Below are positions 1-64,000 of a stretch of 64,000 nt of DNA, piece after piece. The stretch is from Defluviicoccus sp. (GTDB lineage Bacteria > Pseudomonadota > Alphaproteobacteria > MPNO01), in contig JAPPIT010000034.1 in the NCBI GenBank assembly GCA_028820505.1, forward strand, positions 25,565 to 89,564, read 5' to 3'. A program made the translations under genes and the position numbers. The notes under the pieces are model-generated. The model worked only from the letters and a program-made list of their open reading frames with translations, was not told where the DNA came from and searched no databases. Each line of letters opens with the position of its first letter. The first letter of the stretch is position 1.

Positions 1-1
1 C

Positions 2-115
2 ACGCTCTGCCACCTCGATATCCCGATGCGGAATTGTTCGGTGTGGCTGGACGGCGAGCCGATGGTGCTGAAGGGCGAGATAATCCCCGACGACCAGCGC
101 GCGGCGGAGCGCTGA
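2..115 (+). CDS. 3' end of an unidentified CDS (…LCHLDIPMRNCSVWLDGEPMVLKGEIIPDDQRAAER*), partial at the window edge
   Basis: Open frame 2 runs from the window start to TGA at 113-115 and reads as protein-like rather than GC-biased; no start is visible. Not in the ORF track because it is partial. Confidence 0.35.
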   Translation, partial: TLCHLDIPMRNCSVWLDGEPMVLKGEIIPDDQRAAER

Positions 116-127
116 TCTCGCGCGGCG

Positions 128-622
128 CTATCGCGCGCGTATTTCCCTGTAATGGCCCCAAGCCTTGCGCGCGAATTCAACTGCCGTAAGCCCGAAACCC
201 AGGGTGATGACGAACATCAGATAGCCCTTGGGAATGGGATAGACGCCGGGCGTCATGACGTTGCGCTCGACATGGCTCCACGCCGAAATCGCGGAGTAAT
301 AGGCGCCCGGCACAAGCGCGACGACGATCAGGAACGAGCCCCAGCAATTGAATACCGCCTGGGTCCGGGCGCTCAGCGACTGCACGACGATATCGATCCG
401 GATGTGACCTTCCGCTTGACGCACCAGCCACGCCATGCCGAGGAAGGGCGTGAACAGGAGGAAATACTCGCAGACCTCAATCACCCAGCCGATGGGAGCG
501 CCGAAAAAATAGCGCAGCAGCACGTCGACGACGACGAACACCATCGAGGCCAGCACCATAAGCCCAACCACTGCGGCAAGCAGACCCAGGAAACGATCGT
601 AAGCGGCGGTGACGGGGTTCAT
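128..622 (-). CDS. dctQ: TRAP transporter small permease (DctQ family)
   Basis: 164-aa protein with 4 hydrophobic segments, size and pattern typical of DctQ; adjacent to the DctP and DctM genes on the same strand. Confidence 0.8.
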   Translation of the reverse strand: MNPVTAAYDRFLGLLAAVVGLMVLASMVFVVVDVLLRYFFGAPIGWVIEVCEYFLLFTPFLGMAWLVRQAEGHIRIDIVVQSLSARTQAVFNCWGSFLIVVALVPGAYYSAISAWSHVERNVMTPGVYPIPKGYLMFVITLGFGLTAVEFARKAWGHYREIRAR

Positions 623-700
623 GCGGTCCGCGCTACCCTGTGAAAACGAGGAAACGGGCGAGGCGGCGACCGGTCGGCCGCCGCCTCGCCGATGCGCCGG

Positions 701-1693
701 TCAGTCGGCGAACTTTCTGAGCGCCTTGCCGTATTTGGGGCTCTTCTTCTCGATTTCGGCCCAGTGCGCATCATAGGCCGCGGCAAGCCACTTCTTGGTT
801 TCCGCATCGCTCAGATGGATGAACTCCAGCCCCTCCTTCTTGAGCGCCGCGTCCTCCTTGTTGTTCCTGTCGGTCATGAACTTTTCTTCCGCCTTTTCGA
901 TCGCCGGCCCGAGGTCGTCGATCGTCTTGCGGATGTCCGCCGGCAGGCCGTTCCAGGTCTTCATGTTGATCAACACCGCGGTGTCGTTCGAATAGAACGG
1001 GATGTCGTAGACGTATTTCGTGACCTCGTGGAACCCGTAGTCGCGGATGCCGAGGAAGGTCCAGCAGAAGCCGTTGACGACGCCGCGTTCCAGCGCGGTG
1101 TAGACCTCGCCCGCCTTCATCAGGATCGGCGTGCCGTTGAGCCCCTTCACCAGAGGCACGTAGGTCGGCGAGACGCGCATCTTGATGCCGGTCAGATCGG
1201 AGCTGGCGATCTTCTTGTTGCCGTAGCAGCGATAGCCGTTCCCGCTAGTCCCGCCCACGTGCGAGTGGTAGTAGACCCCGTGCTCGGCGTGGATCTTGCG
1301 CATCAACTCGGTGTAGCCGGCCTTTCTCAGCTCGCTCGCGAACTTCTTGACCCCGAGGCTCGCCGCCGCTTCGGGAACGGTCGCCCGGTAATAGGCGCCC
1401 GCGGTCATCAGCACGTCGACGACGCCGTCGCGCACCGCCTCGAACTGCTCGAAGGGCGGCACCACCTCGGATGTTCCGACCAGGCTGACGATTACCTTGC
1501 CCTTGAGCGCCTTGTTGACCTCCTTCTGGAAGGTCAGGAAGCCGTGGCTGCCGACGAAGTCGGGCGGCCAGGGAATCAGCCCCTTGAGAACGATCGGATC
1601 CGCCGCCCTGACCGCGGCGGTATGGCCGAACAGGCCGACCGCGCCGGCAACGGCCAGCGCCAGCGAAATTCTCTTTATTTTGGTCAATTTCAT
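701..1693 (-). CDS. dctP: TRAP transporter substrate-binding protein (DctP family)
   Basis: 330 aa with an N-terminal signal peptide (MKLTKIKRISLALAVAGAVGLFG…AAVRA); DctP-like length; sits between the DctM and DctQ genes. Confidence 0.85.
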   Translation of the reverse strand: MKLTKIKRISLALAVAGAVGLFGHTAAVRAADPIVLKGLIPWPPDFVGSHGFLTFQKEVNKALKGKVIVSLVGTSEVVPPFEQFEAVRDGVVDVLMTAGAYYRATVPEAAASLGVKKFASELRKAGYTELMRKIHAEHGVYYHSHVGGTSGNGYRCYGNKKIASSDLTGIKMRVSPTYVPLVKGLNGTPILMKAGEVYTALERGVVNGFCWTFLGIRDYGFHEVTKYVYDIPFYSNDTAVLINMKTWNGLPADIRKTIDDLGPAIEKAEEKFMTDRNNKEDAALKKEGLEFIHLSDAETKKWLAAAYDAHWAEIEKKSPKYGKALRKFAD

Positions 1694-1785
1694 TTATCCC
1701 CCCCCAGTTGCGACCGTCGAAGCGACGGTCTCGGTCGAAAGCGTAGCACCGCGCATTTCGCCTGCGCAATTCGGGCGCGGCATCG

Positions 1786-3105
1786 TCACCTGTAGAAAAG
1801 GTCCTGCAGCAGCGTCGTGGTCTCGGGCACCAGAAGCACCACGGCGAGCGCGATCAGGTCGCACACCAGGAACGGCAGTCCGGCCATGTAGATCGCCCTG
1901 ATCTTGGTGCCCGGCGGAGCGACCCCCTTCATCACGAAGAGCAGCATCCCGAACGGCGGCGTGGTCAGGGCCATCTCCAGGTTGATCAGCATCAGAACGC
2001 CGAACCAGATCGGGTCGTAGCCCAGGAGCTTCACGATCGGGATATAGAGCGGCAGCGTGATCAGCATGATCGCCACCTGCTCCATGAAGGTGCCGAGGAT
2101 CAGGACCACGATCTGCATGCAGACGATCAGCAGCAGCGGGTGGATGTCGAGATTGCCGACGGCAGTGAGAAGGCCGCGCGTGGCGCCCGAGAACGCCATG
2201 ATCTGGCTGAAGCCGATGGCGCCGATCAGGATGGCGAACATCATCACCGAGATCTTCACCGTGCCGGCGACCGACCTGACAATGACCTCGCGGGTCAGCC
2301 CGCCATAGGCGAAGGCGACGATGAAGGAACCCATGCAGCCCATCGCCGCCGCCTCCGTCGGGGTGGCGATGCCGATAACGATCACCCCGGTGACCAGGAA
2401 GACGATCACGCCGAGCGGGAGCAGGTACTTGACGATGCCGACGATGCGCTCCCGCCACGGCGTTCGCTCGACTTCGTAGGCCGGGGTGAGCTCGGGCTGG
2501 AGCTTGCAGCGGATGACGATGTAGGCGACGTAGAGCACCGCCATGATCAGGCCCGGGATCAGGGCGGCGATCAGCAGCCGACCGATGGAAATCTTGCCGA
2601 TCGCGGCCAGGATAACCGCGAGCGAGCTTGGCGGCACGATCATGGCCAGCCCGCCGCTCGCGATGATCGGCCCGATCGACATCGGCGCCTTGTAGCCGCG
2701 GCGTTGCATGTCGGGCAGCAACATGGTGCCAAGCAGAGCGGTGTTGGCCATCGTCGAGCCGCTCAGGCTGGAGAACATGGTTCCGGAGGCGACGGTAAGC
2801 AGGCTGAGCCGGCCGGGCAGCCGGCCCATCAGCTTGTCGAGCACGTCGACAGCGCGGAACGCGACCTTCGAGTGCCACAGGATCTCGCCCATCAGGATGA
2901 ACAGGATGATCGGCAGCAGGGTAAAGCTGGTCACCGAGGCGTACATGCTCGCGGTGAAGGTGTTGAAGGCCGCGCCTCCGCCCTGGAGGATCAGCACCCC
3001 GAGCATGTTCACGATCACGAAGGCGAAGGCCACCGGGATGCCCTGGAGGAGCAGGAACATCGCTCCGCCGAAGATGATCAGCAGCGGGATCCACCACTCA
3101 ATCAT
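1786..3105 (-). CDS. dctM: TRAP transporter large permease (DctM family)
   Basis: 439-aa polytopic membrane protein; N-terminus MIEWWIPLLIIFGGAMFLLLQGIPVAFAF is classic DctM. Confidence 0.9.
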   Translation of the reverse strand: MIEWWIPLLIIFGGAMFLLLQGIPVAFAFVIVNMLGVLILQGGGAAFNTFTASMYASVTSFTLLPIILFILMGEILWHSKVAFRAVDVLDKLMGRLPGRLSLLTVASGTMFSSLSGSTMANTALLGTMLLPDMQRRGYKAPMSIGPIIASGGLAMIVPPSSLAVILAAIGKISIGRLLIAALIPGLIMAVLYVAYIVIRCKLQPELTPAYEVERTPWRERIVGIVKYLLPLGVIVFLVTGVIVIGIATPTEAAAMGCMGSFIVAFAYGGLTREVIVRSVAGTVKISVMMFAILIGAIGFSQIMAFSGATRGLLTAVGNLDIHPLLLIVCMQIVVLILGTFMEQVAIMLITLPLYIPIVKLLGYDPIWFGVLMLINLEMALTTPPFGMLLFVMKGVAPPGTKIRAIYMAGLPFLVCDLIALAVVLLVPETTTLLQDLFYR

Positions 3106-3271
3106 CGGCCGCGCTCCGGTGTTTCGGGCGACGCGATCCGCGGATCATCGGCGATCTGCCATCCTCCCCCGCCGCCGCACGCGACGCCCGTCGGCGCTCC
3201 TGCGGTCTCGTTGACCGAATACTAGCAGGCCGGCCGCTCCGTATGCCAACGACCGCCGGGGTGTCGTCGTC

Positions 3272-4450
3272 CTAACCGGGATCGTCGTCCCTGCAGACCC
3301 GATCCAGAACGTCGTTGATGACGTGGTGGATGCCGAGCTCCAGCTTCGACATCGGGCCCGGCCGGAGGCGGCGCGACTTCATGTTCTGCTGCAGCGACGC
3401 CACCATTTGCCGGTCCTCCTCGACGACCTCGATCAGGTATTCCCGGTAGACCTCGATCCTCTCCTCGAAGCCGGGAAGATCGAAATGCTCTTTGGGAAAG
3501 AGGGTGTAGTTGACGACGCCGCAGCGGTCGGGCCCGAGCGGCCACATCAGGAAGGGATGCACGTTATCGCATCGGGCGATCAGCTGCATGTTGGGTGAGA
3601 GACGGCCGGAACAGGCGAAGTTGTCGGGTTTGTCGTCGAGCCAGGGCATCTTTCCGAACAGACTCTCGCCGCGCGGCACCATCGGAGCGGAGTGGTAGAA
3701 CATGCTGGTTCCGCCGCGCTCGAACAGGTTGAACGGGTATCTGTCGGCTCGGCCGCGCTTCGCGCCGATGGTCTTCGCGTGCAGCGTGGCAGCGTGATAG
3801 ACGTCGAGCAGGTTCTCGACGAACAGCTTCCAGTTGCAGTCGAGCTCGACCTCGATTTTCACGGCGAGGCGGCAATCCTCCTGGCGCAGGAAGCCGAACT
3901 CCCGCTCGAAATGGGCGACGAAATCGGCCAGCGGCGGGGCGTCGTCATCGAAGGTGATAAACACCCAACCCGCCCACGTGCCGAGCCTGAGCGGCGGCAG
4001 ACCGCAGCGCGAGGGATCGAACTCCTCGGAGTCCTCCATGAACGCGGCGCCGGTGAGCGCGCCTTTCAGATCGTAGCTCCAGCCGTGATAGGGGCAACTG
4101 AAATGGCCGGTGTTGCCCTCGCCCCATATCACCTCGACCCCACGATGGGCACAGGTGTTGGAAAAGGCCCTGAGTTCTCCCTCGTCGTCGCGCACGATGA
4201 GGGCGGGTTCCCCCATGATACGGACCGCCATGTAATCGCCCGGGCTCTCCAGCTCCTCGACGCGGGCGACGCAGAGCCAGTCCTTCATGAAAATGTGCCG
4301 CTTCTCCAGTTCGTAGATCTCCGGCGAGCAGTAGAACGCGCCGGGCACGTGACGCGCTTCGACGATCGGGCGGCGGATATTCTCGAGGTTTTCGCCAGCC
4401 CACGCCGGTGCAGCGGAACCGGTTAACGGACCGTCCTCGCCGGGTACCAT
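3272..4450 (-). CDS. Rieske [2Fe-2S] non-heme-iron oxygenase alpha subunit (GbcA/CntA/Stc2-like group)
   Basis: Rieske motif CAHRG…(17)…CPYHGW; catalytic-domain motifs CNWKLFVENLLDVYH; start chosen at MVPGEDG (ATG 4450..4448) preceded by GGAGAGAG. The longer track ORF (to 4567) has no SD. Confidence 0.85.
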   Translation of the reverse strand: MVPGEDGPLTGSAAPAWAGENLENIRRPIVEARHVPGAFYCSPEIYELEKRHIFMKDWLCVARVEELESPGDYMAVRIMGEPALIVRDDEGELRAFSNTCAHRGVEVIWGEGNTGHFSCPYHGWSYDLKGALTGAAFMEDSEEFDPSRCGLPPLRLGTWAGWVFITFDDDAPPLADFVAHFEREFGFLRQEDCRLAVKIEVELDCNWKLFVENLLDVYHAATLHAKTIGAKRGRADRYPFNLFERGGTSMFYHSAPMVPRGESLFGKMPWLDDKPDNFACSGRLSPNMQLIARCDNVHPFLMWPLGPDRCGVVNYTLFPKEHFDLPGFEERIEVYREYLIEVVEEDRQMVASLQQNMKSRRLRPGPMSKLELGIHHVINDVLDRVCRDDDPG

Positions 4451-4787
4451 GGTCGGCTCTCTCCGATAGTTCGAAGGTTCGCAGGGACTGTAGTGAAACG
4501 GTTTTCGGTTCGCCACAGCCGCCATGGGGCAATGGACCGCCCCGGTCGACGTCCGCATCGCCTTCATCGAGCCAGGTTCGCCCCTGGAAAACGGATAGAT
4601 TGAGCGATTAAACCCCCATTGCCCGGCTTGGCCGCGACACCGTCAATAGATTAAAATTCCAACCGGGCCCGTCAGTCGGCGCAGGTCACGGTATTTCAGC
4701 ACGGTTTTCAGTCTGCCCGAGACGTTCTCCGTCCCCGGACGACGCGTCGGCCGTCGACACACTGGCCCGGCACCCAGGAGACACGAG

Positions 4788-6995
4788 ATGCTTCCGATCA
4801 CCGGCTATGCCGACCGCTATTCGGTAGCGCCCGGCGAATCCATCGCGTTCAAGGTGTCCTCTGCCGCGGCGGAGGACTACGAGGCGCGCCTGGTGTGCGT
4901 CATCAGCGGCGACCCCAACCCCGCCGGGCCCGGCATACGCGAGGAGCCCGTCGAGGCCGCCTTTGCCGGTCCCTATCCGTCGCGGGTGCAGCCGATCCAC
5001 AACGGCTCCTGGGCACGCGTTGCCGCCGCCGCGCCCCTCGATACGCTCAAGAGCTTCACGGTGACCGCCACCATCTGGCCTGCTTTGCCCCGTCTCTCCC
5101 GCCGGCAGGGTCTCGTGTCGCGTGTCGATGCCGTCACCGGAGCGGGCTTCACCCTTGAGATCGACGAGACCGGCGCGCTTGCCGCCACGTTGAGCGACGG
5201 CGCCCGGACGGTCGTCCTCGACACCGGCAGGGCGCTCCGCGCCCGCGCCTGGTACCGGGTTTTCCTCAGCTACGACGCGGGCGCGGGCGAGGTCCGTGTC
5301 GGACAGCTTCCGCTCGCGCCCGCGATGTTGGTCGATGATTCGGGCACCGCCGCCGCCCCCGCTTCATTCGGGGGGAGCTGCACCGGGAGCGGCGATCTGG
5401 TGTTCGCGGCGCGAGCGGGCTCGCCGCCCCGAGACCACTATAACGGCAAGCTCGAAGCGCCGCGGATCGTGGCGGCCGCTCTCGACCTGGACGCGGCATT
5501 CCGCGCCGCGGGGATAGACCGTGGCGAGAACGTTTTCGCCGCGTGGGACTTCTCGCGCGAGATGTCGTCCGTGCGCATCCTGGATACCGGCCCGCACGCG
5601 ATGCACGGCGAGACCGTCAACCTGCCGGCGCGCGCGATGAAAGGCTGGCGCTGGACGGGGGAAGAGATGTGCTGGCGCCACGCTCCCGAGCAATACGGCG
5701 CGATCCACTTTCACGACGACGACCTCTACGATTGCGGTTGGGGGACCGATTTCGTCTTCGAGGTGCCGGAGGACTTCAGGAGCGGCGTCTACGCGGTGCG
5801 CCTCAGCGCCAGCGGCGACGAGGACATGATTCCCTTCTTCGTGCGCGCCGCGCCGGGCCGGGCGCAATCGAGCGCCTGCGTGCTGATCCCCGTCTTTACC
5901 TACACCGTCTACGCCAACTTCGCCCGCGGCAATGTCGACGACGCCTACCGCCGGCAGGTCGCGGACTGGGGCGCCCGCCCGTGGACGCCGGACGAGCATC
6001 CCGAATACGGGATCTCGACCTATAACCGCCATAGCGACGGCAGCGGGGTCGCCTATTCTTCGCGACTTCGCCCGATTCTCAACCAGCGTTCCGGGTTTTG
6101 TGCCTACGCGGACCCGCTGGGCGGCTCCTGCCTCCGCCACTTCCCCGCCGACACCCATCTTCTCGCCTGGCTGGATGCGCTCGGCCACGATTTCGACGTC
6201 ATCACGGACGAGGATCTCGACGCGGACGGCGTCGACGCGATCGCGGATTACAAGGTGGTGATGACGGGCTCGCACCCGGAATACCACACGCCGGGCTCGC
6301 TCGACGCGCTCGCGGCGTACACCGAACAAGGCGGACGCCTGATGTATCTCGGCGGTAACGGCTTTTACTGGCGCGTCGCGGTCAACCCGGAACTGCCCGG
6401 CGCGGTCGAAATTCGCCGCGGCGAGACCGGAATCCGCGCCTGGGCGGCCGAGCCGGGGGAGTACTACAACGCCTTCGACGGCGGCTATGGCGGGCTGTGG
6501 CGAAACAGCGGCCGCGCGCCCCAGCGCCTCGTCGGGGTGGGATTCGTCGCTCAGGGCGACTTTCACGGCACCGCCTACCGGCGGCTCCCCGCGTCCCGCG
6601 ATCCCCGCGCCGCCTGGATCTTCGAGGGCATCGGCGACGACGAGCTCCTCGGCGACTTCGGCCTTAGCGGCGGCGGAGCGGCGGGCTTCGAACTCGACTG
6701 GCTGGACCCGAGCCTCGGATCGCCGGCCCATGCCCTCGTGCTGGCCCGCTCGGAGCGGCAGGACGACACCTTCATGCTGGTGCCGGAGGAGATGCTGAAC
6801 CACTACGTCAACCGTCCCGGTCTCCCGACCGAGGACCTCATCCGCTCCGAGATCGTGTTCTTCGAAACGCCCAACGGCGGCGCGGTGTTCTCGGTCGGAT
6901 CGATCACGTTTTGCGGGAGCCTCCCCCACAACGAGTTCGACAACAACATCTCGCGCATGCTCGACAATGTGTTGCAACGGTTCCGAAGGGACTGA
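4788..6995 (+). CDS. N,N-dimethylformamidase large (beta) subunit-like family protein
   Basis: 735-aa soluble protein; length and N-terminus (MLPITGYADRYSVAPGESIAFKVS) resemble the DmfA2-like family as I recall it; GGAG sits 7 nt upstream of the ATG. No small-subunit gene is seen. Family assignment is from memory, not from a search. Confidence 0.5.
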   Translation: MLPITGYADRYSVAPGESIAFKVSSAAAEDYEARLVCVISGDPNPAGPGIREEPVEAAFAGPYPSRVQPIHNGSWARVAAAAPLDTLKSFTVTATIWPALPRLSRRQGLVSRVDAVTGAGFTLEIDETGALAATLSDGARTVVLDTGRALRARAWYRVFLSYDAGAGEVRVGQLPLAPAMLVDDSGTAAAPASFGGSCTGSGDLVFAARAGSPPRDHYNGKLEAPRIVAAALDLDAAFRAAGIDRGENVFAAWDFSREMSSVRILDTGPHAMHGETVNLPARAMKGWRWTGEEMCWRHAPEQYGAIHFHDDDLYDCGWGTDFVFEVPEDFRSGVYAVRLSASGDEDMIPFFVRAAPGRAQSSACVLIPVFTYTVYANFARGNVDDAYRRQVADWGARPWTPDEHPEYGISTYNRHSDGSGVAYSSRLRPILNQRSGFCAYADPLGGSCLRHFPADTHLLAWLDALGHDFDVITDEDLDADGVDAIADYKVVMTGSHPEYHTPGSLDALAAYTEQGGRLMYLGGNGFYWRVAVNPELPGAVEIRRGETGIRAWAAEPGEYYNAFDGGYGGLWRNSGRAPQRLVGVGFVAQGDFHGTAYRRLPASRDPRAAWIFEGIGDDELLGDFGLSGGGAAGFELDWLDPSLGSPAHALVLARSERQDDTFMLVPEEMLNHYVNRPGLPTEDLIRSEIVFFETPNGGAVFSVGSITFCGSLPHNEFDNNISRMLDNVLQRFRRD

Positions 6996-7298
6996 ACCGC
7001 GAAGGATCGCACAGGGGCCGAGTTCTAAGATTTTTTCGGATCCGAGGCTTTTGCCGCCCGTTTTCGAACCCCCCTGAATCGGGAGTTCGATGGTTTTGGA
7101 TCGCCGAGATTATGGAGCCACAAGTCGAGTTCCGGCCACCGCCGGGAGAATGAGCCAGAAATTCCGATAAAAGCGGGTGAGCGATTATCGAACTCCGCGT
7201 GTCTGCGACAAGAATTAGAACGAATTTACTATGACCTTTCTTCGCAATCCTCCAACTGTGCTGTCACCGCCCGTTTCGGTTGATTCGCCGACGCACCC

Positions 7299-9620
7299 TC
7301 ACACGCCGTCGCCCTTTGTTTCGCGCCCGATAAGCGCGTGCAGCATTCGCTCGGACGTCATCGGCAGGTCTCGGAGCCGGATGCCGGTGGCGTCGGCGAC
7401 CGCGTTGGCGATTGCAGGGGCCACGCCTACGATGCCGGGTTCACCGATGCCCTTGGCGCCGAACGGCCCGGAGGGTTCGGGGTCCTCCACGACGATCGGG
7501 TCGATGGGATAAGGCACATCGAATGCTGTGGGCACCTTGTAGTCCATCAGCGTGGGGTTGATCAGCGTGGCCTCGTCCCAGACCATCTCCTCGGTGAGCG
7601 CGTAGCCGATCCCCTGGGCGAAGGCACCCTGGATCTGGCCCTCGACCGCCAGCGGGTTGATCGCCCGGCCAACGTCATGCGCCGACCACGCCTGCACGAC
7701 CGAGATTTGGCCCGTCACCTCGTCAACCTCGACTTCGACCGCTTGGGCGCCGAACACGTAGGTGCCGAGGTTGGAGAACGGGAACCCCCGGATCAGTGCC
7801 CGTTTCGGATCGAACCGTTCGCCATCGTACATGAGGGAGAAGTGGCCCATGATCGGGCCACCCACCGCCCAGTGCGCGCGCTTTGAAATCGCGATGAAAG
7901 GCAGCTCCTTTTCCGGCACGCCGGCGATGCCCACGCGCCCGCCGGGCCGCAACTCCAGATCTTCGCGCGCGCACTCCATCATGTCGGCCGCGTGCTCGAA
8001 AATCTGCTCCTTGACACGCTCGGCGGCACCGGCGACCGCTCGGCCGGTCATATACGTGACACGGCTGCCAGACGTGCTCCAGTTGTAGGGGGACGCGTCG
8101 GTGTCCGGATTGACGTAGTTCACCCGGTCCACCGGAACGTCGAGAGCGGCCGCGCAAATCTGCGCCAGCGCGGTATCGGCGCCCTGGCCGCTATCGACGG
8201 CGCCGGTGGCAACGGTGACCGTGCCATCTTCAAGCAGCCGGACGGCCGCGCTGGTCGACAGGAAGCCGCAGACATGCGCGAGGCACGCAACGCCGAGGCC
8301 ACGACGCTTCCCGGGCACGGATGCAACCGGCCGCGGCCGCCGGCGGGCGGCGTCGCGCACGCGCTCGATGCATTCCGTCATCCCGCAGGCTTCGATTGTC
8401 TGCCCGCCCAACCACTTGTCGCCGACATGCATCGCGTTCCGGATGCGAATCTCGAACGGATCGATGCCGAGCCGCGCAGCAATCTCGTCCACTTGCGACT
8501 CGGTGGCGAAGGTGATCTGCGGATTGCCGAAACCGCGAAAGCCGCCGGCGCGGCTCTTATTCGTGTAGACGGCCCGCCCGAACACCCGAACATTGGGGAT
8601 GTTGTACGGACCGCGCGCCTTCAGAAGCGCGGCGCCGAGGACAGCCGGGCTCTCGCTGCAGTAAGCGCCCCCTTCGAGCAGGACTTCGGCTTCGCGGGCG
8701 ACCAGCGCCCCGTCGTTCATCGCTCCCGTCTTGATCCGGATCCGCGCGGGATGGCGCCGGATCATCATCATCATGTCCTCCGAGCGGGACAGAACGATTT
8801 TCACCGGACGGCCGGTGCGCCGCGCGAGCTCGACCGCGACAGGCTGGAGGTGGGCGCCGCCCTTGCCGCCGAATGTGCCGCCGATACGCGGCGCGATCGC
8901 GCGGATCTGCGACATCGGGATATCGAGCAACGCCGAGACCTCGGCCTGTACCCGGAACACCGACTGGGTCGTCGACCACACCGTTACCTTCCCGGCGGAG
9001 TCGAATTCGGCGATCGCACCCGTCGGCTCGATCGCCTGGTGATACTGGGAGTGCGTGGTGAACTCGCTTTCGAGCACGACGTCGCATTCGTCCCACGCGC
9101 TATCGACGTCGCCTTCCACCATTTCCTGGTAGGAAACGACATTCCCGCCATATTCGATAAGGCTGCTCTTCTCGTATGCGTCCAGGTCGTCGTGCAGCTG
9201 CGGCGCGCCGTCGGCCAGCGCCTCCTCGATGGTGAGGACGGCCGGAAGCTCTTCGTACCCGATCTTCATCGCCCGAACGGCCGCCTGCGCGGTAGCGAGG
9301 TCCTCCGCCGCGGCGACCGCCACCGGTTCGCCGACATACCGCACCTTTCCGCGCGCAAGACAGGGCATGTCGCTTATCGCGCCGCCGCCGAGCCGGGGGA
9401 AGTCGTCGCCGGTCAGCACCGCGTGCACGCCAGGCATCGCCGCGGCTTCCGTGGCGTCGCAGGAAACGATCCGCCCATGCGGTATCGTGCTCAGGAGATA
9501 CGCGGCATGCAGCATTCCCGGCCGCACGATGTCGTCGAGGTACTGCGCTCGCCCGGCAATCTTCTCCCGCGCCTCCCGCCGCGGCAAACGTTCGCCGAGC
9601 CCGTGGAGCCGCTCCCCCAT
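7299..9620 (-). CDS. xanthine dehydrogenase family molybdopterin-binding large subunit (CoxL-like, not form-I CODH)
   Basis: 773 aa; GGFRGFGNPQ motif typical of molybdenum hydroxylases; lacks the VAYRCSFR active-site loop of form-I CO dehydrogenase; follows the FAD and 2Fe-2S subunit genes. Confidence 0.85.
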   Translation of the reverse strand: MGERLHGLGERLPRREAREKIAGRAQYLDDIVRPGMLHAAYLLSTIPHGRIVSCDATEAAAMPGVHAVLTGDDFPRLGGGAISDMPCLARGKVRYVGEPVAVAAAEDLATAQAAVRAMKIGYEELPAVLTIEEALADGAPQLHDDLDAYEKSSLIEYGGNVVSYQEMVEGDVDSAWDECDVVLESEFTTHSQYHQAIEPTGAIAEFDSAGKVTVWSTTQSVFRVQAEVSALLDIPMSQIRAIAPRIGGTFGGKGGAHLQPVAVELARRTGRPVKIVLSRSEDMMMMIRRHPARIRIKTGAMNDGALVAREAEVLLEGGAYCSESPAVLGAALLKARGPYNIPNVRVFGRAVYTNKSRAGGFRGFGNPQITFATESQVDEIAARLGIDPFEIRIRNAMHVGDKWLGGQTIEACGMTECIERVRDAARRRPRPVASVPGKRRGLGVACLAHVCGFLSTSAAVRLLEDGTVTVATGAVDSGQGADTALAQICAAALDVPVDRVNYVNPDTDASPYNWSTSGSRVTYMTGRAVAGAAERVKEQIFEHAADMMECAREDLELRPGGRVGIAGVPEKELPFIAISKRAHWAVGGPIMGHFSLMYDGERFDPKRALIRGFPFSNLGTYVFGAQAVEVEVDEVTGQISVVQAWSAHDVGRAINPLAVEGQIQGAFAQGIGYALTEEMVWDEATLINPTLMDYKVPTAFDVPYPIDPIVVEDPEPSGPFGAKGIGEPGIVGVAPAIANAVADATGIRLRDLPMTSERMLHALIGRETKGDGV

Positions 9621-9621
9621 C

Positions 9622-10089
9622 CTACGAATGCCCCATCATGCGTATCGCTTCGACGATCTTGGTGTATCCCGAGCAACGGCACAGGTTGCCGCCGATCGCC
9701 TCGCGAATCGCATCGACTTCCGGATGCGGGTTTTCGTCGAGCAACGCTCTTGCCGCCAGGACCATGCCCGGCATGCAATATCCGCACTGGATCGCACCGG
9801 ACGCCACGAATGCCTCCTGCACCGGGTCGAGCTCGTTGCCGTTCGCCAACCCTTCGACCGTCAGGATCGCCCGGTCGGTACAGTTGAGGGTGAGCGACAG
9901 GCACGACCGGAACGTCCGCCCGTCCAGGAGTACGGAGCAGGCACCGCAGAGGCCCTGATTGCAGCCCCGCTTGGCTCCGGTCAGGCCGAGCCCCTCTCGC
10001 AATGTGTCCAGCAGCGTGTCGGTCGGCCGTGCCGGCACCTCGACGTCGCGGCCGTTTATCGACAGGACGACAAGCCGCTTGCCGCTCAT
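9622..10089 (-). CDS. (2Fe-2S)-binding small subunit of molybdenum hydroxylase (CoxS-like)
   Basis: 155 aa; plant-type ferredoxin cysteines (CNQGLCGACSV) and a second cluster motif (CGYCMPG…CRCSGY). Confidence 0.9.
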   Translation of the reverse strand: MSGKRLVVLSINGRDVEVPARPTDTLLDTLREGLGLTGAKRGCNQGLCGACSVLLDGRTFRSCLSLTLNCTDRAILTVEGLANGNELDPVQEAFVASGAIQCGYCMPGMVLAARALLDENPHPEVDAIREAIGGNLCRCSGYTKIVEAIRMMGHS

Positions 10090-10943
10090 GCCGCTGCCTC
10101 GCGCCTGGCGATCGCGCGCCCGATCAGCCGGGCGACAAGCCGCGGGATCAGTAACCGGCGGTAATCGGCCGAGCCTCTCACGTCGCTCGGCGGGTCGGCC
10201 GCCTCGACGAGAAGCGCCGCTGCCGCCGTTATCGCTTCCTCGTCAGCGACCGTTCCCACAAGGCACGCATCGGCCTCTTCGACGTGGAGCGGCACCGGTG
10301 CGCAGCCACCGAGCGCCAGCCGGGCGGCGGATATCGCGCCGCTCTCGAAGGCGATCGTCGCCGAGGCGTTGACGGTGGCTATGTCCCCGTGCACCCGGCA
10401 CACCTTCTCGTGCACGCCTGCGGAATCGGGCGCCGGAGCCGGCAGGACGACGGCGGTCACCATCTCGCCCGGCGACAGCGTCGTCGTCAGGTAGAACTCG
10501 AAGAGGTTTTCGACCGGCGTCGACCGCCGGCCGGCGGGACCGACGATCTCCACTGTCGCTCCGGCCGCCACCAGCGCCGCGACCGCGTCGGAGGAGGGGT
10601 CGGCATGGGCGATCGCGCCGCCGATCGTGCCCATGTTGCGGATGACGATGTCGATCGTGCCCAGCGCCTCGTGCAGCACGCCGTTGGCGCGGACGAGGCG
10701 CGTATCGCCAAGGACCTCGCGATGGGTTGTCATCGCACCGATGCGGAAGCCGCCGAAGCCGTCTTCTCGAATTCCATGAAGCTCCTCGATCCGGCGCAGG
10801 CTGACCAGATGCGACGGCTCGAGCATGCCGAAATTCATCATGGCGACCAGAGAGGCGCCGCCCGCGAGGCAACGCGCGTCGTCGTCGGCTGCCAGCAAAC
10901 CGACGGCCTCGTCGATCGTTCTCGGTTCGTGAAAGTCGGGCAT
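10086..10943 (-). CDS. FAD-binding subunit of molybdenum hydroxylase (CoxM-like)
   Basis: FAD-binding PCMH-type sequence (LAGGASLVAMMNFGM…); start set at MPDFHEP (ATG 10943..10941) with GGAAAGGGG upstream; 4-nt overlap with the S-subunit gene. The track ORF extends 71 aa upstream without support. Confidence 0.8.
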   Translation of the reverse strand: MPDFHEPRTIDEAVGLLAADDDARCLAGGASLVAMMNFGMLEPSHLVSLRRIEELHGIREDGFGGFRIGAMTTHREVLGDTRLVRANGVLHEALGTIDIVIRNMGTIGGAIAHADPSSDAVAALVAAGATVEIVGPAGRRSTPVENLFEFYLTTTLSPGEMVTAVVLPAPAPDSAGVHEKVCRVHGDIATVNASATIAFESGAISAARLALGGCAPVPLHVEEADACLVGTVADEEAITAAAALLVEAADPPSDVRGSADYRRLLIPRLVARLIGRAIARREAAA

Positions 10944-11213
10944 GCCCCTTTCCGCCTCGCGTTGAGCCCGAACATCATCGTGCACGCGGCCCGGGAACCC
11001 GCCCTGCGGGCGCTGGGCCGCAAGATCCGATAGCGTAGCCTCGGCCGCTCGACTGCCCCAAGTAACCGGCCCCACCGACCGGTCCGGCTGGAATGTTACT
11101 CGATTGAGGCCGTCACGCGTGAGGGCATCTTCCACCATGTTTGTGGGCTGCTGCACTCGGATGGCTCCGCGGTCGCTCCCAAGCGAACCTCAACAAGGAA
11201 CTACCGCGCCTTC

Positions 11214-11237
11214 CGGGACGCTGGAAGGCGTCCCGGC
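11214..11237. other. strong GC hairpin (CCGGGACGC-tggaag-GCGTCCCGG) in an intergenic region
   Basis: 9-bp perfect stem with a 6-nt loop, about 130 nt upstream of the ABC SBP start and about 270 nt upstream of the CoxM start; no flanking U-tract on either strand. Confidence 0.35.
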
Positions 11238-11366
11238 GAACCGCATCTCTGTCGAGAGTCCGTCGACCTTACCCGGCTTGCACCGTGCCTCGCATCGCAC
11301 TCATACTCGACCCGATACGGGGGCGATAACGGTATCGTCGGAATGAAGCAGGGGAGGTGCGGGATG

Positions 11367-12506
11367 AACATGCGTTTCACGCGACGAAGCGTCCTTAACG
11401 GTCTCGGTTCTTCGGCGGTTCTTGCGGCAGCGACGGGCGCCGCGTCGGTGTCTCCGGGGCGCATGGGCTTCGCTGCGGCGTCCTCCGACTGGCAGGCCGG
11501 GGCTCCCGACGAGTGGCACCGCATTCTGGCGGAGGCGCGCAAGGAGGGTCAGGTTACCGTCGCCGGATTCCCGGCGCTGGCGCGTGGCATGCCGCCGGCG
11601 TTCAAGCGCGATACCGGTATCGAGCTGAAGTTTTTCGGCGGCCGTCCGTCGGAGCTGTCCTCGCGCTTCGAGGCGGAGGCCATGGCCGACAAGATGACGC
11701 TGGACATCATGCTCGGCGGCGGACGCGAGCTCGTCAAGATGAAGCCCGGGGGCTATCTCAACCCCGTGCGGCCGCAGCTCGTTCTTCCCGGCGTCGGGCC
11801 GGAAAACTACCGCGACGGCAAGCTCAAGTTCATGGACGACGATGACCAATATCTGTTGCAGGGCGCCGAATGGGTGTTCGGCTGGCTGCTGGTCAACAAG
11901 GACATCGTCGACCCCGGCAAGATCAAGGTGTGGAAGGACATGCTCAAGCCGGAGTTCCGCGGCAAGATGATCTCGCACGACCCGCGCAGCCCGGGCCCCG
12001 GCCAAGGCGCGACCAACTGGCTCTACAACACCTTCGGCATCGAGTTCGTGAAGGAGTTCTATCTCGGGCAGCAGGCGAAATTCACCACCAGCAACCGCGG
12101 CGTGGTCGAGGAGGTGGTGCGCGGCACGAGGCCCATCGCCTTCGCGTCCATCCAGTTCTTCGTCGAGAAGTTCCGCAGGGAAGGCATCAAGAATCTTGCC
12201 GTGGTGCTGCCCGACGACGCGCCGGGCTACGTGACCGGCGGCTTCTCGGTCCTCAAGCAGGCCAAAAACGTGCCGCATCCCAACGCGGCCCAGGTCTTCA
12301 TCAACTGGTATGTCAGCCGGCCCGGCCAGGAGGTCTATGAGAAGACCATGCTCGCGACCAGCAGGCGCAAGGATGTGAAGACCGGTATCCCGAGCTACCT
12401 GGTTCCGCGGCCCGGCGTGAAGTACTTCGAGGCATACAGCGAGGAGCGTTACCTGCGCCGGAAGGTGGTGGTGAAGGCGATCACCGACGCGCTCGGCAAG
12501 CGCTGA
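11367..12506 (+). CDS. ABC transporter periplasmic substrate-binding protein (Fe3+/2-aminoethylphosphonate SBP family), Tat signal
   Basis: Twin-arginine signal MNMRFTRRSVLNGLG…AAA; SBP-like length; GGGGAGG SD before the ATG at 11367; first gene of a 5-gene same-strand cluster. Confidence 0.75.
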   Translation, partial: NMRFTRRSVLNGLGSSAVLAAATGAASVSPGRMGFAAASSDWQAGAPDEWHRILAEARKEGQVTVAGFPALARGMPPAFKRDTGIELKFFGGRPSELSSRFEAEAMADKMTLDIMLGGGRELVKMKPGGYLNPVRPQLVLPGVGPENYRDGKLKFMDDDDQYLLQGAEWVFGWLLVNKDIVDPGKIKVWKDMLKPEFRGKMISHDPRSPGPGQGATNWLYNTFGIEFVKEFYLGQQAKFTTSNRGVVEEVVRGTRPIAFASIQFFVEKFRREGIKNLAVVLPDDAPGYVTGGFSVLKQAKNVPHPNAAQVFINWYVSRPGQEVYEKTMLATSRRKDVKTGIPSYLVPRPGVKYFEAYSEERYLRRKVVVKAITDALGKR

Positions 12507-12528
12507 CCGCCCGCCCGAGGGACGGCGC

Positions 12529-13044
12529 GTGGCGGGGGATGCCGAAGGCGCGGCGGAAGCCCTGTTGCGGGGCGCCCGCCGCGCCGGCGTGGATGCCTGC
12601 GTCTACCTGCCGGACAGCGTGTTGTTCGGCACCATCCGGGCCTTCCGCGCCAGCGGGGAGGTGCTGATGGTGCCCTGCGCGCGCGAGGACGAAGGCATCG
12701 CCATCGCCGTCGGGCTCGATCTCGGGGGGCGTAATCCGGTGTGCCTGATGGAGGCGTCCGGCCTCGGATACAGCGGGCTGATCCTCGCCCGCGCCCAGGT
12801 CCAGCGGACGCCGGTCGTGATCCTTGCGAGCCATACCGCGGGCGGCGGCGAGCCGATGGACTACCACGGCGCCACGCGGCTCCTGTCCGAAGGCGTGTTC
12901 AGAGGGCTCGGCATACCCTTCGAGATCGCGACCGACTTCGACGGGCTGGAAGACCGGATATTCCGGGCGGTCCAGACCGCGCGCGGACAGCGCACCTGTT
13001 TCGGGCTCCTGGTCCCGCCCCATGTCATGCGGGGAGCGTCCTGA
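12529..13044 (+). CDS. thiamine-diphosphate-dependent decarboxylase alpha subunit (sulfopyruvate/phosphonopyruvate decarboxylase ComD-like)
   Basis: 171 aa TPP-enzyme N-terminal (Pyr) domain; GTG start 12529 with GAGGGA 6 nt upstream; stop overlaps the next start (cTGATGg). Confidence 0.7.
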   Translation: MAGDAEGAAEALLRGARRAGVDACVYLPDSVLFGTIRAFRASGEVLMVPCAREDEGIAIAVGLDLGGRNPVCLMEASGLGYSGLILARAQVQRTPVVILASHTAGGGEPMDYHGATRLLSEGVFRGLGIPFEIATDFDGLEDRIFRAVQTARGQRTCFGLLVPPHVMRGAS

Positions 13045-13631
13045 TGGACCGAATCGAGGCGATGGACATCGTCGCCGCGGCGCGCGGCGACGCAGCGGCG
13101 ATTGCCGGCCCGGGTGTCAACTCCGGGCTTCTCTACGCAAGGGCCGACGCGCCTGCGACCATCTACAACATGGACATGGGCTATGCGACGGCGATCGCGC
13201 TGGGCGCGGCGCTGGCGCGGCCGGACCGCAAGTTGCTCGCCATCGAGGGTGACGGGTCGTTCTTCGCGGGCGCGGCGGTGCTGTCGACGATCTGGCGGAT
13301 GCGACCCGAGAACCTCGTCGTGGTCGTGCTCGACAACGAGGTCTGGGGCACGGGCGAAGGAACCGAGCCGACCGCAACCGGCAGCGGCGCGGACATCGCC
13401 GGGCTGGCGCTCGCGAACGGTTGGGACGCCGCCCATGTCCACACCCCGGCGGGTTCGAACGAGCTCTCCGACCGGATGGGCACGGCGATGGTCGTCGCTG
13501 GCCCCCATCTCGTGGTTTGCAAGACCGACACCAGCCGCGACATGCCGTCCTCGCCCGATCGGCCGGTTCCCAGGCGCCATCAGCTCGACTGCGCGGTGAT
13601 GATGCGCGCGGAATTGAGCGGTGACGCTTAA
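13044..13631 (+). CDS. thiamine-diphosphate-dependent decarboxylase beta subunit (ComE-like, TPP-binding PP domain)
   Basis: 195 aa with TPP-binding motif GDGSFF…(N)…LDNEVWG (GDG-X24-NN-type); ATG at 13044 overlapping the alpha stop (TGATG). The track ORF 12741.. is an upstream read-through. Confidence 0.7.
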   Translation: MDRIEAMDIVAAARGDAAAIAGPGVNSGLLYARADAPATIYNMDMGYATAIALGAALARPDRKLLAIEGDGSFFAGAAVLSTIWRMRPENLVVVVLDNEVWGTGEGTEPTATGSGADIAGLALANGWDAAHVHTPAGSNELSDRMGTAMVVAGPHLVVCKTDTSRDMPSSPDRPVPRRHQLDCAVMMRAELSGDA

Positions 13632-15390
13632 GACCGGCCCGGTCGCCGCTTTGGCCGGAACGGCTTTATCCGAAAACGATCCTGGCGCGGGCTGGACCGG
13701 CCCGGTCGCCGAGACCCTGCTGCGCGGCTTCGGCTGGCTCTGCCTGGCGGCGGTGGCCGCGATCTGCATCCTGCCGGTGCTGCTGATCGTCCTCGGCGGG
13801 TTCAGCGAGGGCGAGCCGATCAACGCGTTCGCCCCGACCCTGGAGCCCTGGGCGCGGGCGCTGGAGAGCAAGCACACGATCGATTCCATCGTGACGTCGT
13901 TCGTGCTCAGCCTGCGCGTGCCGGCGGCGATGCTTATCGCCTTCTTCATCGCCTGGTACCTCGCCCGCAACGACGTCTTCGGCAAGCGCGCCATCATGTT
14001 CTCGCTCTGGGTCGGCTTTTTCCTGCCGATCCTGCCGGCGACCCTCGGCTGGATTCTGCTCCTCGACCCCAATTTCGGGCTGGTCAACGACTGGCTCAAG
14101 AACCTCCCCTTCGTGAGCGGGCCGGCGTTCGACATCTACTCGCTGGGCGGAATCACCTGGGTGCATATCACCCTGTCCACTATCCCGATCATGGTGATCC
14201 TGATCGAGCCGGCCCAGCGGCTGATCGACGCCTCGTTCGAGGAGGCCTCGACCATGTCGGGTGCGGGTACGCTGACGACCCTCCGGCGGGTGACGGTCCC
14301 GCTGATCGCGCCGACCCTGCTGACGGCGTTCATCGCCGGCACGATCCGGTCGCTCGAGGCCTTCGAGGTCGAGCAGCTGCTCGGCCTGCCGGCCGACATC
14401 CTGGTCTATTCCACGCGCATCTATCACCTGCTGAGGGTGATACCGCCGGACGCGCCGCAGTCGATGGCGCTGAGCTCCTTTTTTCTCGTTATCATGTTCG
14501 TGCTGGTCCTCGTTTACCGGGTATGGCTGCAGCGGGCGAGCATGGCCGCGACGCTGACCGGCAGGGGCGCGAAGCTTCAGCCGCGCCAGCGCACGCGGGG
14601 CTCCTACGCGGTCTCGGCCTTCCTGTTTCTGGCCGTCGCGGTGACCATCGGCCTTCCCTTCCTGATGGTTCTGCTGAGTTCGTTCAGCCGGCTTTTCGGC
14701 TTTTTCCACCTGCCCGATCCGTGGACCTTCGGGCACTGGGCGACGGTGCTGGAAGGCGACGAGTTCCTCCGTGCGGTCAACCAGTCGCTGATGACCGGCG
14801 CGGCGGTGGCCATCGCCGGTACGACGATCTATCTCGGCCTCGCCTGGTTCATCGCCCGCAACGCGTTTCCGGGAAAGGGCGCGCTCTCGCTTGCGATCTG
14901 GATGCCCTGGGCGCTGCCGGGCGTTCTGCTCGGGACTGCGTTCCTGGTGATCTTCCTCAACGCGCCGGGGCTGACGATCTTTTACGGGACGGCGGTCGCC
15001 CTGGTCACGGTGCTGATCGTCCAGGGCCTGCCCTTCGCGACCCATCTGTTCGAAGCCTCGATCGGCCAGGTCTCGCGCGAGCTCGAAGAGTCCTCGCTGA
15101 TGAGCGGGGCCGGAAGGCTGGAGACCGTCCTCCGTATCACCGCGCCGCTGGTCGCCCCCGTCGTCGCGACCGTGTTCGTGCTGTCCTTCATGTCGGCGAT
15201 CAAGGACATCAGCGCGACCGTGCTGGTGTCGACGCCCGACACCCTCACCCTGCCGCTGCTGATGTTCGTTTACGCAACGTCGGGACGGCTCGAAGTCGCC
15301 GCGGTGGTCGGCGTGATCACCGTGCTGATCGCCATGGCGATGGCGCTGCTCGTCACCTGGATCGGCGACCGCGCGGCGGTGATCCGATGA
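13621..15390 (+). CDS. ABC transporter permease, fused two-domain type (iron(III)/2-AEP PhnU2-like)
   Basis: 589 aa, about 12 TM segments in two repeated halves, each with an EAA-like loop; GTG start overlaps the decarboxylase-beta stop. Confidence 0.85.
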   Translation: MTLKTGPVAALAGTALSENDPGAGWTGPVAETLLRGFGWLCLAAVAAICILPVLLIVLGGFSEGEPINAFAPTLEPWARALESKHTIDSIVTSFVLSLRVPAAMLIAFFIAWYLARNDVFGKRAIMFSLWVGFFLPILPATLGWILLLDPNFGLVNDWLKNLPFVSGPAFDIYSLGGITWVHITLSTIPIMVILIEPAQRLIDASFEEASTMSGAGTLTTLRRVTVPLIAPTLLTAFIAGTIRSLEAFEVEQLLGLPADILVYSTRIYHLLRVIPPDAPQSMALSSFFLVIMFVLVLVYRVWLQRASMAATLTGRGAKLQPRQRTRGSYAVSAFLFLAVAVTIGLPFLMVLLSSFSRLFGFFHLPDPWTFGHWATVLEGDEFLRAVNQSLMTGAAVAIAGTTIYLGLAWFIARNAFPGKGALSLAIWMPWALPGVLLGTAFLVIFLNAPGLTIFYGTAVALVTVLIVQGLPFATHLFEASIGQVSRELEESSLMSGAGRLETVLRITAPLVAPVVATVFVLSFMSAIKDISATVLVSTPDTLTLPLLMFVYATSGRLEVAAVVGVITVLIAMAMALLVTWIGDRAAVIR

Positions 15391-16535
15391 GCGCGGGCAT
15401 GAAGCTGGTCGTCGAAGACCTGCGCAAGGACTATCACCGCCAGGCGCGGCGGCGCGGCGAGGACGACAAGCCCGCGCTCGACGGGGTGAGCCTCGCCATC
15501 GAGGATGGCGCGTTCTTCACCCTGCTCGGCCCGTCGGGTTGCGGCAAGACCACCCTGCTCCGCTGCATCGCCGGGCTCGAAATCCCCGACGGCGGCGAGA
15601 TTCGGCTGGGCGACCGGATACTGTTTTCGTCGGCCAGGGGCATCAACGTTTCGCCCAACCGGCGCAACCTCGGCATGGTGTTCCAGTCCTACGCGATCTG
15701 GCCGCACATGGATGTCTCCGAAAACGTCGCCTACCCGTTGACGGTTCGCGGTCGACGGGGAACCTACGGCCGGGCGGACATCGACCGCCGGGTCGCCGAG
15801 CTGCTGGACGTGATCCAGATCGCCCATCTCGCGAAACGCAAGGCGACGATGCTTTCCGGCGGACAACAACAGCGCCTCGCCGTGGCCCGCGCACTGGTGA
15901 TGGAGCCGCCGGTTCTGCTCCTGGACGAGCCGCTGTCGAACCTCGACACGCGGTTGCGGGAAGACCTGCGGGTGGAGCTCACCCGCATCCAGGAACGGCT
16001 CGGCGTGACGTCGATCTATGTCACCCACGACCAGGCCGAAGCGCTGGCGATGTCTTCCTCGCTCGCGGTCATGCGGGACGGCGCGATCGAACAGCGCGGC
16101 ACGCCGGAGGAGCTTTACGACTACCCGCGCACGCGGTTCGTCGCCTCCTTTCTCGGCGCCGCCAACCTGGTCGAGGCCCGGGTGCGCTCGGTCGACGACA
16201 GGGGGGCCGACCTGTACCGGTTCGGTGCGGAGACCGTCTGGGGCGCCCGCTTCGATGCGGTGGGCCGGGTGCCGTTCCGCCCGGGCGACCGCGTTTCGGC
16301 CGCCCTCCGGCCCGAGGGCGTGCAGGTGATCCCGCGCGCCGAAACCGGAACCGACGATGCGTGGTCGGGCGCGATCGAGTCGGTACAGTTCCTGGGGGAC
16401 GCGGTGGTCTATTTCGTCCGGCTGCGCGATGTCCTGCTTCGCGCGCGGTCGGATCGCGGCGGACGCCGCTTCGCCGCCGGCGATGCCGTCCGCATCGAGC
16501 TGCGCAGCGAAGCCTGTACCCTGGTCGCCGACTGA
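15387..16535 (+). CDS. ABC transporter ATP-binding protein with C-terminal TOBE domain
   Basis: Walker A GPSGCGKTT, signature LSGGQQQRLAVARAL, Walker B LLLDEP; ATG 15387 overlaps the permease stop (ATGA). Confidence 0.9.
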   Translation: MSAGMKLVVEDLRKDYHRQARRRGEDDKPALDGVSLAIEDGAFFTLLGPSGCGKTTLLRCIAGLEIPDGGEIRLGDRILFSSARGINVSPNRRNLGMVFQSYAIWPHMDVSENVAYPLTVRGRRGTYGRADIDRRVAELLDVIQIAHLAKRKATMLSGGQQQRLAVARALVMEPPVLLLDEPLSNLDTRLREDLRVELTRIQERLGVTSIYVTHDQAEALAMSSSLAVMRDGAIEQRGTPEELYDYPRTRFVASFLGAANLVEARVRSVDDRGADLYRFGAETVWGARFDAVGRVPFRPGDRVSAALRPEGVQVIPRAETGTDDAWSGAIESVQFLGDAVVYFVRLRDVLLRARSDRGGRRFAAGDAVRIELRSEACTLVAD

Positions 16536-16543
16536 GCGACGCC

Positions 16544-17371
16544 TCAGCGGTAGACCGCCTGCGCGCAGCCGGTATCGAAGCCCTCGATGGGCGCATAGAA
16601 CACGCGTTCCGCGCGGCGCCCGGCGAAGGCGCCCGCCAGCACGATCCAGGACCGGACCTCGCCCGTCGAGCTGCCGGCCGCCGTCATCCGGGCATCGCCC
16701 AGCCCGGCCAGCGCCGCGCCGTCGCCGGTGCACAGCCGGTCGAGGAACCACTCGTCGAAGCCGGCGTCGATGCGGCCCTGGTCCAGCGTGCCGACGGAAT
16801 GGGACAACCCGCCGGTCGCGACGATCCCCACCCGCTTGGATGCCGGCCAGTCCGCGATCGCCGCGGCGAGCCAGCGCCCCACGGCGAAGCACCGCCGGGC
16901 CGAGGGCATCGGGGCCGACGCGCAGTTGACGAATACCGGGATCATCGGCACCCGGCCGTCCGGGTCCAGCTTGTGCAGCGGGACCATCATCCCGTGATCG
17001 ACCTCCCAGAACTCCGACACCGCCCAGTCCACGCCCTCGTCGAGGCCGCGTTCGATCAGGTAGCGGGCGAGTTGGGGGTCGCTCGGCACCTCGCGCCAGG
17101 GATAGCCGACGTCCCGCGTCCTGCCCTCGACCGGGCCGGCGAAGCTGTCGAACAGACCCATGCAGAAGGCCGGCATGTTATCGATGAAGAACTTGTTGAC
17201 GTGCTCGGCGGAGACGATGAGACAGACGTCGGGAGCGGCCTCGCGGAGCGCCGCGGCAAGCCGGGCGTAGCCGGCGTCGAAGGCGGCGACCTCGGCCGGG
17301 TCGCCGGCATCGCGTGCATTCACGATATGGGCGAGATGCGAGGTGGCCAGCCCCAGGCAGAGCTCAGCCAT
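16544..17371 (-). CDS. class III extradiol ring-cleavage dioxygenase catalytic (LigB/CarBb-like) subunit
   Basis: 275 aa LigB-family sequence (…SAEHVNKFF…GGLSHS…); start overlaps the stop of the small-subunit gene. Confidence 0.8.
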   Translation of the reverse strand: MAELCLGLATSHLAHIVNARDAGDPAEVAAFDAGYARLAAALREAAPDVCLIVSAEHVNKFFIDNMPAFCMGLFDSFAGPVEGRTRDVGYPWREVPSDPQLARYLIERGLDEGVDWAVSEFWEVDHGMMVPLHKLDPDGRVPMIPVFVNCASAPMPSARRCFAVGRWLAAAIADWPASKRVGIVATGGLSHSVGTLDQGRIDAGFDEWFLDRLCTGDGAALAGLGDARMTAAGSSTGEVRSWIVLAGAFAGRRAERVFYAPIEGFDTGCAQAVYR

Positions 17372-17645
17372 GCCCGTCCGCCTCCACGGCGATGGCGGCG
17401 AACTTCCCGGGCGGGTGGCCGTGCAGCATGAAGTACTTGAAGACGAGGTTGGGCAGGGCCCCGCGGTCGAGCAGCGCCCGCCACCCCGGCGCCTCGAGGG
17501 CGGCGCGCGCCTCCTCGTCCAGCGGGTAGCGGTCGAGCCAGGCCGCCCGGTCCGCGCCGAATTCCCGCCGGCGGGCCGGGTCGCCGAGGTCGAACAGGGC
17601 GCGGTTGAGCCAGTAGCGCGCCGAAGCGGGCGGGGTCCCGGTCAC
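17364..17645 (-). CDS. extradiol dioxygenase small (LigA/CarBa-like) subunit
   Basis: About 94-aa product (VTGTPPASARYWLNRALFDLGDPARRREFGADRAAWLDRYPLDEEARAALEAPGWRALLDRGALPNLVFKYFMLHG…) resembling LigA-domain proteins; GTG at 17645..17643 overlaps the upstream Rieske stop (GTGA). The track shows only a longer 160-aa ORF whose N-terminus is GC-junk. Confidence 0.5.
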   Translation of the reverse strand: MTGTPPASARYWLNRALFDLGDPARRREFGADRAAWLDRYPLDEEARAALEAPGWRALLDRGALPNLVFKYFMLHGHPPGKFAAIAVEADGHG

Positions 17646-18826
17646 GGAGCGCGCCGTCCGGCATACCCGCGGCCCTGGATGCCGCGATTGTGCTTGCTGG
17701 CGAGCTTGCGCCATTCGGTGACCACCACGTCCGGGCGGTAGAGCCGCTCGCGATTCCAGCCGTCCTCCTCGCTGTAGAACCGCTCCATCGCCTCGCGGGC
17801 GAACACGTCCTCGTCGTTGAAGCGGTCGACCACCATCTCGCGCCAATATGTGTCGACCTCGTGAGCGAAGCGTTCCTGCTCGACCGGATCCGATACCCGC
17901 TTGCCCCAGGTGACCATGTAGTAGTGGGAATGCTCATCAATGGGGACGTACCATTCGAAATGGGTGATGCCGAGAGCCGGGAACGGATCGACCTTCAGAC
18001 CGCAGGGCATCCAGAGCGACGTGTCGGTGCCCTTGGAGCCCGCGCGGTCTTCATCGGGCATGGTCCGGGCGGCGATTCTCTCGCCCTCGATCTCGGTCTC
18101 CCAGACGGAGATCTTGCGGCCCGCCCCCTTGACGACGCCCTTGGGACCGCCGGGCGTATCCACCACCATGTCTTCGCGGGTAACGAAATAGCTCGCCAGC
18201 GGAACGGCGCGGCCGAGCGCGCTCAGCAGCCGCGAGTTGCGGTGGATGTAAATATGCGACGCATCGACCCCGTTCTCCGCCGCGAGGCGCCAGTTGCTCC
18301 TCACCACGCCCCGGTCGCCGTCGGGTGCGATATAGAGGTCGTCGTCGAGGAAGCCCGGCTGTACGTCCTCGACCAGCGGCGGCGGGTCGCCGTCGCCGAT
18401 GAAGACGAAGACGACGTTCTGCCGTTCCTCGACACGATAGGTCCTGAGCGCGACCTTGCCGATGAGCGGGCTCTCGGGGTCGGTGACGATCGCCACCAGC
18501 TTGCCGTCCCTGAGATCGTAGGTGAAGCCGTGATACCAGCAGGTCACCGTGTTGGCCGAGTAGCATTCGGGACGTGCCGAGAACGGAACCCCGCGATGGG
18601 CGCAACGGTCCTCGATCGCGTAGACACGACCGCCGATGCGCTTGAACAGCACCCGTTCGGCGAGGAGCTCCAGCCCCAGGCACTCCCCTTCCGCGATCTC
18701 CTTCGAGAAGCAGGCGGGGTACCAGTGATTGCGGAAGCCGAGTGCCGCCTTGAGATAGGACGCCCAGGGCTTGTTGTCGAAGTCCGCTTCCGGTCCGGCC
18801 GCAAGGTCCGTTTCGCTGTCCGCCAT
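17642..18826 (-). CDS. Rieske non-heme-iron oxygenase, single-component alpha type (CarAa/phthalate-dioxygenase-like)
   Basis: CAHRG…CWYHGF Rieske motif; RNHWYPAC N-terminal motif; start MADSETD (ATG 18826..18824) with GAAGGGGG SD; the track ORF adds 28 unsupported residues. Confidence 0.8.
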   Translation of the reverse strand: MADSETDLAAGPEADFDNKPWASYLKAALGFRNHWYPACFSKEIAEGECLGLELLAERVLFKRIGGRVYAIEDRCAHRGVPFSARPECYSANTVTCWYHGFTYDLRDGKLVAIVTDPESPLIGKVALRTYRVEERQNVVFVFIGDGDPPPLVEDVQPGFLDDDLYIAPDGDRGVVRSNWRLAAENGVDASHIYIHRNSRLLSALGRAVPLASYFVTREDMVVDTPGGPKGVVKGAGRKISVWETEIEGERIAARTMPDEDRAGSKGTDTSLWMPCGLKVDPFPALGITHFEWYVPIDEHSHYYMVTWGKRVSDPVEQERFAHEVDTYWREMVVDRFNDEDVFAREAMERFYSEEDGWNRERLYRPDVVVTEWRKLASKHNRGIQGRGYAGRRAP

Positions 18827-18837
18827 GCGTACCCCCT

Positions 18838-19674
18838 TCAATCCGACAGGAAGCCGACCACCAGGCGATTGAACGCTTCGGCGTGTTCGACCTGCGCCCA
18901 ATGACCGCATCGCGCGAAGATGTGCATCTGAGCCCGCTTCATCAGCCGGGTCATCTGAAGCCCCACATCCAGCGCCCCGAACCGGTCGTCCATGCCCCAG
19001 ACGATCAGCGTCGGGGACTCGATCTTGCCAAGGTCCGCGTACAGGTCTTCCTTCTTGTAACGGCCCTGGCGCTTGGCGAAGAGTTCGAGGTTGTCGGGCT
19101 CGATCGTCGTCTGGAACCGTTCCTCGACGACCTCGTCGGTGAGGAAGGAGGAGTCGTAGACCAGCGTGTCGAGAAGCTTGCGCAGCTTCTCCCGGGTCGG
19201 CCCCTCGCCCTTGTAGTAGTCGGCGATCATCTTGATGCCCTCGAGCGGGCTCGGCACGAAGATCGGATTGTTGATTGCTCCCGGGCCGAGCACCACCAGA
19301 CGGTCCACCCGCTCCGGCTTGTCGACGGCGAGCTTCAGCGCCACCTGCCCGCCCATCGAGTTCCCGATGTAATGCGCGCGTTCGATGCCGGTCTCGGTCA
19401 TGAACGCGTCCATCACCCGGGCGTTGAAGCCGAGCCGTCCCTCTTCGATCGGCACCTTCTCGCTCTTGCCGAATTGCGGCATGTCGACCAGCACGGCGCG
19501 GAAGCGTTCGGAGAGCGCGCCGACATTGCGCCGGAAGTTGCTCTCGCTGTTCGCGCCGGGGCCCGCGCCGTGGAGGCAGATGATCGGGTAGCCCCGGCCC
19601 ACCTCCTTGTAGTGCACCCGCACACCGGCCGCGGTCACGAATTGGCTGTCGGACAGGTCTCCGCGTGGTGCCAT
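18838..19674 (-). CDS. alpha/beta-hydrolase, meta-cleavage product (C-C bond) hydrolase family (BphD/CarC/HsaD-like)
   Basis: 278 aa; nucleophile elbow GNSMGG; HGAGPG oxyanion region; C-terminal catalytic His (HWAQ); 25 nt downstream of the M20 gene and 11 nt upstream of the Rieske gene. Confidence 0.85.
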   Translation of the reverse strand: MAPRGDLSDSQFVTAAGVRVHYKEVGRGYPIICLHGAGPGANSESNFRRNVGALSERFRAVLVDMPQFGKSEKVPIEEGRLGFNARVMDAFMTETGIERAHYIGNSMGGQVALKLAVDKPERVDRLVVLGPGAINNPIFVPSPLEGIKMIADYYKGEGPTREKLRKLLDTLVYDSSFLTDEVVEERFQTTIEPDNLELFAKRQGRYKKEDLYADLGKIESPTLIVWGMDDRFGALDVGLQMTRLMKRAQMHIFARCGHWAQVEHAEAFNRLVVGFLSD

Positions 19675-19699
19675 GGGCCGTTCTCCCTCCGCTGGTCGC

Positions 19700-21022
19700 C
19701 TATGATACTACGCCGCACAGATCGAGCGCGGTCAGCGCGTAGACCTTCGACAGGGCAAGCAGATCGTCGACCGCCATCGGCCGCCGGTCTCCCGCGAGCC
19801 CACCGCCGAGAAACGCGGAGCGCGCACGCCCGCCATAGCAGACGGCGGGGATTCCCGCCTCGTTGAACGCGTTGGTGTCCCGCCAGGTGCTTATCGGACC
19901 GGACTCCGCGAATTCCATCGCCTCGTCGAAAACGCGCCGGTGCGCGCGGCCCAGCGCCTCGCCCAACGGGTCCGCGTCCTCGGCGAGATAGCCCCGCCGA
20001 TAGTCGTAGGGCGAGACCTCGCAATCCAGCCCCGTCGCGCCTAGTGTCCGCCGCACCCGGTCGAGAATCTCCGCCGGTCGGGCACCGGGCACGAGGCGCA
20101 CGTCGAAGAACACGTTGCAGCTATCGGAAACCTCGGTGAAGGGGAGGCCGCCCGCCGCCACCTCGCAAACCTGGGCGCGGGGCACGATCGTTCCCTTTCC
20201 GAAGTCGAGCGCGTCGGTTGTCTCGTAGTCCGTCGCCCAGGACTCGAGCGCCGAAATCACATGGGCCGCGCGCTCGAAGGGGTTGGGGTTGTCGCCGGGC
20301 GTCTCGCCGCGGATCAGAAGCGGCGTATAGCGCAGATGGCCGGGTACGGCGATCCGGAGCCGGAGATAGCCGGCCTGGCCCAGACCGAGCTTGAAGTCGG
20401 TGATTTCGCCGACAAGCGCGTAGTCGGCGACGATCCCGTGCTCGACCAGCCAGCGCGCGCCGTGACCCTCCCGCACCTGGCTCATGCGCGGCCCGATTCC
20501 GGACCAGCCCTCGATCTCCTCGCCGCGCTCCGGCGGAGCGCCGGTTTCCTGGGCGACTCCTGTAACGTAGAGGGTCTCGCGGAGCCGAAATCCCGCCCGG
20601 ACAATGGTGCGCATGGCGATCATCTGCGCGGCGAGCTGGGCTTTGTCGTTGGCGAGCCCGTTGCCGAACAGGAGCCCGTCCTGCTCGTGCGCGCCGCGCA
20701 GCCGCCGCTCCTCCTCCGCCCCGGCGGCGGGTGCCGCGCCCTGCGTGTCCATGTGGGCGTTGAGAATCAGCGAGCGGGCGCCGCCCGACCGATCGCCGGT
20801 GCCGCGCAGGATCCCGACGGCATTGGCGCTGGCCGCGTCGATCCGCTGCAGCCGGGTTTCGATCCCCGCCTCGTCGAGCCACGCTTCGACCGCCTGGGCG
20901 ACCGCGATTTCGTCTCCGGCGTAATCGCGCGCATTGCCGAGGCTGAGGCAAAGCTCGACCAGCTCCTGCCTCTGCCCGTCGACGATTTCGATGACCCGAT
21001 CCGCGAGCGCCGTCGCTTCCAC
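19700..21022 (-). CDS. M20-family metallo-amidohydrolase/peptidase (ArgE/DapE/CPG2-like)
   Basis: M20 signature around LNAHMDT and the dimerisation domain; start uncertain: GTG at 21022 (GAGGGA SD), alternative GTG at 21037; the track start at 21163 is unsupported. Confidence 0.7.
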   Translation of the reverse strand: MEATALADRVIEIVDGQRQELVELCLSLGNARDYAGDEIAVAQAVEAWLDEAGIETRLQRIDAASANAVGILRGTGDRSGGARSLILNAHMDTQGAAPAAGAEEERRLRGAHEQDGLLFGNGLANDKAQLAAQMIAMRTIVRAGFRLRETLYVTGVAQETGAPPERGEEIEGWSGIGPRMSQVREGHGARWLVEHGIVADYALVGEITDFKLGLGQAGYLRLRIAVPGHLRYTPLLIRGETPGDNPNPFERAAHVISALESWATDYETTDALDFGKGTIVPRAQVCEVAAGGLPFTEVSDSCNVFFDVRLVPGARPAEILDRVRRTLGATGLDCEVSPYDYRRGYLAEDADPLGEALGRAHRRVFDEAMEFAESGPISTWRDTNAFNEAGIPAVCYGGRARSAFLGGGLAGDRRPMAVDDLLALSKVYALTALDLCGVVS

Positions 21023-21186
21023 CTCTCGATCCCTCACGAGTCGATTGCGTCGTCGAATATCTTGAACCCGCCAGCCCAAGACCGCCAGAGGCGGTTCACA
21101 CAAGTCCGGACGCCGGAGTAGTTTTCCATCGAGGCGATGCACCCCGACCCAGGCGGAAAACACGTTGCCCGGCGAGGAGACGAGAC

Positions 21187-22518
21187 ATGACGCACCCCCA
21201 GCTCGGGCCGGAACGGCAGGCGTGGTTCGACAGGGCCGTCTCCCTGATCGACGAGGAGCGCATCCACCGTCTGGCGTTCGAGCTCACCGCAATCCACAGC
21301 CCGACCGGACGCGAGCGCGCGGCAAGCGAATACATGGTGGCCCGGCTTGCCGAGGCGGGCCTCGAGTCCTGGTACCAGCCGATGGGCGAGGCATCGGGCA
21401 ACGCGGCCGCCAGGCTGCGGGGAAGCGGCGGCGGGCCGAGCCTGCTGCTCTACGCGCCGATAGACACCCATCTCGAGGCCGATCGGGAAACCGACATCCC
21501 GTGGGTCGGCCCCGGGCTCCGACAGGACATGGTTCCCGAGCCGGTGGTGCGCGACGGGCTGATCATCGGGCTCGGCGCCGCCAACCCCAAGGCGATGGTC
21601 GCCACCCAGACGGAAGCCGCCCGCGTGATCGCCGAGGCCGGCATCCCGCTCACCGGCGAGCTGCTGGTCGGGTTCGCCGGTGGCGGTATGCCGGTCGACC
21701 TCGCAGCGCCAGGAAACCGAGGACTGTCGGACGGCGTCTTCCACCTCCTGACCCGCGGCGTCCATGCCGATTTCGCGCTGGTCATGAAGCCGGGAAACGC
21801 GGTCTATTACGAGGAGCCCGGGCTATGCTGGTTCAAGGTGTCGGTCAGGGGCACGATGGGATATGCCGGAATCGCCCGAGGCGTTCCGGGCTTTCGCAGT
21901 TCGATCGTGCCGGCGGCGACGGTGATCGCCGAATTGGAAAACTGGCTCCCGGGCTATACCGAGCGCAACAGTTCGGGCCAGGTGATGCCGCAGGGCTGGT
22001 TGGCGGCGGTGCACGGCGGATGGCCCGATCGGGTGGCCTTTCCCTCAGCGACCACAGAAATCCATCTCGACATCCGCTGCAATCCGCGGACGCCGCCCGC
22101 GGATGTAGCCGCCCAGTTCGGCGCGGCGATCGACGACATCCGCGCGAACCATCCCGAATTCGATCTCGACTGGGAGATGACCGCGGCGATCCCCGGAGCG
22201 AGCACCGACCCGGACAGCTGGATCGTCCGGTCCGCGATCGCCGCGTGGGAGGCGGTCGAAGGACGAGCCCATGAGGCGCCGCGCCGGACCAGCGGCCAGA
22301 CCGACATCTCGACCATCCGCAATCTCGGCATCCCAACCGCGCGCACCGGCTGGGTCAGCGTGCCGGAAGCGACGCCCGAGGAATTCCGGGAGGGCTTGGG
22401 CGGCATGGGGGTCACCAGCGCCTCCGACCTCGCACATACCTGCCGAAAGCTGGTCTATTCCATCATCGACACTTGCACCCGGACGCGCGGGGAGGTGGGC
22501 TGCATCGGCAGGCCATGA
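21187..22518 (+). CDS. M20-family metallo-amidohydrolase/peptidase
   Basis: 443 aa; M20 motifs (LLLYAPIDTH…; GIG…); divergent from the other M20 gene. Confidence 0.8.
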   Translation: MTHPQLGPERQAWFDRAVSLIDEERIHRLAFELTAIHSPTGRERAASEYMVARLAEAGLESWYQPMGEASGNAAARLRGSGGGPSLLLYAPIDTHLEADRETDIPWVGPGLRQDMVPEPVVRDGLIIGLGAANPKAMVATQTEAARVIAEAGIPLTGELLVGFAGGGMPVDLAAPGNRGLSDGVFHLLTRGVHADFALVMKPGNAVYYEEPGLCWFKVSVRGTMGYAGIARGVPGFRSSIVPAATVIAELENWLPGYTERNSSGQVMPQGWLAAVHGGWPDRVAFPSATTEIHLDIRCNPRTPPADVAAQFGAAIDDIRANHPEFDLDWEMTAAIPGASTDPDSWIVRSAIAAWEAVEGRAHEAPRRTSGQTDISTIRNLGIPTARTGWVSVPEATPEEFREGLGGMGVTSASDLAHTCRKLVYSIIDTCTRTRGEVGCIGRP

Positions 22519-22672
22519 GGGTTCCTCCAATCCTGACCTTATCGAACGGTGGGCGGGCAACGATGGAATCCGCATCGATGACGCCGGTGTTTCGCGGGGG
22601 CAGGCCAACGAGGCGCGGCGCTTCGAGTTCGTCAAGGAACCGCTCACCGCTCCGGCGCTCGGGACGTCTTGA

Positions 22673-22990
22673 AAGCTAGCGCCGGCCGGCAAGCGGGATC
22701 GCCCGACCGGGAGGTCCGGGCCGGTCGAGCGCGTCATCTTCCACATTCCTGAGAACGGCTTCTGTGTGCTCAGGACCCGGGCGCGCGGCCATCGCGAGCT
22801 GGTGACCGTGGTCGGCCACGCCGCGACCGCACCCACGGCCAGGACTTCCGGGCGCGCTTCATCCGCACCGCCGCGCCCACTTCGGTGGAGGGCATCGAGA
22901 AGTATCTCGGTTCGGGCATGATCCAGGGCATCGGTCCGGTCTACGCCCGCAAGCTGGTCCGCGCGTTCGGCGACAAGGTGCGCGAGAAGT
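22673..22990 (+). pseudogene. remnant of the N-terminus of a RecD2-like (ATP-dependent RecD-like) DNA helicase
   Basis: Frame 2 encodes …PTGRSGPVERVIFHIPENGFCVLRTRARGHRELVTVVGHAA, then frame 1 encodes DRTHGQDFRARFIRTAAPTSVEGIEKYLGSGMIQGIGPVYARKLVRAFGDKV. Both match the conserved N-terminal region of alphaproteobacterial RecD2-type helicases, with about 15 residues missing and a frameshift at the junction. No start codon (in-frame TGA at 22670), and no helicase motifs follow. Confidence 0.6.
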
Positions 22991-23281
22991 CCACTTGCCG
23001 GGCTTGCGAGAAGATCAGCCAGCCGCCGGCGCCCCTCCACCCGACGCCGCAGGGCCGGCTGCGCCACGCCGACCGCCGGCTTGGGCCGGAAACCATCACT
23101 GGATCAGCGTTCGAGTTGGACAATGCGCCGGAGCAGGTCATTGGCATGGATACGTCGAAGTCGATGATCGGACCCGCGCCTGACGCCGAACGGCCTCCTG
23201 TCGGCCGGGCCCGGAATGCAGCGAAGTATGGAGGACGCAATCCAGAAATCCGCCTCGAATCTGTCTGTCCCGGACTTCGAT

Positions 23282-23374
23282 CTAGAAATATGCGACATGG
23301 AAGAAGGCGACCACCACGGCGACCGCGAGGACGACAAAGGGCAGAAAGGGCAGCAAATTTCGGAGGAAACGCAT
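23282..23374 (-). CDS. candidate 30-aa single-TM small protein (MRFLRNLLPFLPFVVLAVAVVVAFFHVAYF)
   Basis: ATG 5 nt after the TauE stop on the same strand; uniformly hydrophobic core flanked by charged ends; below the track size cut-off. Could be chance. Confidence 0.25.
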   Translation of the reverse strand: MRFLRNLLPFLPFVVLAVAVVVAFFHVAYF

Positions 23375-23382
23375 GGCGGTGC

Positions 23383-24474
23383 TTACAGCCTGAACGGCAA
23401 TTCCACGAAAAATGCAATGACATAAAGCGCACCGGCGAGACCGGTGATGCCTCCCAGCATCAGTTTCAGAAGATGCTCCGGAACGAAGCGCTGGGTCTTG
23501 GACGCGCACCACGCGCCGAGGATTCCGCCGGAAGCGGCGAAGCACCCCCACGCCCATTCGGGCGCGATGACCACGCCGGAATATCGGGGAACGACGACCG
23601 AATAGGTGAACAGCCCTACGGCGGACAGCACGATCACATATGGGATGGTGGCGGCGACGAGGACGTACATGGGCAGACGGTAGATCGCCGAGAAAATCGG
23701 CACCAGCAGGAACCCGCCGCCGACGCCGAGAGCGGAGGAAACGATGCCGACGGCCAATCCCGTCACCGTGAGCATCCGCTTGGAGATGCGCCAGCGCTCC
23801 CCCCAGTATTCTATGGTGATGCGGCCGGCGGCACGCGATGCGGTCACGATGGCTTCGTTCGCCGGGATGCCGGACGGCGTCTTGCCCTCGGCCTGTCGTT
23901 GCGCCGCCATCCGGTGGAACCTGGCTTCCAGCCCGGTGCCTGTCTTGCGCTCGCGATAGCCGCGGCCTGCTGCCAGGCAAAGGTGGGACCCGGCCACGAC
24001 AAGCGCGATACCGACGGCGAAAGTAAACGGTTCGACATCCGACAGGACGGACACCCGGATGAATGGGCCGATCAGCCCGCCGGCGATGCCACCGAGGCAA
24101 ACCCACTTGGCAAGGTCGAAATTGAACTGGCGGTTCCGCCGGAAGCCGAACAGCGCTCCGAACGGGTTGAGGAACGTGAGCAGCTGCGTGGTGGGCGTCA
24201 CGCTGGGCGCGGTGAACTGGAGGACGGACATCGTATATGGCAGGGCGAAAATCCCCGCCGCCTCGCCGACCACCGCCATGGTGTAGCCGGTCCAGAAACC
24301 CATCCAGATCAGATGCCAGATCGGAACCCGGACGCCGGCCAGCGGGAAAGGGGCATCGGCACCCGGCAGGAACCCGTGCTGCAATTCGGCCGCGACGAAA
24401 CCGAGCCCGAGGACGACCGCGATCAGGGGCAGTTGTTCTCTCAGGAACTCTTTCAGGATGGGGTGGGCGTTCAC
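23383..24474 (-). CDS. TauE/SafE (TSUP, DUF81) family membrane exporter, putative sulfite/sulfonate-anion exporter
   Basis: 363 aa with two 4-TM repeats carrying the G-rich motifs GVGGGFLLVP / GLAGALY typical of TSUP proteins, split by a cytoplasmic insert; last large gene of the LysR-divergent operon. Confidence 0.75.
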   Translation of the reverse strand: MNAHPILKEFLREQLPLIAVVLGLGFVAAELQHGFLPGADAPFPLAGVRVPIWHLIWMGFWTGYTMAVVGEAAGIFALPYTMSVLQFTAPSVTPTTQLLTFLNPFGALFGFRRNRQFNFDLAKWVCLGGIAGGLIGPFIRVSVLSDVEPFTFAVGIALVVAGSHLCLAAGRGYRERKTGTGLEARFHRMAAQRQAEGKTPSGIPANEAIVTASRAAGRITIEYWGERWRISKRMLTVTGLAVGIVSSALGVGGGFLLVPIFSAIYRLPMYVLVAATIPYVIVLSAVGLFTYSVVVPRYSGVVIAPEWAWGCFAASGGILGAWCASKTQRFVPEHLLKLMLGGITGLAGALYVIAFFVELPFRL

Positions 24475-24486
24475 TTGACCCGGATG

Positions 24487-25896
24487 TCAGGATCGATGGG
24501 AATCGCTCGGTCCGTGGAGACGAACGATATCGGCATCGTCGATCGACCGGATCCCCGTTTCCAAATGCTCCCGCGTGAACGCATCCATCGAGACGCCCAC
24601 GGGTTCGCCTCCGACCACCGCGGGGCGCCCGGCAACCACCGTCGCAACGATATTGGCCCGGTCGTAGTAACGCACCAGTTCCCACACGAAATCCCAGGAT
24701 GGCAGAACTTCCGGAGACTCCATTTCGAGGACCAGGAAATCCGCCTCCAGCCCCGGTTCGAGCGCGCCGGTGACCGCGCCGAGACCGGCCACCTGCGCCC
24801 CCGCCCTGGTCGCCGCATCGAGCCAGATCCAGCCGGCGCCGCAGGAAAAATCGTCGTTGGGCATCCCATAGGCCAGACGCTGACAGACCTCCGCCGCATC
24901 GAGCAGACGGAATGCGTCGTTGCGCGTGGCGTCGGTGCCGAGCCCGATGCGGATACCGCGGCGGGCGTAATCGAGGGCGGGGGCCACGCCGTTGCCCTTC
25001 CACTGGCTGGCCACCGGGTTGTAGGACACCGCGGTATCCGTATCGCCGAGGATGACGATTTCGTCGCCGGTGACCAGCGCCGCGTGGGCGATCAGCGTTG
25101 TCGGCCCGAGGGCGCCGAGCTTGTTGAGATATTCGATCGGTCGGCAGCCTTCCCGCTCGATACAGCGATGGACTTCCGGCGTGTGCTCATTGGCATGGAT
25201 CTGGAAGACGATGCCCCGTTCCGCGCAATAATCCGACAGGCATTTGATCATCTCGCCGCTGTTCGACTGCACGGTGCCGCAGGCAAGGGACGGCGTGACG
25301 TTGCGTCGCCTCGCCGTCCGCGCGACGTGGTCGTCGGCGGTTCGCAGCGCATCGTCGACGGTCGACGCGGCCGCCGGTTTCGTCGCGTCGGTCTCGAAAT
25401 CGGACAGGTCGTAGACTCCGGTCGACGAGACGAGCCGCAAACCGGTTTCCTCGGCGGCTCTCTGGATGGCGTCGGTGTGGTCGACGCCGCGGATGCCGTG
25501 ATCGACGATCGTCGTGAAACCGCCGCGCAGCGCCTCGAAGAAGGTCCATTTGGCGGCGATGTACGCTGTTTCGGGGGTCGACGCTTCCTCGAGCGGCATC
25601 CATATCCGCTTCCACATCTGGGCCGGCTCGCCGCAGGTGATCGCCTTGGCGAAGGGTTCGGTGACATGGTGATGGGTATCGACGAACCCGGGCACGATCG
25701 CCCGTTTCTCCAGGCGAATGGTCGGGATTTTCGGATCGACGGTTGACTCGCGCCCGGACGTGGGTTCGATGGCAAGAATCTTGCCGTTCTCGACCGCCAT
25801 GACCGCATCGCGGATCGGACCGTCCGGTCCCAGAATAAGGTCGGGGCGCAACGCGTACGCCCCGACCGAACCCAGACTCTCGAGACCGTGGGTCAC
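24487..25896 (-). CDS. amidohydrolase-superfamily metal-dependent hydrolase (ATZ/TRZ / cytosine-deaminase-like), paralog 1
   Basis: HxH metal motif (VDTHHHV), HANEH and GLGTD motifs; GTG start 25896..25894 overlaps the SBP stop (GTGA); about 45% identity by eye to the paralog at 28533..29963. Confidence 0.8.
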   Translation of the reverse strand: MTHGLESLGSVGAYALRPDLILGPDGPIRDAVMAVENGKILAIEPTSGRESTVDPKIPTIRLEKRAIVPGFVDTHHHVTEPFAKAITCGEPAQMWKRIWMPLEEASTPETAYIAAKWTFFEALRGGFTTIVDHGIRGVDHTDAIQRAAEETGLRLVSSTGVYDLSDFETDATKPAAASTVDDALRTADDHVARTARRRNVTPSLACGTVQSNSGEMIKCLSDYCAERGIVFQIHANEHTPEVHRCIEREGCRPIEYLNKLGALGPTTLIAHAALVTGDEIVILGDTDTAVSYNPVASQWKGNGVAPALDYARRGIRIGLGTDATRNDAFRLLDAAEVCQRLAYGMPNDDFSCGAGWIWLDAATRAGAQVAGLGAVTGALEPGLEADFLVLEMESPEVLPSWDFVWELVRYYDRANIVATVVAGRPAVVGGEPVGVSMDAFTREHLETGIRSIDDADIVRLHGPSDSHRS

Positions 25897-26867
25897 TTCA
25901 GATCGACCCGGTCGCTCGCCAGCGCCTTCAGGAATTCGCCGCGGAGAAACGGGCGGTAAAGCGCGCGCGTCGACTTGACGCCCTTGATCGAGCCCCGGCT
26001 CGCGATCCACGCGCCCTCGCGCACCATCAGGTCGAGAAGGTTCTCCTCCAGCGACATCCGATGGTGATAGTTGGACCAGGCGGCCTTGATGTAGTCCATC
26101 TTGAACCGGCCCTTGGTGACGCGGTCCACGGCCATCTGGCTTTCCGCGGGATCGGCCTTGACCAGCTTTTCTCCCTCCAACAGCGCCGCGAGCACTGCGC
26201 TTACTGTTTTCGGATTCTTGTCGATCATCTCCGCAGTGCCGGCAAAGATGAACCGCGTGCTGTAGTTGCTGATGCGGAATTCACGGTAACGGTCGCCGAG
26301 CGCTCGTTTGGCACCGCCGTAAAAGGACGGGAACATCGCCGCCGCATCGACATCGCCGCGGACCAGCGCCGAGACGATATCCGGCGGCGCGACATTGACG
26401 ATTTCGGCCGTCACGCCCGCCTTCTTCAACAGGTCGGAAAGCATGAAGTGGACGTTGGTTCCGATAGTCGTGCCGATCTTGTGGCCGGCCAGCGCCTTGA
26501 TCGATTTGAGGTCCACCTTCTCGTTGGAAATGATTCGGCCGGCTCGGTACTGGGACATCTCGGCCAGCACGCCGAACTTCAGACCCCGCATGGCCCCGAT
26601 CACCGCTGGAAACTCGGCCATCAGCGCGAAATCGAGCTGTCCCCCGATCATGGCCTCGAACGCGGACCGCCCGGTGCGGAACGGGATCGCCTTGGCCTCC
26701 AGCCCATGCTTCTTCCACAGATTCTTGTCGATCGCCTGGGTCATCTGGGGAACGTCCAGATAAGGCCCGCCGCCGATCGTGATCTTGGTCTCTTGCGCCG
26801 ACACCGACATCGTCGCGGCAGCGACGACGGCGAGGCCGGCCACCGTTCCTGTCGTTAACCTAAGCAT
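25893..26867 (-). CDS. ABC transporter substrate-binding protein, NitT/TauT (SsuA/TauA/NMT1-like) family
   Basis: 324 aa with signal peptide (…AAATMSVSAQE); NMT1/THI5-like SBP sequence. Confidence 0.8.
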   Translation of the reverse strand: MLRLTTGTVAGLAVVAAATMSVSAQETKITIGGGPYLDVPQMTQAIDKNLWKKHGLEAKAIPFRTGRSAFEAMIGGQLDFALMAEFPAVIGAMRGLKFGVLAEMSQYRAGRIISNEKVDLKSIKALAGHKIGTTIGTNVHFMLSDLLKKAGVTAEIVNVAPPDIVSALVRGDVDAAAMFPSFYGGAKRALGDRYREFRISNYSTRFIFAGTAEMIDKNPKTVSAVLAALLEGEKLVKADPAESQMAVDRVTKGRFKMDYIKAAWSNYHHRMSLEENLLDLMVREGAWIASRGSIKGVKSTRALYRPFLRGEFLKALASDRVDLK

Positions 26868-26940
26868 CTTCGGTCTCCTCGGTTTTGGTGTCCAGGTTAC
26901 GCACTCTCGCTACAGACTCTCCATTCCCGGCCCCTTCTCA

Positions 26941-27756
26941 TCATTCCGCGCTGTCGCCGGACTCGCCCGGCCGCAGAAGCCTCATGATCCGGTTTCGGTT
27001 ATTGAGGAAATCTTCGGTGACCTCGTCGACCTTCCTGGGGCGCGGCGTATCGACGTCGATCGATTCGACGATGCGCCCGGGCCCGGCCGACATCACATGC
27101 GCCCAATCCGAAAGCAGCAGCGCCTCGTCGACGTCGTGGGTCACGAACAGCACCGTCGCCCGATGCATGTCCCAGACACGCAGCAGGAGTTCCTGCATCG
27201 CGACGCGCGTCTGGGCGTCGAGGGCGCCGAAGGGTTCGTCCATCAGGAGGACCTTGGGTTCCGATGCAAAGGTCCTCGCGAGCGCCACCCGCTGCTTCAT
27301 GCCGCCGGATAGCTGCCCGGGGAAAGTTCTCGCCCGGTCTTCCAGCCCCACTTCGCGCAGCGCCTCGATGGCGCGGTCACGCCGTTCCGCCTTCGGCAAC
27401 TGCAGCCGTTTCAGGGCAAACTCGACGTTTCCGATCGCCGTGAACCAGGGGAACAGCGCATATTGCTGGAACACCACGCCGACCTCGGGGTTGATTCCGG
27501 TCACCATGTCTTGGTCGATCCTGATGGTGCCGCCGGAGATCGGAACGAAGCCGGCGATGGCGTTCAGTATTGTCGACTTGCCGCAGCCCGACGGCCCGAT
27601 GAGGGCAGTGAACGAACCCGGCTCCAGAATTAGATCGACGTTCTTCACCGCGTCGAGCGGCTCGCCGCCGGGCAGCTTGAAGGTGATCGTCAGGTCTTCG
27701 ATCTCGACCTTGCCTAAGCCGTTGGATGAGTCTGCGATGCCGGTCGGGTCGCTCAC
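26941..27756 (-). CDS. ABC transporter ATP-binding protein (NitT/TauT family)
   Basis: Walker A GPSGCGKST, LSGGMKQRVALAR, LLMDEP; GTG start overlaps the permease stop (ATGTGA). The track ORF of 531 aa is a read-through into the permease gene in another frame. Confidence 0.85.
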   Translation of the reverse strand: MSDPTGIADSSNGLGKVEIEDLTITFKLPGGEPLDAVKNVDLILEPGSFTALIGPSGCGKSTILNAIAGFVPISGGTIRIDQDMVTGINPEVGVVFQQYALFPWFTAIGNVEFALKRLQLPKAERRDRAIEALREVGLEDRARTFPGQLSGGMKQRVALARTFASEPKVLLMDEPFGALDAQTRVAMQELLLRVWDMHRATVLFVTHDVDEALLLSDWAHVMSAGPGRIVESIDVDTPRPRKVDEVTEDFLNNRNRIMRLLRPGESGDSAE

Positions 27757-28508
27757 ATCTGCTCCCAGTGAACCAGCTTGTTGCCGACGACGACGAAGAA
27801 CTGGTCGAGCAGGGCGCCGAGGATGCCAAGCTCGATCAACCCGACGAACATCCGGTCGGTGCGGACATAGTCGCGGGCGTCCTGCAGCCTGAACCCGATC
27901 CCGGCGGACGCGCCGGAAAGTTCCGCCGCAACCAGGGAGAGAAACGCCAGCGCCGCGCCCAGCCGCAGCCCGACGACGATATGCGGGGCCGCCGCCGGGA
28001 TGATCACCTCGAAGAACTCGCGGGTCCGCCGCGCCCCGAGAGAGCGCGCGGCGCGGATATAGGTCAGCGCGACGTGCGCGGTCCCGTGGTGAGTGTTGAG
28101 CCACACCGCCAGGAAAACCGTATAAGCGATGACGAAGTATTTCGATCCTTCGCCGATGCCGAACCACACGATCGCCACCGGCACCAAGGCGATCGCGGGA
28201 ATGGGTCTCAGGAGATTGAGAAACGGCCCGAGCGCGTATGCGAACAACCGGGTCCGCGCGGTCATCAGCCCGACCAGGATGCCGAGGCTGGCACCGATCA
28301 GGAATCCGACGGCCGCCCGCCCCAGCGACACGGCGAGGTCGCTGAACAGGATGCCGTCGTCGTATAGTTCCAACGCGGCGATGAACACCGCATGCGGCGT
28401 CGGGAACAGCTCTTGGCTGATCAGACCCGACACCGCGACCAGCCACCAGACGATCGTCACGCCGATCAACGATAATGCCACGTTGAGAACTCTTCCGAGC
28501 GGTTTCAT
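27753..28508 (-). CDS. ABC transporter permease (NitT/TauT family)
   Basis: 251 aa, 6 TM segments, EAA loop (…RAARSLGARRTREFFEVIIPAAAP…). Confidence 0.85.
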   Translation of the reverse strand: MKPLGRVLNVALSLIGVTIVWWLVAVSGLISQELFPTPHAVFIAALELYDDGILFSDLAVSLGRAAVGFLIGASLGILVGLMTARTRLFAYALGPFLNLLRPIPAIALVPVAIVWFGIGEGSKYFVIAYTVFLAVWLNTHHGTAHVALTYIRAARSLGARRTREFFEVIIPAAAPHIVVGLRLGAALAFLSLVAAELSGASAGIGFRLQDARDYVRTDRMFVGLIELGILGALLDQFFVVVGNKLVHWEQM

Positions 28509-28532
28509 CGTTTCGGTGTTTCCCTTCGCCGC

Positions 28533-29963
28533 TCACGCGGTCCCTCTGCGGCCGCGCGCGGCGCGATGCTTGGCCGACGTTCCGTGGCGTCGGACGATGG
28601 GCGCGTCACGGACCGTCCGAATCGCCGCCGGCAGCTGATCCTTGAGAAAACGATCCTGGTCCCAGCCGGTGGCCCGCCCGTCCTGCATGACCATGGCCCC
28701 ATCGATCACCACCGCCCTGATCTGATCGCGATTGTAGTGACGCACGAGGTCCCATTCGAAGTCCCAGGACGGAAGGACTTCGGGGGCCTCCATGTCGAGA
28801 AGAAGGAAATCGGCGCGGCAGCCCGGCGCCAGGCGGCCGGCGACGTCGGCCAGGCCCGAGACGTCGGCGCTGCCCTTCGTGGCGGCATCCACCCAGGTCC
28901 AGCCGGCGCCGCACGAGAAATCGTTCACCCGCATTCCGAACGCGATTCGCTGGCAGCTCTCCGCCGCGTCCAGCATCCGGAAACCGTCGCTGCGCGTGCT
29001 GTCCGTTCCGAGACCCAGCCGGACTCCCCGTTCGACATAGGTGCAGGCCGGCGACACGGCATCGCCCTTCCAGTGCGAGGCGACAGGGTTGTAACTGACC
29101 GCGCTTTCCGTCGAACGGATGAGTTCGATTTCGGACTCCGTCACGAGAGTCCCGTGATGCAGCAGCGTATGGCGGCCCAGCGCGCCGCAATCGGCGATGA
29201 ACTCTATCGGGCGGCGGCCATGCTCGACGACGCTCGCGTGGACTTCCGGAATGTGCTCGTTGGCGTGAATCTGGAACAGGGCGTTCCGTTCCGCGCAGAA
29301 ACCGGCCAGCTCCCCGATCAGCTCCTTCGAAGCCCCTTCCACGCCGGAAACGCACAAAGACGGGTAGATGCCGGGTTCGCGCTCGCAAAGCGCCATGTGG
29401 TCCTCGGCCCGCTTCAAGGCCTCGTCGATGTGTTTCAGACCCGAACCGCTACCCGAACCATCCGGTTCGACCGGCCGGTTTACGGCGCCCGTGCTCGAGA
29501 CCAGGCGTACCCCGGTTTCGCGCGCCGCCCGGTGGATGGCTTCGGTCTTCTCGCGGTTGATGATCGCGAAGTTCACGACCCCGGTGAAACCGCCGCGCAG
29601 GGCTTCCAGGAACATCCATTTGGCGCATACGTAGCTGAGCTCCGGATCGAGCCGGCCTTCCAGGGGAATCCAGATTCGCCGCCATATCTGGGACGGCTCG
29701 CCGCCGATGATCGATTTCCCGAAACCCTGCCCGAGATGGATATGCGCGTCGATGAATCCCGGAATGACGGCCCGGCCCGGGAGCGGCACGACATCGGTCC
29801 GTGGATGGGTTTGCGCGAATTCCGCTCGGTCGGCGACGGCGGCAATCGCCCCGTTCTCGACCAGCATGACGACGTTTTCTCTGGCACCATCGGGGGCAAG
29901 GAGCAGATCGGGCGCAATGGCGTAGCGCTGCGCCGCGAAGATATCCGCCATCGCGGTACTCAT
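28533..29963 (-). CDS. amidohydrolase-superfamily metal-dependent hydrolase, paralog 2
   Basis: IDAHIHLGQ (HxH), HANEH, GLGTD and a C-terminal block near-identical to paralog 1 (VSYNPVASHWKG…NDFSCGAGWTWVDAAT…ADFLLLDMEAPEVLPSWDFEWDLVRHY); start set at ATG 29963 so the N-terminus aligns with paralog 1 (YAIAPDLLLAPDG vs YALRPDLILGPDG). The track's longest ORF starts at TTG 30062. Confidence 0.8.
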   Translation of the reverse strand: MSTAMADIFAAQRYAIAPDLLLAPDGARENVVMLVENGAIAAVADRAEFAQTHPRTDVVPLPGRAVIPGFIDAHIHLGQGFGKSIIGGEPSQIWRRIWIPLEGRLDPELSYVCAKWMFLEALRGGFTGVVNFAIINREKTEAIHRAARETGVRLVSSTGAVNRPVEPDGSGSGSGLKHIDEALKRAEDHMALCEREPGIYPSLCVSGVEGASKELIGELAGFCAERNALFQIHANEHIPEVHASVVEHGRRPIEFIADCGALGRHTLLHHGTLVTESEIELIRSTESAVSYNPVASHWKGDAVSPACTYVERGVRLGLGTDSTRSDGFRMLDAAESCQRIAFGMRVNDFSCGAGWTWVDAATKGSADVSGLADVAGRLAPGCRADFLLLDMEAPEVLPSWDFEWDLVRHYNRDQIRAVVIDGAMVMQDGRATGWDQDRFLKDQLPAAIRTVRDAPIVRRHGTSAKHRAARGRRGTA

Positions 29964-30095
29964 CGCCTTCGGTAGCGGCGCGGAGAATGCCGTTCCATCG
30001 CCTTGGTGCCGATGCTGCATGCCGTCCATTGATGTTACAGTGAAACAATCCATAGATTCCAATAAAGGATTTTTGCTAGTCTATAGTTTGTTTCT
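29964..30095. promoter_or_regulatory. AT-rich divergent promoter/operator region between the LysR gene and the amidohydrolase-ABC-TauE operon
   Basis: Locally AT-rich (about 70% AT) within a 65%-GC context; inverted repeat ATAGA(30052-30056)-N23-TCTAT(30080-30084) plus the palindrome CTATAG at 30081-30086; classical position for LTTR autoregulatory and activation sites. Confidence 0.45.
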
Positions 30096-31031
30096 ATGAA
30101 TATCGAAATTGGCCGATCAATGAATTTTCGGCAACTGGAGTGTTTCAGGCAGACTCTCGCCACTGGGACAGTGACCGGTGCGGCCAAGGCGATGGGGATT
30201 TCCCAGCCTTCGGCGAGCATTCTCGTCGCAAACTTGGAACGCGAACTCGGCTTCGCTCTCTTCAAGCGGATCAACGGTCGCCTGTCGGCGACACCCGAAG
30301 CTCAATATTTGTGGCGCGACGTCGAGCGGACGCTCGAGAGCGTGGAGCTCACCATCCAACGCGCCCGGCAGATCCGCGACCAGCAATTCGGCAACCTCGT
30401 CGTCGCCACCTATCCGGACATCGCGGTCGATTTCCTGCCCCGCATCGTCAGCGACTTTCGCGCCGATCGCCCCGACTTGCAGGTTCGAATCCTCGCCCGC
30501 CGCTCGCAGATGATGCAGGGGCTGTTGCCTACCCAACTCTACGACCTCGCCATCGTCGAATGGCCGATCGAACTTGTCTCGGTCGAGGTCGAAGAGTTCG
30601 TTTTCCCTTGCGTTTGCGGATTGCCGGAAGGCCACGCGCTGGCCGATCGGCCTTCCATCGGACCGGCCGATCTCGACGGGGAGCCGTTCGTCTCCCTGTT
30701 GCCCGAACATATGGTCTATCCGCAGACCGAAAGCGCGTTCGCGGCCCATGGTGCGTCCTGGAATATCGCGATCGAAACCCAGACCATGGAATCGGTATCC
30801 GCGTTTATTCGTCACGGTGCCGGGGTCGGGCTGCTCGATCCGTTCACGGCACAACGATATGCACGCGACGGCATCGCCGTCCGCCGGTTCGATGCGACGA
30901 TCAGCTACAGGATCGCCCTGGTCTTCCCGCGCGACAGGCTCCGTTCCGTCATCCTCGGTTCCTTCGCAGAAAAATTGCGCGCGGCATTCGAGTCCGTGAA
31001 GCGGATCGGCAATCCGCAGGCGCCTGGCTAG
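30096..31031 (+). CDS. LysR-family transcriptional regulator
   Basis: N-terminal HTH (MNFRQLECFRQTLATGTVTGAAKAMGISQPSASILVANLERELGFALF) and C-terminal LysR substrate-binding domain; divergent from the operon; alternative start at 30120. Confidence 0.85.
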   Translation: MNIEIGRSMNFRQLECFRQTLATGTVTGAAKAMGISQPSASILVANLERELGFALFKRINGRLSATPEAQYLWRDVERTLESVELTIQRARQIRDQQFGNLVVATYPDIAVDFLPRIVSDFRADRPDLQVRILARRSQMMQGLLPTQLYDLAIVEWPIELVSVEVEEFVFPCVCGLPEGHALADRPSIGPADLDGEPFVSLLPEHMVYPQTESAFAAHGASWNIAIETQTMESVSAFIRHGAGVGLLDPFTAQRYARDGIAVRRFDATISYRIALVFPRDRLRSVILGSFAEKLRAAFESVKRIGNPQAPG

Positions 31032-31047
31032 GCAGGTCCGGCCTGCC
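31031..31047 (+). terminator. possible weak intrinsic terminator after the LysR gene
   Basis: GGCAGG-tccgg-CCTGCC hairpin starting at the last base of the stop codon, followed 18 nt later by a short T-run (tcgtttcgg). Confidence 0.25.
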
Positions 31048-31385
31048 CCGGCCGGGCTGAGTGTCGTTTCGGAGATCCCCGGAGCTTCGATTTCTGCGGC
31101 GAAATTTCGCGGCGCTGTCGCTCGACCTCGTGTTCGCGAACTTGAGCGGCGACGCGCCTCTCTCAGCGCAGCGCATGGCGGATCGCCGGCCCGGACACCG
31201 CCGCACCCCACTCGATCCTTGCCGCCGTGAGCGGCGGACCCGCACCACCCGGCTCCGGTCCGCCGCCGGGACCGGTCTGCAATCCGGCTGGCTCAACCAC
31301 GATCCGGCTGCGGCCACGCTTCATCAGATAACCGCCGCGTGGGATCTTCAGGACCCTGTGTTCGACCGGCGACCGCAGCTGACAG

Positions 31386-32996
31386 CTATAACAGGATTCC
31401 GATCCTCTTGCTCAGACTGAGGTAGTTCCAACCGTCTTTGTGCCGGTAGCGCAAATCGTCGACATATGTGCGTACCAGATGCAGACCGAGACCTTCCACG
31501 ATCGTTTCTTCCTCAATCGTGTCCGGACCGGGCTGCAACATGAAAGAATCGGGGCTCAGTTCACCGCCCCGATTCACGAAGCGGATTGCAAGGCTCCGCT
31601 CTTCGTCGCCCATCTCAAGGTGGACCTCGATCCCGTGCGTGCCGACATCGTCATGGCTGCGCTCCACGATGTACATGATCGTCTCTTCGACACAGAGCTG
31701 TATCTGGAACCGGTCCGGTTGCGGAAGCCCGTGCTGCTCGGCGAAATCGTCGATCGCCTCCGCGACCCGCTCCATCTCACCGCGGACCTCGCGCACGGTC
31801 AGGCTGAAGCTTCGGGCCGGTGCCGAGGACGAGTCCGAGCGATTCGCGGCTGTCGACGTCCCCTCGCGGCCCTTTTCCGTCCGGAGTCCTGTCCGCCGCG
31901 CGCCGGACGTTCCATCCCCGCGCACGAGTGCGCTCAACGCCGCGGCATCAATCGCCGGTGTTGTCGACTTGGGTGGCCAGCTCCGGTCCCCGGCCTTCAC
32001 GACCAAGCTCTTGATCGCTTTCCTCAGATCGACCACCAGCGGCGTCTGCCGCAGGACGTCGAATGTCCGCGAATGCTCCGGGAGGCACAGATGCCGGTAG
32101 AGCATCTGATAGGACACGACGTCATCGGCGGCGAGGTCGAACACGTCCATCGGCGAAGCCGGGTCTTCCGGCGAAAGCCCCGCGGCGCGGAGCAGGGCGG
32201 CGAGCGCCCCGCGGCTTATCCGGTCTTCGTCGAACCCGTCCTCTACTCTGTGCAGGGCGCCCATCATGGCGAGGTAGTTTGAGTTCAGCGGCTGGCTGAA
32301 GCTCCACAGCGGGCGCGTCGGGTTGGTGAGGTAGCGACGCTCACCGCCGCGGTGAGGCCGCAGCAGGGCGGCGTTGCGATGGGGAAAGCGGTCGAACAGG
32401 AGCAAGGTTTCCGAGTGCTCGATCGCGCCCTTCACAAACGACCAGCCGACGAACTGGTTGATCCTGCGCCGCTCGGCCGGCGCCTCCGCGACGAGGTCGG
32501 CGCTCATGCGCGCCGTCTTCTCGACGCAGAGCTCTTGCAGTTTCAGATCCTCCATGTGGCACAGGGGAAAATATATCCAGAGCCGCTCGATGGGGTTGTA
32601 GTGCGCCAGCTCCCGATCCGCCTCGCAGGCCTGCCGGGACAGCGAAGCGGCCACGAGATCGTTCGCGTAGGCCAGAGCCGTGCCGCGATAGACGCATCGC
32701 GGAAACTGGTCGAGGACGATCAGTTTCGCCAGAACGCCCTGCGGCGTGTCCCAGACCGGATCGTCGAAAAACCGCTCCACCCCCTCGCGGTGCATCTGGT
32801 CACACCACATGCGTTGCGCCCGGAGAGCGTTCGGATCCACGGTGTTTCTGGCGAACGGTCCGGCCCGCCACCGTCGCATCGCCTGCCGCCAGTTCTCGCG
32901 GGAAGCGTCGGCCGGCGACCGCAAGCGACCGAGCCAGAATTCCAGCACCGCCTCCGGAGAGCGTTCCGCAATGCCAAGGTGCTCGACGGCGCTCAT
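31386..32996 (-). CDS. DUF924-domain protein fused to a C-terminal HATPase_c anti-sigma-factor-type Ser/Thr kinase-like domain
   Basis: N-terminal half carries DUF924 hallmark blocks (LIVLDQFPRCVYRG…; FPLCHMEDLKLQELCV). The C-terminal about 130 aa resemble RsbW/SpoIIAB-type GHKL domains (…LCVEETIMYIVE…GLGLHLVRTYVDD…). They are joined by a low-complexity S/T/A-rich linker in one continuous 536-codon frame; SD GGGAGAAG upstream of the ATG at 32996. Confidence 0.55.
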   Translation of the reverse strand: MSAVEHLGIAERSPEAVLEFWLGRLRSPADASRENWRQAMRRWRAGPFARNTVDPNALRAQRMWCDQMHREGVERFFDDPVWDTPQGVLAKLIVLDQFPRCVYRGTALAYANDLVAASLSRQACEADRELAHYNPIERLWIYFPLCHMEDLKLQELCVEKTARMSADLVAEAPAERRRINQFVGWSFVKGAIEHSETLLLFDRFPHRNAALLRPHRGGERRYLTNPTRPLWSFSQPLNSNYLAMMGALHRVEDGFDEDRISRGALAALLRAAGLSPEDPASPMDVFDLAADDVVSYQMLYRHLCLPEHSRTFDVLRQTPLVVDLRKAIKSLVVKAGDRSWPPKSTTPAIDAAALSALVRGDGTSGARRTGLRTEKGREGTSTAANRSDSSSAPARSFSLTVREVRGEMERVAEAIDDFAEQHGLPQPDRFQIQLCVEETIMYIVERSHDDVGTHGIEVHLEMGDEERSLAIRFVNRGGELSPDSFMLQPGPDTIEEETIVEGLGLHLVRTYVDDLRYRHKDGWNYLSLSKRIGILL

Positions 32997-33327
32997 GTCT
33001 CGGGTTGCTTCTCCCTGCCTTGTCGGTCAATACATCGTATGCGTGTCGAGGAGGGAAGCAAAGCACGCCGGATGTCTCACGCCGCCGCGCACGGAGGGGG
33101 ACTTCCTCTTCGCAGCCGTACGCATGGCGATAGTGGGGGAAGGTCGAGTTTTCCCTCGGGACTGCATCATTCCGGTAGCGACCGCGTGGGTTCCGTCCCC
33201 CTGGCATCCGAACAGCCGCCTCGACGAACTCCTGCCCTGGAACTTCGACAGTTCGTCAATCTGACATACCGGGTGGGGCGCTCGTGGCGCTTTCCATGAG
33301 ACGCGGCAGCCGCGAGCTTGAACCCCG

Positions 33328-33344
33328 TTAGGTTCGTAACCTAA
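33328..33344. promoter_or_regulatory. perfect palindrome TTAGGTT-CGT-AACCTAA in a 385-nt intergenic region
   Basis: 7-bp perfect inverted arms with a 3-nt spacer; AT-rich (operator-like, not terminator-like); sits between the lipoprotein gene stop and the DUF924 gene promoter region. Confidence 0.3.
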
Positions 33345-33382
33345 AGGTCAACGCCGGGAACCGGCCGGCCTCGATCGGGTGC

Positions 33383-34282
33383 CTACTGCTGCCGCCTCGC
33401 GCCGAAGGCGGCGATCATGTTGGAATGCTCGAAGATGCCCGCCGCCTCGGCGTGGCCGGGACCGTGGAAGCCGCCCTGGATGCGTGCGCCCGACTGGCCT
33501 CTTGCGAAGGTCCCGTCCGGCCCGACCTCGAGGTCGGAGAAGATCACCGCCTCGACGCCATACGCCGTGCCGCGGTCGATGTTCTTGATGCCGCTGAGCC
33601 CGGCATCGAGTCCGCCGGCGCTCATGTCGTAGTTGAGCGCCGCCGTCCCGACCAGCCGGTCGCCGCGACCGTCCCCGGCGATGGGCGTTCCCACCATGAT
33701 GCCGAGCCAGGTGGCGGACCCGGTCAGCGGGCCATCGGTGAGATCTCCCAGGGCGAGCGCGTAGGAGTAAGCGGACTCTACCTCGCCCCCGATCGCTCGA
33801 TCGTTGAAGAGCCCAAAGGAGCCATGCTCCATCCAGGCGCCGAGCGAGGTCCGGTCCAGGCCCATATGCCGCCCGGTCTCCGCCAGGAGCGTGATGCCGT
33901 GCGCGGAGCCGATGGCCTCGGCATCGCCCCGCAAGACCGGGGAGGTGGCGAGATCCCTCGCGTCCGTCTCGCCGGTCACGGGGTCGAGTACTTCGCATCG
34001 CGGACCGGCGCACTCCGACAGCAACCGGAACCTGCGGGCGTCGTCCGGAAGCACGGCCTCCACGTGCATCGTGGAGAGGATCAGGGAATCGGCCCGCGCG
34101 GAATTCTCCTGCTGACGCGCCTGCTGCGCCTGTCCGGTCTCCATCGGCGCGGACAGGCCGGTCAGTTCCCTGATGTCGTCGAGCCCGAGGGCCGGCCGCG
34201 AGCCGGAACCGCCGTTCCCGCCGCAGGCCGCGAGGGAAAGGATGGCTGCCGTCGCCATGACGCAGGCAAGATGGACTCTCAT
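33383..34282 (-). CDS. surface/periplasmic lipoprotein with TbpB/fHbp-like C-terminal beta-barrel (lipoprotein_5-type)
   Basis: Signal peptide with lipobox (ILSLAAC); Gly-rich mature N-terminus; C-terminal motif …IQGGFHGPGHAEAAGIFEHSNMIAAFGARRQ matching the 'GxFYGp…E.gG.F…aFGakr' end of TbpB-like handle/barrel domains. Confidence 0.5.
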   Translation of the reverse strand: MRVHLACVMATAAILSLAACGGNGGSGSRPALGLDDIRELTGLSAPMETGQAQQARQQENSARADSLILSTMHVEAVLPDDARRFRLLSECAGPRCEVLDPVTGETDARDLATSPVLRGDAEAIGSAHGITLLAETGRHMGLDRTSLGAWMEHGSFGLFNDRAIGGEVESAYSYALALGDLTDGPLTGSATWLGIMVGTPIAGDGRGDRLVGTAALNYDMSAGGLDAGLSGIKNIDRGTAYGVEAVIFSDLEVGPDGTFARGQSGARIQGGFHGPGHAEAAGIFEHSNMIAAFGARRQQ

Positions 34283-34344
34283 GTCGGTGTCCTCCGGAAA
34301 GATCGATCGACAGGGCGGGCCGGCGCATCCACGGTCGAGGCCCT

Positions 34345-34503
34345 GCCGGTCGATTCGGCGACGAAGTGATGGCCGCGACGCTGATCGACCGGTTGGTCCA
34401 CCACTGCCACATCGTCAACATCCGGGGCAACTCATACCGCGTGCGGGAGCGACAGAACCTGCTGCAATCCGGCTCGGATCGGCGCCGCAAAAAGGCCGCG
34501 TAG
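34345..34503 (+). mobile_element. istB: IS21-family istB (transposition helper ATPase) 3'-terminal remnant
   Basis: Frame encodes …GRFGDEVMAATLIDRLVHHCHIVNIRGNSYRVRERQNLLQSGSDRRRKKAA*, matching the conserved IstB C-terminus (F.GD..M..A.LDRL.HH.H….G.SYR…). Nothing of istA or the rest of istB is present. It is followed at 34523-34538 by the palindrome GATAACC-G-GGTTATC and a related copy ACCCGGTTACC (34552-34562), possibly end-repeat relics. Confidence 0.55.
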
Positions 34504-34869
34504 CACTCGCCGGCCCGCTGTGGATAACCGGGTTATCTCGCCAGACTCGTCGCCGGTCGCTGCGCCAACCCGGTTACCCAAAGCTCCACCGAGACCAACA
34601 CCCCCACCACCGCGCCTGGAGGACGACCGCAACCTCAAAGTGAGAAATTCTCAGTCGGAATTGACAGCAAAAGAACTTTCTCACATGCAGAACTCCGATG
34701 CGCCTATCCCTAGTGAGACATCCGGGTTAAAGCCTGTCCGTTTGGGGTGGAGCCGCCGACGCGGCACCGCACGGGGATGCGCCTCAGGCAGACCGCCGGA
34801 CCCTCGAGACCGCGCTGCGCCCAAGTGCGGTCAACGCCGGTCGCGCCCTCGCAGTAGAGGGATCCCAGC

Positions 34870-35235
34870 GTCTCGCCTTCTCCAGATGCCCCATCACGAT
34901 ATAGCCGGTGCCATGGGCCTGAAAGAAGTGCTGCACCCGGACGATGCTGGGATGATCGAAACGCGCGAGCGTCCGGGCCTCGCCGAGAAAACGATCCAGC
35001 CCCCACAGATAATCCTTCTCGTCCTCTTCCGATCTGGGCAGGACGGTCCGGTCCGCTTCCCGTGCCGCCGTACCCGCCGGCATGTATTCCTCGATGGCGA
35101 CCACCTGCTGGAGCAGGGTGTTCCAGCCGCGATAGGTGATGCCGAACCGCCGTGACCGATCACCCCGTCGATCTCGAAATCCTCCAGCCGCGTGCCCGGC
35201 GGCAAGGCGTCCCTGTCGACCGATCGCTCGGTCAT
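34870..35235 (-). pseudogene. Hanks-type Ser/Thr protein kinase, N-terminal fragment with frameshift
   Basis: Reads MTERSVDRDALPPGTRLEDFEIDGVIGHGG (Gly-loop) then, after a -1 shift in a T-run near 35146 (ggttcggc vs expected ggtttcggc), …VAIEEYMPAG…FLGEARTLARFDHPSIVRVQHFF…GYIVM… (kinase subdomains II-V). Homology stops around 34880, so it is also 3'-truncated, about 370 nt from the IS21 remnant. Confidence 0.5.
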
Positions 35236-35298
35236 TTTCGCCCCGGATCGGGCAAAGGGTTCGAGTGTCTCACCGGGTCGGGTCCTGCCCCGTAGATC

Positions 35299-35688
35299 CT
35301 ATCCCGCCCGCTTCTTCGCCTCTGCGGTCAGCCTGTCCGCCCCGGTCGCCAGCTTCTTCGTCGCTGCCGTCAGCTTCCTCGCCTGTTCCGCACTCCTTCG
35401 CGCGTTTGCGGCCAGCCTTCGCAACTCCGCGATCCTGCGGTCGATCTTCTCCACCGCGCGGGCTTGCGGGCTCGATTCCCTCAGATTCTTGAGATGAGCC
35501 GCGGCTGTCTTCGTTTTCCTGTCCTTGAGGGCGGCCTCCGTCCATTGCTCGTATTTCCCGAACACCCGTCGCAACCCCCCGCGCGCGCGGACGTTCTCCG
35601 GTTCGAGGGCCTGCGCCTTCCGATAACAGTCGATCGCGGCCCGCGCGCCATCTTCGGTCAGGCTGTCCGGGGGAAACGGCTCTCGCAC
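35299..35688 (-). CDS. hypothetical TPR-like/coiled-coil protein (or out-of-frame C-terminal extension of the PP2C gene)
   Basis: C-terminal 129 codons of a longer GC-junk ORF look protein-like (…AIDCYRKAQALEPENVRARGGLRRVFGKYEQWTEAALKDRK…AELRRLAANARRSAEQARKLTAATKKLA…); only a GTG start overlapping the PP2C end by 30 nt is available. Confidence 0.25.
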   Translation of the reverse strand: MREPFPPDSLTEDGARAAIDCYRKAQALEPENVRARGGLRRVFGKYEQWTEAALKDRKTKTAAAHLKNLRESSPQARAVEKIDRRIAELRRLAANARRSAEQARKLTAATKKLATGADRLTAEAKKRAG

Positions 35689-36665
35689 TCCGCGACCTGC
35701 CTGTCGCCCGGGTTCGAGGGGGCCAGCCAGTCCGCGTCCAGCGTGCCGGCCGCGATGCCCGCCAGCAGGCCGACCATCAGCACGGCGGCGAAGCTCGCCA
35801 ACCGGCGGCCGGACCGCGCCGCCGCCTCGGGTTCGCCGGCGGCGCCCACCGGATCCGTGCGGTGAGCGGCCCGATCGCCCGCCGCGGAGTCGCCGGACAG
35901 CAACAGGAAGGTCACGTTGTCCTGGTTCGGCCCCGCCACGCGCTCGACCGTGGCGAGCAGCGCGCTGGCGGCGTTTTCCGCGCCGCCGCCCGCCCGGACG
36001 AGACAGGCTTCGATCTCTTCCTCCGAAAGGGTCTCCAGCCCGTCGCTCGCGATCAGCAGGTAGTCGCCGGGCCGCAGGCGGCAGGAACGCTCGGCGCGGT
36101 CGACGAGGCTCGCGGGCACGCCCGTCACCGCGGAACGCAGCATGTTGCGCCGGCGGTCGCCCAGCGCCTCCTCTCGGGTCATCTCGCCGTCGCGGACGAG
36201 GGATTCGAGGACCGGCATCATGGAATGGTCCTCGTTCAACCGCTCCAGCCGGCCGTCGGCGAACAGCCACATCGGCGAGTCCCCGACGCTCAGCCAGGAC
36301 AGGCGCCGCCCGTCATAGAGCGCGGCCACGACGGTGCTGCCCATCCCCGCGAGCCGCGGATCGTTCTGTTCCTGCTCCGCCAGGCTGGCCGTGGCCTGCG
36401 CCAGGCACTCGCGCAGACGCGTACCGATCGAGCCGGTCGAACTCTCGAATTGCCGGATGAATGTCCGGACCACGGTATCGCTGGCGATCGCTCCCCCGGC
36501 TTCGCCCCCCATACCGTCGGCGAGCACCATGAGCAGCGCGGGCGGATCCCCGGGTTCGACCGCCTCGACCTCCAGCGCCCCGGAATCGTCCTCCTGGTAG
36601 CGCCGCCCGCCTTGCCATTCCCGGTGCGCCAACGGCCACCCGGGTACCAGGGGAGCCTCCGTCAT
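35658..36665 (-). CDS. PP2C-family Ser/Thr protein phosphatase with C-terminal membrane anchor
   Basis: PP2C motifs (…YQEDDSG…VLADGMGGEAGG…SDGL…); C-terminal TM helix LASFAAVLMVGLLAGIAAG; start MTEAPLV at 36665. Confidence 0.8.
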   Translation of the reverse strand: MTEAPLVPGWPLAHREWQGGRRYQEDDSGALEVEAVEPGDPPALLMVLADGMGGEAGGAIASDTVVRTFIRQFESSTGSIGTRLRECLAQATASLAEQEQNDPRLAGMGSTVVAALYDGRRLSWLSVGDSPMWLFADGRLERLNEDHSMMPVLESLVRDGEMTREEALGDRRRNMLRSAVTGVPASLVDRAERSCRLRPGDYLLIASDGLETLSEEEIEACLVRAGGGAENAASALLATVERVAGPNQDNVTFLLLSGDSAAGDRAAHRTDPVGAAGEPEAAARSGRRLASFAAVLMVGLLAGIAAGTLDADWLAPSNPGDRQVAECESRFPRTA

Positions 36666-36698
36666 CGGTCGCGGCCGGCTCCTGCGTGTCAGATGAAT

Positions 36699-36720
36699 TT
36701 TCCGCATGGAATCCGCATGC
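36699..36720. repeat. tandem direct repeat TTCCGCATGGA / ATCCGCATGCC (11-bp period) in a divergent promoter region
   Basis: CCGCATG occurs twice exactly one helical turn apart, between the divergent PP2C and proline-racemase-family genes. Confidence 0.3.
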
Positions 36721-36874
36721 CTTCGATATGGCAAGGCCGTCCGCCTCGATCGATCCGTGGCGGAAGGTCGCATACATTGCAAACTGAGACACTACCCCCG
36801 GATACTTGTCCCGGTCGTGGGGCTTCATCTCGTTCTCGCCCCGACCGTCTGTTATGTACCGCGCGGACGCACCC

Positions 36875-37816
36875 ATGCGCGTAATCGATTCCCATACCGC
36901 GGGCGAGCCCACCCGCGCGATCGTCGAAGGCGGCCCCGAATTGGGGGTGGGCAGGCTTGCCGAGCGGGCGGCCCGGTTCGAATCCCGCCACGCCTGGATC
37001 CGGAGCGCCTTGCTGACCGAGCCGCGCGGCTTCGACGCCATGGTGGGCGCGCTGCTTTGCCCGCCCGACGATCCGTCCTGCGCGACCGGAATCGTCTTCT
37101 TCGACACCGCCGGCAATCTCGGTATGTGCGGCCACGGCACCATTGGCGTGGCGGCGACGCTGGCCTTCCTCGGCAGGATCGCGCCGGGGACGCACCGGTT
37201 CGAGACGCCGGTGGGCGTGGTCGCGGTCGAGGCGAAGAGCGCCAACGAGATCGCGGTGGAGAACGTCGAGAGCTATCGGCGGGAAGCCGGCGCGAGCGTA
37301 GAGGTCGAGGGGCTGGGCCGCGTGACCGGCGACGTGGCGTGGGGCGGCAACTGGTTCTTTCAGTGCCCGAAAGCGCCGCTGCCGCTGGAAATGGAGAACG
37401 TCCCGGCGCTGACCGACGCGGCGGCGCGGGTGCAGACGGCGCTCGCCCGGGCCGGAATCGCCGGCGCGGACGGCGCCAGGGTGGACCATATCCAGTTCTT
37501 CGGCCCGCCATCCTCCGCCGCCGCCGACAGCCGCAATTTCACCCTCTGCCCCGGCGGCGCCTACGACCGGTCGCCCTGCGGAACCGGGACCAGCGCGAGG
37601 CTCGCCTGCCTCGCCGCCGACGGTGCCCTGGCGCCAGGCGAGACCTGGGTGCAGGAGAGCATCATCGGCAGCACCTACCGCGCGCACTACCGGCAGGGCG
37701 CGGGCGGCGGCATCGTCCCGACGGTGGAGGGGCGGGCCTTCGTCGTCGGCGAAACGGTGCTCCATTTCGCGCCGGACGACCCCTACCGGACCGGGATCGG
37801 ACCACCGCGGCCGTAG
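36875..37816 (+). CDS. proline racemase family protein (4-hydroxyproline 2-epimerase / proline racemase type, Cys/Cys)
   Basis: MRVIDSHTAGEPTR N-terminus; first catalytic Cys in LGMCGHGTIG, second in SPCGTGTSA (Cys, not Thr, so epimerase/racemase rather than dehydratase type). Confidence 0.85.
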   Translation: MRVIDSHTAGEPTRAIVEGGPELGVGRLAERAARFESRHAWIRSALLTEPRGFDAMVGALLCPPDDPSCATGIVFFDTAGNLGMCGHGTIGVAATLAFLGRIAPGTHRFETPVGVVAVEAKSANEIAVENVESYRREAGASVEVEGLGRVTGDVAWGGNWFFQCPKAPLPLEMENVPALTDAAARVQTALARAGIAGADGARVDHIQFFGPPSSAAADSRNFTLCPGGAYDRSPCGTGTSARLACLAADGALAPGETWVQESIIGSTYRAHYRQGAGGGIVPTVEGRAFVVGETVLHFAPDDPYRTGIGPPRP

Positions 37817-37828
37817 CGGAGCGGCCCG

Positions 37829-38842
37829 TCAGCGCCCTTTCACCAGCGGCATCACTTCGGCGGCGAAGGTCTCCAGCCCCTCCTTCATCGGGTAGAAGTG
37901 CACCATCGGGCAGTCGATGCCGATCGACTCGAAGTAGCGCAGGCGGTCGGCGACCTGGCGGGGCGTGCCGACGAGCCCCGCGCCGAGCCCCTTGGCGGCG
38001 ACCGCCGAGACCGGGTCGCGGCTGCCGTACTCTTCGAGCTCCCGGACCCGTTCCTCGGCCTCGCTCGCGCTCTCGGTACAGATGACGTGCGCGCTGATGC
38101 CGTAGGAGAGCGATCTGCCGTACGATTCCGCCCGCCGGTCGAGGTCCTCGATGTCGCGGGCCAGGCGGGCGATGTTGGCCTCTGCGTTGGCGTAGCCCGG
38201 ATCGTAGGCCACGAACCACACGTCGCAGGCGCGCGCCGCTACCTCCTTGCCCGCCTCGGACCGGCTGGCGGCATAGATCGGCGGGTTGGGAAGCTGGACC
38301 GGCCTGATGGGCAACCGACCCGATCGGCAGCGGTAGAATTCGCCGTCGAGGGTGAATGTCTCCTCGGTCCACAACCCCTTCATCACGTCGACGAACTCCC
38401 CCATGCGGCGATAACGATCGTCGGACCGGTCGAGCCAGCCGCCATTGCCGAAGACGTCGAACTCCTCCTCGTACCAGCCGTTGACCACGTTGACCGCGAA
38501 GCGCCCGCCGCTGATCCGGTCGAGCGAGGCCCCCATTTTGGCGGCGAGCTGGGGTGAGACGATGCCGGGGTGCACGGCACACATGAGCTCGATCCGGCTG
38601 GTGTGGGCGATGAGGGCGGCGGTCAATATCCACGCCTCCAGATCGGGGCCGAGATGGCGTTCGGCGATCAGCGTGGTCTCGAATCCCAGCGCCTCGGCGC
38701 GCCGGACGATGTCGACCGCGATCCGGAACGACCTGTCGGCGTCGCCGCCGGCGCCCGGCGTCCGGAGGTCGGAGACGGCATCCGCCATGGCGTCGTCGCT
38801 GCGCACCGTGTGCGGCAGCGGGGTCCAGATTCCGTATCGCAT
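37829..38842 (-). CDS. LLM-class (luciferase-like) flavin-dependent monooxygenase/oxidoreductase
   Basis: 337 aa, MRYGIWTP… N-terminus and TIM-barrel LLM sequence pattern. Confidence 0.85.
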   Translation of the reverse strand: MRYGIWTPLPHTVRSDDAMADAVSDLRTPGAGGDADRSFRIAVDIVRRAEALGFETTLIAERHLGPDLEAWILTAALIAHTSRIELMCAVHPGIVSPQLAAKMGASLDRISGGRFAVNVVNGWYEEEFDVFGNGGWLDRSDDRYRRMGEFVDVMKGLWTEETFTLDGEFYRCRSGRLPIRPVQLPNPPIYAASRSEAGKEVAARACDVWFVAYDPGYANAEANIARLARDIEDLDRRAESYGRSLSYGISAHVICTESASEAEERVRELEEYGSRDPVSAVAAKGLGAGLVGTPRQVADRLRYFESIGIDCPMVHFYPMKEGLETFAAEVMPLVKGR

Positions 38843-38884
38843 CCCTCGGCGTTCCTCGCTGTCGTTTCCGTTCCCGCGCCCCCC

Positions 38885-39190
38885 TCAGATCGGCGTTGCC
38901 TCGCCGCCCTCGACGATGACCTGTTCGACCTCGCCGGCGCCGTTGCGGCGGTAGGCGGCGGCGGCCTGATATTCGGGCGAGCGGTGACAGGCGACGGCTT
39001 CGTCGAAGGACGGAAACTCGACGACCACGAAGCGCTCGAAATGCTCCGGCCCCTCCATGATCCGGTAGTCGCCCCCGCGGGCGAGCACCTTGCCGCCGTA
39101 TTTCTCCAGGATCGCCGGAACGAGGTCGGTGTATTTCTTGTATTCGACAGGGTCGTGGATCTTCGAGCGGGCTACCCAATAGGCTGGCAT
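38885..39190 (-). CDS. DUF1330 domain protein
   Basis: 101-aa product MPAYWVARSKIHDPVEYKKY…FERFVVVEFPSFDEAVACHRSPEYQAA, typical DUF1330; ATG 39190 with GGAGA SD. The track ORF (329 aa) is mostly antisense read-through. Confidence 0.6.
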   Translation of the reverse strand: MPAYWVARSKIHDPVEYKKYTDLVPAILEKYGGKVLARGGDYRIMEGPEHFERFVVVEFPSFDEAVACHRSPEYQAAAAYRRNGAGEVEQVIVEGGEATPI

Positions 39191-39283
39191 GGCTGATCTC
39201 CGTCTTTGACGATGCGGTCCGGCTGGTATCCGGGGCGCGTCCCGCATAGGCTGTGCGGTACGCCACGCTGCGGGAGAAACGGC

Positions 39284-39751
39284 ATGCCGCTTTCGCACCT
39301 CGAACACTTCCTCGTGCAGACCGAGGATATCGAACGAACCAGGGACTGGTACTGCGGCGTGCTCGGCATGACCGCCGGGCCCACGCCCGATTTCAAGTTT
39401 CCCGTCGTCTGGCTCTATATCGGCGACCGCGACGTGGTGCACGTGACCGAAGGCGGCAAGGACGTTTCCGAGAACCGGATGGCCTATCTGGGCCAGCAAT
39501 CCGACGCCACGCAAGGGACCGGCGTGGTCGATCATATCGCGTTCCGGGCGACCGGGCTGAGGAAGACGATGTCCCGTTTCTCCGAGCTGGGGGTCGAGTT
39601 CGCGCAGCGCCAGGTCGCCGACCAGGGCCTCTACCAGCTGTTCCTGTTCGACCCGAACGGCATCAAGATCGAGCTCAATTTCGACGCCGAGGAGGCGGCG
39701 GGGCTGACGCCGGAGGTGATGGCCTCCGATCTCGACCCGGCGAACGCCTAG
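39284..39751 (+). CDS. VOC (glyoxalase/bleomycin-resistance/dioxygenase) family protein
   Basis: 155 aa; HLEHFLVQTEDIERTRDWYCGVLGM…DHIAF; ATG at 39284 with GGGAGAAA 8 nt upstream. Confidence 0.75.
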   Translation: MPLSHLEHFLVQTEDIERTRDWYCGVLGMTAGPTPDFKFPVVWLYIGDRDVVHVTEGGKDVSENRMAYLGQQSDATQGTGVVDHIAFRATGLRKTMSRFSELGVEFAQRQVADQGLYQLFLFDPNGIKIELNFDAEEAAGLTPEVMASDLDPANA

Positions 39752-39758
39752 ACCGCCG

Positions 39759-40685
39759 CTAATACCCCGCCTCTCGGTCGACTTCCTGGAGAAGCGGCTG
39801 GCCGGCCTCGCAGCGCCTGATGTTGGCGACGATCTGCGGCGCCAGCTGCGCGACGTTGGGGCGCCTCGCGACATGCGGCATGACGGTCACGCCCGGGTGA
39901 TCCCACAGCGGGCTTTCCGGCGGCAGCGGCTCCGGCGCATGCACGTCGAGCGCGGCGTGGTAGAGATGGCCCGAATCGAGCGCCGCGATCAGGTCGTCGA
40001 CAACCACATGCTCGCCGCGGCCGATATTGACGACCATGCCGCCCGCCGGCATCTTCGCGAACGCCTCCGCGTCCAGGATGCCGCGGGTTTCCCCGGTCAG
40101 GGGCAGCAGGCAGACCACGATGTCGGAGCGTTCGAGGATCGCGTGGAAGCGGTCGCGGCCGGCATAGATCGGGATATCGGCATCGGGTCTGGGGGTCCGC
40201 GTCCAGGCGGCGATGTCGAACCCCATCTCGCGCAGGATACGGGCCGGTTTCCGCGCCATCGTGCCGTAGCCGAGAAAACCGACGGTGCGTTCCTCCGGCC
40301 GCTTTTGCCGCACTTCCTGCCATTCCCCGCGGCCCTGGCGCTCCCGGTAGGTCGGCATGCTCCGGTGGAGACGCAGCACGTGCATGACCGTGTATTCGGT
40401 CATCATCGGATCGCCGTCTTCCGGTTCCAGCTTGGAGAGTGGAACTTTCGGAAGCCTGGGATGCCTTATGAACCCGTCGACCCCGGCCTGGCGGGTCAGC
40501 ATCGCCTTGAGGTTGGGGAATTCCGGCCAGTCGTCCGGGCTGGGGCGGGTGAAGGCCAGGTATTCGATGTCGGCCGGATCGCCGACATCCGGCCAGAATC
40601 GCACTTCGAGGTCCGGCAACCCGGCGGCGATCGCCGCGCGCCACTCCGCCTCCGTTCCCATCATCAGGTTGCTGATCAGAAGGGC
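39759..40685 (-). CDS. D-isomer-specific 2-hydroxyacid dehydrogenase (glyoxylate/hydroxypyruvate reductase A, GhrA-like)
   Basis: NAD-binding GFLGYGTMARKPARIL, catalytic …NIGRGEHVV…D…H… near the C-terminus; co-linear with E. coli GhrA by recall. Start uncertain: TTG 40685 with GGAGA SD, or ATG 40664; the track ORF to 41063 is unsupported. Confidence 0.75.
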   Translation of the reverse strand, partial: ALLISNLMMGTEAEWRAAIAAGLPDLEVRFWPDVGDPADIEYLAFTRPSPDDWPEFPNLKAMLTRQAGVDGFIRHPRLPKVPLSKLEPEDGDPMMTEYTVMHVLRLHRSMPTYRERQGRGEWQEVRQKRPEERTVGFLGYGTMARKPARILREMGFDIAAWTRTPRPDADIPIYAGRDRFHAILERSDIVVCLLPLTGETRGILDAEAFAKMPAGGMVVNIGRGEHVVVDDLIAALDSGHLYHAALDVHAPEPLPPESPLWDHPGVTVMPHVARRPNVAQLAPQIVANIRRCEAGQPLLQEVDREAGY

Positions 40686-40887
40686 CAAGGTCTTCGTCTC
40701 CCGGTTGGATATCGAATATGCCGTCGGACACGAAAGCGGCGACTGCCGAAATGGCCGCCGGTCGGGAAATGTTAGTCCATCGACGATTTTCCGGCCAAAC
40801 GACCTCGTGTCCCATCGTCCGGTGCCTCCATCGTGTATTCTCCGGGAGCCTGCGGGGTATCGGGGAGGATCCGAGTCGGACAGGGGA

Positions 40888-42012
40888 ATGACGGCGAAAC
40901 TGTTCGAACCGATAGAATTGCGTGGCTTGCGGCTTCCCAACCGCGTCGTCGTCGCGCCGATGACGCAGTTTTCCGCCGATGACGGCGTGGCGGGCGACTG
41001 GCACCTGATGCATCTTGGCCAATATGCGGTGTCAGGCGCGGCGCTGGTGCTGACCGAGTCCACCTATGTCGCGGCCAGCGCGCGCAATGCGCCGAGCTGC
41101 CTGTCGCTTTACTCCCACGAGCAGGAGGCCGCCGTGGCGCGCATCGCGCGGTTCTTCGAAGCGCATAGCGACGGGCATTTCGGGGTTCAGCTTTGCCATG
41201 CCGGTCGCAAGGCGTCGGCGCGGGAACCCTGGAAGGGCGGGGGGCCTCTGCCGGTCGACGAAGGGGGCTATGAAGCGGTCGCTCCCTCGACGGTGCCGCT
41301 CTCCGACAAGTGGCCGGCGCCGCGACCTCTGTCCGCCGAAGCCGTCTCCGAAGTGGTCCGGTGTTTCGTGGACGCGGCCCGGCGCGCGGAACGCGCCGGG
41401 GTCAAGGTTATCGAGTTGCACGGCGCGCACGGCTATCTGATCCATCAGTTTCTGTCGCCGCTGACCAACCGGCGGAACGACGAGTATGGGGGAAGCCTGG
41501 CCAACCGGATGCGATTCGCCCTCGACGTCTTCGAGGCCGTTCGGGCGGTTTGGCCGGCCGACCTCCCGGTCGGCATCCGGGTGTCCGCGACCGATTGGGT
41601 GACGGGCGGCTGGTCCGTCGAGGAGACCGTCGAACTCGCCCGGGCGCTCGATGCGCGGGGTTGCGACTACATCCACGTTTCCAGCGGGGGTTTGACACCG
41701 GCGCAGCGGATCGCCGTGGGGCCGGGATACCAGACCGGGTTCGCCGAGGCCGTGAAGGCCGCGGTCGACATGCCGGTCATCGCGGTCGGCCAGATCGGTG
41801 AGCCCCGTCAGGCCGAAGACGTCCTGGCTCGCGGGCAGGCGGACATGGTCGCCATGGCGCGGCCGATGCTGTTCAACCCGCGATGGGTCTGGCATGCGGC
41901 GCGGGAGCTGGGCGAGCCGATGGCCTATCCGCGCCAGTACGAACGCGGCCACCCGGACAGATGGGGCGCCAGCGGTATCAACGCGCCAGGCAATCTGATT
42001 CCGAAGGAATAA
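40888..42012 (+). CDS. Old-Yellow-Enzyme family NADH:flavin oxidoreductase (YqjM/NamA-like)
   Basis: 374 aa; VVAPMTQFSA…; CHAGRKAS; HGAHGYLIHQFLSP OYE signatures. Confidence 0.85.
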   Translation: MTAKLFEPIELRGLRLPNRVVVAPMTQFSADDGVAGDWHLMHLGQYAVSGAALVLTESTYVAASARNAPSCLSLYSHEQEAAVARIARFFEAHSDGHFGVQLCHAGRKASAREPWKGGGPLPVDEGGYEAVAPSTVPLSDKWPAPRPLSAEAVSEVVRCFVDAARRAERAGVKVIELHGAHGYLIHQFLSPLTNRRNDEYGGSLANRMRFALDVFEAVRAVWPADLPVGIRVSATDWVTGGWSVEETVELARALDARGCDYIHVSSGGLTPAQRIAVGPGYQTGFAEAVKAAVDMPVIAVGQIGEPRQAEDVLARGQADMVAMARPMLFNPRWVWHAARELGEPMAYPRQYERGHPDRWGASGINAPGNLIPKE

Positions 42013-42017
42013 ATCGT

Positions 42018-43193
42018 CTATCCGGCCGCGATGACCTCGTTGCCCGACGGCACCACGACGATCCCGTCGGCCGGGTCCCGTAGTGTGCCCGGCGGATCCT
42101 CGCCGCGCTCCACCGCGTCGATCGCCTCGTTCAGCAGACGCCGGAACATGACGATGCCGCGGTCCGATGTCGCCAGGTGTTCCAGCGCGTGGCGTGCGAT
42201 CGGCCGCTGGCTGACCTGCGCCTCCCAGTCGTCGGGCGTGCGCTGGGTTTCCTCGTAGTCTCGGACGACTTCCCCGTCGGGAGGTTGAAAGATCCTCTTG
42301 CCGGGATCGATGCGTTCGACGTGGAACCCGATCGTGTGTTCGTTATCGACCGGCACCCACCAGCCCACCATGCGGGCGCGCTCGGTCTCGCCGTCGGGAT
42401 CGGTACCGGTCACGTCGGGCGGCGGAATGCACTTTGCCGTCGGCACGAAAATGGTGGAGGTGCGGATCAGCCTGTTGCCGCCTTCCAGATCGGTCGTCCG
42501 GATGTAGGAGACATGCCGGTCGGAACGAACGAAGTCGATGGCGGGCTTGATTCCCATCACGTCGTCGAAATCGAACACGCTCCGATTGGCACCGTGGAGG
42601 GTGTAGATGTGGATCGGGTCGGCGGCGTTCTCGTGAAGCTGCAGCCAGTTGCACGCGGCCACGGCGCCCCGACTGTAATTGCGGTAGGCGAGATACTCGG
42701 CCTCCTCGTCCTCCAGGATGTCGTAGCGCGGCAATAGCGGCTTTTTCTCCGGCGGCCCGAGATACGCGAAGACCAGCCCGCGGTATTCCTCCGCCGGGTA
42801 CCACGGCTGGCGCACCTCTTTCTTGTATGGGCTTTTGGCGGGCTCGCCCGGTTGGTCGAGGCATCGGCCTTCCGCGTCGTAGTACCAGCCGTGGTAACAG
42901 CAGCGTAGGCCCTGCTCTTCGATCCTGCCGTATTCGAGCGATGTCCCCCGGTGTATGCAGTGCGCCCCCAGCACGCCGACCCGGCCCGACTTGTCGCGAT
43001 AGGCGACCAGCTCCTCGTCGAGGATTCTGAGGTACTTGGGAAAGTCCGCGAGCTCCGACGACAGGCAGACTGGATGCCAGTAGCGCCGCATCAGCTCGCC
43101 CATCGGCGTTCCGGCCCCGACATGGGTGAGCCTGACGTTCTCATCGGGAACGATGGCGTTGCGTCCGTATCCGGACCCGTCGATAGCAGTCAT
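42018..43193 (-). CDS. Rieske non-heme-iron oxygenase alpha (KshA/phthalate-dioxygenase-like)
   Basis: CIHRG…CCYHGW Rieske motif; RRYWHP N-terminal motif; start MTAIDGS at 43193. The track ORF (580 aa) has 190 aa of GC-junk upstream that overlaps the cupin gene. Confidence 0.8.
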   Translation of the reverse strand: MTAIDGSGYGRNAIVPDENVRLTHVGAGTPMGELMRRYWHPVCLSSELADFPKYLRILDEELVAYRDKSGRVGVLGAHCIHRGTSLEYGRIEEQGLRCCYHGWYYDAEGRCLDQPGEPAKSPYKKEVRQPWYPAEEYRGLVFAYLGPPEKKPLLPRYDILEDEEAEYLAYRNYSRGAVAACNWLQLHENAADPIHIYTLHGANRSVFDFDDVMGIKPAIDFVRSDRHVSYIRTTDLEGGNRLIRTSTIFVPTAKCIPPPDVTGTDPDGETERARMVGWWVPVDNEHTIGFHVERIDPGKRIFQPPDGEVVRDYEETQRTPDDWEAQVSQRPIARHALEHLATSDRGIVMFRRLLNEAIDAVERGEDPPGTLRDPADGIVVVPSGNEVIAAG

Positions 43194-43222
43194 CGGTACA
43201 ATCTCGTGGAGCGATGGAGCAT

Positions 43223-43753
43223 TCAGACGGGATCGGCGTTGACCAGGACCGCGGCGAGCAGGCAGGGCTCGTCGGTCCGCACGCTCCATGAGTGGTTGGT
43301 GCCGCGCTGGACCATGACGTCGCCGACCCGGAGACATACTTCGCCGGTATCGAGGATCGCCCAGATCTCGCCCTTCAGGACGACCAGATAATCCACCGTC
43401 GAGGTCTTGTGCATCATCGGATCGCTGCTCGCGATATCCGCCGCGTGTCCGGCGCCGATCGAGTCGAAGGCGTCCCGGGCGTCGGCGCGGTCGCGCAACG
43501 CGCTGTCGGGCGGAAACTCGACGATGCGGAAGACGGTCCCGCCCGGCCCCGGTTCGAGCACGACCGGACCGTCGGCGGCGTCGGTGCGTCCCGAATTGTC
43601 GGCCGGGGCGCCGTCGGTGCGCCACAGCTCGGTCAGCGCCAGGCCCGGCATCGATTCCATCTCTTTGACCGTGCCGGCGTCGCCGTCGATGACGAATACC
43701 GACTTGCCCCGGTCGTCGTGCGCCGTGACCACGCGGCGGATTTTCTCGACCAA
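43223..43753 (-). CDS. cupin-domain protein
   Basis: 176 aa; C-terminal cupin barrel segment (…YLVVLKGEIWAILDTGEVCLRVGDVMVQRGTNHSW…). Confidence 0.6.
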   Translation of the reverse strand: MVEKIRRVVTAHDDRGKSVFVIDGDAGTVKEMESMPGLALTELWRTDGAPADNSGRTDAADGPVVLEPGPGGTVFRIVEFPPDSALRDRADARDAFDSIGAGHAADIASSDPMMHKTSTVDYLVVLKGEIWAILDTGEVCLRVGDVMVQRGTNHSWSVRTDEPCLLAAVLVNADPV

Positions 43754-43756
43754 TTC

Positions 43757-44755
43757 TCAAGCCTCCCTTATGAGCCGGTTGCGCAGGACGCCGATACCCT
43801 CGACCTCAAGCTCGATAACGTCGCCGTCGGACAGGTAGCGCTCGAGCTCAAGCCCGCAGCCGCCGCCCACCGTGCCCGAGCCGAAGAACTCGCCGGGGTG
43901 AAGGGTCTCGGATTGCGAGACATGGGCGACAAGGTCCTCGAACGTCCAGTGGATGCTCCCCGAATGCCCGCGCGACCATTCCTCCCCGTTGACGCGGGCG
44001 ATCATGGTGCAGTCATAGGGATCCATCTCGTCGGCGGTCACGATGCAGGGTCCGATGACGTTGCCGGTGTCGAAATCCTTGCCCTTGCCGGGTCCGAGCC
44101 CGCCCGGCATTTCGCGCGCCTGCGCATCGCGCGCCGAGAAATCGTTGAAGATGGAATAGCCGAAGATATGCGCGCGCGCGTCCCGTTTCGCGATATCCCT
44201 GCCGCCCGCGCCGATGAAGAAGCCGAACTCGAGCTCGTAATCCATCACGTCGGCATAGCCCGGCCACAGGACGTCTTCCTCGTGGCCCACCACCGCGAGA
44301 CGGTTGGCCTTGTAGTAGATCGGCTGGCGGTACCAGATCTCCGGGATCTCGAACATGCCCGGGGATCCGTCGCCGCGGGACTTCCTCAAGACCTCGAATG
44401 CGCGCTTGAGGTGTTCCTCGAAGCACAGGCAGTCGCGGATCTGGGGCGGTTCGGGGAGCGGCGTCCGGAGCGCGATCTCCTCCGCCGCCACCACCGCGTC
44501 GGCCCTCGGGCTCGCCGCCGCGAGGCGTGCCGCCGCCAGCGCCTCGTCGCCGGCGCGGATCAGCGCGAGCATCGAATCGAACGCCGGCCCGCCCGGGGAG
44601 ATGCCGAGATCGACGACCGCCTCGTCCCGGTCGATCAGGGCACCCACGCGATCCCGGTTGCCGGTCGCGCCGTGGCGGAACGTAACGAGTCTCACGGCGT
44701 CACCGGCGATGCATCCTCGATCGATCCCTGCGGGTCGGTCGGGAATGTTAGGCAT
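43757..44755 (-). CDS. fumarylacetoacetate hydrolase (FAH) family protein
   Basis: FAH-fold motifs (…EIPEIWYRQPIYYKAN…GHEEDVLWP…ELEFGFFIG…); start set at MPNIPD (ATG 44755). Confidence 0.8.
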   Translation of the reverse strand: MPNIPDRPAGIDRGCIAGDAVRLVTFRHGATGNRDRVGALIDRDEAVVDLGISPGGPAFDSMLALIRAGDEALAAARLAAASPRADAVVAAEEIALRTPLPEPPQIRDCLCFEEHLKRAFEVLRKSRGDGSPGMFEIPEIWYRQPIYYKANRLAVVGHEEDVLWPGYADVMDYELEFGFFIGAGGRDIAKRDARAHIFGYSIFNDFSARDAQAREMPGGLGPGKGKDFDTGNVIGPCIVTADEMDPYDCTMIARVNGEEWSRGHSGSIHWTFEDLVAHVSQSETLHPGEFFGSGTVGGGCGLELERYLSDGDVIELEVEGIGVLRNRLIREA

Positions 44756-44887
44756 CGCCGGTTTCTTCGCCAAGCGGGGCAGGCGGCGGACGGGAAGCCG
44801 CAATTTTGAGAACCGTCGTGCATTTGTTAGGATTTCCGCCTCCACCTTCGAAACGCACCTGTTCGGCGAACGCCGGAGGAGAGACGA

Positions 44888-46532
44888 AGTGTCGTCACGG
44901 GCAATGGAAGACCTGATCGCGCGCGCCGGACTCATGCGCGGGCTTCACACGGGTATGGGACTGGCCGCCAAGGGCATGGTGGTCGCCTTCGTGGTCTTCA
45001 CGGTGCTCAACGTCGAGTTCGCCAACAGCATCTACACGGCCATCCGCGGCTGGATCGAAGCCTCGCTCAGCTGGTACTACATCGTCGTCGTCATGGGGCT
45101 GGTGCTGTTCTGCCTCATCATGATGTTTTCGAGGTTCGGCTCCATCCGGCTGGGTGACGACGACTCGCGGCCGGAGTTCAGCAACTTCTCATGGTTCGCC
45201 ATGCTGTTCTCGGCCGGGGTCGGGATCGGCATCCTGTTCTTCGGGGTCGCCGAGCCGATCTTCTACTTCGACAACTCGGGCGCCTTCGGATACCCCAACA
45301 ACCCTCACGCCGACGTCGCCGGCGCGACGTCGATGGATCTCACCCGCGCGGTCCATGCGATGCGGGTCACCTATTTCCACTGGGGCTTCCACGGCTGGGC
45401 AGTCTATGTGGTGGTCGGCCTCTGCCTCGCCTATTTCGGCTTTCGCAAGAAGCTGCCGTTCACCATGCGCTCGGCGCTCTACCCGATCATCGGCGACAGG
45501 ATCTACGGTCCCATCGGGCACGCCGTCGACCTTCTCGCGGTGTTCGGCACGATCTTCGGCGTCGCGACCTCGCTGGGCCTCGGGGTCAACCAGATGGCGA
45601 CCGGGCTCAACGTGCTGTTCGGCGTCGATCCCGGCCTCACGACGCAGATCCTGCTGATCCTCGTCATCTCGATCGTGGCGACCTTTTCCGCGGTGTCGGG
45701 TGTCGGCAACGGCATCCGGATCATCTCCGAGTGGAACATCTGGCTGTCGCTCATCCTCCTCGCCTTCTTCCTGTTCGGCGGGCCGTTCAAGTGGCTGATG
45801 GGCTTCTTCGTCACCTCGCTCGGCGACTACATCTGGAACGTGATCCCGATGGGGTTCTGGACCGCCGGCACCGAGAAGGAGATCGCCTGGCAGGGCGGCT
45901 GGACGATCTTCTACTGGGGCTGGTGGATCTCATGGGCGCCCTTCGTCGGGCTGTTCATCGCGCGCATCAGCCGCGGCCGCACGATCCGCGAGTTCATGGT
46001 GGGCGTCATGTTCGTCCCCACCACGATCGCCTTCTTCTGGCTCTGCATGTTCGGCGGCAACGCGATCTACATGGAGCTCAACGCGGCCGGCGGCGTGGGC
46101 ACCGCCGGCGTCGTCGATCTGGTGAAGGCGTGGAACCTGCCGGCGGCGCTCTACGGCACCATCGAACGCCTGACCGACATCTCGACCCTGCAATGGATCA
46201 TGTCCGCGCTCGCGACCTTCCTGCTGGCGACGTGGTTCATCACCTCGTCCGATTCCGGGACGCTGGTGATCACCACGATGCTCTCGATGGGGAACGACGA
46301 CCCGCCGCAGCGCTTCCGCATCGTTTGGGGGCTGGGCGAGGGGTTCGTGGCCGCTGTGCTGCTGCTCGCGGGTGGGCTGAAGGCGCTTCAGACGGCGTCG
46401 ATCGCGGCGGCGCTGCCGATCTCGGTGATCATGATCTTCATGGCCTACGGGCTCTTGAAGTCGCTCTCGGAGGACAGCTCGGCGGTTGCCGCACCCGCTC
46501 CAGCGCAGGAACCGGAAGAAGCACCGGGCTAA
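44888..46532 (+). CDS. BCCT-family (betaine/carnitine/choline) transporter
   Basis: 12-TM protein with the BCCT signature region (…GWTIFYWGWWISWAPFVGLFIARISRGRTIREF…); GTG 44888 six nt after GGAGGAGAG (the ATG at 44904 is an alternative). Confidence 0.9.
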
Positions 46533-46545
46533 GGAGAGTCGCCGG

Positions 46546-47085
46546 TCACCGCGTATCGGCGTACTCGAGCGCGGCGTCCTCAAGCCAGTCTCGCGCGAAT
46601 TCCGCGTAGCTTCGGGGCACGGTGAGCTCGTAAAGCGGGTCGTTTCCCGGGCGGTGCAGCAGCACCGGGACCTTGGCGAGCAGGCTGCGCGCGCAGCAGC
46701 CCGCGCGGAACCTCTCGGGGTCGAGGTCGAGCGTCATCCCCTTGGCCAGCAGATCCCGTGCCCTGGGGCCGGTTAGCGACCATGTGACGCTGCCGGCTCC
46801 CGCGACAGCGATCGAGGCGTGGCGATCCGAAAGGGATTCCTCCAGCGCCCGCGCAACAGCGTGCTCCGCTTCGGCCGGGACTTCGATCAGCCAGGCGTCG
46901 GGGCCCAGCCACAGAATGACGGTATCGGCCCACGAGCGGCTCCTGTTGGGTGTCGGAGGCGGTTCCAGCCCGAGAGCGTTCGAGGCCGCTTCGACGAACG
47001 CTCCGTCGCCCGGGTCGCCGCGCAGTTCGATCCGGCCGCGCGGCGGGCAGACGCGGAACTCTACGCCGCGCGCGGGCTCAGCCAT
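46546..47085 (-). CDS. soxG: sarcosine oxidase gamma subunit
   Basis: 179 aa; position and size as the last gene of a soxBDAG operon; overlaps the soxA stop. Confidence 0.7.
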   Translation of the reverse strand: MAEPARGVEFRVCPPRGRIELRGDPGDGAFVEAASNALGLEPPPTPNRSRSWADTVILWLGPDAWLIEVPAEAEHAVARALEESLSDRHASIAVAGAGSVTWSLTGPRARDLLAKGMTLDLDPERFRAGCCARSLLAKVPVLLHRPGNDPLYELTVPRSYAEFARDWLEDAALEYADTR

Positions 47086-50008
47086 TCAGGCGCTCCCCTT
47101 CGGGGTCGTAGAACTTCGGATCGCAGATTTCCGCGCGAACGGTGCGGTCGTCGAGCGGCACGTGGACGGTGCCCGGCGCCCGGTCGCGCCCGCCTTTGAC
47201 CAGCGCCAGCGCGATGGAGCGCCCGAGCGTTGCGCTCCGGTAGCTCGACGTGACGTGGCCGATCATGGTCTCCGGCGCGCCCGACGGGGGTTCGGCGAGG
47301 ATTTGCGCGCCCTCCGGCAGCACCGTCGCCGGATCCTCGGTCCGAAGCCCGACCAACCGCTTGCGCATCGGGTCGCGCATTGCGCTGCGGGCGAGCGAGC
47401 GGCGGCCGATGAAGTCCTTCTTCTTGTTCAACATCCATCCCATGTCGAGATCGAGCGGCGTCACCGTGCCGTCGGTTTCCTGGCCGATCATCAGGTAGCC
47501 CTTTTCCGCGCGCAGCACATGCATCGCCTCGGTGCCGAACGGGGTCACCTCGTGCGTCATGAGCGCCGCCCAGAGATCCGTCGCGTCGCCGGCGGACACG
47601 ACGATCTCGTATGACACCTCGCCCGTATAGCTGATCCGGAACACGCGCGCCGGCAGCCCCGCCACGCGGCCCTCGCGCCAGGCCATGAAGGGGAAGACAT
47701 CGGGCGCCGGATCGATGTCGTCGGTCAGCGCTCCGAGAAGCTTCCTGGAGTCCGGTCCTGCCAGCGCCACGGTGGCGAACTGTTCGGTAAGCGACGTCAG
47801 GTAAACCTCCAGATCGGGCCATTCGGTCTGCAGCCACTCTTCCAGCCAGGCGAACACGCGCGCCGCGTTGCCGGTCGTGGTGGTCGTAAGGAACCGGTTC
47901 TCGGAGAGGCATGCCGTGACCCCGTCGTCGAGAACCATGCCGTCCTCACCGAGCATCAGCCCGTAGCGGCATCGCCCCGGCGCCAGCCCGTCCCAGGCAT
48001 TGGTGTAGACGCGGTTCAGGAACTCTCTCGCGTCCGGGCCGCAGACCAGTATCTTGCCGAGCGTGCTGGCATCCATGATGCCGGCGGCGTTACGCACGGC
48101 CAGGCATTCTCGCGCGACCGCTTCGTCCTTCGTCTCCCCCTCTTGCGGGTAGTAGAAGGGGCGCTTCCACTGGCCCACGTCCTCGAAAACGGCGCCGTTC
48201 TCCTCGTGCCACGCGTGCAGGGGCGTCCGGCGCACCGGGTCGGCCAGGGGACCTACGTCGCGGCCGGCGATGGCGCCGAAGGCGACCGGTTCGTAGGGTG
48301 GGCGGAAGGTGGTCGTGCCCACCTCCGGGATCGAGAGGCCGAGGGTCCCGGCGAGTATCGCGAGCCCGGGCACGTTTCCCGTCTTGCCCTGGTCGGTCCC
48401 CATGCCCAGCGTGGTGTATCGCTTGAGGTGCTCTACCGACTCGTAGCCCTCGCGCGCCGCGAGTTCGATATCGGCCGCGGTCACGTCGTTCTGGAAATCG
48501 ACGAACCGCCTTGCCTCGCCGGCCCGGCTTCGCGCGGGTACCGCCCACGAAACGGGCGCGGCGGGCTGTACCGGTCCTGGCGCCCCGGGCTCTCCCGCGC
48601 CGGCGGCGTGCCCCTCCGCGATGCAGGACGCCGTGTCGAACGCGCCGTTGGAAGCGCCGGCGCATCGTGCCGCTTGCGGGGAAACGTCGGGCAGGAACGC
48701 GCGGAGCGCCGCGTCGTAGCGCAATGTTCCTCCCGACTGGGAGAACAGGTGCACCGCAGGGCTCCAGCCTCCCGACATCGCGATCAGATCGCAGGGCAGT
48801 GCGCTGACGGTTCCGGCCAGCGACCCGTCGTCATTGAGCCGGGCGACGCGGGCGGCACGTACCCGGCGCCGCCCGGCGGTATCGATGACCGCATGGCCGC
48901 TCAGAATATTCAGCCCGGCTTCGCGTGCCTCCGCGCATTGCGTTCCGTCCCCGTCGGGCCGGAGATCGACGATCGCGGCGATCTCCACGCCGTGGCGGTG
49001 GAGATCGAGGGCCGCGGCGTAGGCGCTGTCGTTGTCGGTTACGACGACCGCGCGCCGGCCGGGAAGGACGGCGAAGCGGTTGACGTAGGCCCGGGCGGCG
49101 CCGGCCAGCATCGTTCCCGGCCGGTCGTTGTTGGCGAATACCAGCGGTCGCTCCAGCGCCCCCGTCGCCAGCACCACCCGGCCGGCGCGGATACGCCACA
49201 GGCGCTGGCGCGGCAGGTGCGCCGGCGCGGCGGGGCCCAGATGGTCGGTAACCCGTTCAAGCGCGATCAGGAAGTTGTGGTCGTAGTATCCGGTCACGAC
49301 GGTCCGGGTGAGGACGCGAACGTTGTCCATCGCCTCCAGCCCGGCCGTCGCCTCGCCGTGCCCGCCGGCATCGGCCGAGCCCAGCAGCATGCCGCCGGGC
49401 GGGCAGTCCTCATCGGCGAGGATCACCCGCGCGCCGCTCCGTCCCGCCGCCTCCGCCGCGGCGAGGCCGGCAGGCCCGGCGCCCACGACGAGCACGTCGC
49501 AATGCGCGTTCATGCGTTCGTAGCGGTCGGGGTCGGGGCCGTCCGGAGCGCGCCCCAGCCCTGCCATCCGGCGGATGAACGGTTCGTAGAGGTGCCAGCC
49601 GCGATGCGGCCACATGAACGTCTTGTAGTAGAACCCCGCCGGGATCAGCCGGTGCGCGAAGCCGTTGACCGCGGCCAGGTCGAACCACGGGCCGGGCCAG
49701 CAGTTCACGCTGCGGGCGGCGAGGCCCTCGTACAGCTCGACCCGGGTGGCCTTGAGATTGGGCAAGCCGCTCGCCCCGGAGCCGAGTTGCACGATCGCAT
49801 TGGGCTCCTCGGTGCCCGCCGACAGGATGCCGCGCGGCCTGTGGTACTTGAAGCTGCGCCCGACCAGATGCACGCCGTTCGCCAGCAGCGCGGAGGCCAG
49901 GGTATCCCCGGCGAATCCGGTGTATCGCCGCCCGTTGAAGGAAAAGCCGAGCGGCCGCGAGCGGTCGATGGCGCCGCCTTCGGGCAGGCGGTGCGGCTGT
50001 GCCGTCAT
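47078..50008 (-). CDS. soxA: sarcosine oxidase alpha subunit
   Basis: About 976 aa; N-terminal 2Fe-2S/NAD region, FAD dinucleotide fold (DVLVVGAGPAGLAAA), C-terminal GcvT-like aminomethyltransferase domain; ATG 50008 overlaps the soxD stop (ATGA). Confidence 0.9.
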   Translation of the reverse strand: MTAQPHRLPEGGAIDRSRPLGFSFNGRRYTGFAGDTLASALLANGVHLVGRSFKYHRPRGILSAGTEEPNAIVQLGSGASGLPNLKATRVELYEGLAARSVNCWPGPWFDLAAVNGFAHRLIPAGFYYKTFMWPHRGWHLYEPFIRRMAGLGRAPDGPDPDRYERMNAHCDVLVVGAGPAGLAAAEAAGRSGARVILADEDCPPGGMLLGSADAGGHGEATAGLEAMDNVRVLTRTVVTGYYDHNFLIALERVTDHLGPAAPAHLPRQRLWRIRAGRVVLATGALERPLVFANNDRPGTMLAGAARAYVNRFAVLPGRRAVVVTDNDSAYAAALDLHRHGVEIAAIVDLRPDGDGTQCAEAREAGLNILSGHAVIDTAGRRRVRAARVARLNDDGSLAGTVSALPCDLIAMSGGWSPAVHLFSQSGGTLRYDAALRAFLPDVSPQAARCAGASNGAFDTASCIAEGHAAGAGEPGAPGPVQPAAPVSWAVPARSRAGEARRFVDFQNDVTAADIELAAREGYESVEHLKRYTTLGMGTDQGKTGNVPGLAILAGTLGLSIPEVGTTTFRPPYEPVAFGAIAGRDVGPLADPVRRTPLHAWHEENGAVFEDVGQWKRPFYYPQEGETKDEAVARECLAVRNAAGIMDASTLGKILVCGPDAREFLNRVYTNAWDGLAPGRCRYGLMLGEDGMVLDDGVTACLSENRFLTTTTTGNAARVFAWLEEWLQTEWPDLEVYLTSLTEQFATVALAGPDSRKLLGALTDDIDPAPDVFPFMAWREGRVAGLPARVFRISYTGEVSYEIVVSAGDATDLWAALMTHEVTPFGTEAMHVLRAEKGYLMIGQETDGTVTPLDLDMGWMLNKKKDFIGRRSLARSAMRDPMRKRLVGLRTEDPATVLPEGAQILAEPPSGAPETMIGHVTSSYRSATLGRSIALALVKGGRDRAPGTVHVPLDDRTVRAEICDPKFYDPEGERLNG

Positions 50009-50286
50009 GGCGCGTCCTTCGGTGGCGGCTCGCCCATGCGATAGACCGAAAGGATGCGATGGGTGACGGTGTCGCGCTCGACGTTGAACCAGCGCCCGCA
50101 GCCATGGGTATGGCACCAGCGCTCGCGCTGGCTCCCCTTCGGGTTGGTCCGCATGAACAGGTAGTCGGCCCATTCCGCATCGTTCAGTGCGTCCGGATCG
50201 GGCGGACGCGCGATGTGCGCCTCGCCGCCGCAGGCGAACTCGCTCTCGTCCCGCTCTCCGCACCAGGGGCAGGGGATCAGCAGCAC
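50005..50286 (-). CDS. soxD: sarcosine oxidase delta subunit
   Basis: 93 aa with CPWCGERDESEF…WCHTHGCGRWF zinc-ribbon-like SoxD signature. Confidence 0.85.
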   Translation of the reverse strand: MLLIPCPWCGERDESEFACGGEAHIARPPDPDALNDAEWADYLFMRTNPKGSQRERWCHTHGCGRWFNVERDTVTHRILSVYRMGEPPPKDAP

Positions 50287-50293
50287 GGCCGCC

Positions 50294-51550
50294 TCAATGC
50301 GCCACCGCCGCAGCGCCGTGCTCGTCGATCAGCGCGCCGCTCGCGAACCGTTCGAGCGCGAAGGGCGCGTTCAGCGCGTGCGGCCGATCCTGGGCGATGG
50401 TGTGGGCGAACGCCCAGCCCGATCCCGGCGTCGCCTTGAACCCGCCGGTGCCCCAGCCGCAGTTGATGTAGAGCCCGTCTACCGGCGTCTTGCCGACGAT
50501 GGGGCTCGCATCCGGGCAAACATCGACGATGCCGCCCCACTGGCGCAGCATGCGGAGCCGCGAGAAGATCGGGAACAGCTCGACCAGCGCGCCCATCTGG
50601 CCTTCCACGATCTGGAAGCTGCCGCGCTGGGAATAGGAGTTGTAGCCGTCCATCCCGGCGCCGATCACCAGCTCGCCCTTGTCGGACTGGCTGACATAGA
50701 CGTGGACGGCGTTCGACATCACCACGCCGTGCAGGATCGGCTTGATCGGCTCCGAGACCATGGCCTGGAGAGTGTGGCTCTCGATCGGCAGCCGGAGGCC
50801 CGCCATCGCCGCGAGGACGCTCGAATGTCCTGCCGCGACCAGCCCGACCTTGTTCGCCGCGATCCTGCCCCGCGACGTCCGGAGGCCCGTCACCCGGCCG
50901 CCCGACACGTCGATCCCGGTCACCTCGCAGTTCTGGACGATGTCCACGCCCCGCGCGTCCGCGGCCCGGGCGAAGCCCCAGGCGACCGCATCGTGCCGGG
51001 CGATGCCGCCCCGCCTCTGTATCGATGCGCCGAGGATGGGGTACCGCACGTCCGGCGAGGTATTGACGATCGGCACTTCGGCCTTGACCCCCGCCGGGTC
51101 GAGGACCTCCGAATCGATGCCGTTCAGGCGGATCGCCCGGACCCTGCGGGAAAGCTCCTTCAGATCGTGCTCGTTGTGGGCCAGGTTCAGGACGCCGCGC
51201 TGGCTCAGCATGATGTTGAAGTTGAGCTCGCGGCTCAGGCCCTCGTATAGCTTGAGCGACTTCTCGTAGAGATGCGCGCTCTCGTCCCACAGATAGTTGG
51301 ACCGGATGATCGTGGTGTTGCGCCCGGTGTTCCCGCCGCCCAGCCAGCCCTTTTCGAGGACGGCGATGCTGCCAGCATCGTGCTCCCTGGCCAGGTAGTA
51401 GGCCGTCGCCAGCCCGTGCCCGCCGCCGCCGACGATGACGACATCGTACGAGGGCTGTGGCTCCGGGCTGCGCCACGCCCGCGACCAGCTCCTGTGATAG
51501 CCGAGCGCGTTGCGGGCAAGGCTGAATATCGAATAGCGCGGCGAGGTCAC
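50294..51550 (-). CDS. soxB: sarcosine oxidase beta subunit
   Basis: 418 aa; FAD fold ([19 protein letters not shown]) and DAO-family sequence; first gene of soxBDAG. Confidence 0.9.
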
Positions 51551-51609
51551 CTCAACCCCTAATGCTCCCCATTCGCGCGGTCATGTGCGTCGGGCCGATC
51601 GCCCGGCGC

Positions 51610-52614
51610 CTACAACTCGATAACGATCTTGCCGAAATGGCCCGCCGCTTCCATACAGCGGTAGGCCTCCCGGGAATCGGCGAAGGCGAAGCGCCGGTCG
51701 ATCGCCGGTTTCACGCCGCCCGCCTCGATCGCGGCGTTCATGTCGAGGAACATGGCCCGGCTGCCGACATAGATGCCGTTCAGGCGAAGCGACTTGCGCA
51801 GCATTGGCGTCGGATCGATCGTGCCCCGGGTCAGCACGCCGATCATCGCGATGTGGCCGCCCAAGCGGACCGCTTCGATGGATTGCCCAAGCGTGCCGCC
51901 GCCGCCGACCTCGACGACATGGTCCACGCCCGCGCCGCCGGTCACCTCCCGCACCGCCGCGGCCCAGTCCGGCGTCCGGGCGTAGTTGATCGTCCGCCAT
52001 GCCCCCATGTCCCGCGCGCGGGCCAGCTTGTCGTCGCTCTTCGAGGTGACGATCGCCCGCGCGCGCGCCAGGGCGCAGAACTGCAGCGCGAAGATCGAAA
52101 CGCCGCCGGTGCCGAGCAGTAGCACCGTGTCGCCCGCCTTGAGGCGGCCCTTCTCGATCAGCGCGTTCCACGCCGTCAGCGCGGCGCAGGGGAGCGTCGC
52201 CGCCTCCGCGTAGTCCAGATTGGCCGGGACGGGCACGACGCCCTCGGCGTTCAGCACGACCTCTTCGGCGAGCATTCCGTCGAGCGCTCCGCCGAGCGCG
52301 CTCGCCATGGCCGCGGCCGATATGCCGCCCGCAGCCCAGTTCTGGAAGAAGCATCCCGCGACCCGGTCGCCTTCGGCGATGCCCGGGACGCCTGGGCCGA
52401 CCGCCGTCACGTCGCCCGCGCCATCCGAATTCGGAACGCGCGGATAGGCGAACCCCCTCTGCGCGGGTGCCCGCACGGTGCTCAGATCGCGGTAGTTGAT
52501 CGAATTGGCCCGCACCCGGACCCTGACCTGCCCGGGGCCGGGTTCGGGCGAGGGCCGTTCGGCCAATTCGAGGGCGTCGATGCCGCCCTCGCCGACAATC
52601 TGCCAGACTTTCAT
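51610..52614 (-). CDS. zinc-type (MDR family) NAD(P)-dependent alcohol dehydrogenase / quinone oxidoreductase
   Basis: 334 aa; GAGDVTAVGPGV…; GTGGVSIFALQFC Rossmann region; 59 nt upstream of soxB on the same strand. Confidence 0.8.
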   Translation of the reverse strand: MKVWQIVGEGGIDALELAERPSPEPGPGQVRVRVRANSINYRDLSTVRAPAQRGFAYPRVPNSDGAGDVTAVGPGVPGIAEGDRVAGCFFQNWAAGGISAAAMASALGGALDGMLAEEVVLNAEGVVPVPANLDYAEAATLPCAALTAWNALIEKGRLKAGDTVLLLGTGGVSIFALQFCALARARAIVTSKSDDKLARARDMGAWRTINYARTPDWAAAVREVTGGAGVDHVVEVGGGGTLGQSIEAVRLGGHIAMIGVLTRGTIDPTPMLRKSLRLNGIYVGSRAMFLDMNAAIEAGGVKPAIDRRFAFADSREAYRCMEAAGHFGKIVIEL

Positions 52615-52739
52615 GAGTCGCTCCGTGTTGGGCTGTGAAGGATATTGGCTCGGGCGGGGTCAAGATAGTCGAGACGGCGCCTCTCTTGGGCGCTAGGCTG
52701 GGCCCCACGAGACCGGAGGCAACACGAAGGACGACCGCC

Positions 52740-53807
52740 ATGAGCGACGACACGATCGCGCCGTTCCTGAGAAACGCTTGGTACGTTGCCGCCTGGCCGG
52801 AAGAGATCGGCGAGGAGCCGCTCGCCCGGACGATCATGAACGAGCCCATCGTCCTGTTCCGCGACACGGACGGCAGGGCGGCCGCGCTGGAGGACCGGTG
52901 CTGCCACCGCGGCGCGCCGCTCACCCACGGGACCGTCGTGGCCGACGGGATCGAGTGCGGCTATCACGGGCTGGTCTACGACAGGACGGGGCGATGCGTC
53001 CGCATCCCGGGCCAGGAGCGGATCGCCGGCGAGGCGCGGGTAAAAAGCTACCCCGTCGTGGAGCGGCAGCAATTCGTCTGGATCTGGATGGGCGATCCGG
53101 CGCTCGCCGACGAGGGCGCGATCCTCGATTTTCCGTACCACGACCAGCCGGACCGCTGGCCGCACCGGCGCGCGATGTTCCGCATTGCCGCCAACTACAT
53201 GATGATGATCGACAATCTGATGGACCTGTCGCATCTGGGCTATCTGCACGCCCGGACCATCGGCGGGTCCGGATTGGCCCATTCCACCGCCGAAATGAAG
53301 GTCGAGCGGCGACCGACGGGCGTCCTGCTGACCCGCGAGATGCACGCGATGCCGCCGCCGCCCACCTTCGTCAAGGCGGTCGGCTTCGAGGGGCCGATCG
53401 ACCGGCGCCAGGAGTTCGAATACGTCGCGCCGGCCGCGGTTCTCCAGTGGGCGAGCGCGGTCGATACCGGCAAGGACCTCAAGGACGAAAGCGATCCGGG
53501 CGGCTTCCGGAACCGACTGTTCCACGGCGCGACGCCGGAGACCGAATCGAGCTTCCACTATTTCTGGTCGGCGGCGATCGGTTACCGGACCGACGAACCG
53601 CAAGCCGTCGACGAGTTCTTCCAGGAAGTCCATGCGACCTTCCTCGAGGACAAGGCGATCATGGAGGCGCAGCAGGCCCGCATCGGGCTGGAGCCGGACC
53701 GCGAGCTGGTGGCGATCCGCGCCGACAACGCCGTCGTCGCGGCGCGCCGGCATCTCCAGCATCTGCTGGACGGCGAGAACGCGTCCCCGGCGGTCGCGGC
53801 GGAATAG
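52740..53807 (+). CDS. Rieske oxygenase, vanillate O-demethylase oxygenase (VanA)-like
   Basis: NAWYVAAWPEEI N-terminal motif; CCHRG…CGYHGL Rieske motif; GAAGGA SD before the ATG at 52740. Confidence 0.85.
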   Translation: MSDDTIAPFLRNAWYVAAWPEEIGEEPLARTIMNEPIVLFRDTDGRAAALEDRCCHRGAPLTHGTVVADGIECGYHGLVYDRTGRCVRIPGQERIAGEARVKSYPVVERQQFVWIWMGDPALADEGAILDFPYHDQPDRWPHRRAMFRIAANYMMMIDNLMDLSHLGYLHARTIGGSGLAHSTAEMKVERRPTGVLLTREMHAMPPPPTFVKAVGFEGPIDRRQEFEYVAPAAVLQWASAVDTGKDLKDESDPGGFRNRLFHGATPETESSFHYFWSAAIGYRTDEPQAVDEFFQEVHATFLEDKAIMEAQQARIGLEPDRELVAIRADNAVVAARRHLQHLLDGENASPAVAAE

Positions 53808-53861
53808 CGCTCGTCCGGCGCGAGGGTCGGCTTCCTCACCGCGGGCACGGTTCGATCGCGA

Positions 53862-55568
53862 ATGGCGATGCAGCCTCCCATCCACGCGACCAATCACATG
53901 GTCGCATCGGGTCATCACCTGGCGACGCAGGCGGGCTACGAGGTGCTCGAAGCGGGCGGCAACGCCATCGATGCCGGTGTCGCGGCGGGGATCGCGCTCG
54001 GCGTGTTGCACAGCGACCTGGTGCAGTACGCCGGGGTCGCCCCCATCATGATCTACCTGGCCGACGAGGACCGGGTGACGACCTTCAGCGGGCTCGGCTG
54101 GTGGCCGCGCGCCGCATCGCTCGAGCGTTTCGTCACCGAGTTCGAAGGCCGCATTCCGGACGGTGTCCTGCGCACCGTTCTTCCCGCCGCGCCCGACGCC
54201 TGGATCGCCGCGCTGGGGCGGTACGGCACGATGACCTTCGCCGAGGTCGCCGCAGCCGCCTATCGCTACGCGGACGAGGGGTTTTCGGTCCACCCGCCGA
54301 TGGCCCGGAACTTCGCTGCCCACGCCGACGCCTACCGCCGCTGGGACTCCAGCCGGGAGGTCTATCTTCCCGGCGGCGAGCCGCCCGGATTGGGCGAACG
54401 CTTCGTGCAGACGGACCTGGCCGGGACCATCCGCTACATGATGGACGAGGAGGCGGCAGCGGACGGAGGACGGGAAGCCGGTCTCGCCGCCGCGCGCGAC
54501 GCCTTCTATCGCGGCGACATCGCCCGCGCGATGGTCCGCTACCACGAGGAAGTCGGCGGCTGGCTGACGATGGAGGACCTCGCGGAATACCGGAGCGCGG
54601 AAGAAGAGCCCGTAATCGCGCGCCTCGGAGAGATCGAGGTCTATACCTGCGGCCCCTGGTGCCAGGGACCGGTTCTCGCCCAGATGATCGGCCTGCTCGA
54701 CGGGATCGACATCGCCGCGCTCGGACACAACAGCCTGCAATACGTCCACACTCTCGCCGAGGCGATGAAGCTCTGCTTCGCGGACCGCGAACGCTATTAC
54801 GGCGACCCCAGATTCGTCGACGTTCCGCTCGCCCGGCTCCTCTCCGCCGGTTACGGCCGGGCACGGCGCGCTCTGATCCGGCCGGACCGGGCATGGCCCG
54901 CAATGCCGCCGGCGGGCGGAGAGAATGTATCTGAGGAGACCGGGCCCGCGCCGGACGCCGTGGCATCTCCGGTACCCGTTTCCCCCGACACGTCCTATTG
55001 CTGCGCCATCGACCGGGACGGCAATTGCTTCTCGGCCACGCCGAGCGATGTCTCGTGGCAGTCGCCGGTTGTCCCCGGCACCGGTCTTTGCCCCTCGTCG
55101 CGCGGCTCCCAGTCATGGGCGGTGCCCGGCCATGCGTCCTCGGTCGCGCCGGGCAAGCGCCCTCGTCTTACCCCCAACCCCGCCTTCGTCAGGATCCCCG
55201 GCCGATGGGCGATGCCTTTCGGAACCCCGGGCGGCGACGTGCAGACCCAGGCCATGCTTCAGGTCCTGCTCAACGTCACCCGGTTCGGGATGAGCACCCA
55301 GGACGCGATCGAGGCGCCCCGGTTCGCGACGCAGAGCTTCCCCAACTCGTTCGAGCCGCACGAGGCGTTTCCCGGCCGGCTGGTGGTCGAGGAAGGAATC
55401 CCGGAGGCGGTCGCCGGGGAGCTCGCCGCGCGAGGCCACGATGTCGAGCGGACCGGGGACCGCTCCCCCGGGATGGGGGCTGTCTGCGCCATCGAGCTCG
55501 ACGTCGAATCGGGAATCATGGAAGGCGGAGCGGATCCCAGGCGCATGAGCCGCGCGATGGGACGCTGA
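53862..55568 (+). CDS. gamma-glutamyltransferase family protein (no signal peptide)
   Basis: 568 aa; nucleophile region DTSYCCAIDRDGN (Thr start of the small subunit); GGT-fold N-terminal HHLATQAGYEVLEAGGNAIDAGVAA; alternative start at 53898. Confidence 0.85.
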   Translation: MAMQPPIHATNHMVASGHHLATQAGYEVLEAGGNAIDAGVAAGIALGVLHSDLVQYAGVAPIMIYLADEDRVTTFSGLGWWPRAASLERFVTEFEGRIPDGVLRTVLPAAPDAWIAALGRYGTMTFAEVAAAAYRYADEGFSVHPPMARNFAAHADAYRRWDSSREVYLPGGEPPGLGERFVQTDLAGTIRYMMDEEAAADGGREAGLAAARDAFYRGDIARAMVRYHEEVGGWLTMEDLAEYRSAEEEPVIARLGEIEVYTCGPWCQGPVLAQMIGLLDGIDIAALGHNSLQYVHTLAEAMKLCFADRERYYGDPRFVDVPLARLLSAGYGRARRALIRPDRAWPAMPPAGGENVSEETGPAPDAVASPVPVSPDTSYCCAIDRDGNCFSATPSDVSWQSPVVPGTGLCPSSRGSQSWAVPGHASSVAPGKRPRLTPNPAFVRIPGRWAMPFGTPGGDVQTQAMLQVLLNVTRFGMSTQDAIEAPRFATQSFPNSFEPHEAFPGRLVVEEGIPEAVAGELAARGHDVERTGDRSPGMGAVCAIELDVESGIMEGGADPRRMSRAMGR

Positions 55569-55571
55569 CGT

Positions 55572-56477
55572 TCAACCCGCGGCGAGATCCCGCTGGTCGG
55601 CCGCGTTGTAGTTGGCGTCGTACCACCAGGCGAGGTGGTCGCCGTAGACGACCGGCGGCCAGCGCGGCGGATTGTCCGGGCCGGCGCAGGTCGGGGCGCA
55701 ACGGATCTCGGCGTCGAGATTGGGACCGAAGAAGTACGGGATCGCGTAGCGGCGGCGCCCGACCGGCGGCAGCGCGCGGTGCGGGGTCGATCTGTAGCGC
55801 CCGTTGGTCCAGCGGTGCAGCATGTCGCCGGTGTTGACGACGAAGGAGTCCTCGACGAAGGGCACATCCTCCCACTCGTCCCCTTCGCCCCGGATCTGCA
55901 ATCCCGGCACGCCCGACTGCGCGAGGAAAGTCAGGAAATTGACGTCCGTGTGGGGCGCGATGACGTAACGCCCCGGTTTGCGTTCGGCGGGCGGGTAGTG
56001 CGAAAGCCGGAACGAGAACTGGCTTCGCGTGAAATAGGGCGCGAACCAGTCCTCCGGCAGGCCGAGAGACAGCGAGAGCGCCGGCAGGACGCTCACCGCC
56101 AGCCGGTCCACCGCCTCGCAATATTCGAGCAGCGTTTCGCGGAAGCCCGGCAGATCCTCCGGCCAGCGGTTGGGGCCCGCGAAGCGACGCCCGGCGAGCG
56201 GGTCGTCGGGACCGCGCTCGCGCTTGACGAAGAACGCCTCGTTCATGTCCGGCAGCGCGTCTTCGCTGACCCGCGAGGTGCGCACGTTGTAGCGCGCCAT
56301 CGCCATGTAGCCGTTATTGTGCTCGTTCATCAGCAGCGCGTGCTTTGCCGCCGCCGGCTGGGCGTGGAACCGCTCCGCTTCCGCGAAAGTCCTCCGGACG
56401 AGCTCCTGCGGCACGCCGTGGTTCACCACGATGAAAAAGCCGACATGCTCCAGCGCGTCCGCGAGCGCGCCCGCCAC
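55572..56477 (-). CDS. 2-oxoglutarate/Fe(II)-dependent oxygenase (isopenicillin-N-synthase-like family); N-terminus probably extends to about 56530
   Basis: HTD…(N)…H facial-triad pattern (APHTDVNF…TPHRA); the protein-like in-frame sequence …NPLIDLSRSRSEV continues upstream of the GTG at 56477 but contains no ATG/GTG/TTG. Confidence 0.75.
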   Translation of the reverse strand: MAGALADALEHVGFFIVVNHGVPQELVRRTFAEAERFHAQPAAAKHALLMNEHNNGYMAMARYNVRTSRVSEDALPDMNEAFFVKRERGPDDPLAGRRFAGPNRWPEDLPGFRETLLEYCEAVDRLAVSVLPALSLSLGLPEDWFAPYFTRSQFSFRLSHYPPAERKPGRYVIAPHTDVNFLTFLAQSGVPGLQIRGEGDEWEDVPFVEDSFVVNTGDMLHRWTNGRYRSTPHRALPPVGRRRYAIPYFFGPNLDAEIRCAPTCAGPDNPPRWPPVVYGDHLAWWYDANYNAADQRDLAAG

Positions 56478-56671
56478 CTCGCTCCGGCTTCGGGAGAGGT
56501 CGATCAGGGGGATTATCGGTCGGTCTCCCTTTCCGACGTTCGGTCCGAAGGTTAATGCATCGGCGGTTTCCCGGCCAGGCGAACCGGCGCCGTCGCGGTA
56601 TGGAGGCGATTGTCGTCCGGCACGAATTGCACCATTGTCGCCCCCGCGGGAACCCTTGGCGGGAGAGGATC

Positions 56672-57622
56672 ATGACCGTGCCCAGTCCCCGGCGCCTGAC
56701 CCACGCCAACCTGTTCGTCGCCGACATGGAACGCTCGATGGATTTCTACATGTCGGTGATCGGGCTCGACGAGTCCTACCGGCGGGTCAATCTCAGGGCC
56801 GGCTTCCTGACCAACGGCAATTCGCATCACGACATCGGGGTGATGGAGTACGGCCGGGTCTATGCCGGGAAGCGCGAGGGGACGGGGAAGATCGGCCTCA
56901 ACCATCTCGCCTTCGAGATGGAAAACGACCTCGATCTCAACCGGTGGTACGAGGCGGCGGTGGCGATGGGCGCCCACATCCACCGTACCGTCGATCACGG
57001 CAATACCCATTCCTGCTACATGCACGACCCCGACGGCATCCAGATCGAGGTCTATTGCGACACCGTCAAGGAATGGTGGCACCTCAAGACCGGCACGATG
57101 ACGACGCCGCTCGACGACTGGACGCCCGGGGAGGGCGAGCACTCGACCGAGCCGATGTACCTGGAGGACCCGGAAATCGGCCGCATGGAGGAGGCCCTGC
57201 TGCATCCGGTCAAGACGACCCATGCGGTCCTGATCGCCGACGATTTCGAGGCGTGCTTCGACTTCTATACAGCGATCGTCGGTCTTTCGCCGCTTTCGGG
57301 CGGGCGGGACGGAGAGTTCTGCGTGCTCGCCGGGCGGCTCGGCGCGCCGAGCCTCGCGCTGTTCCGGGCGAACGCGGGTCGCGCGCCCGGCTTCCACCAC
57401 GTCGCGCTCTCGGCCTGGAGCGTGGACGACCTGAAGGCGTCGCGCGCCGCGCTCGCCGACGCCGGCATCGAGGTCGAGGCCGAGACCGACCATCCGTCCC
57501 GCTACGCGCTCTGCGTGACCGATCCCGACGGGTTCCGCGTCCAGCTCTACGCCGACCGCCCCGGCGGTCCCGGGATCGATTGGGTCGCCGAGGACCCGGA
57601 GACGCTGCTCTATCTGGTTTGA
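56672..57622 (+). CDS. two-domain VOC-family protein (type I extradiol-dioxygenase / glyoxalase-like)
   Basis: Two βαβββ modules (LTHANLFVADMERSMDFYMSVIGL and THAVLIADDFEACFDFYTAIVGL); ATG 56672 preceded by GGGAGAGG. Confidence 0.75.
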   Translation: MTVPSPRRLTHANLFVADMERSMDFYMSVIGLDESYRRVNLRAGFLTNGNSHHDIGVMEYGRVYAGKREGTGKIGLNHLAFEMENDLDLNRWYEAAVAMGAHIHRTVDHGNTHSCYMHDPDGIQIEVYCDTVKEWWHLKTGTMTTPLDDWTPGEGEHSTEPMYLEDPEIGRMEEALLHPVKTTHAVLIADDFEACFDFYTAIVGLSPLSGGRDGEFCVLAGRLGAPSLALFRANAGRAPGFHHVALSAWSVDDLKASRAALADAGIEVEAETDHPSRYALCVTDPDGFRVQLYADRPGGPGIDWVAEDPETLLYLV

Positions 57623-59187
57623 GATGCGCCCCGGTCGGTCGACCCGTAGCCGCCTCCCCCCGGAGTCTCGATCGCGAATTCCGTTCCCGGTTCCAGGAGG
57701 AAACTCTGCTTTGCGTCGATCGTCTCGCCATCGAGGCTGAGCCGCGTCGGGCCGCCGTCCTCCCCGCCGCACATTCCGCGGGGTGGGAAGCGGGATCTTT
57801 CGAACATCGTGGAGACCGTTGCCGGCTTGCCGCTGCGGAGCCTGAGCCCGATTCTCTGCCCCGCACCGCCGCGAAACCTGCCCGCGCCGGAGGATTCGGG
57901 GATCAGCGTCCGGCTCGTGAAGAGCACCGGTACGACCTGTTCCATCACCTCGACCGGCGCGTTGGCCACGTTGCTTGGAAAAGCTGTTGCGTCGAGCCCG
58001 TTCTTGTCGGCCCGCGCGCCCATCCCGCCTGAGCAGAAGAAGGTAAAGACATAGGGTGCGCCGTCATCCCCCTCGCCGGCGAGGGTGACAGCGCCCAGCA
58101 CCGAGCTCTCCGCCAGGATTCGGTCCGGGATCACCGGCGCCAGCGCATCGAAGATCGCGAAAGGGACGAAAAGTCCTACCAGGTGACGCCCGCCGACCGG
58201 GGCGGGATGACGCGCGTTGAGGATGGAGCCCTCGGGAGCGCGGACCCGGATCGGGCGCAACGTGCCGTCGTTGTTCGGGATATCGGGGCTCAGCGCGCAT
58301 TTCAGCGCGTAGAACACGAACGCCTTGGTGTAGTTGAGGACGCAGTTGACCCCCTTGTCGATCTGCGCCGAAGTGCCCGCGAAATCGACTTCGATCTCAT
58401 CGTCCGCGACGGTAATCACGACGGCGACGATCAGGGGCTCGCCGAAGCCGTCGAGCATGACGCTTCCGCGCCATGTGCCGTCGGGGAGCGCGGCGATGGC
58501 GTGGCGCATCTTCCGTTCCGTCCGGGCGGTGATTTCGTCCGCGATCCCGGCGAGGTCGACAAGACCCTCCAGATCCATGAAGGCGCGCATCCGTTCGCTT
58601 GCCACCTGGTTCGCCGAGACCTGCGCCGCCAGGTCGCCGAGCACCAGCTCCGGAGACCGCACGTTGTCTTCGATGATGCTGAACAGCGTGTCGTTGGGCG
58701 CCCCGCCGTCGAACAGGCGCAGGATCGGGATCTGCAACCCCTCTTCGTAGACCGCTTCCGCCGCCGCCGAGAAAATCCGGCCGCCGATGTCGACGGTGTG
58801 GCAGTTGCTCGCCGTGAATCCGACGAGGTCGTCGCCGCGATGGACCGGGGTAACGACGGTGATGTCGTGCTTGTGTCCCGAGACCAGCCACGGGTCGTTG
58901 GTGATGAACACGTCGCCCGGCCGGAAGCCCACCGGCCCCACCGCGTCGATGATGTGATCCATGCCGATGCTGAGTGTGCCGAGATGCCCGGGCGCGCCCT
59001 GCACGGACTGGGCCAGCATGACCCCCCGGGCATCGAACACCGCGGCCGACAGGTCCTCCATCTCGCCCAGGACGGTGGAAAAGGCGCTGTTGACCATAGT
59101 CGCCGCCTGTTCGCTGGCGATCGAGACCAGACGGTTCCAGCAGATCTCGATCTTCACCGGGTCGATGGTTCCCTTACACCCCGCCAT
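57610..59187 (-). CDS. hyuB: hydantoinase B / 5-oxoprolinase family protein (N-methylhydantoinase B-like)
   Basis: HyuB-family sequence; start MAGCKGT (ATG 59187) overlapping the hyuA stop by 14 nt. Confidence 0.85.
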   Translation of the reverse strand: MAGCKGTIDPVKIEICWNRLVSIASEQAATMVNSAFSTVLGEMEDLSAAVFDARGVMLAQSVQGAPGHLGTLSIGMDHIIDAVGPVGFRPGDVFITNDPWLVSGHKHDITVVTPVHRGDDLVGFTASNCHTVDIGGRIFSAAAEAVYEEGLQIPILRLFDGGAPNDTLFSIIEDNVRSPELVLGDLAAQVSANQVASERMRAFMDLEGLVDLAGIADEITARTERKMRHAIAALPDGTWRGSVMLDGFGEPLIVAVVITVADDEIEVDFAGTSAQIDKGVNCVLNYTKAFVFYALKCALSPDIPNNDGTLRPIRVRAPEGSILNARHPAPVGGRHLVGLFVPFAIFDALAPVIPDRILAESSVLGAVTLAGEGDDGAPYVFTFFCSGGMGARADKNGLDATAFPSNVANAPVEVMEQVVPVLFTSRTLIPESSGAGRFRGGAGQRIGLRLRSGKPATVSTMFERSRFPPRGMCGGEDGGPTRLSLDGETIDAKQSFLLEPGTEFAIETPGGGGYGSTDRGASQTR

Positions 59188-61312
59188 GACCGCCTCCGCC
59201 GAGTTCGACGACCAGATTACCGCGTTCGTCCGAAGTCGCGACCGAGCCCTGCCCCACCACGACAGTGGTGTAGGTATCCTCGAGGATCGCCGGGCCGTCG
59301 ATCCGGCTGCCCGGGGGAATGCCGTCGCGCCGGCAGACCCGTGCTTCGCAAGGCGCGTCCCACCCCTCCAGCCAGACAGTGCGCGCGCGCACCGTCGCTT
59401 CATCCGCGACTGTCCCGGCAAGCGAGAGGGAGTCGACGACGGGCGCCCCCTCCGCGGAGAGGCGCAACGTCCGGACCTCTACCTCGTGTCCGGCATGTAT
59501 GCGCCGATAGACGCGTTCGTATTCCGCCTCGAAGGCGTGCCCGACCTCGCCTGCCCGGTCCGCCGTCAGATTGCCGTCCGGCAGCCGGACGGTCAGCTCC
59601 TTGCGCTGTCCCAGGTAGCGCATTTCGGCGATCCGGCCGAACGCGATCTCGGACGATGGCACCCCGGCGCGCTCAAGGATCGCGGTCGCGTCCTCCTCCA
59701 TGTCCCGGAAAGCGCCTTCGACGGCCTTCCAGTCGATCGCGTCGACGGTCCCGATCCACGTGCGCGACAGGCGATAGGCGCGGGGCGCGAGCAGCAATCC
59801 CAGCGCCGAGCCGACACCGGCCGAACCCGGCACGACGAAGCGTGCGATGCCGAGCCGGCGAGCAACGCCCTCCGCATGGACCGGGCCGGCACCGCCGAAA
59901 GCGACCAGCACCAGGCCCGCCGGATCGAAGCCGCGCTCGACGACGTGAACGCGGGCCGCGTTCGCCATCGCCTCGTCGACCACCGCGTGAATGCCGAGCG
60001 CGGCCGTTTCGATCGACAGCCCCAGGGGCTCGGCGACGCAATCGCGGATCGCGGCGCGCGCCCTCTCCTCGTCCAGCGCCATGGCGCCGCCGAGAAACGA
60101 GTCCGATGCGAGATAGCCGAGGACGAGGTCGGCGTCGGTGACGGTGGGCAGGACTCCGCCGCGCCCGTAGCAGGCCGGACCCGGGTCGGCGCCAGCGCTC
60201 TCCGGGCCCACCTTGAGCAGGCCCAGATCGTCGACGCGCGCGATCGAGCCGCCGCCCGCGCCGATCTCGATCATGTCGACCACCGGCATGCGGAGCGGCA
60301 GTCCGCTGCCCTTCTTGAAACGATGGTGGCGGGCGACCTCGAACTCGGTTGTCACGACTGGCGTGCCATCTTCGATGAGGCAGGTCTTGGCGGTCGTCCC
60401 GCCCATGTCGAAGGAGAGTATGCGGGACAGTGCGAGGGCGCGGCCCGCCTTGCCCGCCATGACGGCCCCGGCCGCCGGTCCCGACTCGCAGAGTCTGACG
60501 GGGAACTTCCGCGCGATATCGGGGGTGGTAATCCCGCCGCTGGACAGCATCACGAAGAGCTGGGCCGGAACCCCTTCCTCCAGCCGCGCGAGGTAACGGT
60601 CGACCAGAGGCAATACGTAAGCGTTGGCGACGGTGCTGGAGGCGCGCTCGTATTCCCGCATCTCGGGCAGGAGATCCGACGACAGCGAGAACGCGACCCC
60701 CGGCAGGCGCGCGGCGAGGAAGTCGCCGAAGCGCCGCTCGTGAAGCGGGTTGGCGTAGGAGTGGAGCAGGCATACCGCGACCGTCTGCGCGCCGCTTCGG
60801 GCGATCGCCTCGATCGCCGCCTGCGCCGCCGTTTCGTCGAGCGGTTGGACGACAGAGCCGTCGGCCGCGATCCGTTCCGCGAGTTCGTAACATGCGCCTT
60901 GCCCGGCCAGCGGCACCGCCTTTTCCATGCCGAGATCGTAGATGTCGTATTTCTTCTCGCGCGCGATCTCCAGGAGATCGGCAAAACCCCTTGTCGCCAC
61001 AAGCGCGGTTCTGGCGCCCTTGCGCTCGATCAGCGCGTTCGAAACCAGCGTCGTCGCGTGCAGGACGATCGCCAGATCGTCGATCGCTGCGCCGGCTTCC
61101 CCGCACGCCGCCTGCACCGCCTCGATGGCACCGCGCGCCGGGTCTTCGGGCGTGGTCAGCGACTTGAAACGATGCACCCGCGCCGTCGCCGTATCGACCA
61201 TGTAGACGTCGGAGAAGGTGCCGCCGATGTCGAGCCCGGCGATCCAGCGCGCCGTGACGGGGTGCGCCGGCCCTGCCGGCTTTTCCCGAGCGTTCGTCTT
61301 TCGCGTAGCCAT
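59174..61312 (-). CDS. hyuA: hydantoinase A / 5-oxoprolinase family protein (N-methylhydantoinase A-like, ATP-dependent)
   Basis: N-terminal ASKHA fold (IAGLDIGGTFSDVYMV); 712 aa. The 1022-aa track ORF continues antisense through the creatininase gene. Confidence 0.85.
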   Translation of the reverse strand: MATRKTNAREKPAGPAHPVTARWIAGLDIGGTFSDVYMVDTATARVHRFKSLTTPEDPARGAIEAVQAACGEAGAAIDDLAIVLHATTLVSNALIERKGARTALVATRGFADLLEIAREKKYDIYDLGMEKAVPLAGQGACYELAERIAADGSVVQPLDETAAQAAIEAIARSGAQTVAVCLLHSYANPLHERRFGDFLAARLPGVAFSLSSDLLPEMREYERASSTVANAYVLPLVDRYLARLEEGVPAQLFVMLSSGGITTPDIARKFPVRLCESGPAAGAVMAGKAGRALALSRILSFDMGGTTAKTCLIEDGTPVVTTEFEVARHHRFKKGSGLPLRMPVVDMIEIGAGGGSIARVDDLGLLKVGPESAGADPGPACYGRGGVLPTVTDADLVLGYLASDSFLGGAMALDEERARAAIRDCVAEPLGLSIETAALGIHAVVDEAMANAARVHVVERGFDPAGLVLVAFGGAGPVHAEGVARRLGIARFVVPGSAGVGSALGLLLAPRAYRLSRTWIGTVDAIDWKAVEGAFRDMEEDATAILERAGVPSSEIAFGRIAEMRYLGQRKELTVRLPDGNLTADRAGEVGHAFEAEYERVYRRIHAGHEVEVRTLRLSAEGAPVVDSLSLAGTVADEATVRARTVWLEGWDAPCEARVCRRDGIPPGSRIDGPAILEDTYTTVVVGQGSVATSDERGNLVVELGGGGHGGV

Positions 61313-61417
61313 CGGCTGACCCGTTCGCGTCGACCGGCCCGCCTCCCGGTGTGGCCGGACGCGCGGGCCGCCACTATTCTCGCGGAAGAGACGCTGACCG
61401 GGTAGGGAGCCCTCGAC

Positions 61418-62188
61418 ATGGCAGAGACCGACAAACCGATCGTCTACGACGAGCTTTCCTGGATGGCGGCCCGGGACCTGGTCGAGGGCGGTATGGATAT
61501 GGCGATCATGCCGACCGGCGCGACCGAGCAGCACGGTCCGCATTTGCCGATGAACGTCGACTATCTGGTGGCCTACCGGATCGCGCTGGGTGTCTCCGAA
61601 CGCACCGGGGTTCCGGTTCTGCCGCCGCTGCCGGTCGGTCATTCCGGCGGTCATGACGGGATTCCGGGGACGGTGTCGCTGAGCCCGGAGACTTTCCAGA
61701 AGGTGGTCGAAGAGATCGCCGGGGGCCTCTATGCCACCGGCTTCCGGCGGCTTCTTTTCCTCAACGGGCACCTGCCCAACATCCACCCGCTGAACTGTGC
61801 GGCGGTCAACCTCAGGGTGCGCCATCCGGACTTCAAGATTCAGGCGCTGAGCTGGTGGGATATCACGCCCGAGATCCAGAAAAAGTTCTACGGCGACGAG
61901 AGCTTCGGCATCCCGCACGGCAATATCGTCGAGACCTCGATCATGCGTTACTTCCGCGACGACCTCGTCGACATGGCCAAGGCGAAAAAGGTCGGCGGCA
62001 GGGGGAAGAAGCTGTTCTTCTATTACCTCCTGCGCCAGGTCTCGCTCTCCGGGCACGGCGGCGACCCGAGCGAAGCCACGGTCGAGCTCGGCGAGGAACT
62101 CTACCGGATGGCCGTCGACGGGCTGGCGCCGCAGATCGAAAAGGCCCTTACCGAAGAGCCGCCGGAACTGGCCGACGGCTTGCTCTAG
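61418..62188 (+). CDS. creatininase (creatinine amidohydrolase) family protein
   Basis: 256 aa; metal-binding hallmark IMPTGATEQHGPHLP…; divergent from hyuAB. Confidence 0.85.
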   Translation: MAETDKPIVYDELSWMAARDLVEGGMDMAIMPTGATEQHGPHLPMNVDYLVAYRIALGVSERTGVPVLPPLPVGHSGGHDGIPGTVSLSPETFQKVVEEIAGGLYATGFRRLLFLNGHLPNIHPLNCAAVNLRVRHPDFKIQALSWWDITPEIQKKFYGDESFGIPHGNIVETSIMRYFRDDLVDMAKAKKVGGRGKKLFFYYLLRQVSLSGHGGDPSEATVELGEELYRMAVDGLAPQIEKALTEEPPELADGLL

Positions 62189-62232
62189 CACCGTCGCGGC
62201 GAGGCTTGCCGACCGTTCCTGGCGCACGGACA

Positions 62233-63852
62233 ATGCCTGCAATCGACGACGAGCCCAACGTCCGGCCGGAGGTGCAGATGAGCGGCGGAGTCGTGCCCGA
62301 GGGCTACCGGGTCTATCCGCCCCGGGTGAACATGTACGCCGAAACGGTGGGCCGGGCCATCGCCGCCGGGTGCGGCGGGCGGCCTGCCCTGGCGTGGGAC
62401 GGCGGCGCGCTGACCTATGACGAGCTCGACCGCGCGGTCGGACGAGCGGCCGCGGGATTGCTCGCGGCGGGTCTCGCCGAGGGCGATGCGGTCCTGCTGC
62501 GGTCCGACAACCGGCCGGCCTATCCGATTCTCGCTTTGGCGGCCTTCCGGATCGGCGCGGTCGCGGTGATGTCGAGCTCGCTATTGACGCAGGACGAGGT
62601 TGCCTACCTGCTGGAGAATTCTGGCGCGCGGATCGCCGCGGCGCCGGCCGATCTGGCGGCGCCGCTCGAGGCGTTGCTGGACGAGGGCGCGCTCGACCGG
62701 CTGGTGATCGTCGACGGACCCGCCGAGGGCGAAGGGCTCGTCTCCTACGACTCCTTCGACGGCCTCTCCCCGGTCGGCTGGACTGCCGATACCGAGGCGA
62801 TGGCGCCGGCCTTCATGGTCTATTCCTCGGGCACCACGGGCCGTCCCAAGGGGATCCTGCACGGCCATCGCTGGGCGATCGCGCTGGGCGACCCGGTGGT
62901 CCTGCACAACGAGTACGCGCCGGGCGACGTGACCATGACGCCAGGCGAGTTCAGCTTCATGGGCACCTTCGGCAACAATTTCATCGGCCCGCTGCGCGCC
63001 GGAGCGACGATCGCGCTGTTCTTCGAGCGGGCGAGCCCGCGCCCGGTTCTGGAAGCCGTCGCCCGGTTCGGGGTGAACAAGTTCCTGAGCGTTCCCACGT
63101 TCTACCGCCGCATACTGTCCGAACCCGGGGTCGAGGACGGGCTCGACCTGTCGGCGGTGCGCTATTTCATGAGCGCCGGGGAGTCGCTCGGCTCGAGCGT
63201 CCCGGAGCAGTGGTCGCACCGTTTCGACTTTCCCTTGTACGAGATCTACGGCGTCTCCGAGGTCATGACCTGCATGGCCAACACCGCCTACAACGAGGTC
63301 AGGTGGGGCTCGATGGGAAAGGCCCTGCCGGGCTACCGGATGACGATCATGGACGACCGGCTGGAGCCGGTCGCCGTCGGCGAGTCGGGCCGGCTGATGA
63401 TCCACCGCGACGATCCCGGCATGTTCCTCTGCTACTACAAGCAGTGGGACAAGTGGCGGGCCGCCCACAAGGGCGATTGGTACGACACCGGCGACGTGAT
63501 GCGCCAGGACGGGGACGGCTACTACTATTTCCTCGGGCGCAAGGACGATTTGTTCAAGTCGCGCGGCTATTTCATCTCGCCGCAGGAGGTCGAGAACGCG
63601 CTGCTCAAGCACGCGGCGATCGCCGAGGCTGCGGTGATCGGCATACCCGACGATGCCTTCGGCAACCGGATCGCCGCTTTCGCCAGGCTGGCCGGCGGCA
63701 ACGCCGCGTCCGACGCGCTGAAAGGCGAGATCCTGGAGGACGCGGCGCGGCGCCTGGCGCCCTACAAGGTGCCCAAGTCGCTGGAATTCCTCGACGAAAT
63801 CCCCAAGAACGCGGTCGGCAAGATCCTGCGCAGCGCGCTTGCCGCCGACTGA
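62233..63852 (+). CDS. AMP-dependent synthetase/ligase (acyl- or aryl-CoA synthetase)
   Basis: AMP-binding motif YSSGTTGRPKG; …YGVSE…; …DWYDTGD…; C-terminal lysine motif PKNAVGKILR; alternative start at 62278 (GGAGGTG SD). Confidence 0.85.
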   Translation: MPAIDDEPNVRPEVQMSGGVVPEGYRVYPPRVNMYAETVGRAIAAGCGGRPALAWDGGALTYDELDRAVGRAAAGLLAAGLAEGDAVLLRSDNRPAYPILALAAFRIGAVAVMSSSLLTQDEVAYLLENSGARIAAAPADLAAPLEALLDEGALDRLVIVDGPAEGEGLVSYDSFDGLSPVGWTADTEAMAPAFMVYSSGTTGRPKGILHGHRWAIALGDPVVLHNEYAPGDVTMTPGEFSFMGTFGNNFIGPLRAGATIALFFERASPRPVLEAVARFGVNKFLSVPTFYRRILSEPGVEDGLDLSAVRYFMSAGESLGSSVPEQWSHRFDFPLYEIYGVSEVMTCMANTAYNEVRWGSMGKALPGYRMTIMDDRLEPVAVGESGRLMIHRDDPGMFLCYYKQWDKWRAAHKGDWYDTGDVMRQDGDGYYYFLGRKDDLFKSRGYFISPQEVENALLKHAAIAEAAVIGIPDDAFGNRIAAFARLAGGNAASDALKGEILEDAARRLAPYKVPKSLEFLDEIPKNAVGKILRSALAAD

Positions 63853-63862
63853 ACCGGCCGCG

Positions 63863-64000
63863 CTACCAGGTCTCGTCGGGGCGCGGATAGTTGACCGGGT
63901 TGCCCTCGTGATAGACCGGCGTGCGCTTTTCGAGGAACGCGCTCAGCCCTTCGGCGCAAGCCTGGGTGCGCGACAGCTCCAGCACCCGGTCGATCTCCAG
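63863..64000 (-). CDS. enoyl-CoA hydratase/isomerase (crotonase) family protein, C-terminal part, partial at the window edge
   Basis: Minus-strand frame reads LEIDRVLELSRTQACAEGLSAFLEKRTPVYHEGNPVNYPRPDETW*, with the crotonase C-terminal 'EG..AFLEKR.P.F' signature; continues beyond the window. Confidence 0.5.
   Translation of the reverse strand: MEIDRVLELSRTQACAEGLSAFLEKRTPVYHEGNPVNYPRPDETW

Follow-up and report, generated by a model that had tools for sequence, protein, structure and literature searches.

A probable mosaic catabolic island with a sarcosine oxidase module and four Rieske oxygenases in a Rhodospirillales genome

Overview of the window

The window (a 64,000-nucleotide stretch of an uncultured Rhodospirillales MAG that carries the NCBI label Defluviicoccus sp.) reads as an ordinary catabolic island, and no single new N-methyl pathway was recognised in it. 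Its interval 42018-62188 had been proposed to form one N-methyl-compound catabolic supercluster. On our reading, it is probably a mosaic of separate breakdown modules. The part of the proposal that concerns sarcosine oxidase and the BCCT transporter was upheld; the creatinine route, the single cluster and the demethylase-type Rieske oxygenases were not. Genes were called and compared with Pfam profiles, and independent gene calls with Pfam were taken from identical metagenome contigs. Both recovered every gene of the preliminary list at its place, among them the BCCT transporter and the 2OG oxygenase. The genes of the interval and its edges are listed below.

40888-42012 (+), OYE-family FMN oxidoreductase (Pfam Oxidored_FMN, 1.9e-65)
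42018-43193 (-), phthalate-dioxygenase-like Rieske alpha subunit, 391 aa (Pfam Rieske, 4.5e-17)
43223-43753 (-), small cupin-like protein, 176 aa (Pfam Cupin_2, 1.4e-4, under the family cut-off)
43757-44755 (-), fumarylacetoacetate-hydrolase-family (FAH) protein, ~332 aa, start uncertain (Pfam FAA_hydrolase, 3.7e-51)
44889-46532 (+), BCCT-family transporter, 547 aa (Pfam BCCT, 1.3e-174)
46546-47085 (-), soxG (NCBIfam 94, under the cut-off of 144)
47078-50008 (-), soxA (NCBIfam 1401, cut-off 1164)
50005-50286 (-), soxD (NCBIfam 129, cut-off 116.5)
50294-51550 (-), soxB (NCBIfam 702, cut-off 529)
51610-52614 (-), MDR-superfamily NAD(P)H oxidoreductase, quinone-oxidoreductase-like (Pfam ADH_N and ADH_zinc_N)
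52740-53807 (+), DdmC/VanA-like Rieske monooxygenase, 355 aa (Pfam Rieske and VanA_C, 5.6e-42)
53862-55568 (+), cytoplasmic GGT-family Ntn hydrolase, 568 aa (Pfam G_glu_transpept, 1.1e-102)
55572-56477 (-), Fe(II)/2-oxoglutarate (2OG) oxygenase, 301 aa (Pfam DIOX_N and 2OG-FeII_Oxy)
56672-57622 (+), two-domain VOC protein, 316 aa (Pfam Glyoxalase, two stretches)
57610-59187 (-), hyuB (Pfam Hydantoinase_B)
59174-61312 (-), hyuA (Pfam Hydant_A_N, Hydantoinase_A and Hydant_A_C)
61418-62188 (+), creatininase-family metal amidohydrolase, 256 aa (Pfam Creatininase, 5.4e-61)
~62233-63852 (+), acyl/aryl-CoA ligase, start approximate (Pfam AMP-binding, 2.2e-66)

The cupin-like, FAH-family, two-domain VOC, OYE and CoA ligase genes, in or next to the interval, had not been listed before. 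Elsewhere in the window the following genes were found.

Left edge, NicX-like gene
3272-4450 (-), Rieske oxygenase with Ring_hydroxyl_A domain, 392 aa (gene call and Pfam)
4788-6995, DMFA2_C formamidase-like protein
7299-10943, three-subunit Mo hydroxylase
16544-17371 (-), LigB-like (gene call and Pfam)
17364-17645 (-), LigA-like (gene call and Pfam)
17642-18826 (-), CarAa-like Rieske dioxygenase (CarAa structures matched full-length at 1e-108)
18838-19674 (-), MCP hydrolase (gene call and Pfam)
24-30 kb, two Amidohydro_1 deaminase-type genes

The Mo hydroxylase reached no equivalog, and its best match was 4-hydroxybenzoyl-CoA reductase (562 against 995). The Amidohydro_1 pair matched guanine-deaminase, TRZ/ATZ and HutF-type deaminase models, all far under cut-off, and neither gene matched any cytosine-deaminase model. 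The modules of the window are separated by unrelated genes (PP2C, a DUF924 kinase-like gene and 4-hydroxyproline epimerase).

Sarcosine oxidase module

The soxBDAG product is a bona fide enzyme of the heterotetrameric sarcosine oxidase family. The genes run soxB-soxD-soxA-soxG over 46546..51550 on the minus strand, with neighbours overlapping or at most 8 bp apart. The set is complete, as had been claimed. SoxB, SoxA and SoxD exceed their NCBIfam cut-offs, and SoxB shares 65% identity with 1VRQ_B, a sarcosine oxidase of known crystal structure, over 394 residues without a gap. The BCCT protein passed the generic NCBIfam bcct model (481 against 408) and missed the glycine-betaine equivalog (541 against 650). 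Together, soxBDAG and the transporter make a credible N-methyl module, for sarcosine or betaine-derived compounds. Judged by homology, sarcosine oxidase appears to be the only module with an identified substrate. The gene before sox, earlier called a Zn-ADH, encodes instead a zinc-free MDR protein, which lacks a GHE motif and contains just four Cys; among the NCBIfam models it matched the PIG3 quinone oxidoreductase family best (164, cut-off 297).

Rieske oxygenases and electron carriers

In a six-frame motif scan of the window, coding frames contained the Rieske CxH..CxxH site exactly four times, and the DxxHx(3-5)H iron motif was present in 4/4 oxygenases. By sequence, all four look catalytically intact. 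They had been said to lack an adjacent ferredoxin or reductase, and this proved true of the entire window. In no plausible coding frame did the scan reveal a plant-type or adrenodoxin-type 2Fe-2S ferredoxin motif or a 4Fe-4S CxxCxxCxxxCP motif, no FAD_binding_6, NAD_binding_1 or Fer2 reductase was called anywhere in the window, and tblastn of 15 VanB-type reductases from homologous loci against it gave no match (best E = 0.01). No Rieske beta-subunit gene was called either; all four oxygenases are alpha-only. The earlier suggestion of shared trans-acting carriers is thus reasonable, and we infer that another part of the genome must encode a reductase or ferredoxin that supplies the four enzymes with electrons. 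It is common, and already known, for oxygenases to have no reductase gene linked to them; in sphingomonads, for example, one electron-transfer set serves seven oxygenases (PMC4048848).

The affinities of the four enzymes appear to be mostly of the aromatic type, which does not fit the earlier placement of three of them in demethylase-associated groups. The 17642 enzyme, the fourth and previously unnamed one, lies in a car-like operon of hydrolase-CarAa-LigA-LigB (16544..19674, minus strand), a meta-cleavage operon; its meta-cleavage-product (MCP) hydrolase most resembles HsaD/BphD (269 and 249 bits). The 42018 enzyme had been called KshA/PDO-like. The PDO half of that name holds, with 7fhr (putative phthalate 4,5-dioxygenase, 1e-49) and 7fjl (2e-43) as top PDB matches, while KshA was matched only at 4e-13. 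A faint LigXa_C match was also seen in Pfam, and the CxH..CxxH and DxxHx4H motifs are both intact. The gene for this protein is the last of an FAH-cupin-Rieske operon, in which the FAH-to-cupin gap is 3 bp, and it is convergent with the OYE gene. The FAH-family protein reached no NCBIfam equivalog, and the cupin-like protein had no NCBIfam match; cupin homologues lie ~1-6 kb from Rieske genes in L008, L017 and the Pseudomonas loci L056-L064. The OYE protein matched best, in NCBIfam, the C-terminal half of the salicylyl-CoA 5-hydroxylase/oxidoreductase model (404, cut-off 1078).

The gene at 3272 leads an operon with the TRAP transporter genes dctM, dctP and dctQ. The description of its product as GbcA/CntA-like stands in part. 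CntA (3e-41) and Stc2 (2e-34) are the first PDB matches, over residues 35-225 only, but the quaternary-amine signature is missing: L214, D216, V217 and A220 replace CntA Y203, E205 (the bridging Glu), C206 and C209, and the NCBIfam GbcA score is 152 against a cut-off of 670. Only the 52740 protein belongs to a demethylase family, one that O-demethylates aromatic ethers. Its Rieske and VanA_C architecture and its full-length match to PDB DdmC (1.2e-55) agree with the name VanA-like given before. DdmC/VanA-family enzymes can also N-demethylate in some systems.

Amide-bond, ring-cleavage and CoA ligase genes

The GGT gene starts 54 bp downstream of the 52740 Rieske gene. Its product had been taken for cytoplasmic, in agreement with an N-terminus (MAMQPPIHATNHMVASGHH) that has no signal peptide. 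The NCBIfam score is 265 (cut-off 358), and Thr377 of the DTSY motif is invariant in alignment A2. The top PDB match of the 2OG oxygenase was 9ovh (5e-50), and the top NCBIfam model of the CoA ligase was the benzoate-CoA ligase family (301, cut-off 375). The AF2 model of the VOC protein (pLDDT 93) gave XylE, LapB, BphC and HPCD as Foldseek leaders (E 1e-17 to 1e-14, TM 0.66). The invariants of its family (H11, N13, H53, H78, H109, Y116 and E126) are all in the N-terminal domain, the 2-His-1-Glu set is conserved, and the best alignment of this domain was with the C-terminal, catalytic domain of 9wgj_A. On the basis of its fold and its conserved residues only, the protein is predicted to be an extradiol ring-cleavage dioxygenase.

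The hyuAB genes are divergent from the creatininase-family gene, as reported before. By sequence they probably encode an ATP-dependent pair of the hydantoinase/oxoprolinase family. Their earlier reading as an N-methylhydantoinase therefore keeps its family and loses its specificity, since the best NCBIfam models are the caprolactamases CapA (482) and CapB (185), under the cut-off of 1000. No repeats flanking hyuAB were found. The creatininase-family protein scored 132 with TIGR04448 (cut-off 235), and PDB creatininases matched it at ~7e-27 over residues 6-189 only.

Synteny across relatives

About 170 related loci were compared: 80 anchored on the Rieske gene, 80 anchored on the GGT gene and 7 individual contexts. 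They show a mosaic and not a supercluster. What is kept of the 20-kb arrangement is partial and confined to relatives that share 83% amino-acid identity or more. A sister genome (L007; Rieske 94% identical) retains sox, MDR, Rieske-GGT, 2OG, VOC and creatininase genes and lacks hyuAB, BCCT, the FAH operon and the CoA ligase. There the creatininase gene follows the VOC gene by 26 nt, with hyuAB absent from that site, no BCCT gene adjoins sox, and an ORF between soxB and the MDR gene is presumably an IS4/Tn5-like transposase. In L170 the MDR gene, with no sox genes after it, is divergent from Rieske (88%)-GGT (84%)-second Rieske-Mo hydroxylase LMS-VOC (87%), and this operon converges on hyuB (91%)-hyuA (89%). 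The Mo hydroxylase of L170, placed between the Rieske-GGT pair and VOC, is 30-45% identical to that of the window and is a different paralogue. In L087, which lacks Rieske, sox and hyu, GGT (83%) is convergent with a creatininase (94%)-YCII-2OG (87%)-GST-luciferase-like operon.

Small groups recur among close relatives only, namely MDR reductase/Rieske-GGT (divergent in the window, L007 and L170), VOC-hyuBA (convergent in the window and L170), VOC-creatininase and 2OG-creatininase-GGT. The pairs are confined to relatives of at least 83% amino-acid identity and could be due to common descent and not to selection. GGT homologues with 73-84% identity have unrelated gene neighbourhoods. GTDB species genomes contain 593 confirmed relatives of the 52740 Rieske protein. 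Neither GGT nor sox adjoined the gene in any of 78 more distant Rieske loci, and GGT was absent from the contexts of the 70%- and 62%-identity homologues. A VanB-type reductase adjoined Rieske relatives in 15 of 80 kept loci, each of at most 51% identity. Near GGT, no Rieske or creatininase gene was found in the 80 loci at 52-77% identity, and hyuAB lay within 10 kb in only one of these 80 more distant loci. A functional link of the Rieske-GGT block to sarcosine oxidase is possible because sox adjoins the block both in the window and in L007, and soxBD directly follows GGT in the distant locus L157.

Proposed explanation and alternatives

As a mosaic island, the interval would consist of at least seven transcription units shuffled among close relatives. 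Sarcosine oxidase would form glycine and methylene-tetrahydrofolate from sarcosine, which in turn would stem from betaine-type or creatine-type compounds taken up by the cell. The 51.6-63.9 kb region (MDR, 52740 Rieske, GGT, 2OG, VOC, hyuBA, creatininase-family and CoA ligase genes) may encode the oxidative breakdown of an N-heterocyclic or substituted aromatic compound. The 52740 monooxygenase would hydroxylate or O-/N-demethylate the substrate, the VOC enzyme would split the ring of the diol formed by this step, and the GGT-like, creatininase-like and HyuAB enzymes would open amide or lactam bonds. With FAH, cupin and the PDO-like Rieske beside OYE, an aromatic acid could be hydroxylated and its ring-fission product processed.

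The original proposal is an unlikely alternative: creatinine would pass via N-methylhydantoin (HyuAB) and N-carbamoylsarcosine to SoxBDAG, and the Rieske oxygenases would demethylate BCCT-imported betaines. BCCT, a genuine soxBDAG, HyuAB-family and creatininase-family genes do lie within 17 kb, the 3272 enzyme has CntA and Stc2 as first PDB matches, and metagenome surveys of sponge microbiomes report the same enzyme families as a creatinine route (PMC6742649). In the window this route is weak, however. Creatinine deaminase and N-carbamoylsarcosine amidase, already noted as not evident, are absent there, as is creatinase, and the 24-30 kb amidohydrolases match other deaminase models. The creatininase and Hyu scores given above speak against the route, as do the CarAa, PDO and DdmC affinities of the Rieske enzymes and the residues at 3272. 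In addition, hyuAB is an indel relative to the sister genome, and L170 has it together with VOC, Mo-hydroxylase and Rieske genes, with no sox.

It is likewise improbable that the whole window serves N-heteroaromatic alkaloids, e.g. methylated pyridine carboxylates or purines. In such a toolkit, hydroxylation or demethylation of the ring would fall to the Mo hydroxylase and Rieske enzymes, its cleavage to NicX and VOC, and the opening of amides and lactams to the formamidase-like, GGT-like, creatininase-like and HyuAB enzymes; Sox would dispose of an N-methylglycine fragment. The NicX-like, formamidase-like, Mo hydroxylase and deaminase-type genes are all present, and the L170 operon joins a Mo hydroxylase to the Rieske-GGT and VOC genes; yet that enzyme is another paralogue, the modules of the window lie 40 kb apart with unrelated genes between them, and its own Mo hydroxylase has no equivalog. 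Salvage of gamma-glutamyl compounds or glutathione, with the GGT-family enzyme freeing the gamma-glutamyl group and HyuAB acting as an OplAB-type 5-oxoprolinase, is very improbable. Some members of the HyuA/B family are 5-oxoprolinases, Pfam places the 53862 protein clearly in the GGT family, and its L087 homologue lies beside GST and M20/M28 peptidase genes. Nevertheless, the protein is cytoplasmic and under the GGT equivalog cut-off, L007 and L087 both keep GGT without hyuAB, and the pair is almost never near GGT in more distant loci.

Comparison with known systems

The carbazole 1,9a-dioxygenase car operon comprises CarAa, CarBaBb and CarC. Like it, the window has a CarAa match flanked by an MCP hydrolase and LigA/LigB-type extradiol subunits; unlike it, the set starts with the hydrolase gene and has no CarAc ferredoxin or CarAd reductase gene. 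The Rieske monooxygenases DdmC (dicamba O-demethylase, three-component) and VanA (vanillate O-demethylase, two-component) share their architecture with the 52740 protein, whose metal motifs are intact. It differs in its neighbours, a GGT-family hydrolase and an MDR reductase, with no VanB-type reductase or ferredoxin adjacent or anywhere in the window. The 3272 protein shares the Rieske and Ring_hydroxyl_A alpha architecture of the group V enzymes CntA, Stc2 and GbcA and, like them, has no beta subunit gene, whereas its gene is co-transcribed with a TRAP transporter and adjoins no CntB/GbcB reductase.

The N-methylhydantoin route of creatinine breakdown uses creatinine deaminase, ATP-dependent N-methylhydantoinase, N-carbamoylsarcosine amidase and sarcosine oxidase (PMC6742649). 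Hyu-family, creatininase-family and sarcosine oxidase genes lie within 16 kb in the window, but two of the four steps are without a candidate gene there, the scores of the creatininase and Hyu proteins stay under the curated cut-offs, and a sister genome does without hyuAB at this site. Sphingomonad aromatic-catabolic clusters resemble the window in that several terminal oxygenase genes are dispersed through the catabolic genes and are not accompanied by a cognate ferredoxin or reductase gene (PMC4048848). Sphingomonads share one electron-transfer set, while a shared carrier for the window oxygenases, which differ in being all alpha-only, is presumed. Compared with SoxBDAG of Corynebacterium sp. 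U-96 (PDB 1VRQ/1X31; also 2GAG), the window SoxG falls short of its cut-off, and the NCBIfam Sox models are at subfamily level ("family protein"), with sarcosine as the probable substrate by sequence. The gene order soxB-D-A-G is the same, the 65% identity of SoxB is ungapped, and SoxA bears the folate-binding GCV_T domain of the known heterotetrameric enzyme.

Gene Content of the Interval

Genes were called by third-position GC, and the calls were cross-checked against independent gene calls and Pfam assignments on metagenome and MAG contigs with identical proteins. With a G+C content of about 67%, the window gives noisy raw ORF lists. The same locus is present on six or more public contigs, among them a 2.16-Mb contig and GCA_028819635.1. 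The MAG is labelled by NCBI as Defluviicoccus sp. (Rhodospirillales), and all four oxygenases are named merely "Rieske 2Fe-2S domain-containing protein". A literature search with the source accessions gave no habitat record; sample names such as "ROBB21" hint at a sponge association. Every gene of the preliminary description was recovered in its place by gene calls and Pfam.

Table. Genes and operons of the window considered here
3272-4450, minus strand, Rieske oxygenase gene
16544-19674, minus strand, predicted car-like operon: MCP hydrolase, CarAa-like Rieske oxygenase, LigA-type and LigB-type genes
17642-18826, minus strand, Rieske oxygenase gene (CarAa-like)
42018-43193, minus strand, Rieske oxygenase gene (PDO-like)
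44889-46532, plus strand, BCCT transporter gene
51550 to 46546, minus strand, soxB-D-A-G, directly downstream of the MDR gene
51610-52614, minus strand, MDR gene (described earlier as an ADH)
52740-53807, plus strand, VanA_C-type Rieske oxygenase gene
53862-55568, plus strand, GGT-family gene, starting 54 bp past the Rieske gene
55572-56477, minus strand, 2OG oxygenase gene
56672-57622, plus strand, two-domain VOC gene
61312 to 57610, minus strand, hyuA-hyuB
61418-62188, plus strand, creatininase-family gene, divergent from hyuA

Several genes that bear on the interpretation had not been listed earlier: the VOC gene, cupin-like and FAH-family genes upstream of the 42018 Rieske gene in the same operon, an OYE flavoprotein gene convergent with this FAH-cupin-Rieske operon, and an acyl-CoA ligase gene after the creatininase-family gene. 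The label "Zn-ADH" was withdrawn: with no GHE motif and a total of four cysteines, this MDR protein is zinc-free and quinone-oxidoreductase-like. A search for riboswitches, other RNAs and tRNAs, sought as regulatory or integration clues, returned none.

Sarcosine Oxidase and BCCT Transporter

The sox genes lie in the order B-D-A-G and either overlap or are separated by at most 8 bp. SoxB (702 vs 529 bits), SoxA (1401 vs 1164) and SoxD (129 vs 116.5) scored above the curated NCBIfam cut-offs, and SoxG scored below (94 vs 144). SoxB is 65% identical to the beta subunit of the crystallised Corynebacterium sarcosine oxidase (1VRQ_B) over 394 ungapped residues (E = 5e-177). In subunit order, scores and similarity to an enzyme of proven activity, this is a heterotetrameric enzyme of the sarcosine oxidase family. 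The BCCT protein scored above the generic family model and just below the glycine-betaine equivalog (541 vs 650). Based on these scores, the identity to 1VRQ_B and the BCCT match, it is well supported by homology that Sox would oxidise sarcosine supplied by imported betaine-type compounds. BCCT and Sox would together process sarcosine derived from imported N-methyl compounds, and the N-methyl module proposed earlier stands in this part.

Identities of the Rieske Oxygenases

The four Rieske oxygenases had been proposed as N-methyl or quaternary-amine demethylases; here they were placed by their nearest structures and by scores with curated models. For the 52740 protein, dicamba O-demethylase DdmC gave a full-length alignment (1.2e-55); the protein has Rieske and VanA_C domains with intact cluster and iron ligands, as in VanA/DdmC-type enzymes. 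A VanB-type reductase gene, looked for as the adjacent partner in such systems, was found neither beside the 52740 gene nor elsewhere in the window. The nearest structures to the 42018 protein were of the phthalate-dioxygenase type (7fhr, 1e-49; 7fjl, 2e-43), compared with only 4e-13 for KshA. The 17642 protein matched carbazole 1,9a-dioxygenase CarAa over its full length (1e-108), and its gene is flanked by genes for an MCP hydrolase (HsaD/BphD-like) and LigA/LigB-type extradiol subunits, the neighbours of a CarAa-type angular dioxygenase. By its gene content, 16544-19674 is a predicted car-like aromatic meta-cleavage operon. It differs from the car operon in that neither a CarAc ferredoxin nor a CarAd reductase was called in it and no such motif was found.

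The top matches of the 3272 protein were CntA (3e-41) and Stc2 (2e-34), over residues 35-225 only, and its score with the GbcA model was 152 vs 670 bits. In CntA, the iron ligands are His208 and His213, Glu205 is the bridging residue, Tyr203 binds the quaternary nitrogen through a pi-cation contact, and a Cys206/Cys209 pair occurs that Stc2 has as well (PMC7948474, PMC10952381). The 3272 protein reads E212-N-L-L-D-V-Y-H219-A-A-T-L-H224. With H219 and H224 as anchors, CntA E205, Y203, C206 and C209 correspond to Asp, Leu, Val and Ala, and the 3272 protein thus differs from the Group V enzymes (CntA/Stc2/GbcA) in the bridging Glu, the aromatic residue and the Cys-x-x-Cys pair, the last of which is present in some Group V members only. 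Judged by these residues, the protein is without the quaternary-amine signature. Its gene forms one transcription unit with TRAP transporter genes, an arrangement that points to a carboxylate as substrate.

Of the four oxygenases, one is of a demethylase family, which acts on aromatic methyl ethers, two lie in clearly aromatic contexts, and one is unassigned. The label "N-methyl demethylase" does not hold for the set.

Electron Carriers

A six-frame motif scan of the window found exactly four Rieske sites in coding frames, and the mononuclear-iron motif is retained in all four proteins. In plausible coding frames, the same scan detected neither a 2Fe-2S ferredoxin of the plant or adrenodoxin type nor the 4Fe-4S motif CxxCxxCxxxCP. 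No FNR-type reductase domain was called in the whole 64 kb, and tblastn with 15 VanB-type reductases, taken from loci encoding homologues of the 52740 protein, gave no match in the window (best E = 0.01). Two further domains were considered as Rieske partners and rejected: the Fer2 domain at 9622-10089 belongs to a Mo hydroxylase as its small subunit, and a Fer2_4 domain is an integral part of SoxA. The window thus holds four intact, orphan Rieske oxygenases, as had been noticed earlier. In the family of the 52740 protein, an adjacent reductase was present in 15 of the 80 kept loci; none of these exceeds 51% identity, and the closer relatives are not among them.

All four oxygenases would be fed electrons by carriers encoded elsewhere. 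At L170, a homologous locus of a relative, 8 kb (3616-11823) contain three genes for Rieske oxygenases, likewise without a reductase. Clusters rich in Rieske oxygenases and poor in reductases seem to be typical of the lineage.

Creatininase-Family Protein and HyuAB

A route from creatinine through N-methylhydantoin to sarcosine and glycine had also been proposed. The 61418 protein scored 132 vs 235 bits with the creatininase equivalog TIGR04448 and matched PDB creatininases (~7e-27) over residues 6-189 only. HyuA and HyuB matched Hydantoinase_A and Hydantoinase_B in Pfam (7e-84 and 1e-150), which gives a superfamily placement only; their nearest curated models were caprolactamase CapA (482) and CapB (185), against a cut-off of 1000. 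The creatinine pathway of sponge microbiomes consists of a creatinine (cytosine) deaminase, two N-methylhydantoinase subunits and an N-carbamoylsarcosine-cleaving enzyme or, alternatively, of creatininase and creatinase (PMC6742649). The N-methylhydantoin pathway needs the deaminase and N-carbamoylsarcosine amidase, and the window has neither: no creatinase, isochorismatase-type amidase or CodA-type deaminase was found among its called genes, in agreement with the earlier remark that the amidase and deaminase were not evident. Two Amidohydro_1 genes at 24-30 kb matched guanine-deaminase, TRZ-ATZ and HutF-type models, all far below cut-off.

L007, the locus of a sister genome with a 94% identical Rieske protein, lacks the 3.8-kb hyuBA segment. 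There, the VOC stop codon is followed by 26 nt containing GGGAGG and then by the creatininase start, so the creatininase-family gene at L007 is an operon partner of a ring-cleavage-type enzyme. The presence/absence difference is clean (window 57623-61429 vs L007 14884-14921), with hyuBA placed exactly in the 26-nt gap in the opposite orientation. Only chance-level short matches were found in the search for repeats flanking the indel. With the subthreshold scores, the missing pathway enzymes and the absence of hyuBA from L007, the creatinine route was abandoned. As such proteins score below curated thresholds and their genes accompany those for aromatic cleavage, KO counts of "creatininase" and "N-methylhydantoinase" in annotation pipelines and metagenome surveys may overcall creatinine catabolism.

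In tblastn against plasmids, the creatininase-family protein had no match at 1e-20 and the best match of HyuA was 46% identical, so cultured-plasmid contexts are uninformative.

GGT-Family Hydrolase

The GGT-family protein (N-terminus MAMQPPIHATNHMVASGHH) has no signal peptide, in line with its earlier description as cytoplasmic, and its catalytic Thr is kept. It scored 265 vs 358 bits with the gamma-glutamyltransferase equivalog, and so differs from a gamma-glutamyltransferase in both score and periplasmic or secreted location. The protein is unusually conserved, at 73-84% identity on 1.9-8 Mb contigs of other assemblies with different neighbours each time; one 79% cluster lies in a MAG labelled Gammaproteobacteria by NCBI. 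The gene is divergent from a PhaC-like gene in two of the loci L169, L171 and L157, and in one distant locus, L157, soxB-soxD directly follow it.

Two-Domain VOC Protein

The VOC family is rare, with 72 proteins at E <= 1e-10 in a search of 5.8 billion proteins. An AlphaFold2 model from a 54-sequence alignment (pLDDT 93) was compared by Foldseek, and extradiol dioxygenases of two domains, matched as full-length proteins, ranked highest (XylE, LapB, BphC, AphC and homoprotocatechuate dioxygenase; E 1e-17 to 1e-14, TM 0.66). All the invariant residues (H11, N13, H53, H78, H109, Y116 and E126) belong to the N-terminal domain. The best alignment of this domain was with the catalytic C-terminal domain of a dioxygenase of known structure (9wgj_A), in which H-x-N, H and E are in register. 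The spacing of the invariant residues resembles that of His155/Asn157/His200/His214/His248/Tyr257/Glu267 in homoprotocatechuate dioxygenase (HPCD). The two-domain fold, 2-His-1-Glu site and second-sphere His/Tyr are those of type I extradiol dioxygenases. From the fold and the conserved residues we infer a ring-cleaving dioxygenase with its active site in the N-terminal domain, whereas textbook extradiol dioxygenases have it in the C-terminal domain.

Synteny

Conserved neighbours were sought at 80 loci from GTDB species genomes, anchored on the 52740 Rieske protein (alignment A1), and at 80 loci from JGI metagenomes, anchored on the GGT-family protein (alignment A2); seven individual contexts were also inspected. 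Beyond L007, neither GGT nor sox was adjacent to the Rieske gene in any of 78 loci (36-61% identity), nor was GGT near Rieske homologues at 70% and 62% identity. At the GGT loci (52-77% identity), the Rieske or the creatininase gene was found in 0 of 80. The Rieske gene has no conserved partner beyond L007 among the GTDB loci, and GGT has none among the metagenome loci.

The modules are shuffled among close relatives. L170 has the MDR gene (84%) divergent from Rieske (88%)-GGT (84%)-second Rieske-Mo hydroxylase L/M/S-VOC (87%), convergent with hyuB (91%)-hyuA (89%), and is without sox, 2OG and creatininase genes. At L087, another homologous locus, GGT (83%) is convergent with a creatininase (94%)-YCII-2OG (87%)-GST-luciferase-like operon, and Rieske, sox and hyu genes are absent. 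L007 is without the BCCT gene, the FAH operon and the CoA ligase gene. From their translations, we take an ORF between soxB and the MDR gene of L007 (7402-8856) to be an IS4/Tn5-like transposase, and a piece about 50 bp beyond its sox-homologous block (1205-2152) to be a fragment of one. What recurs are small units: MDR divergent from Rieske-GGT, VOC next to either hyuBA or creatininase, and 2OG together with creatininase and GGT. When the 20-kb interval was compared with plasmids by megablast, only scattered sox and BCCT similarity (71-78%) and no syntenic record emerged. The 20-kb stretch, taken earlier for a single N-methyl "supercluster", is a lineage-specific mosaic in which only these small units recur.

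Other Modules of the Window

Positions 1-10943 hold a possible pyridine/N-heterocycle module. A NicX-like gene occupies its left edge, and the other members are a Rieske-dctMPQ TRAP operon, a divergent gene for a 735-aa DMFA2_C (N,N-dimethylformamidase-like) protein without NCBIfam match, and a three-subunit Mo hydroxylase (best curated match 4-hydroxybenzoyl-CoA reductase/XdhA, below cut-off). At 11364-16535 (plus strand), ABC transporter genes (SBP, fused double permease, ATPase with TOBE_2) enclose a TPP enzyme that is split into two genes, TPP_enzyme_N (171 aa) and TPP_enzyme_C (195 aa), an arrangement similar to that of sulfopyruvate or phosphonopyruvate decarboxylase pairs. The protein of 36875-37816 (plus strand) is among the few in the window to reach an equivalog cut-off (4-hydroxyproline epimerase, 463 vs 450). 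Between catabolic modules, 31386-36665 (minus strand) encodes a DUF924 and HATPase_c_2 protein (536 aa), a 299-aa protein without Pfam match and a PP2C phosphatase, which may form a partner-switching regulatory set.

Interpretation and Comparison with Known Systems

Had the preliminary description been right throughout, the window would have been a source of novel demethylases for N-methyl compounds or quaternary amines, and of a compact route from creatinine to glycine, in an uncultured bacterium of the symbiont type. Its sox/BCCT module and trans-acting electron carriers stand, but neither the creatinine route nor the unity of the cluster nor the demethylase label does. The evidence points instead to a versatile catabolic alphaproteobacterium with many terminal oxygenases in shuffled modules, powered by unlinked electron carriers, and the interval is best explained as a mosaic catabolic island.

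The 51.6-63.9 kb block would oxidise a substituted aromatic or N-heterocyclic compound by Rieske hydroxylation or demethylation and ring cleavage by VOC, with the GGT-like, creatininase-like and HyuAB enzymes opening amide and lactam bonds. The FAH-cupin-PDO-like operon would process an aromatic acid. There is a slim chance that the set recurring in several Defluviicoccus-like MAGs (MDR divergent from DdmC-like Rieske-GGT, VOC with N-terminal site, HyuAB, creatininase-family hydrolase and 2OG oxygenase) encodes a pathway not yet described, whose substrate would be an aromatic amide, either methoxylated or N-heterocyclic. In such a pathway, ring cleavage would be followed by amide or lactam opening by Ntn-hydrolase, creatininase-type and ATP-dependent enzymes, which would replace the usual alpha/beta-hydrolase; where sox adjoins, an N-methylglycine fragment would go to sarcosine oxidase. 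For substrate discovery, defined and testable targets are the DdmC-like Rieske oxygenase, the GGT-family hydrolase of the cytoplasm and the VOC dioxygenase of the rare family.

Unlinked or shared electron-transfer components for such oxygenases are already well documented; in sphingomonads, seven oxygenase sets are accompanied by a single ferredoxin/reductase set (PMC4048848). All families found here are known, and their arrangement is the ordinary "scattered oxygenase" kind of catabolic island. The remaining interest lies in the Rieske-GGT/VOC/HyuAB/creatininase-like set and in the unusual VOC dioxygenase.
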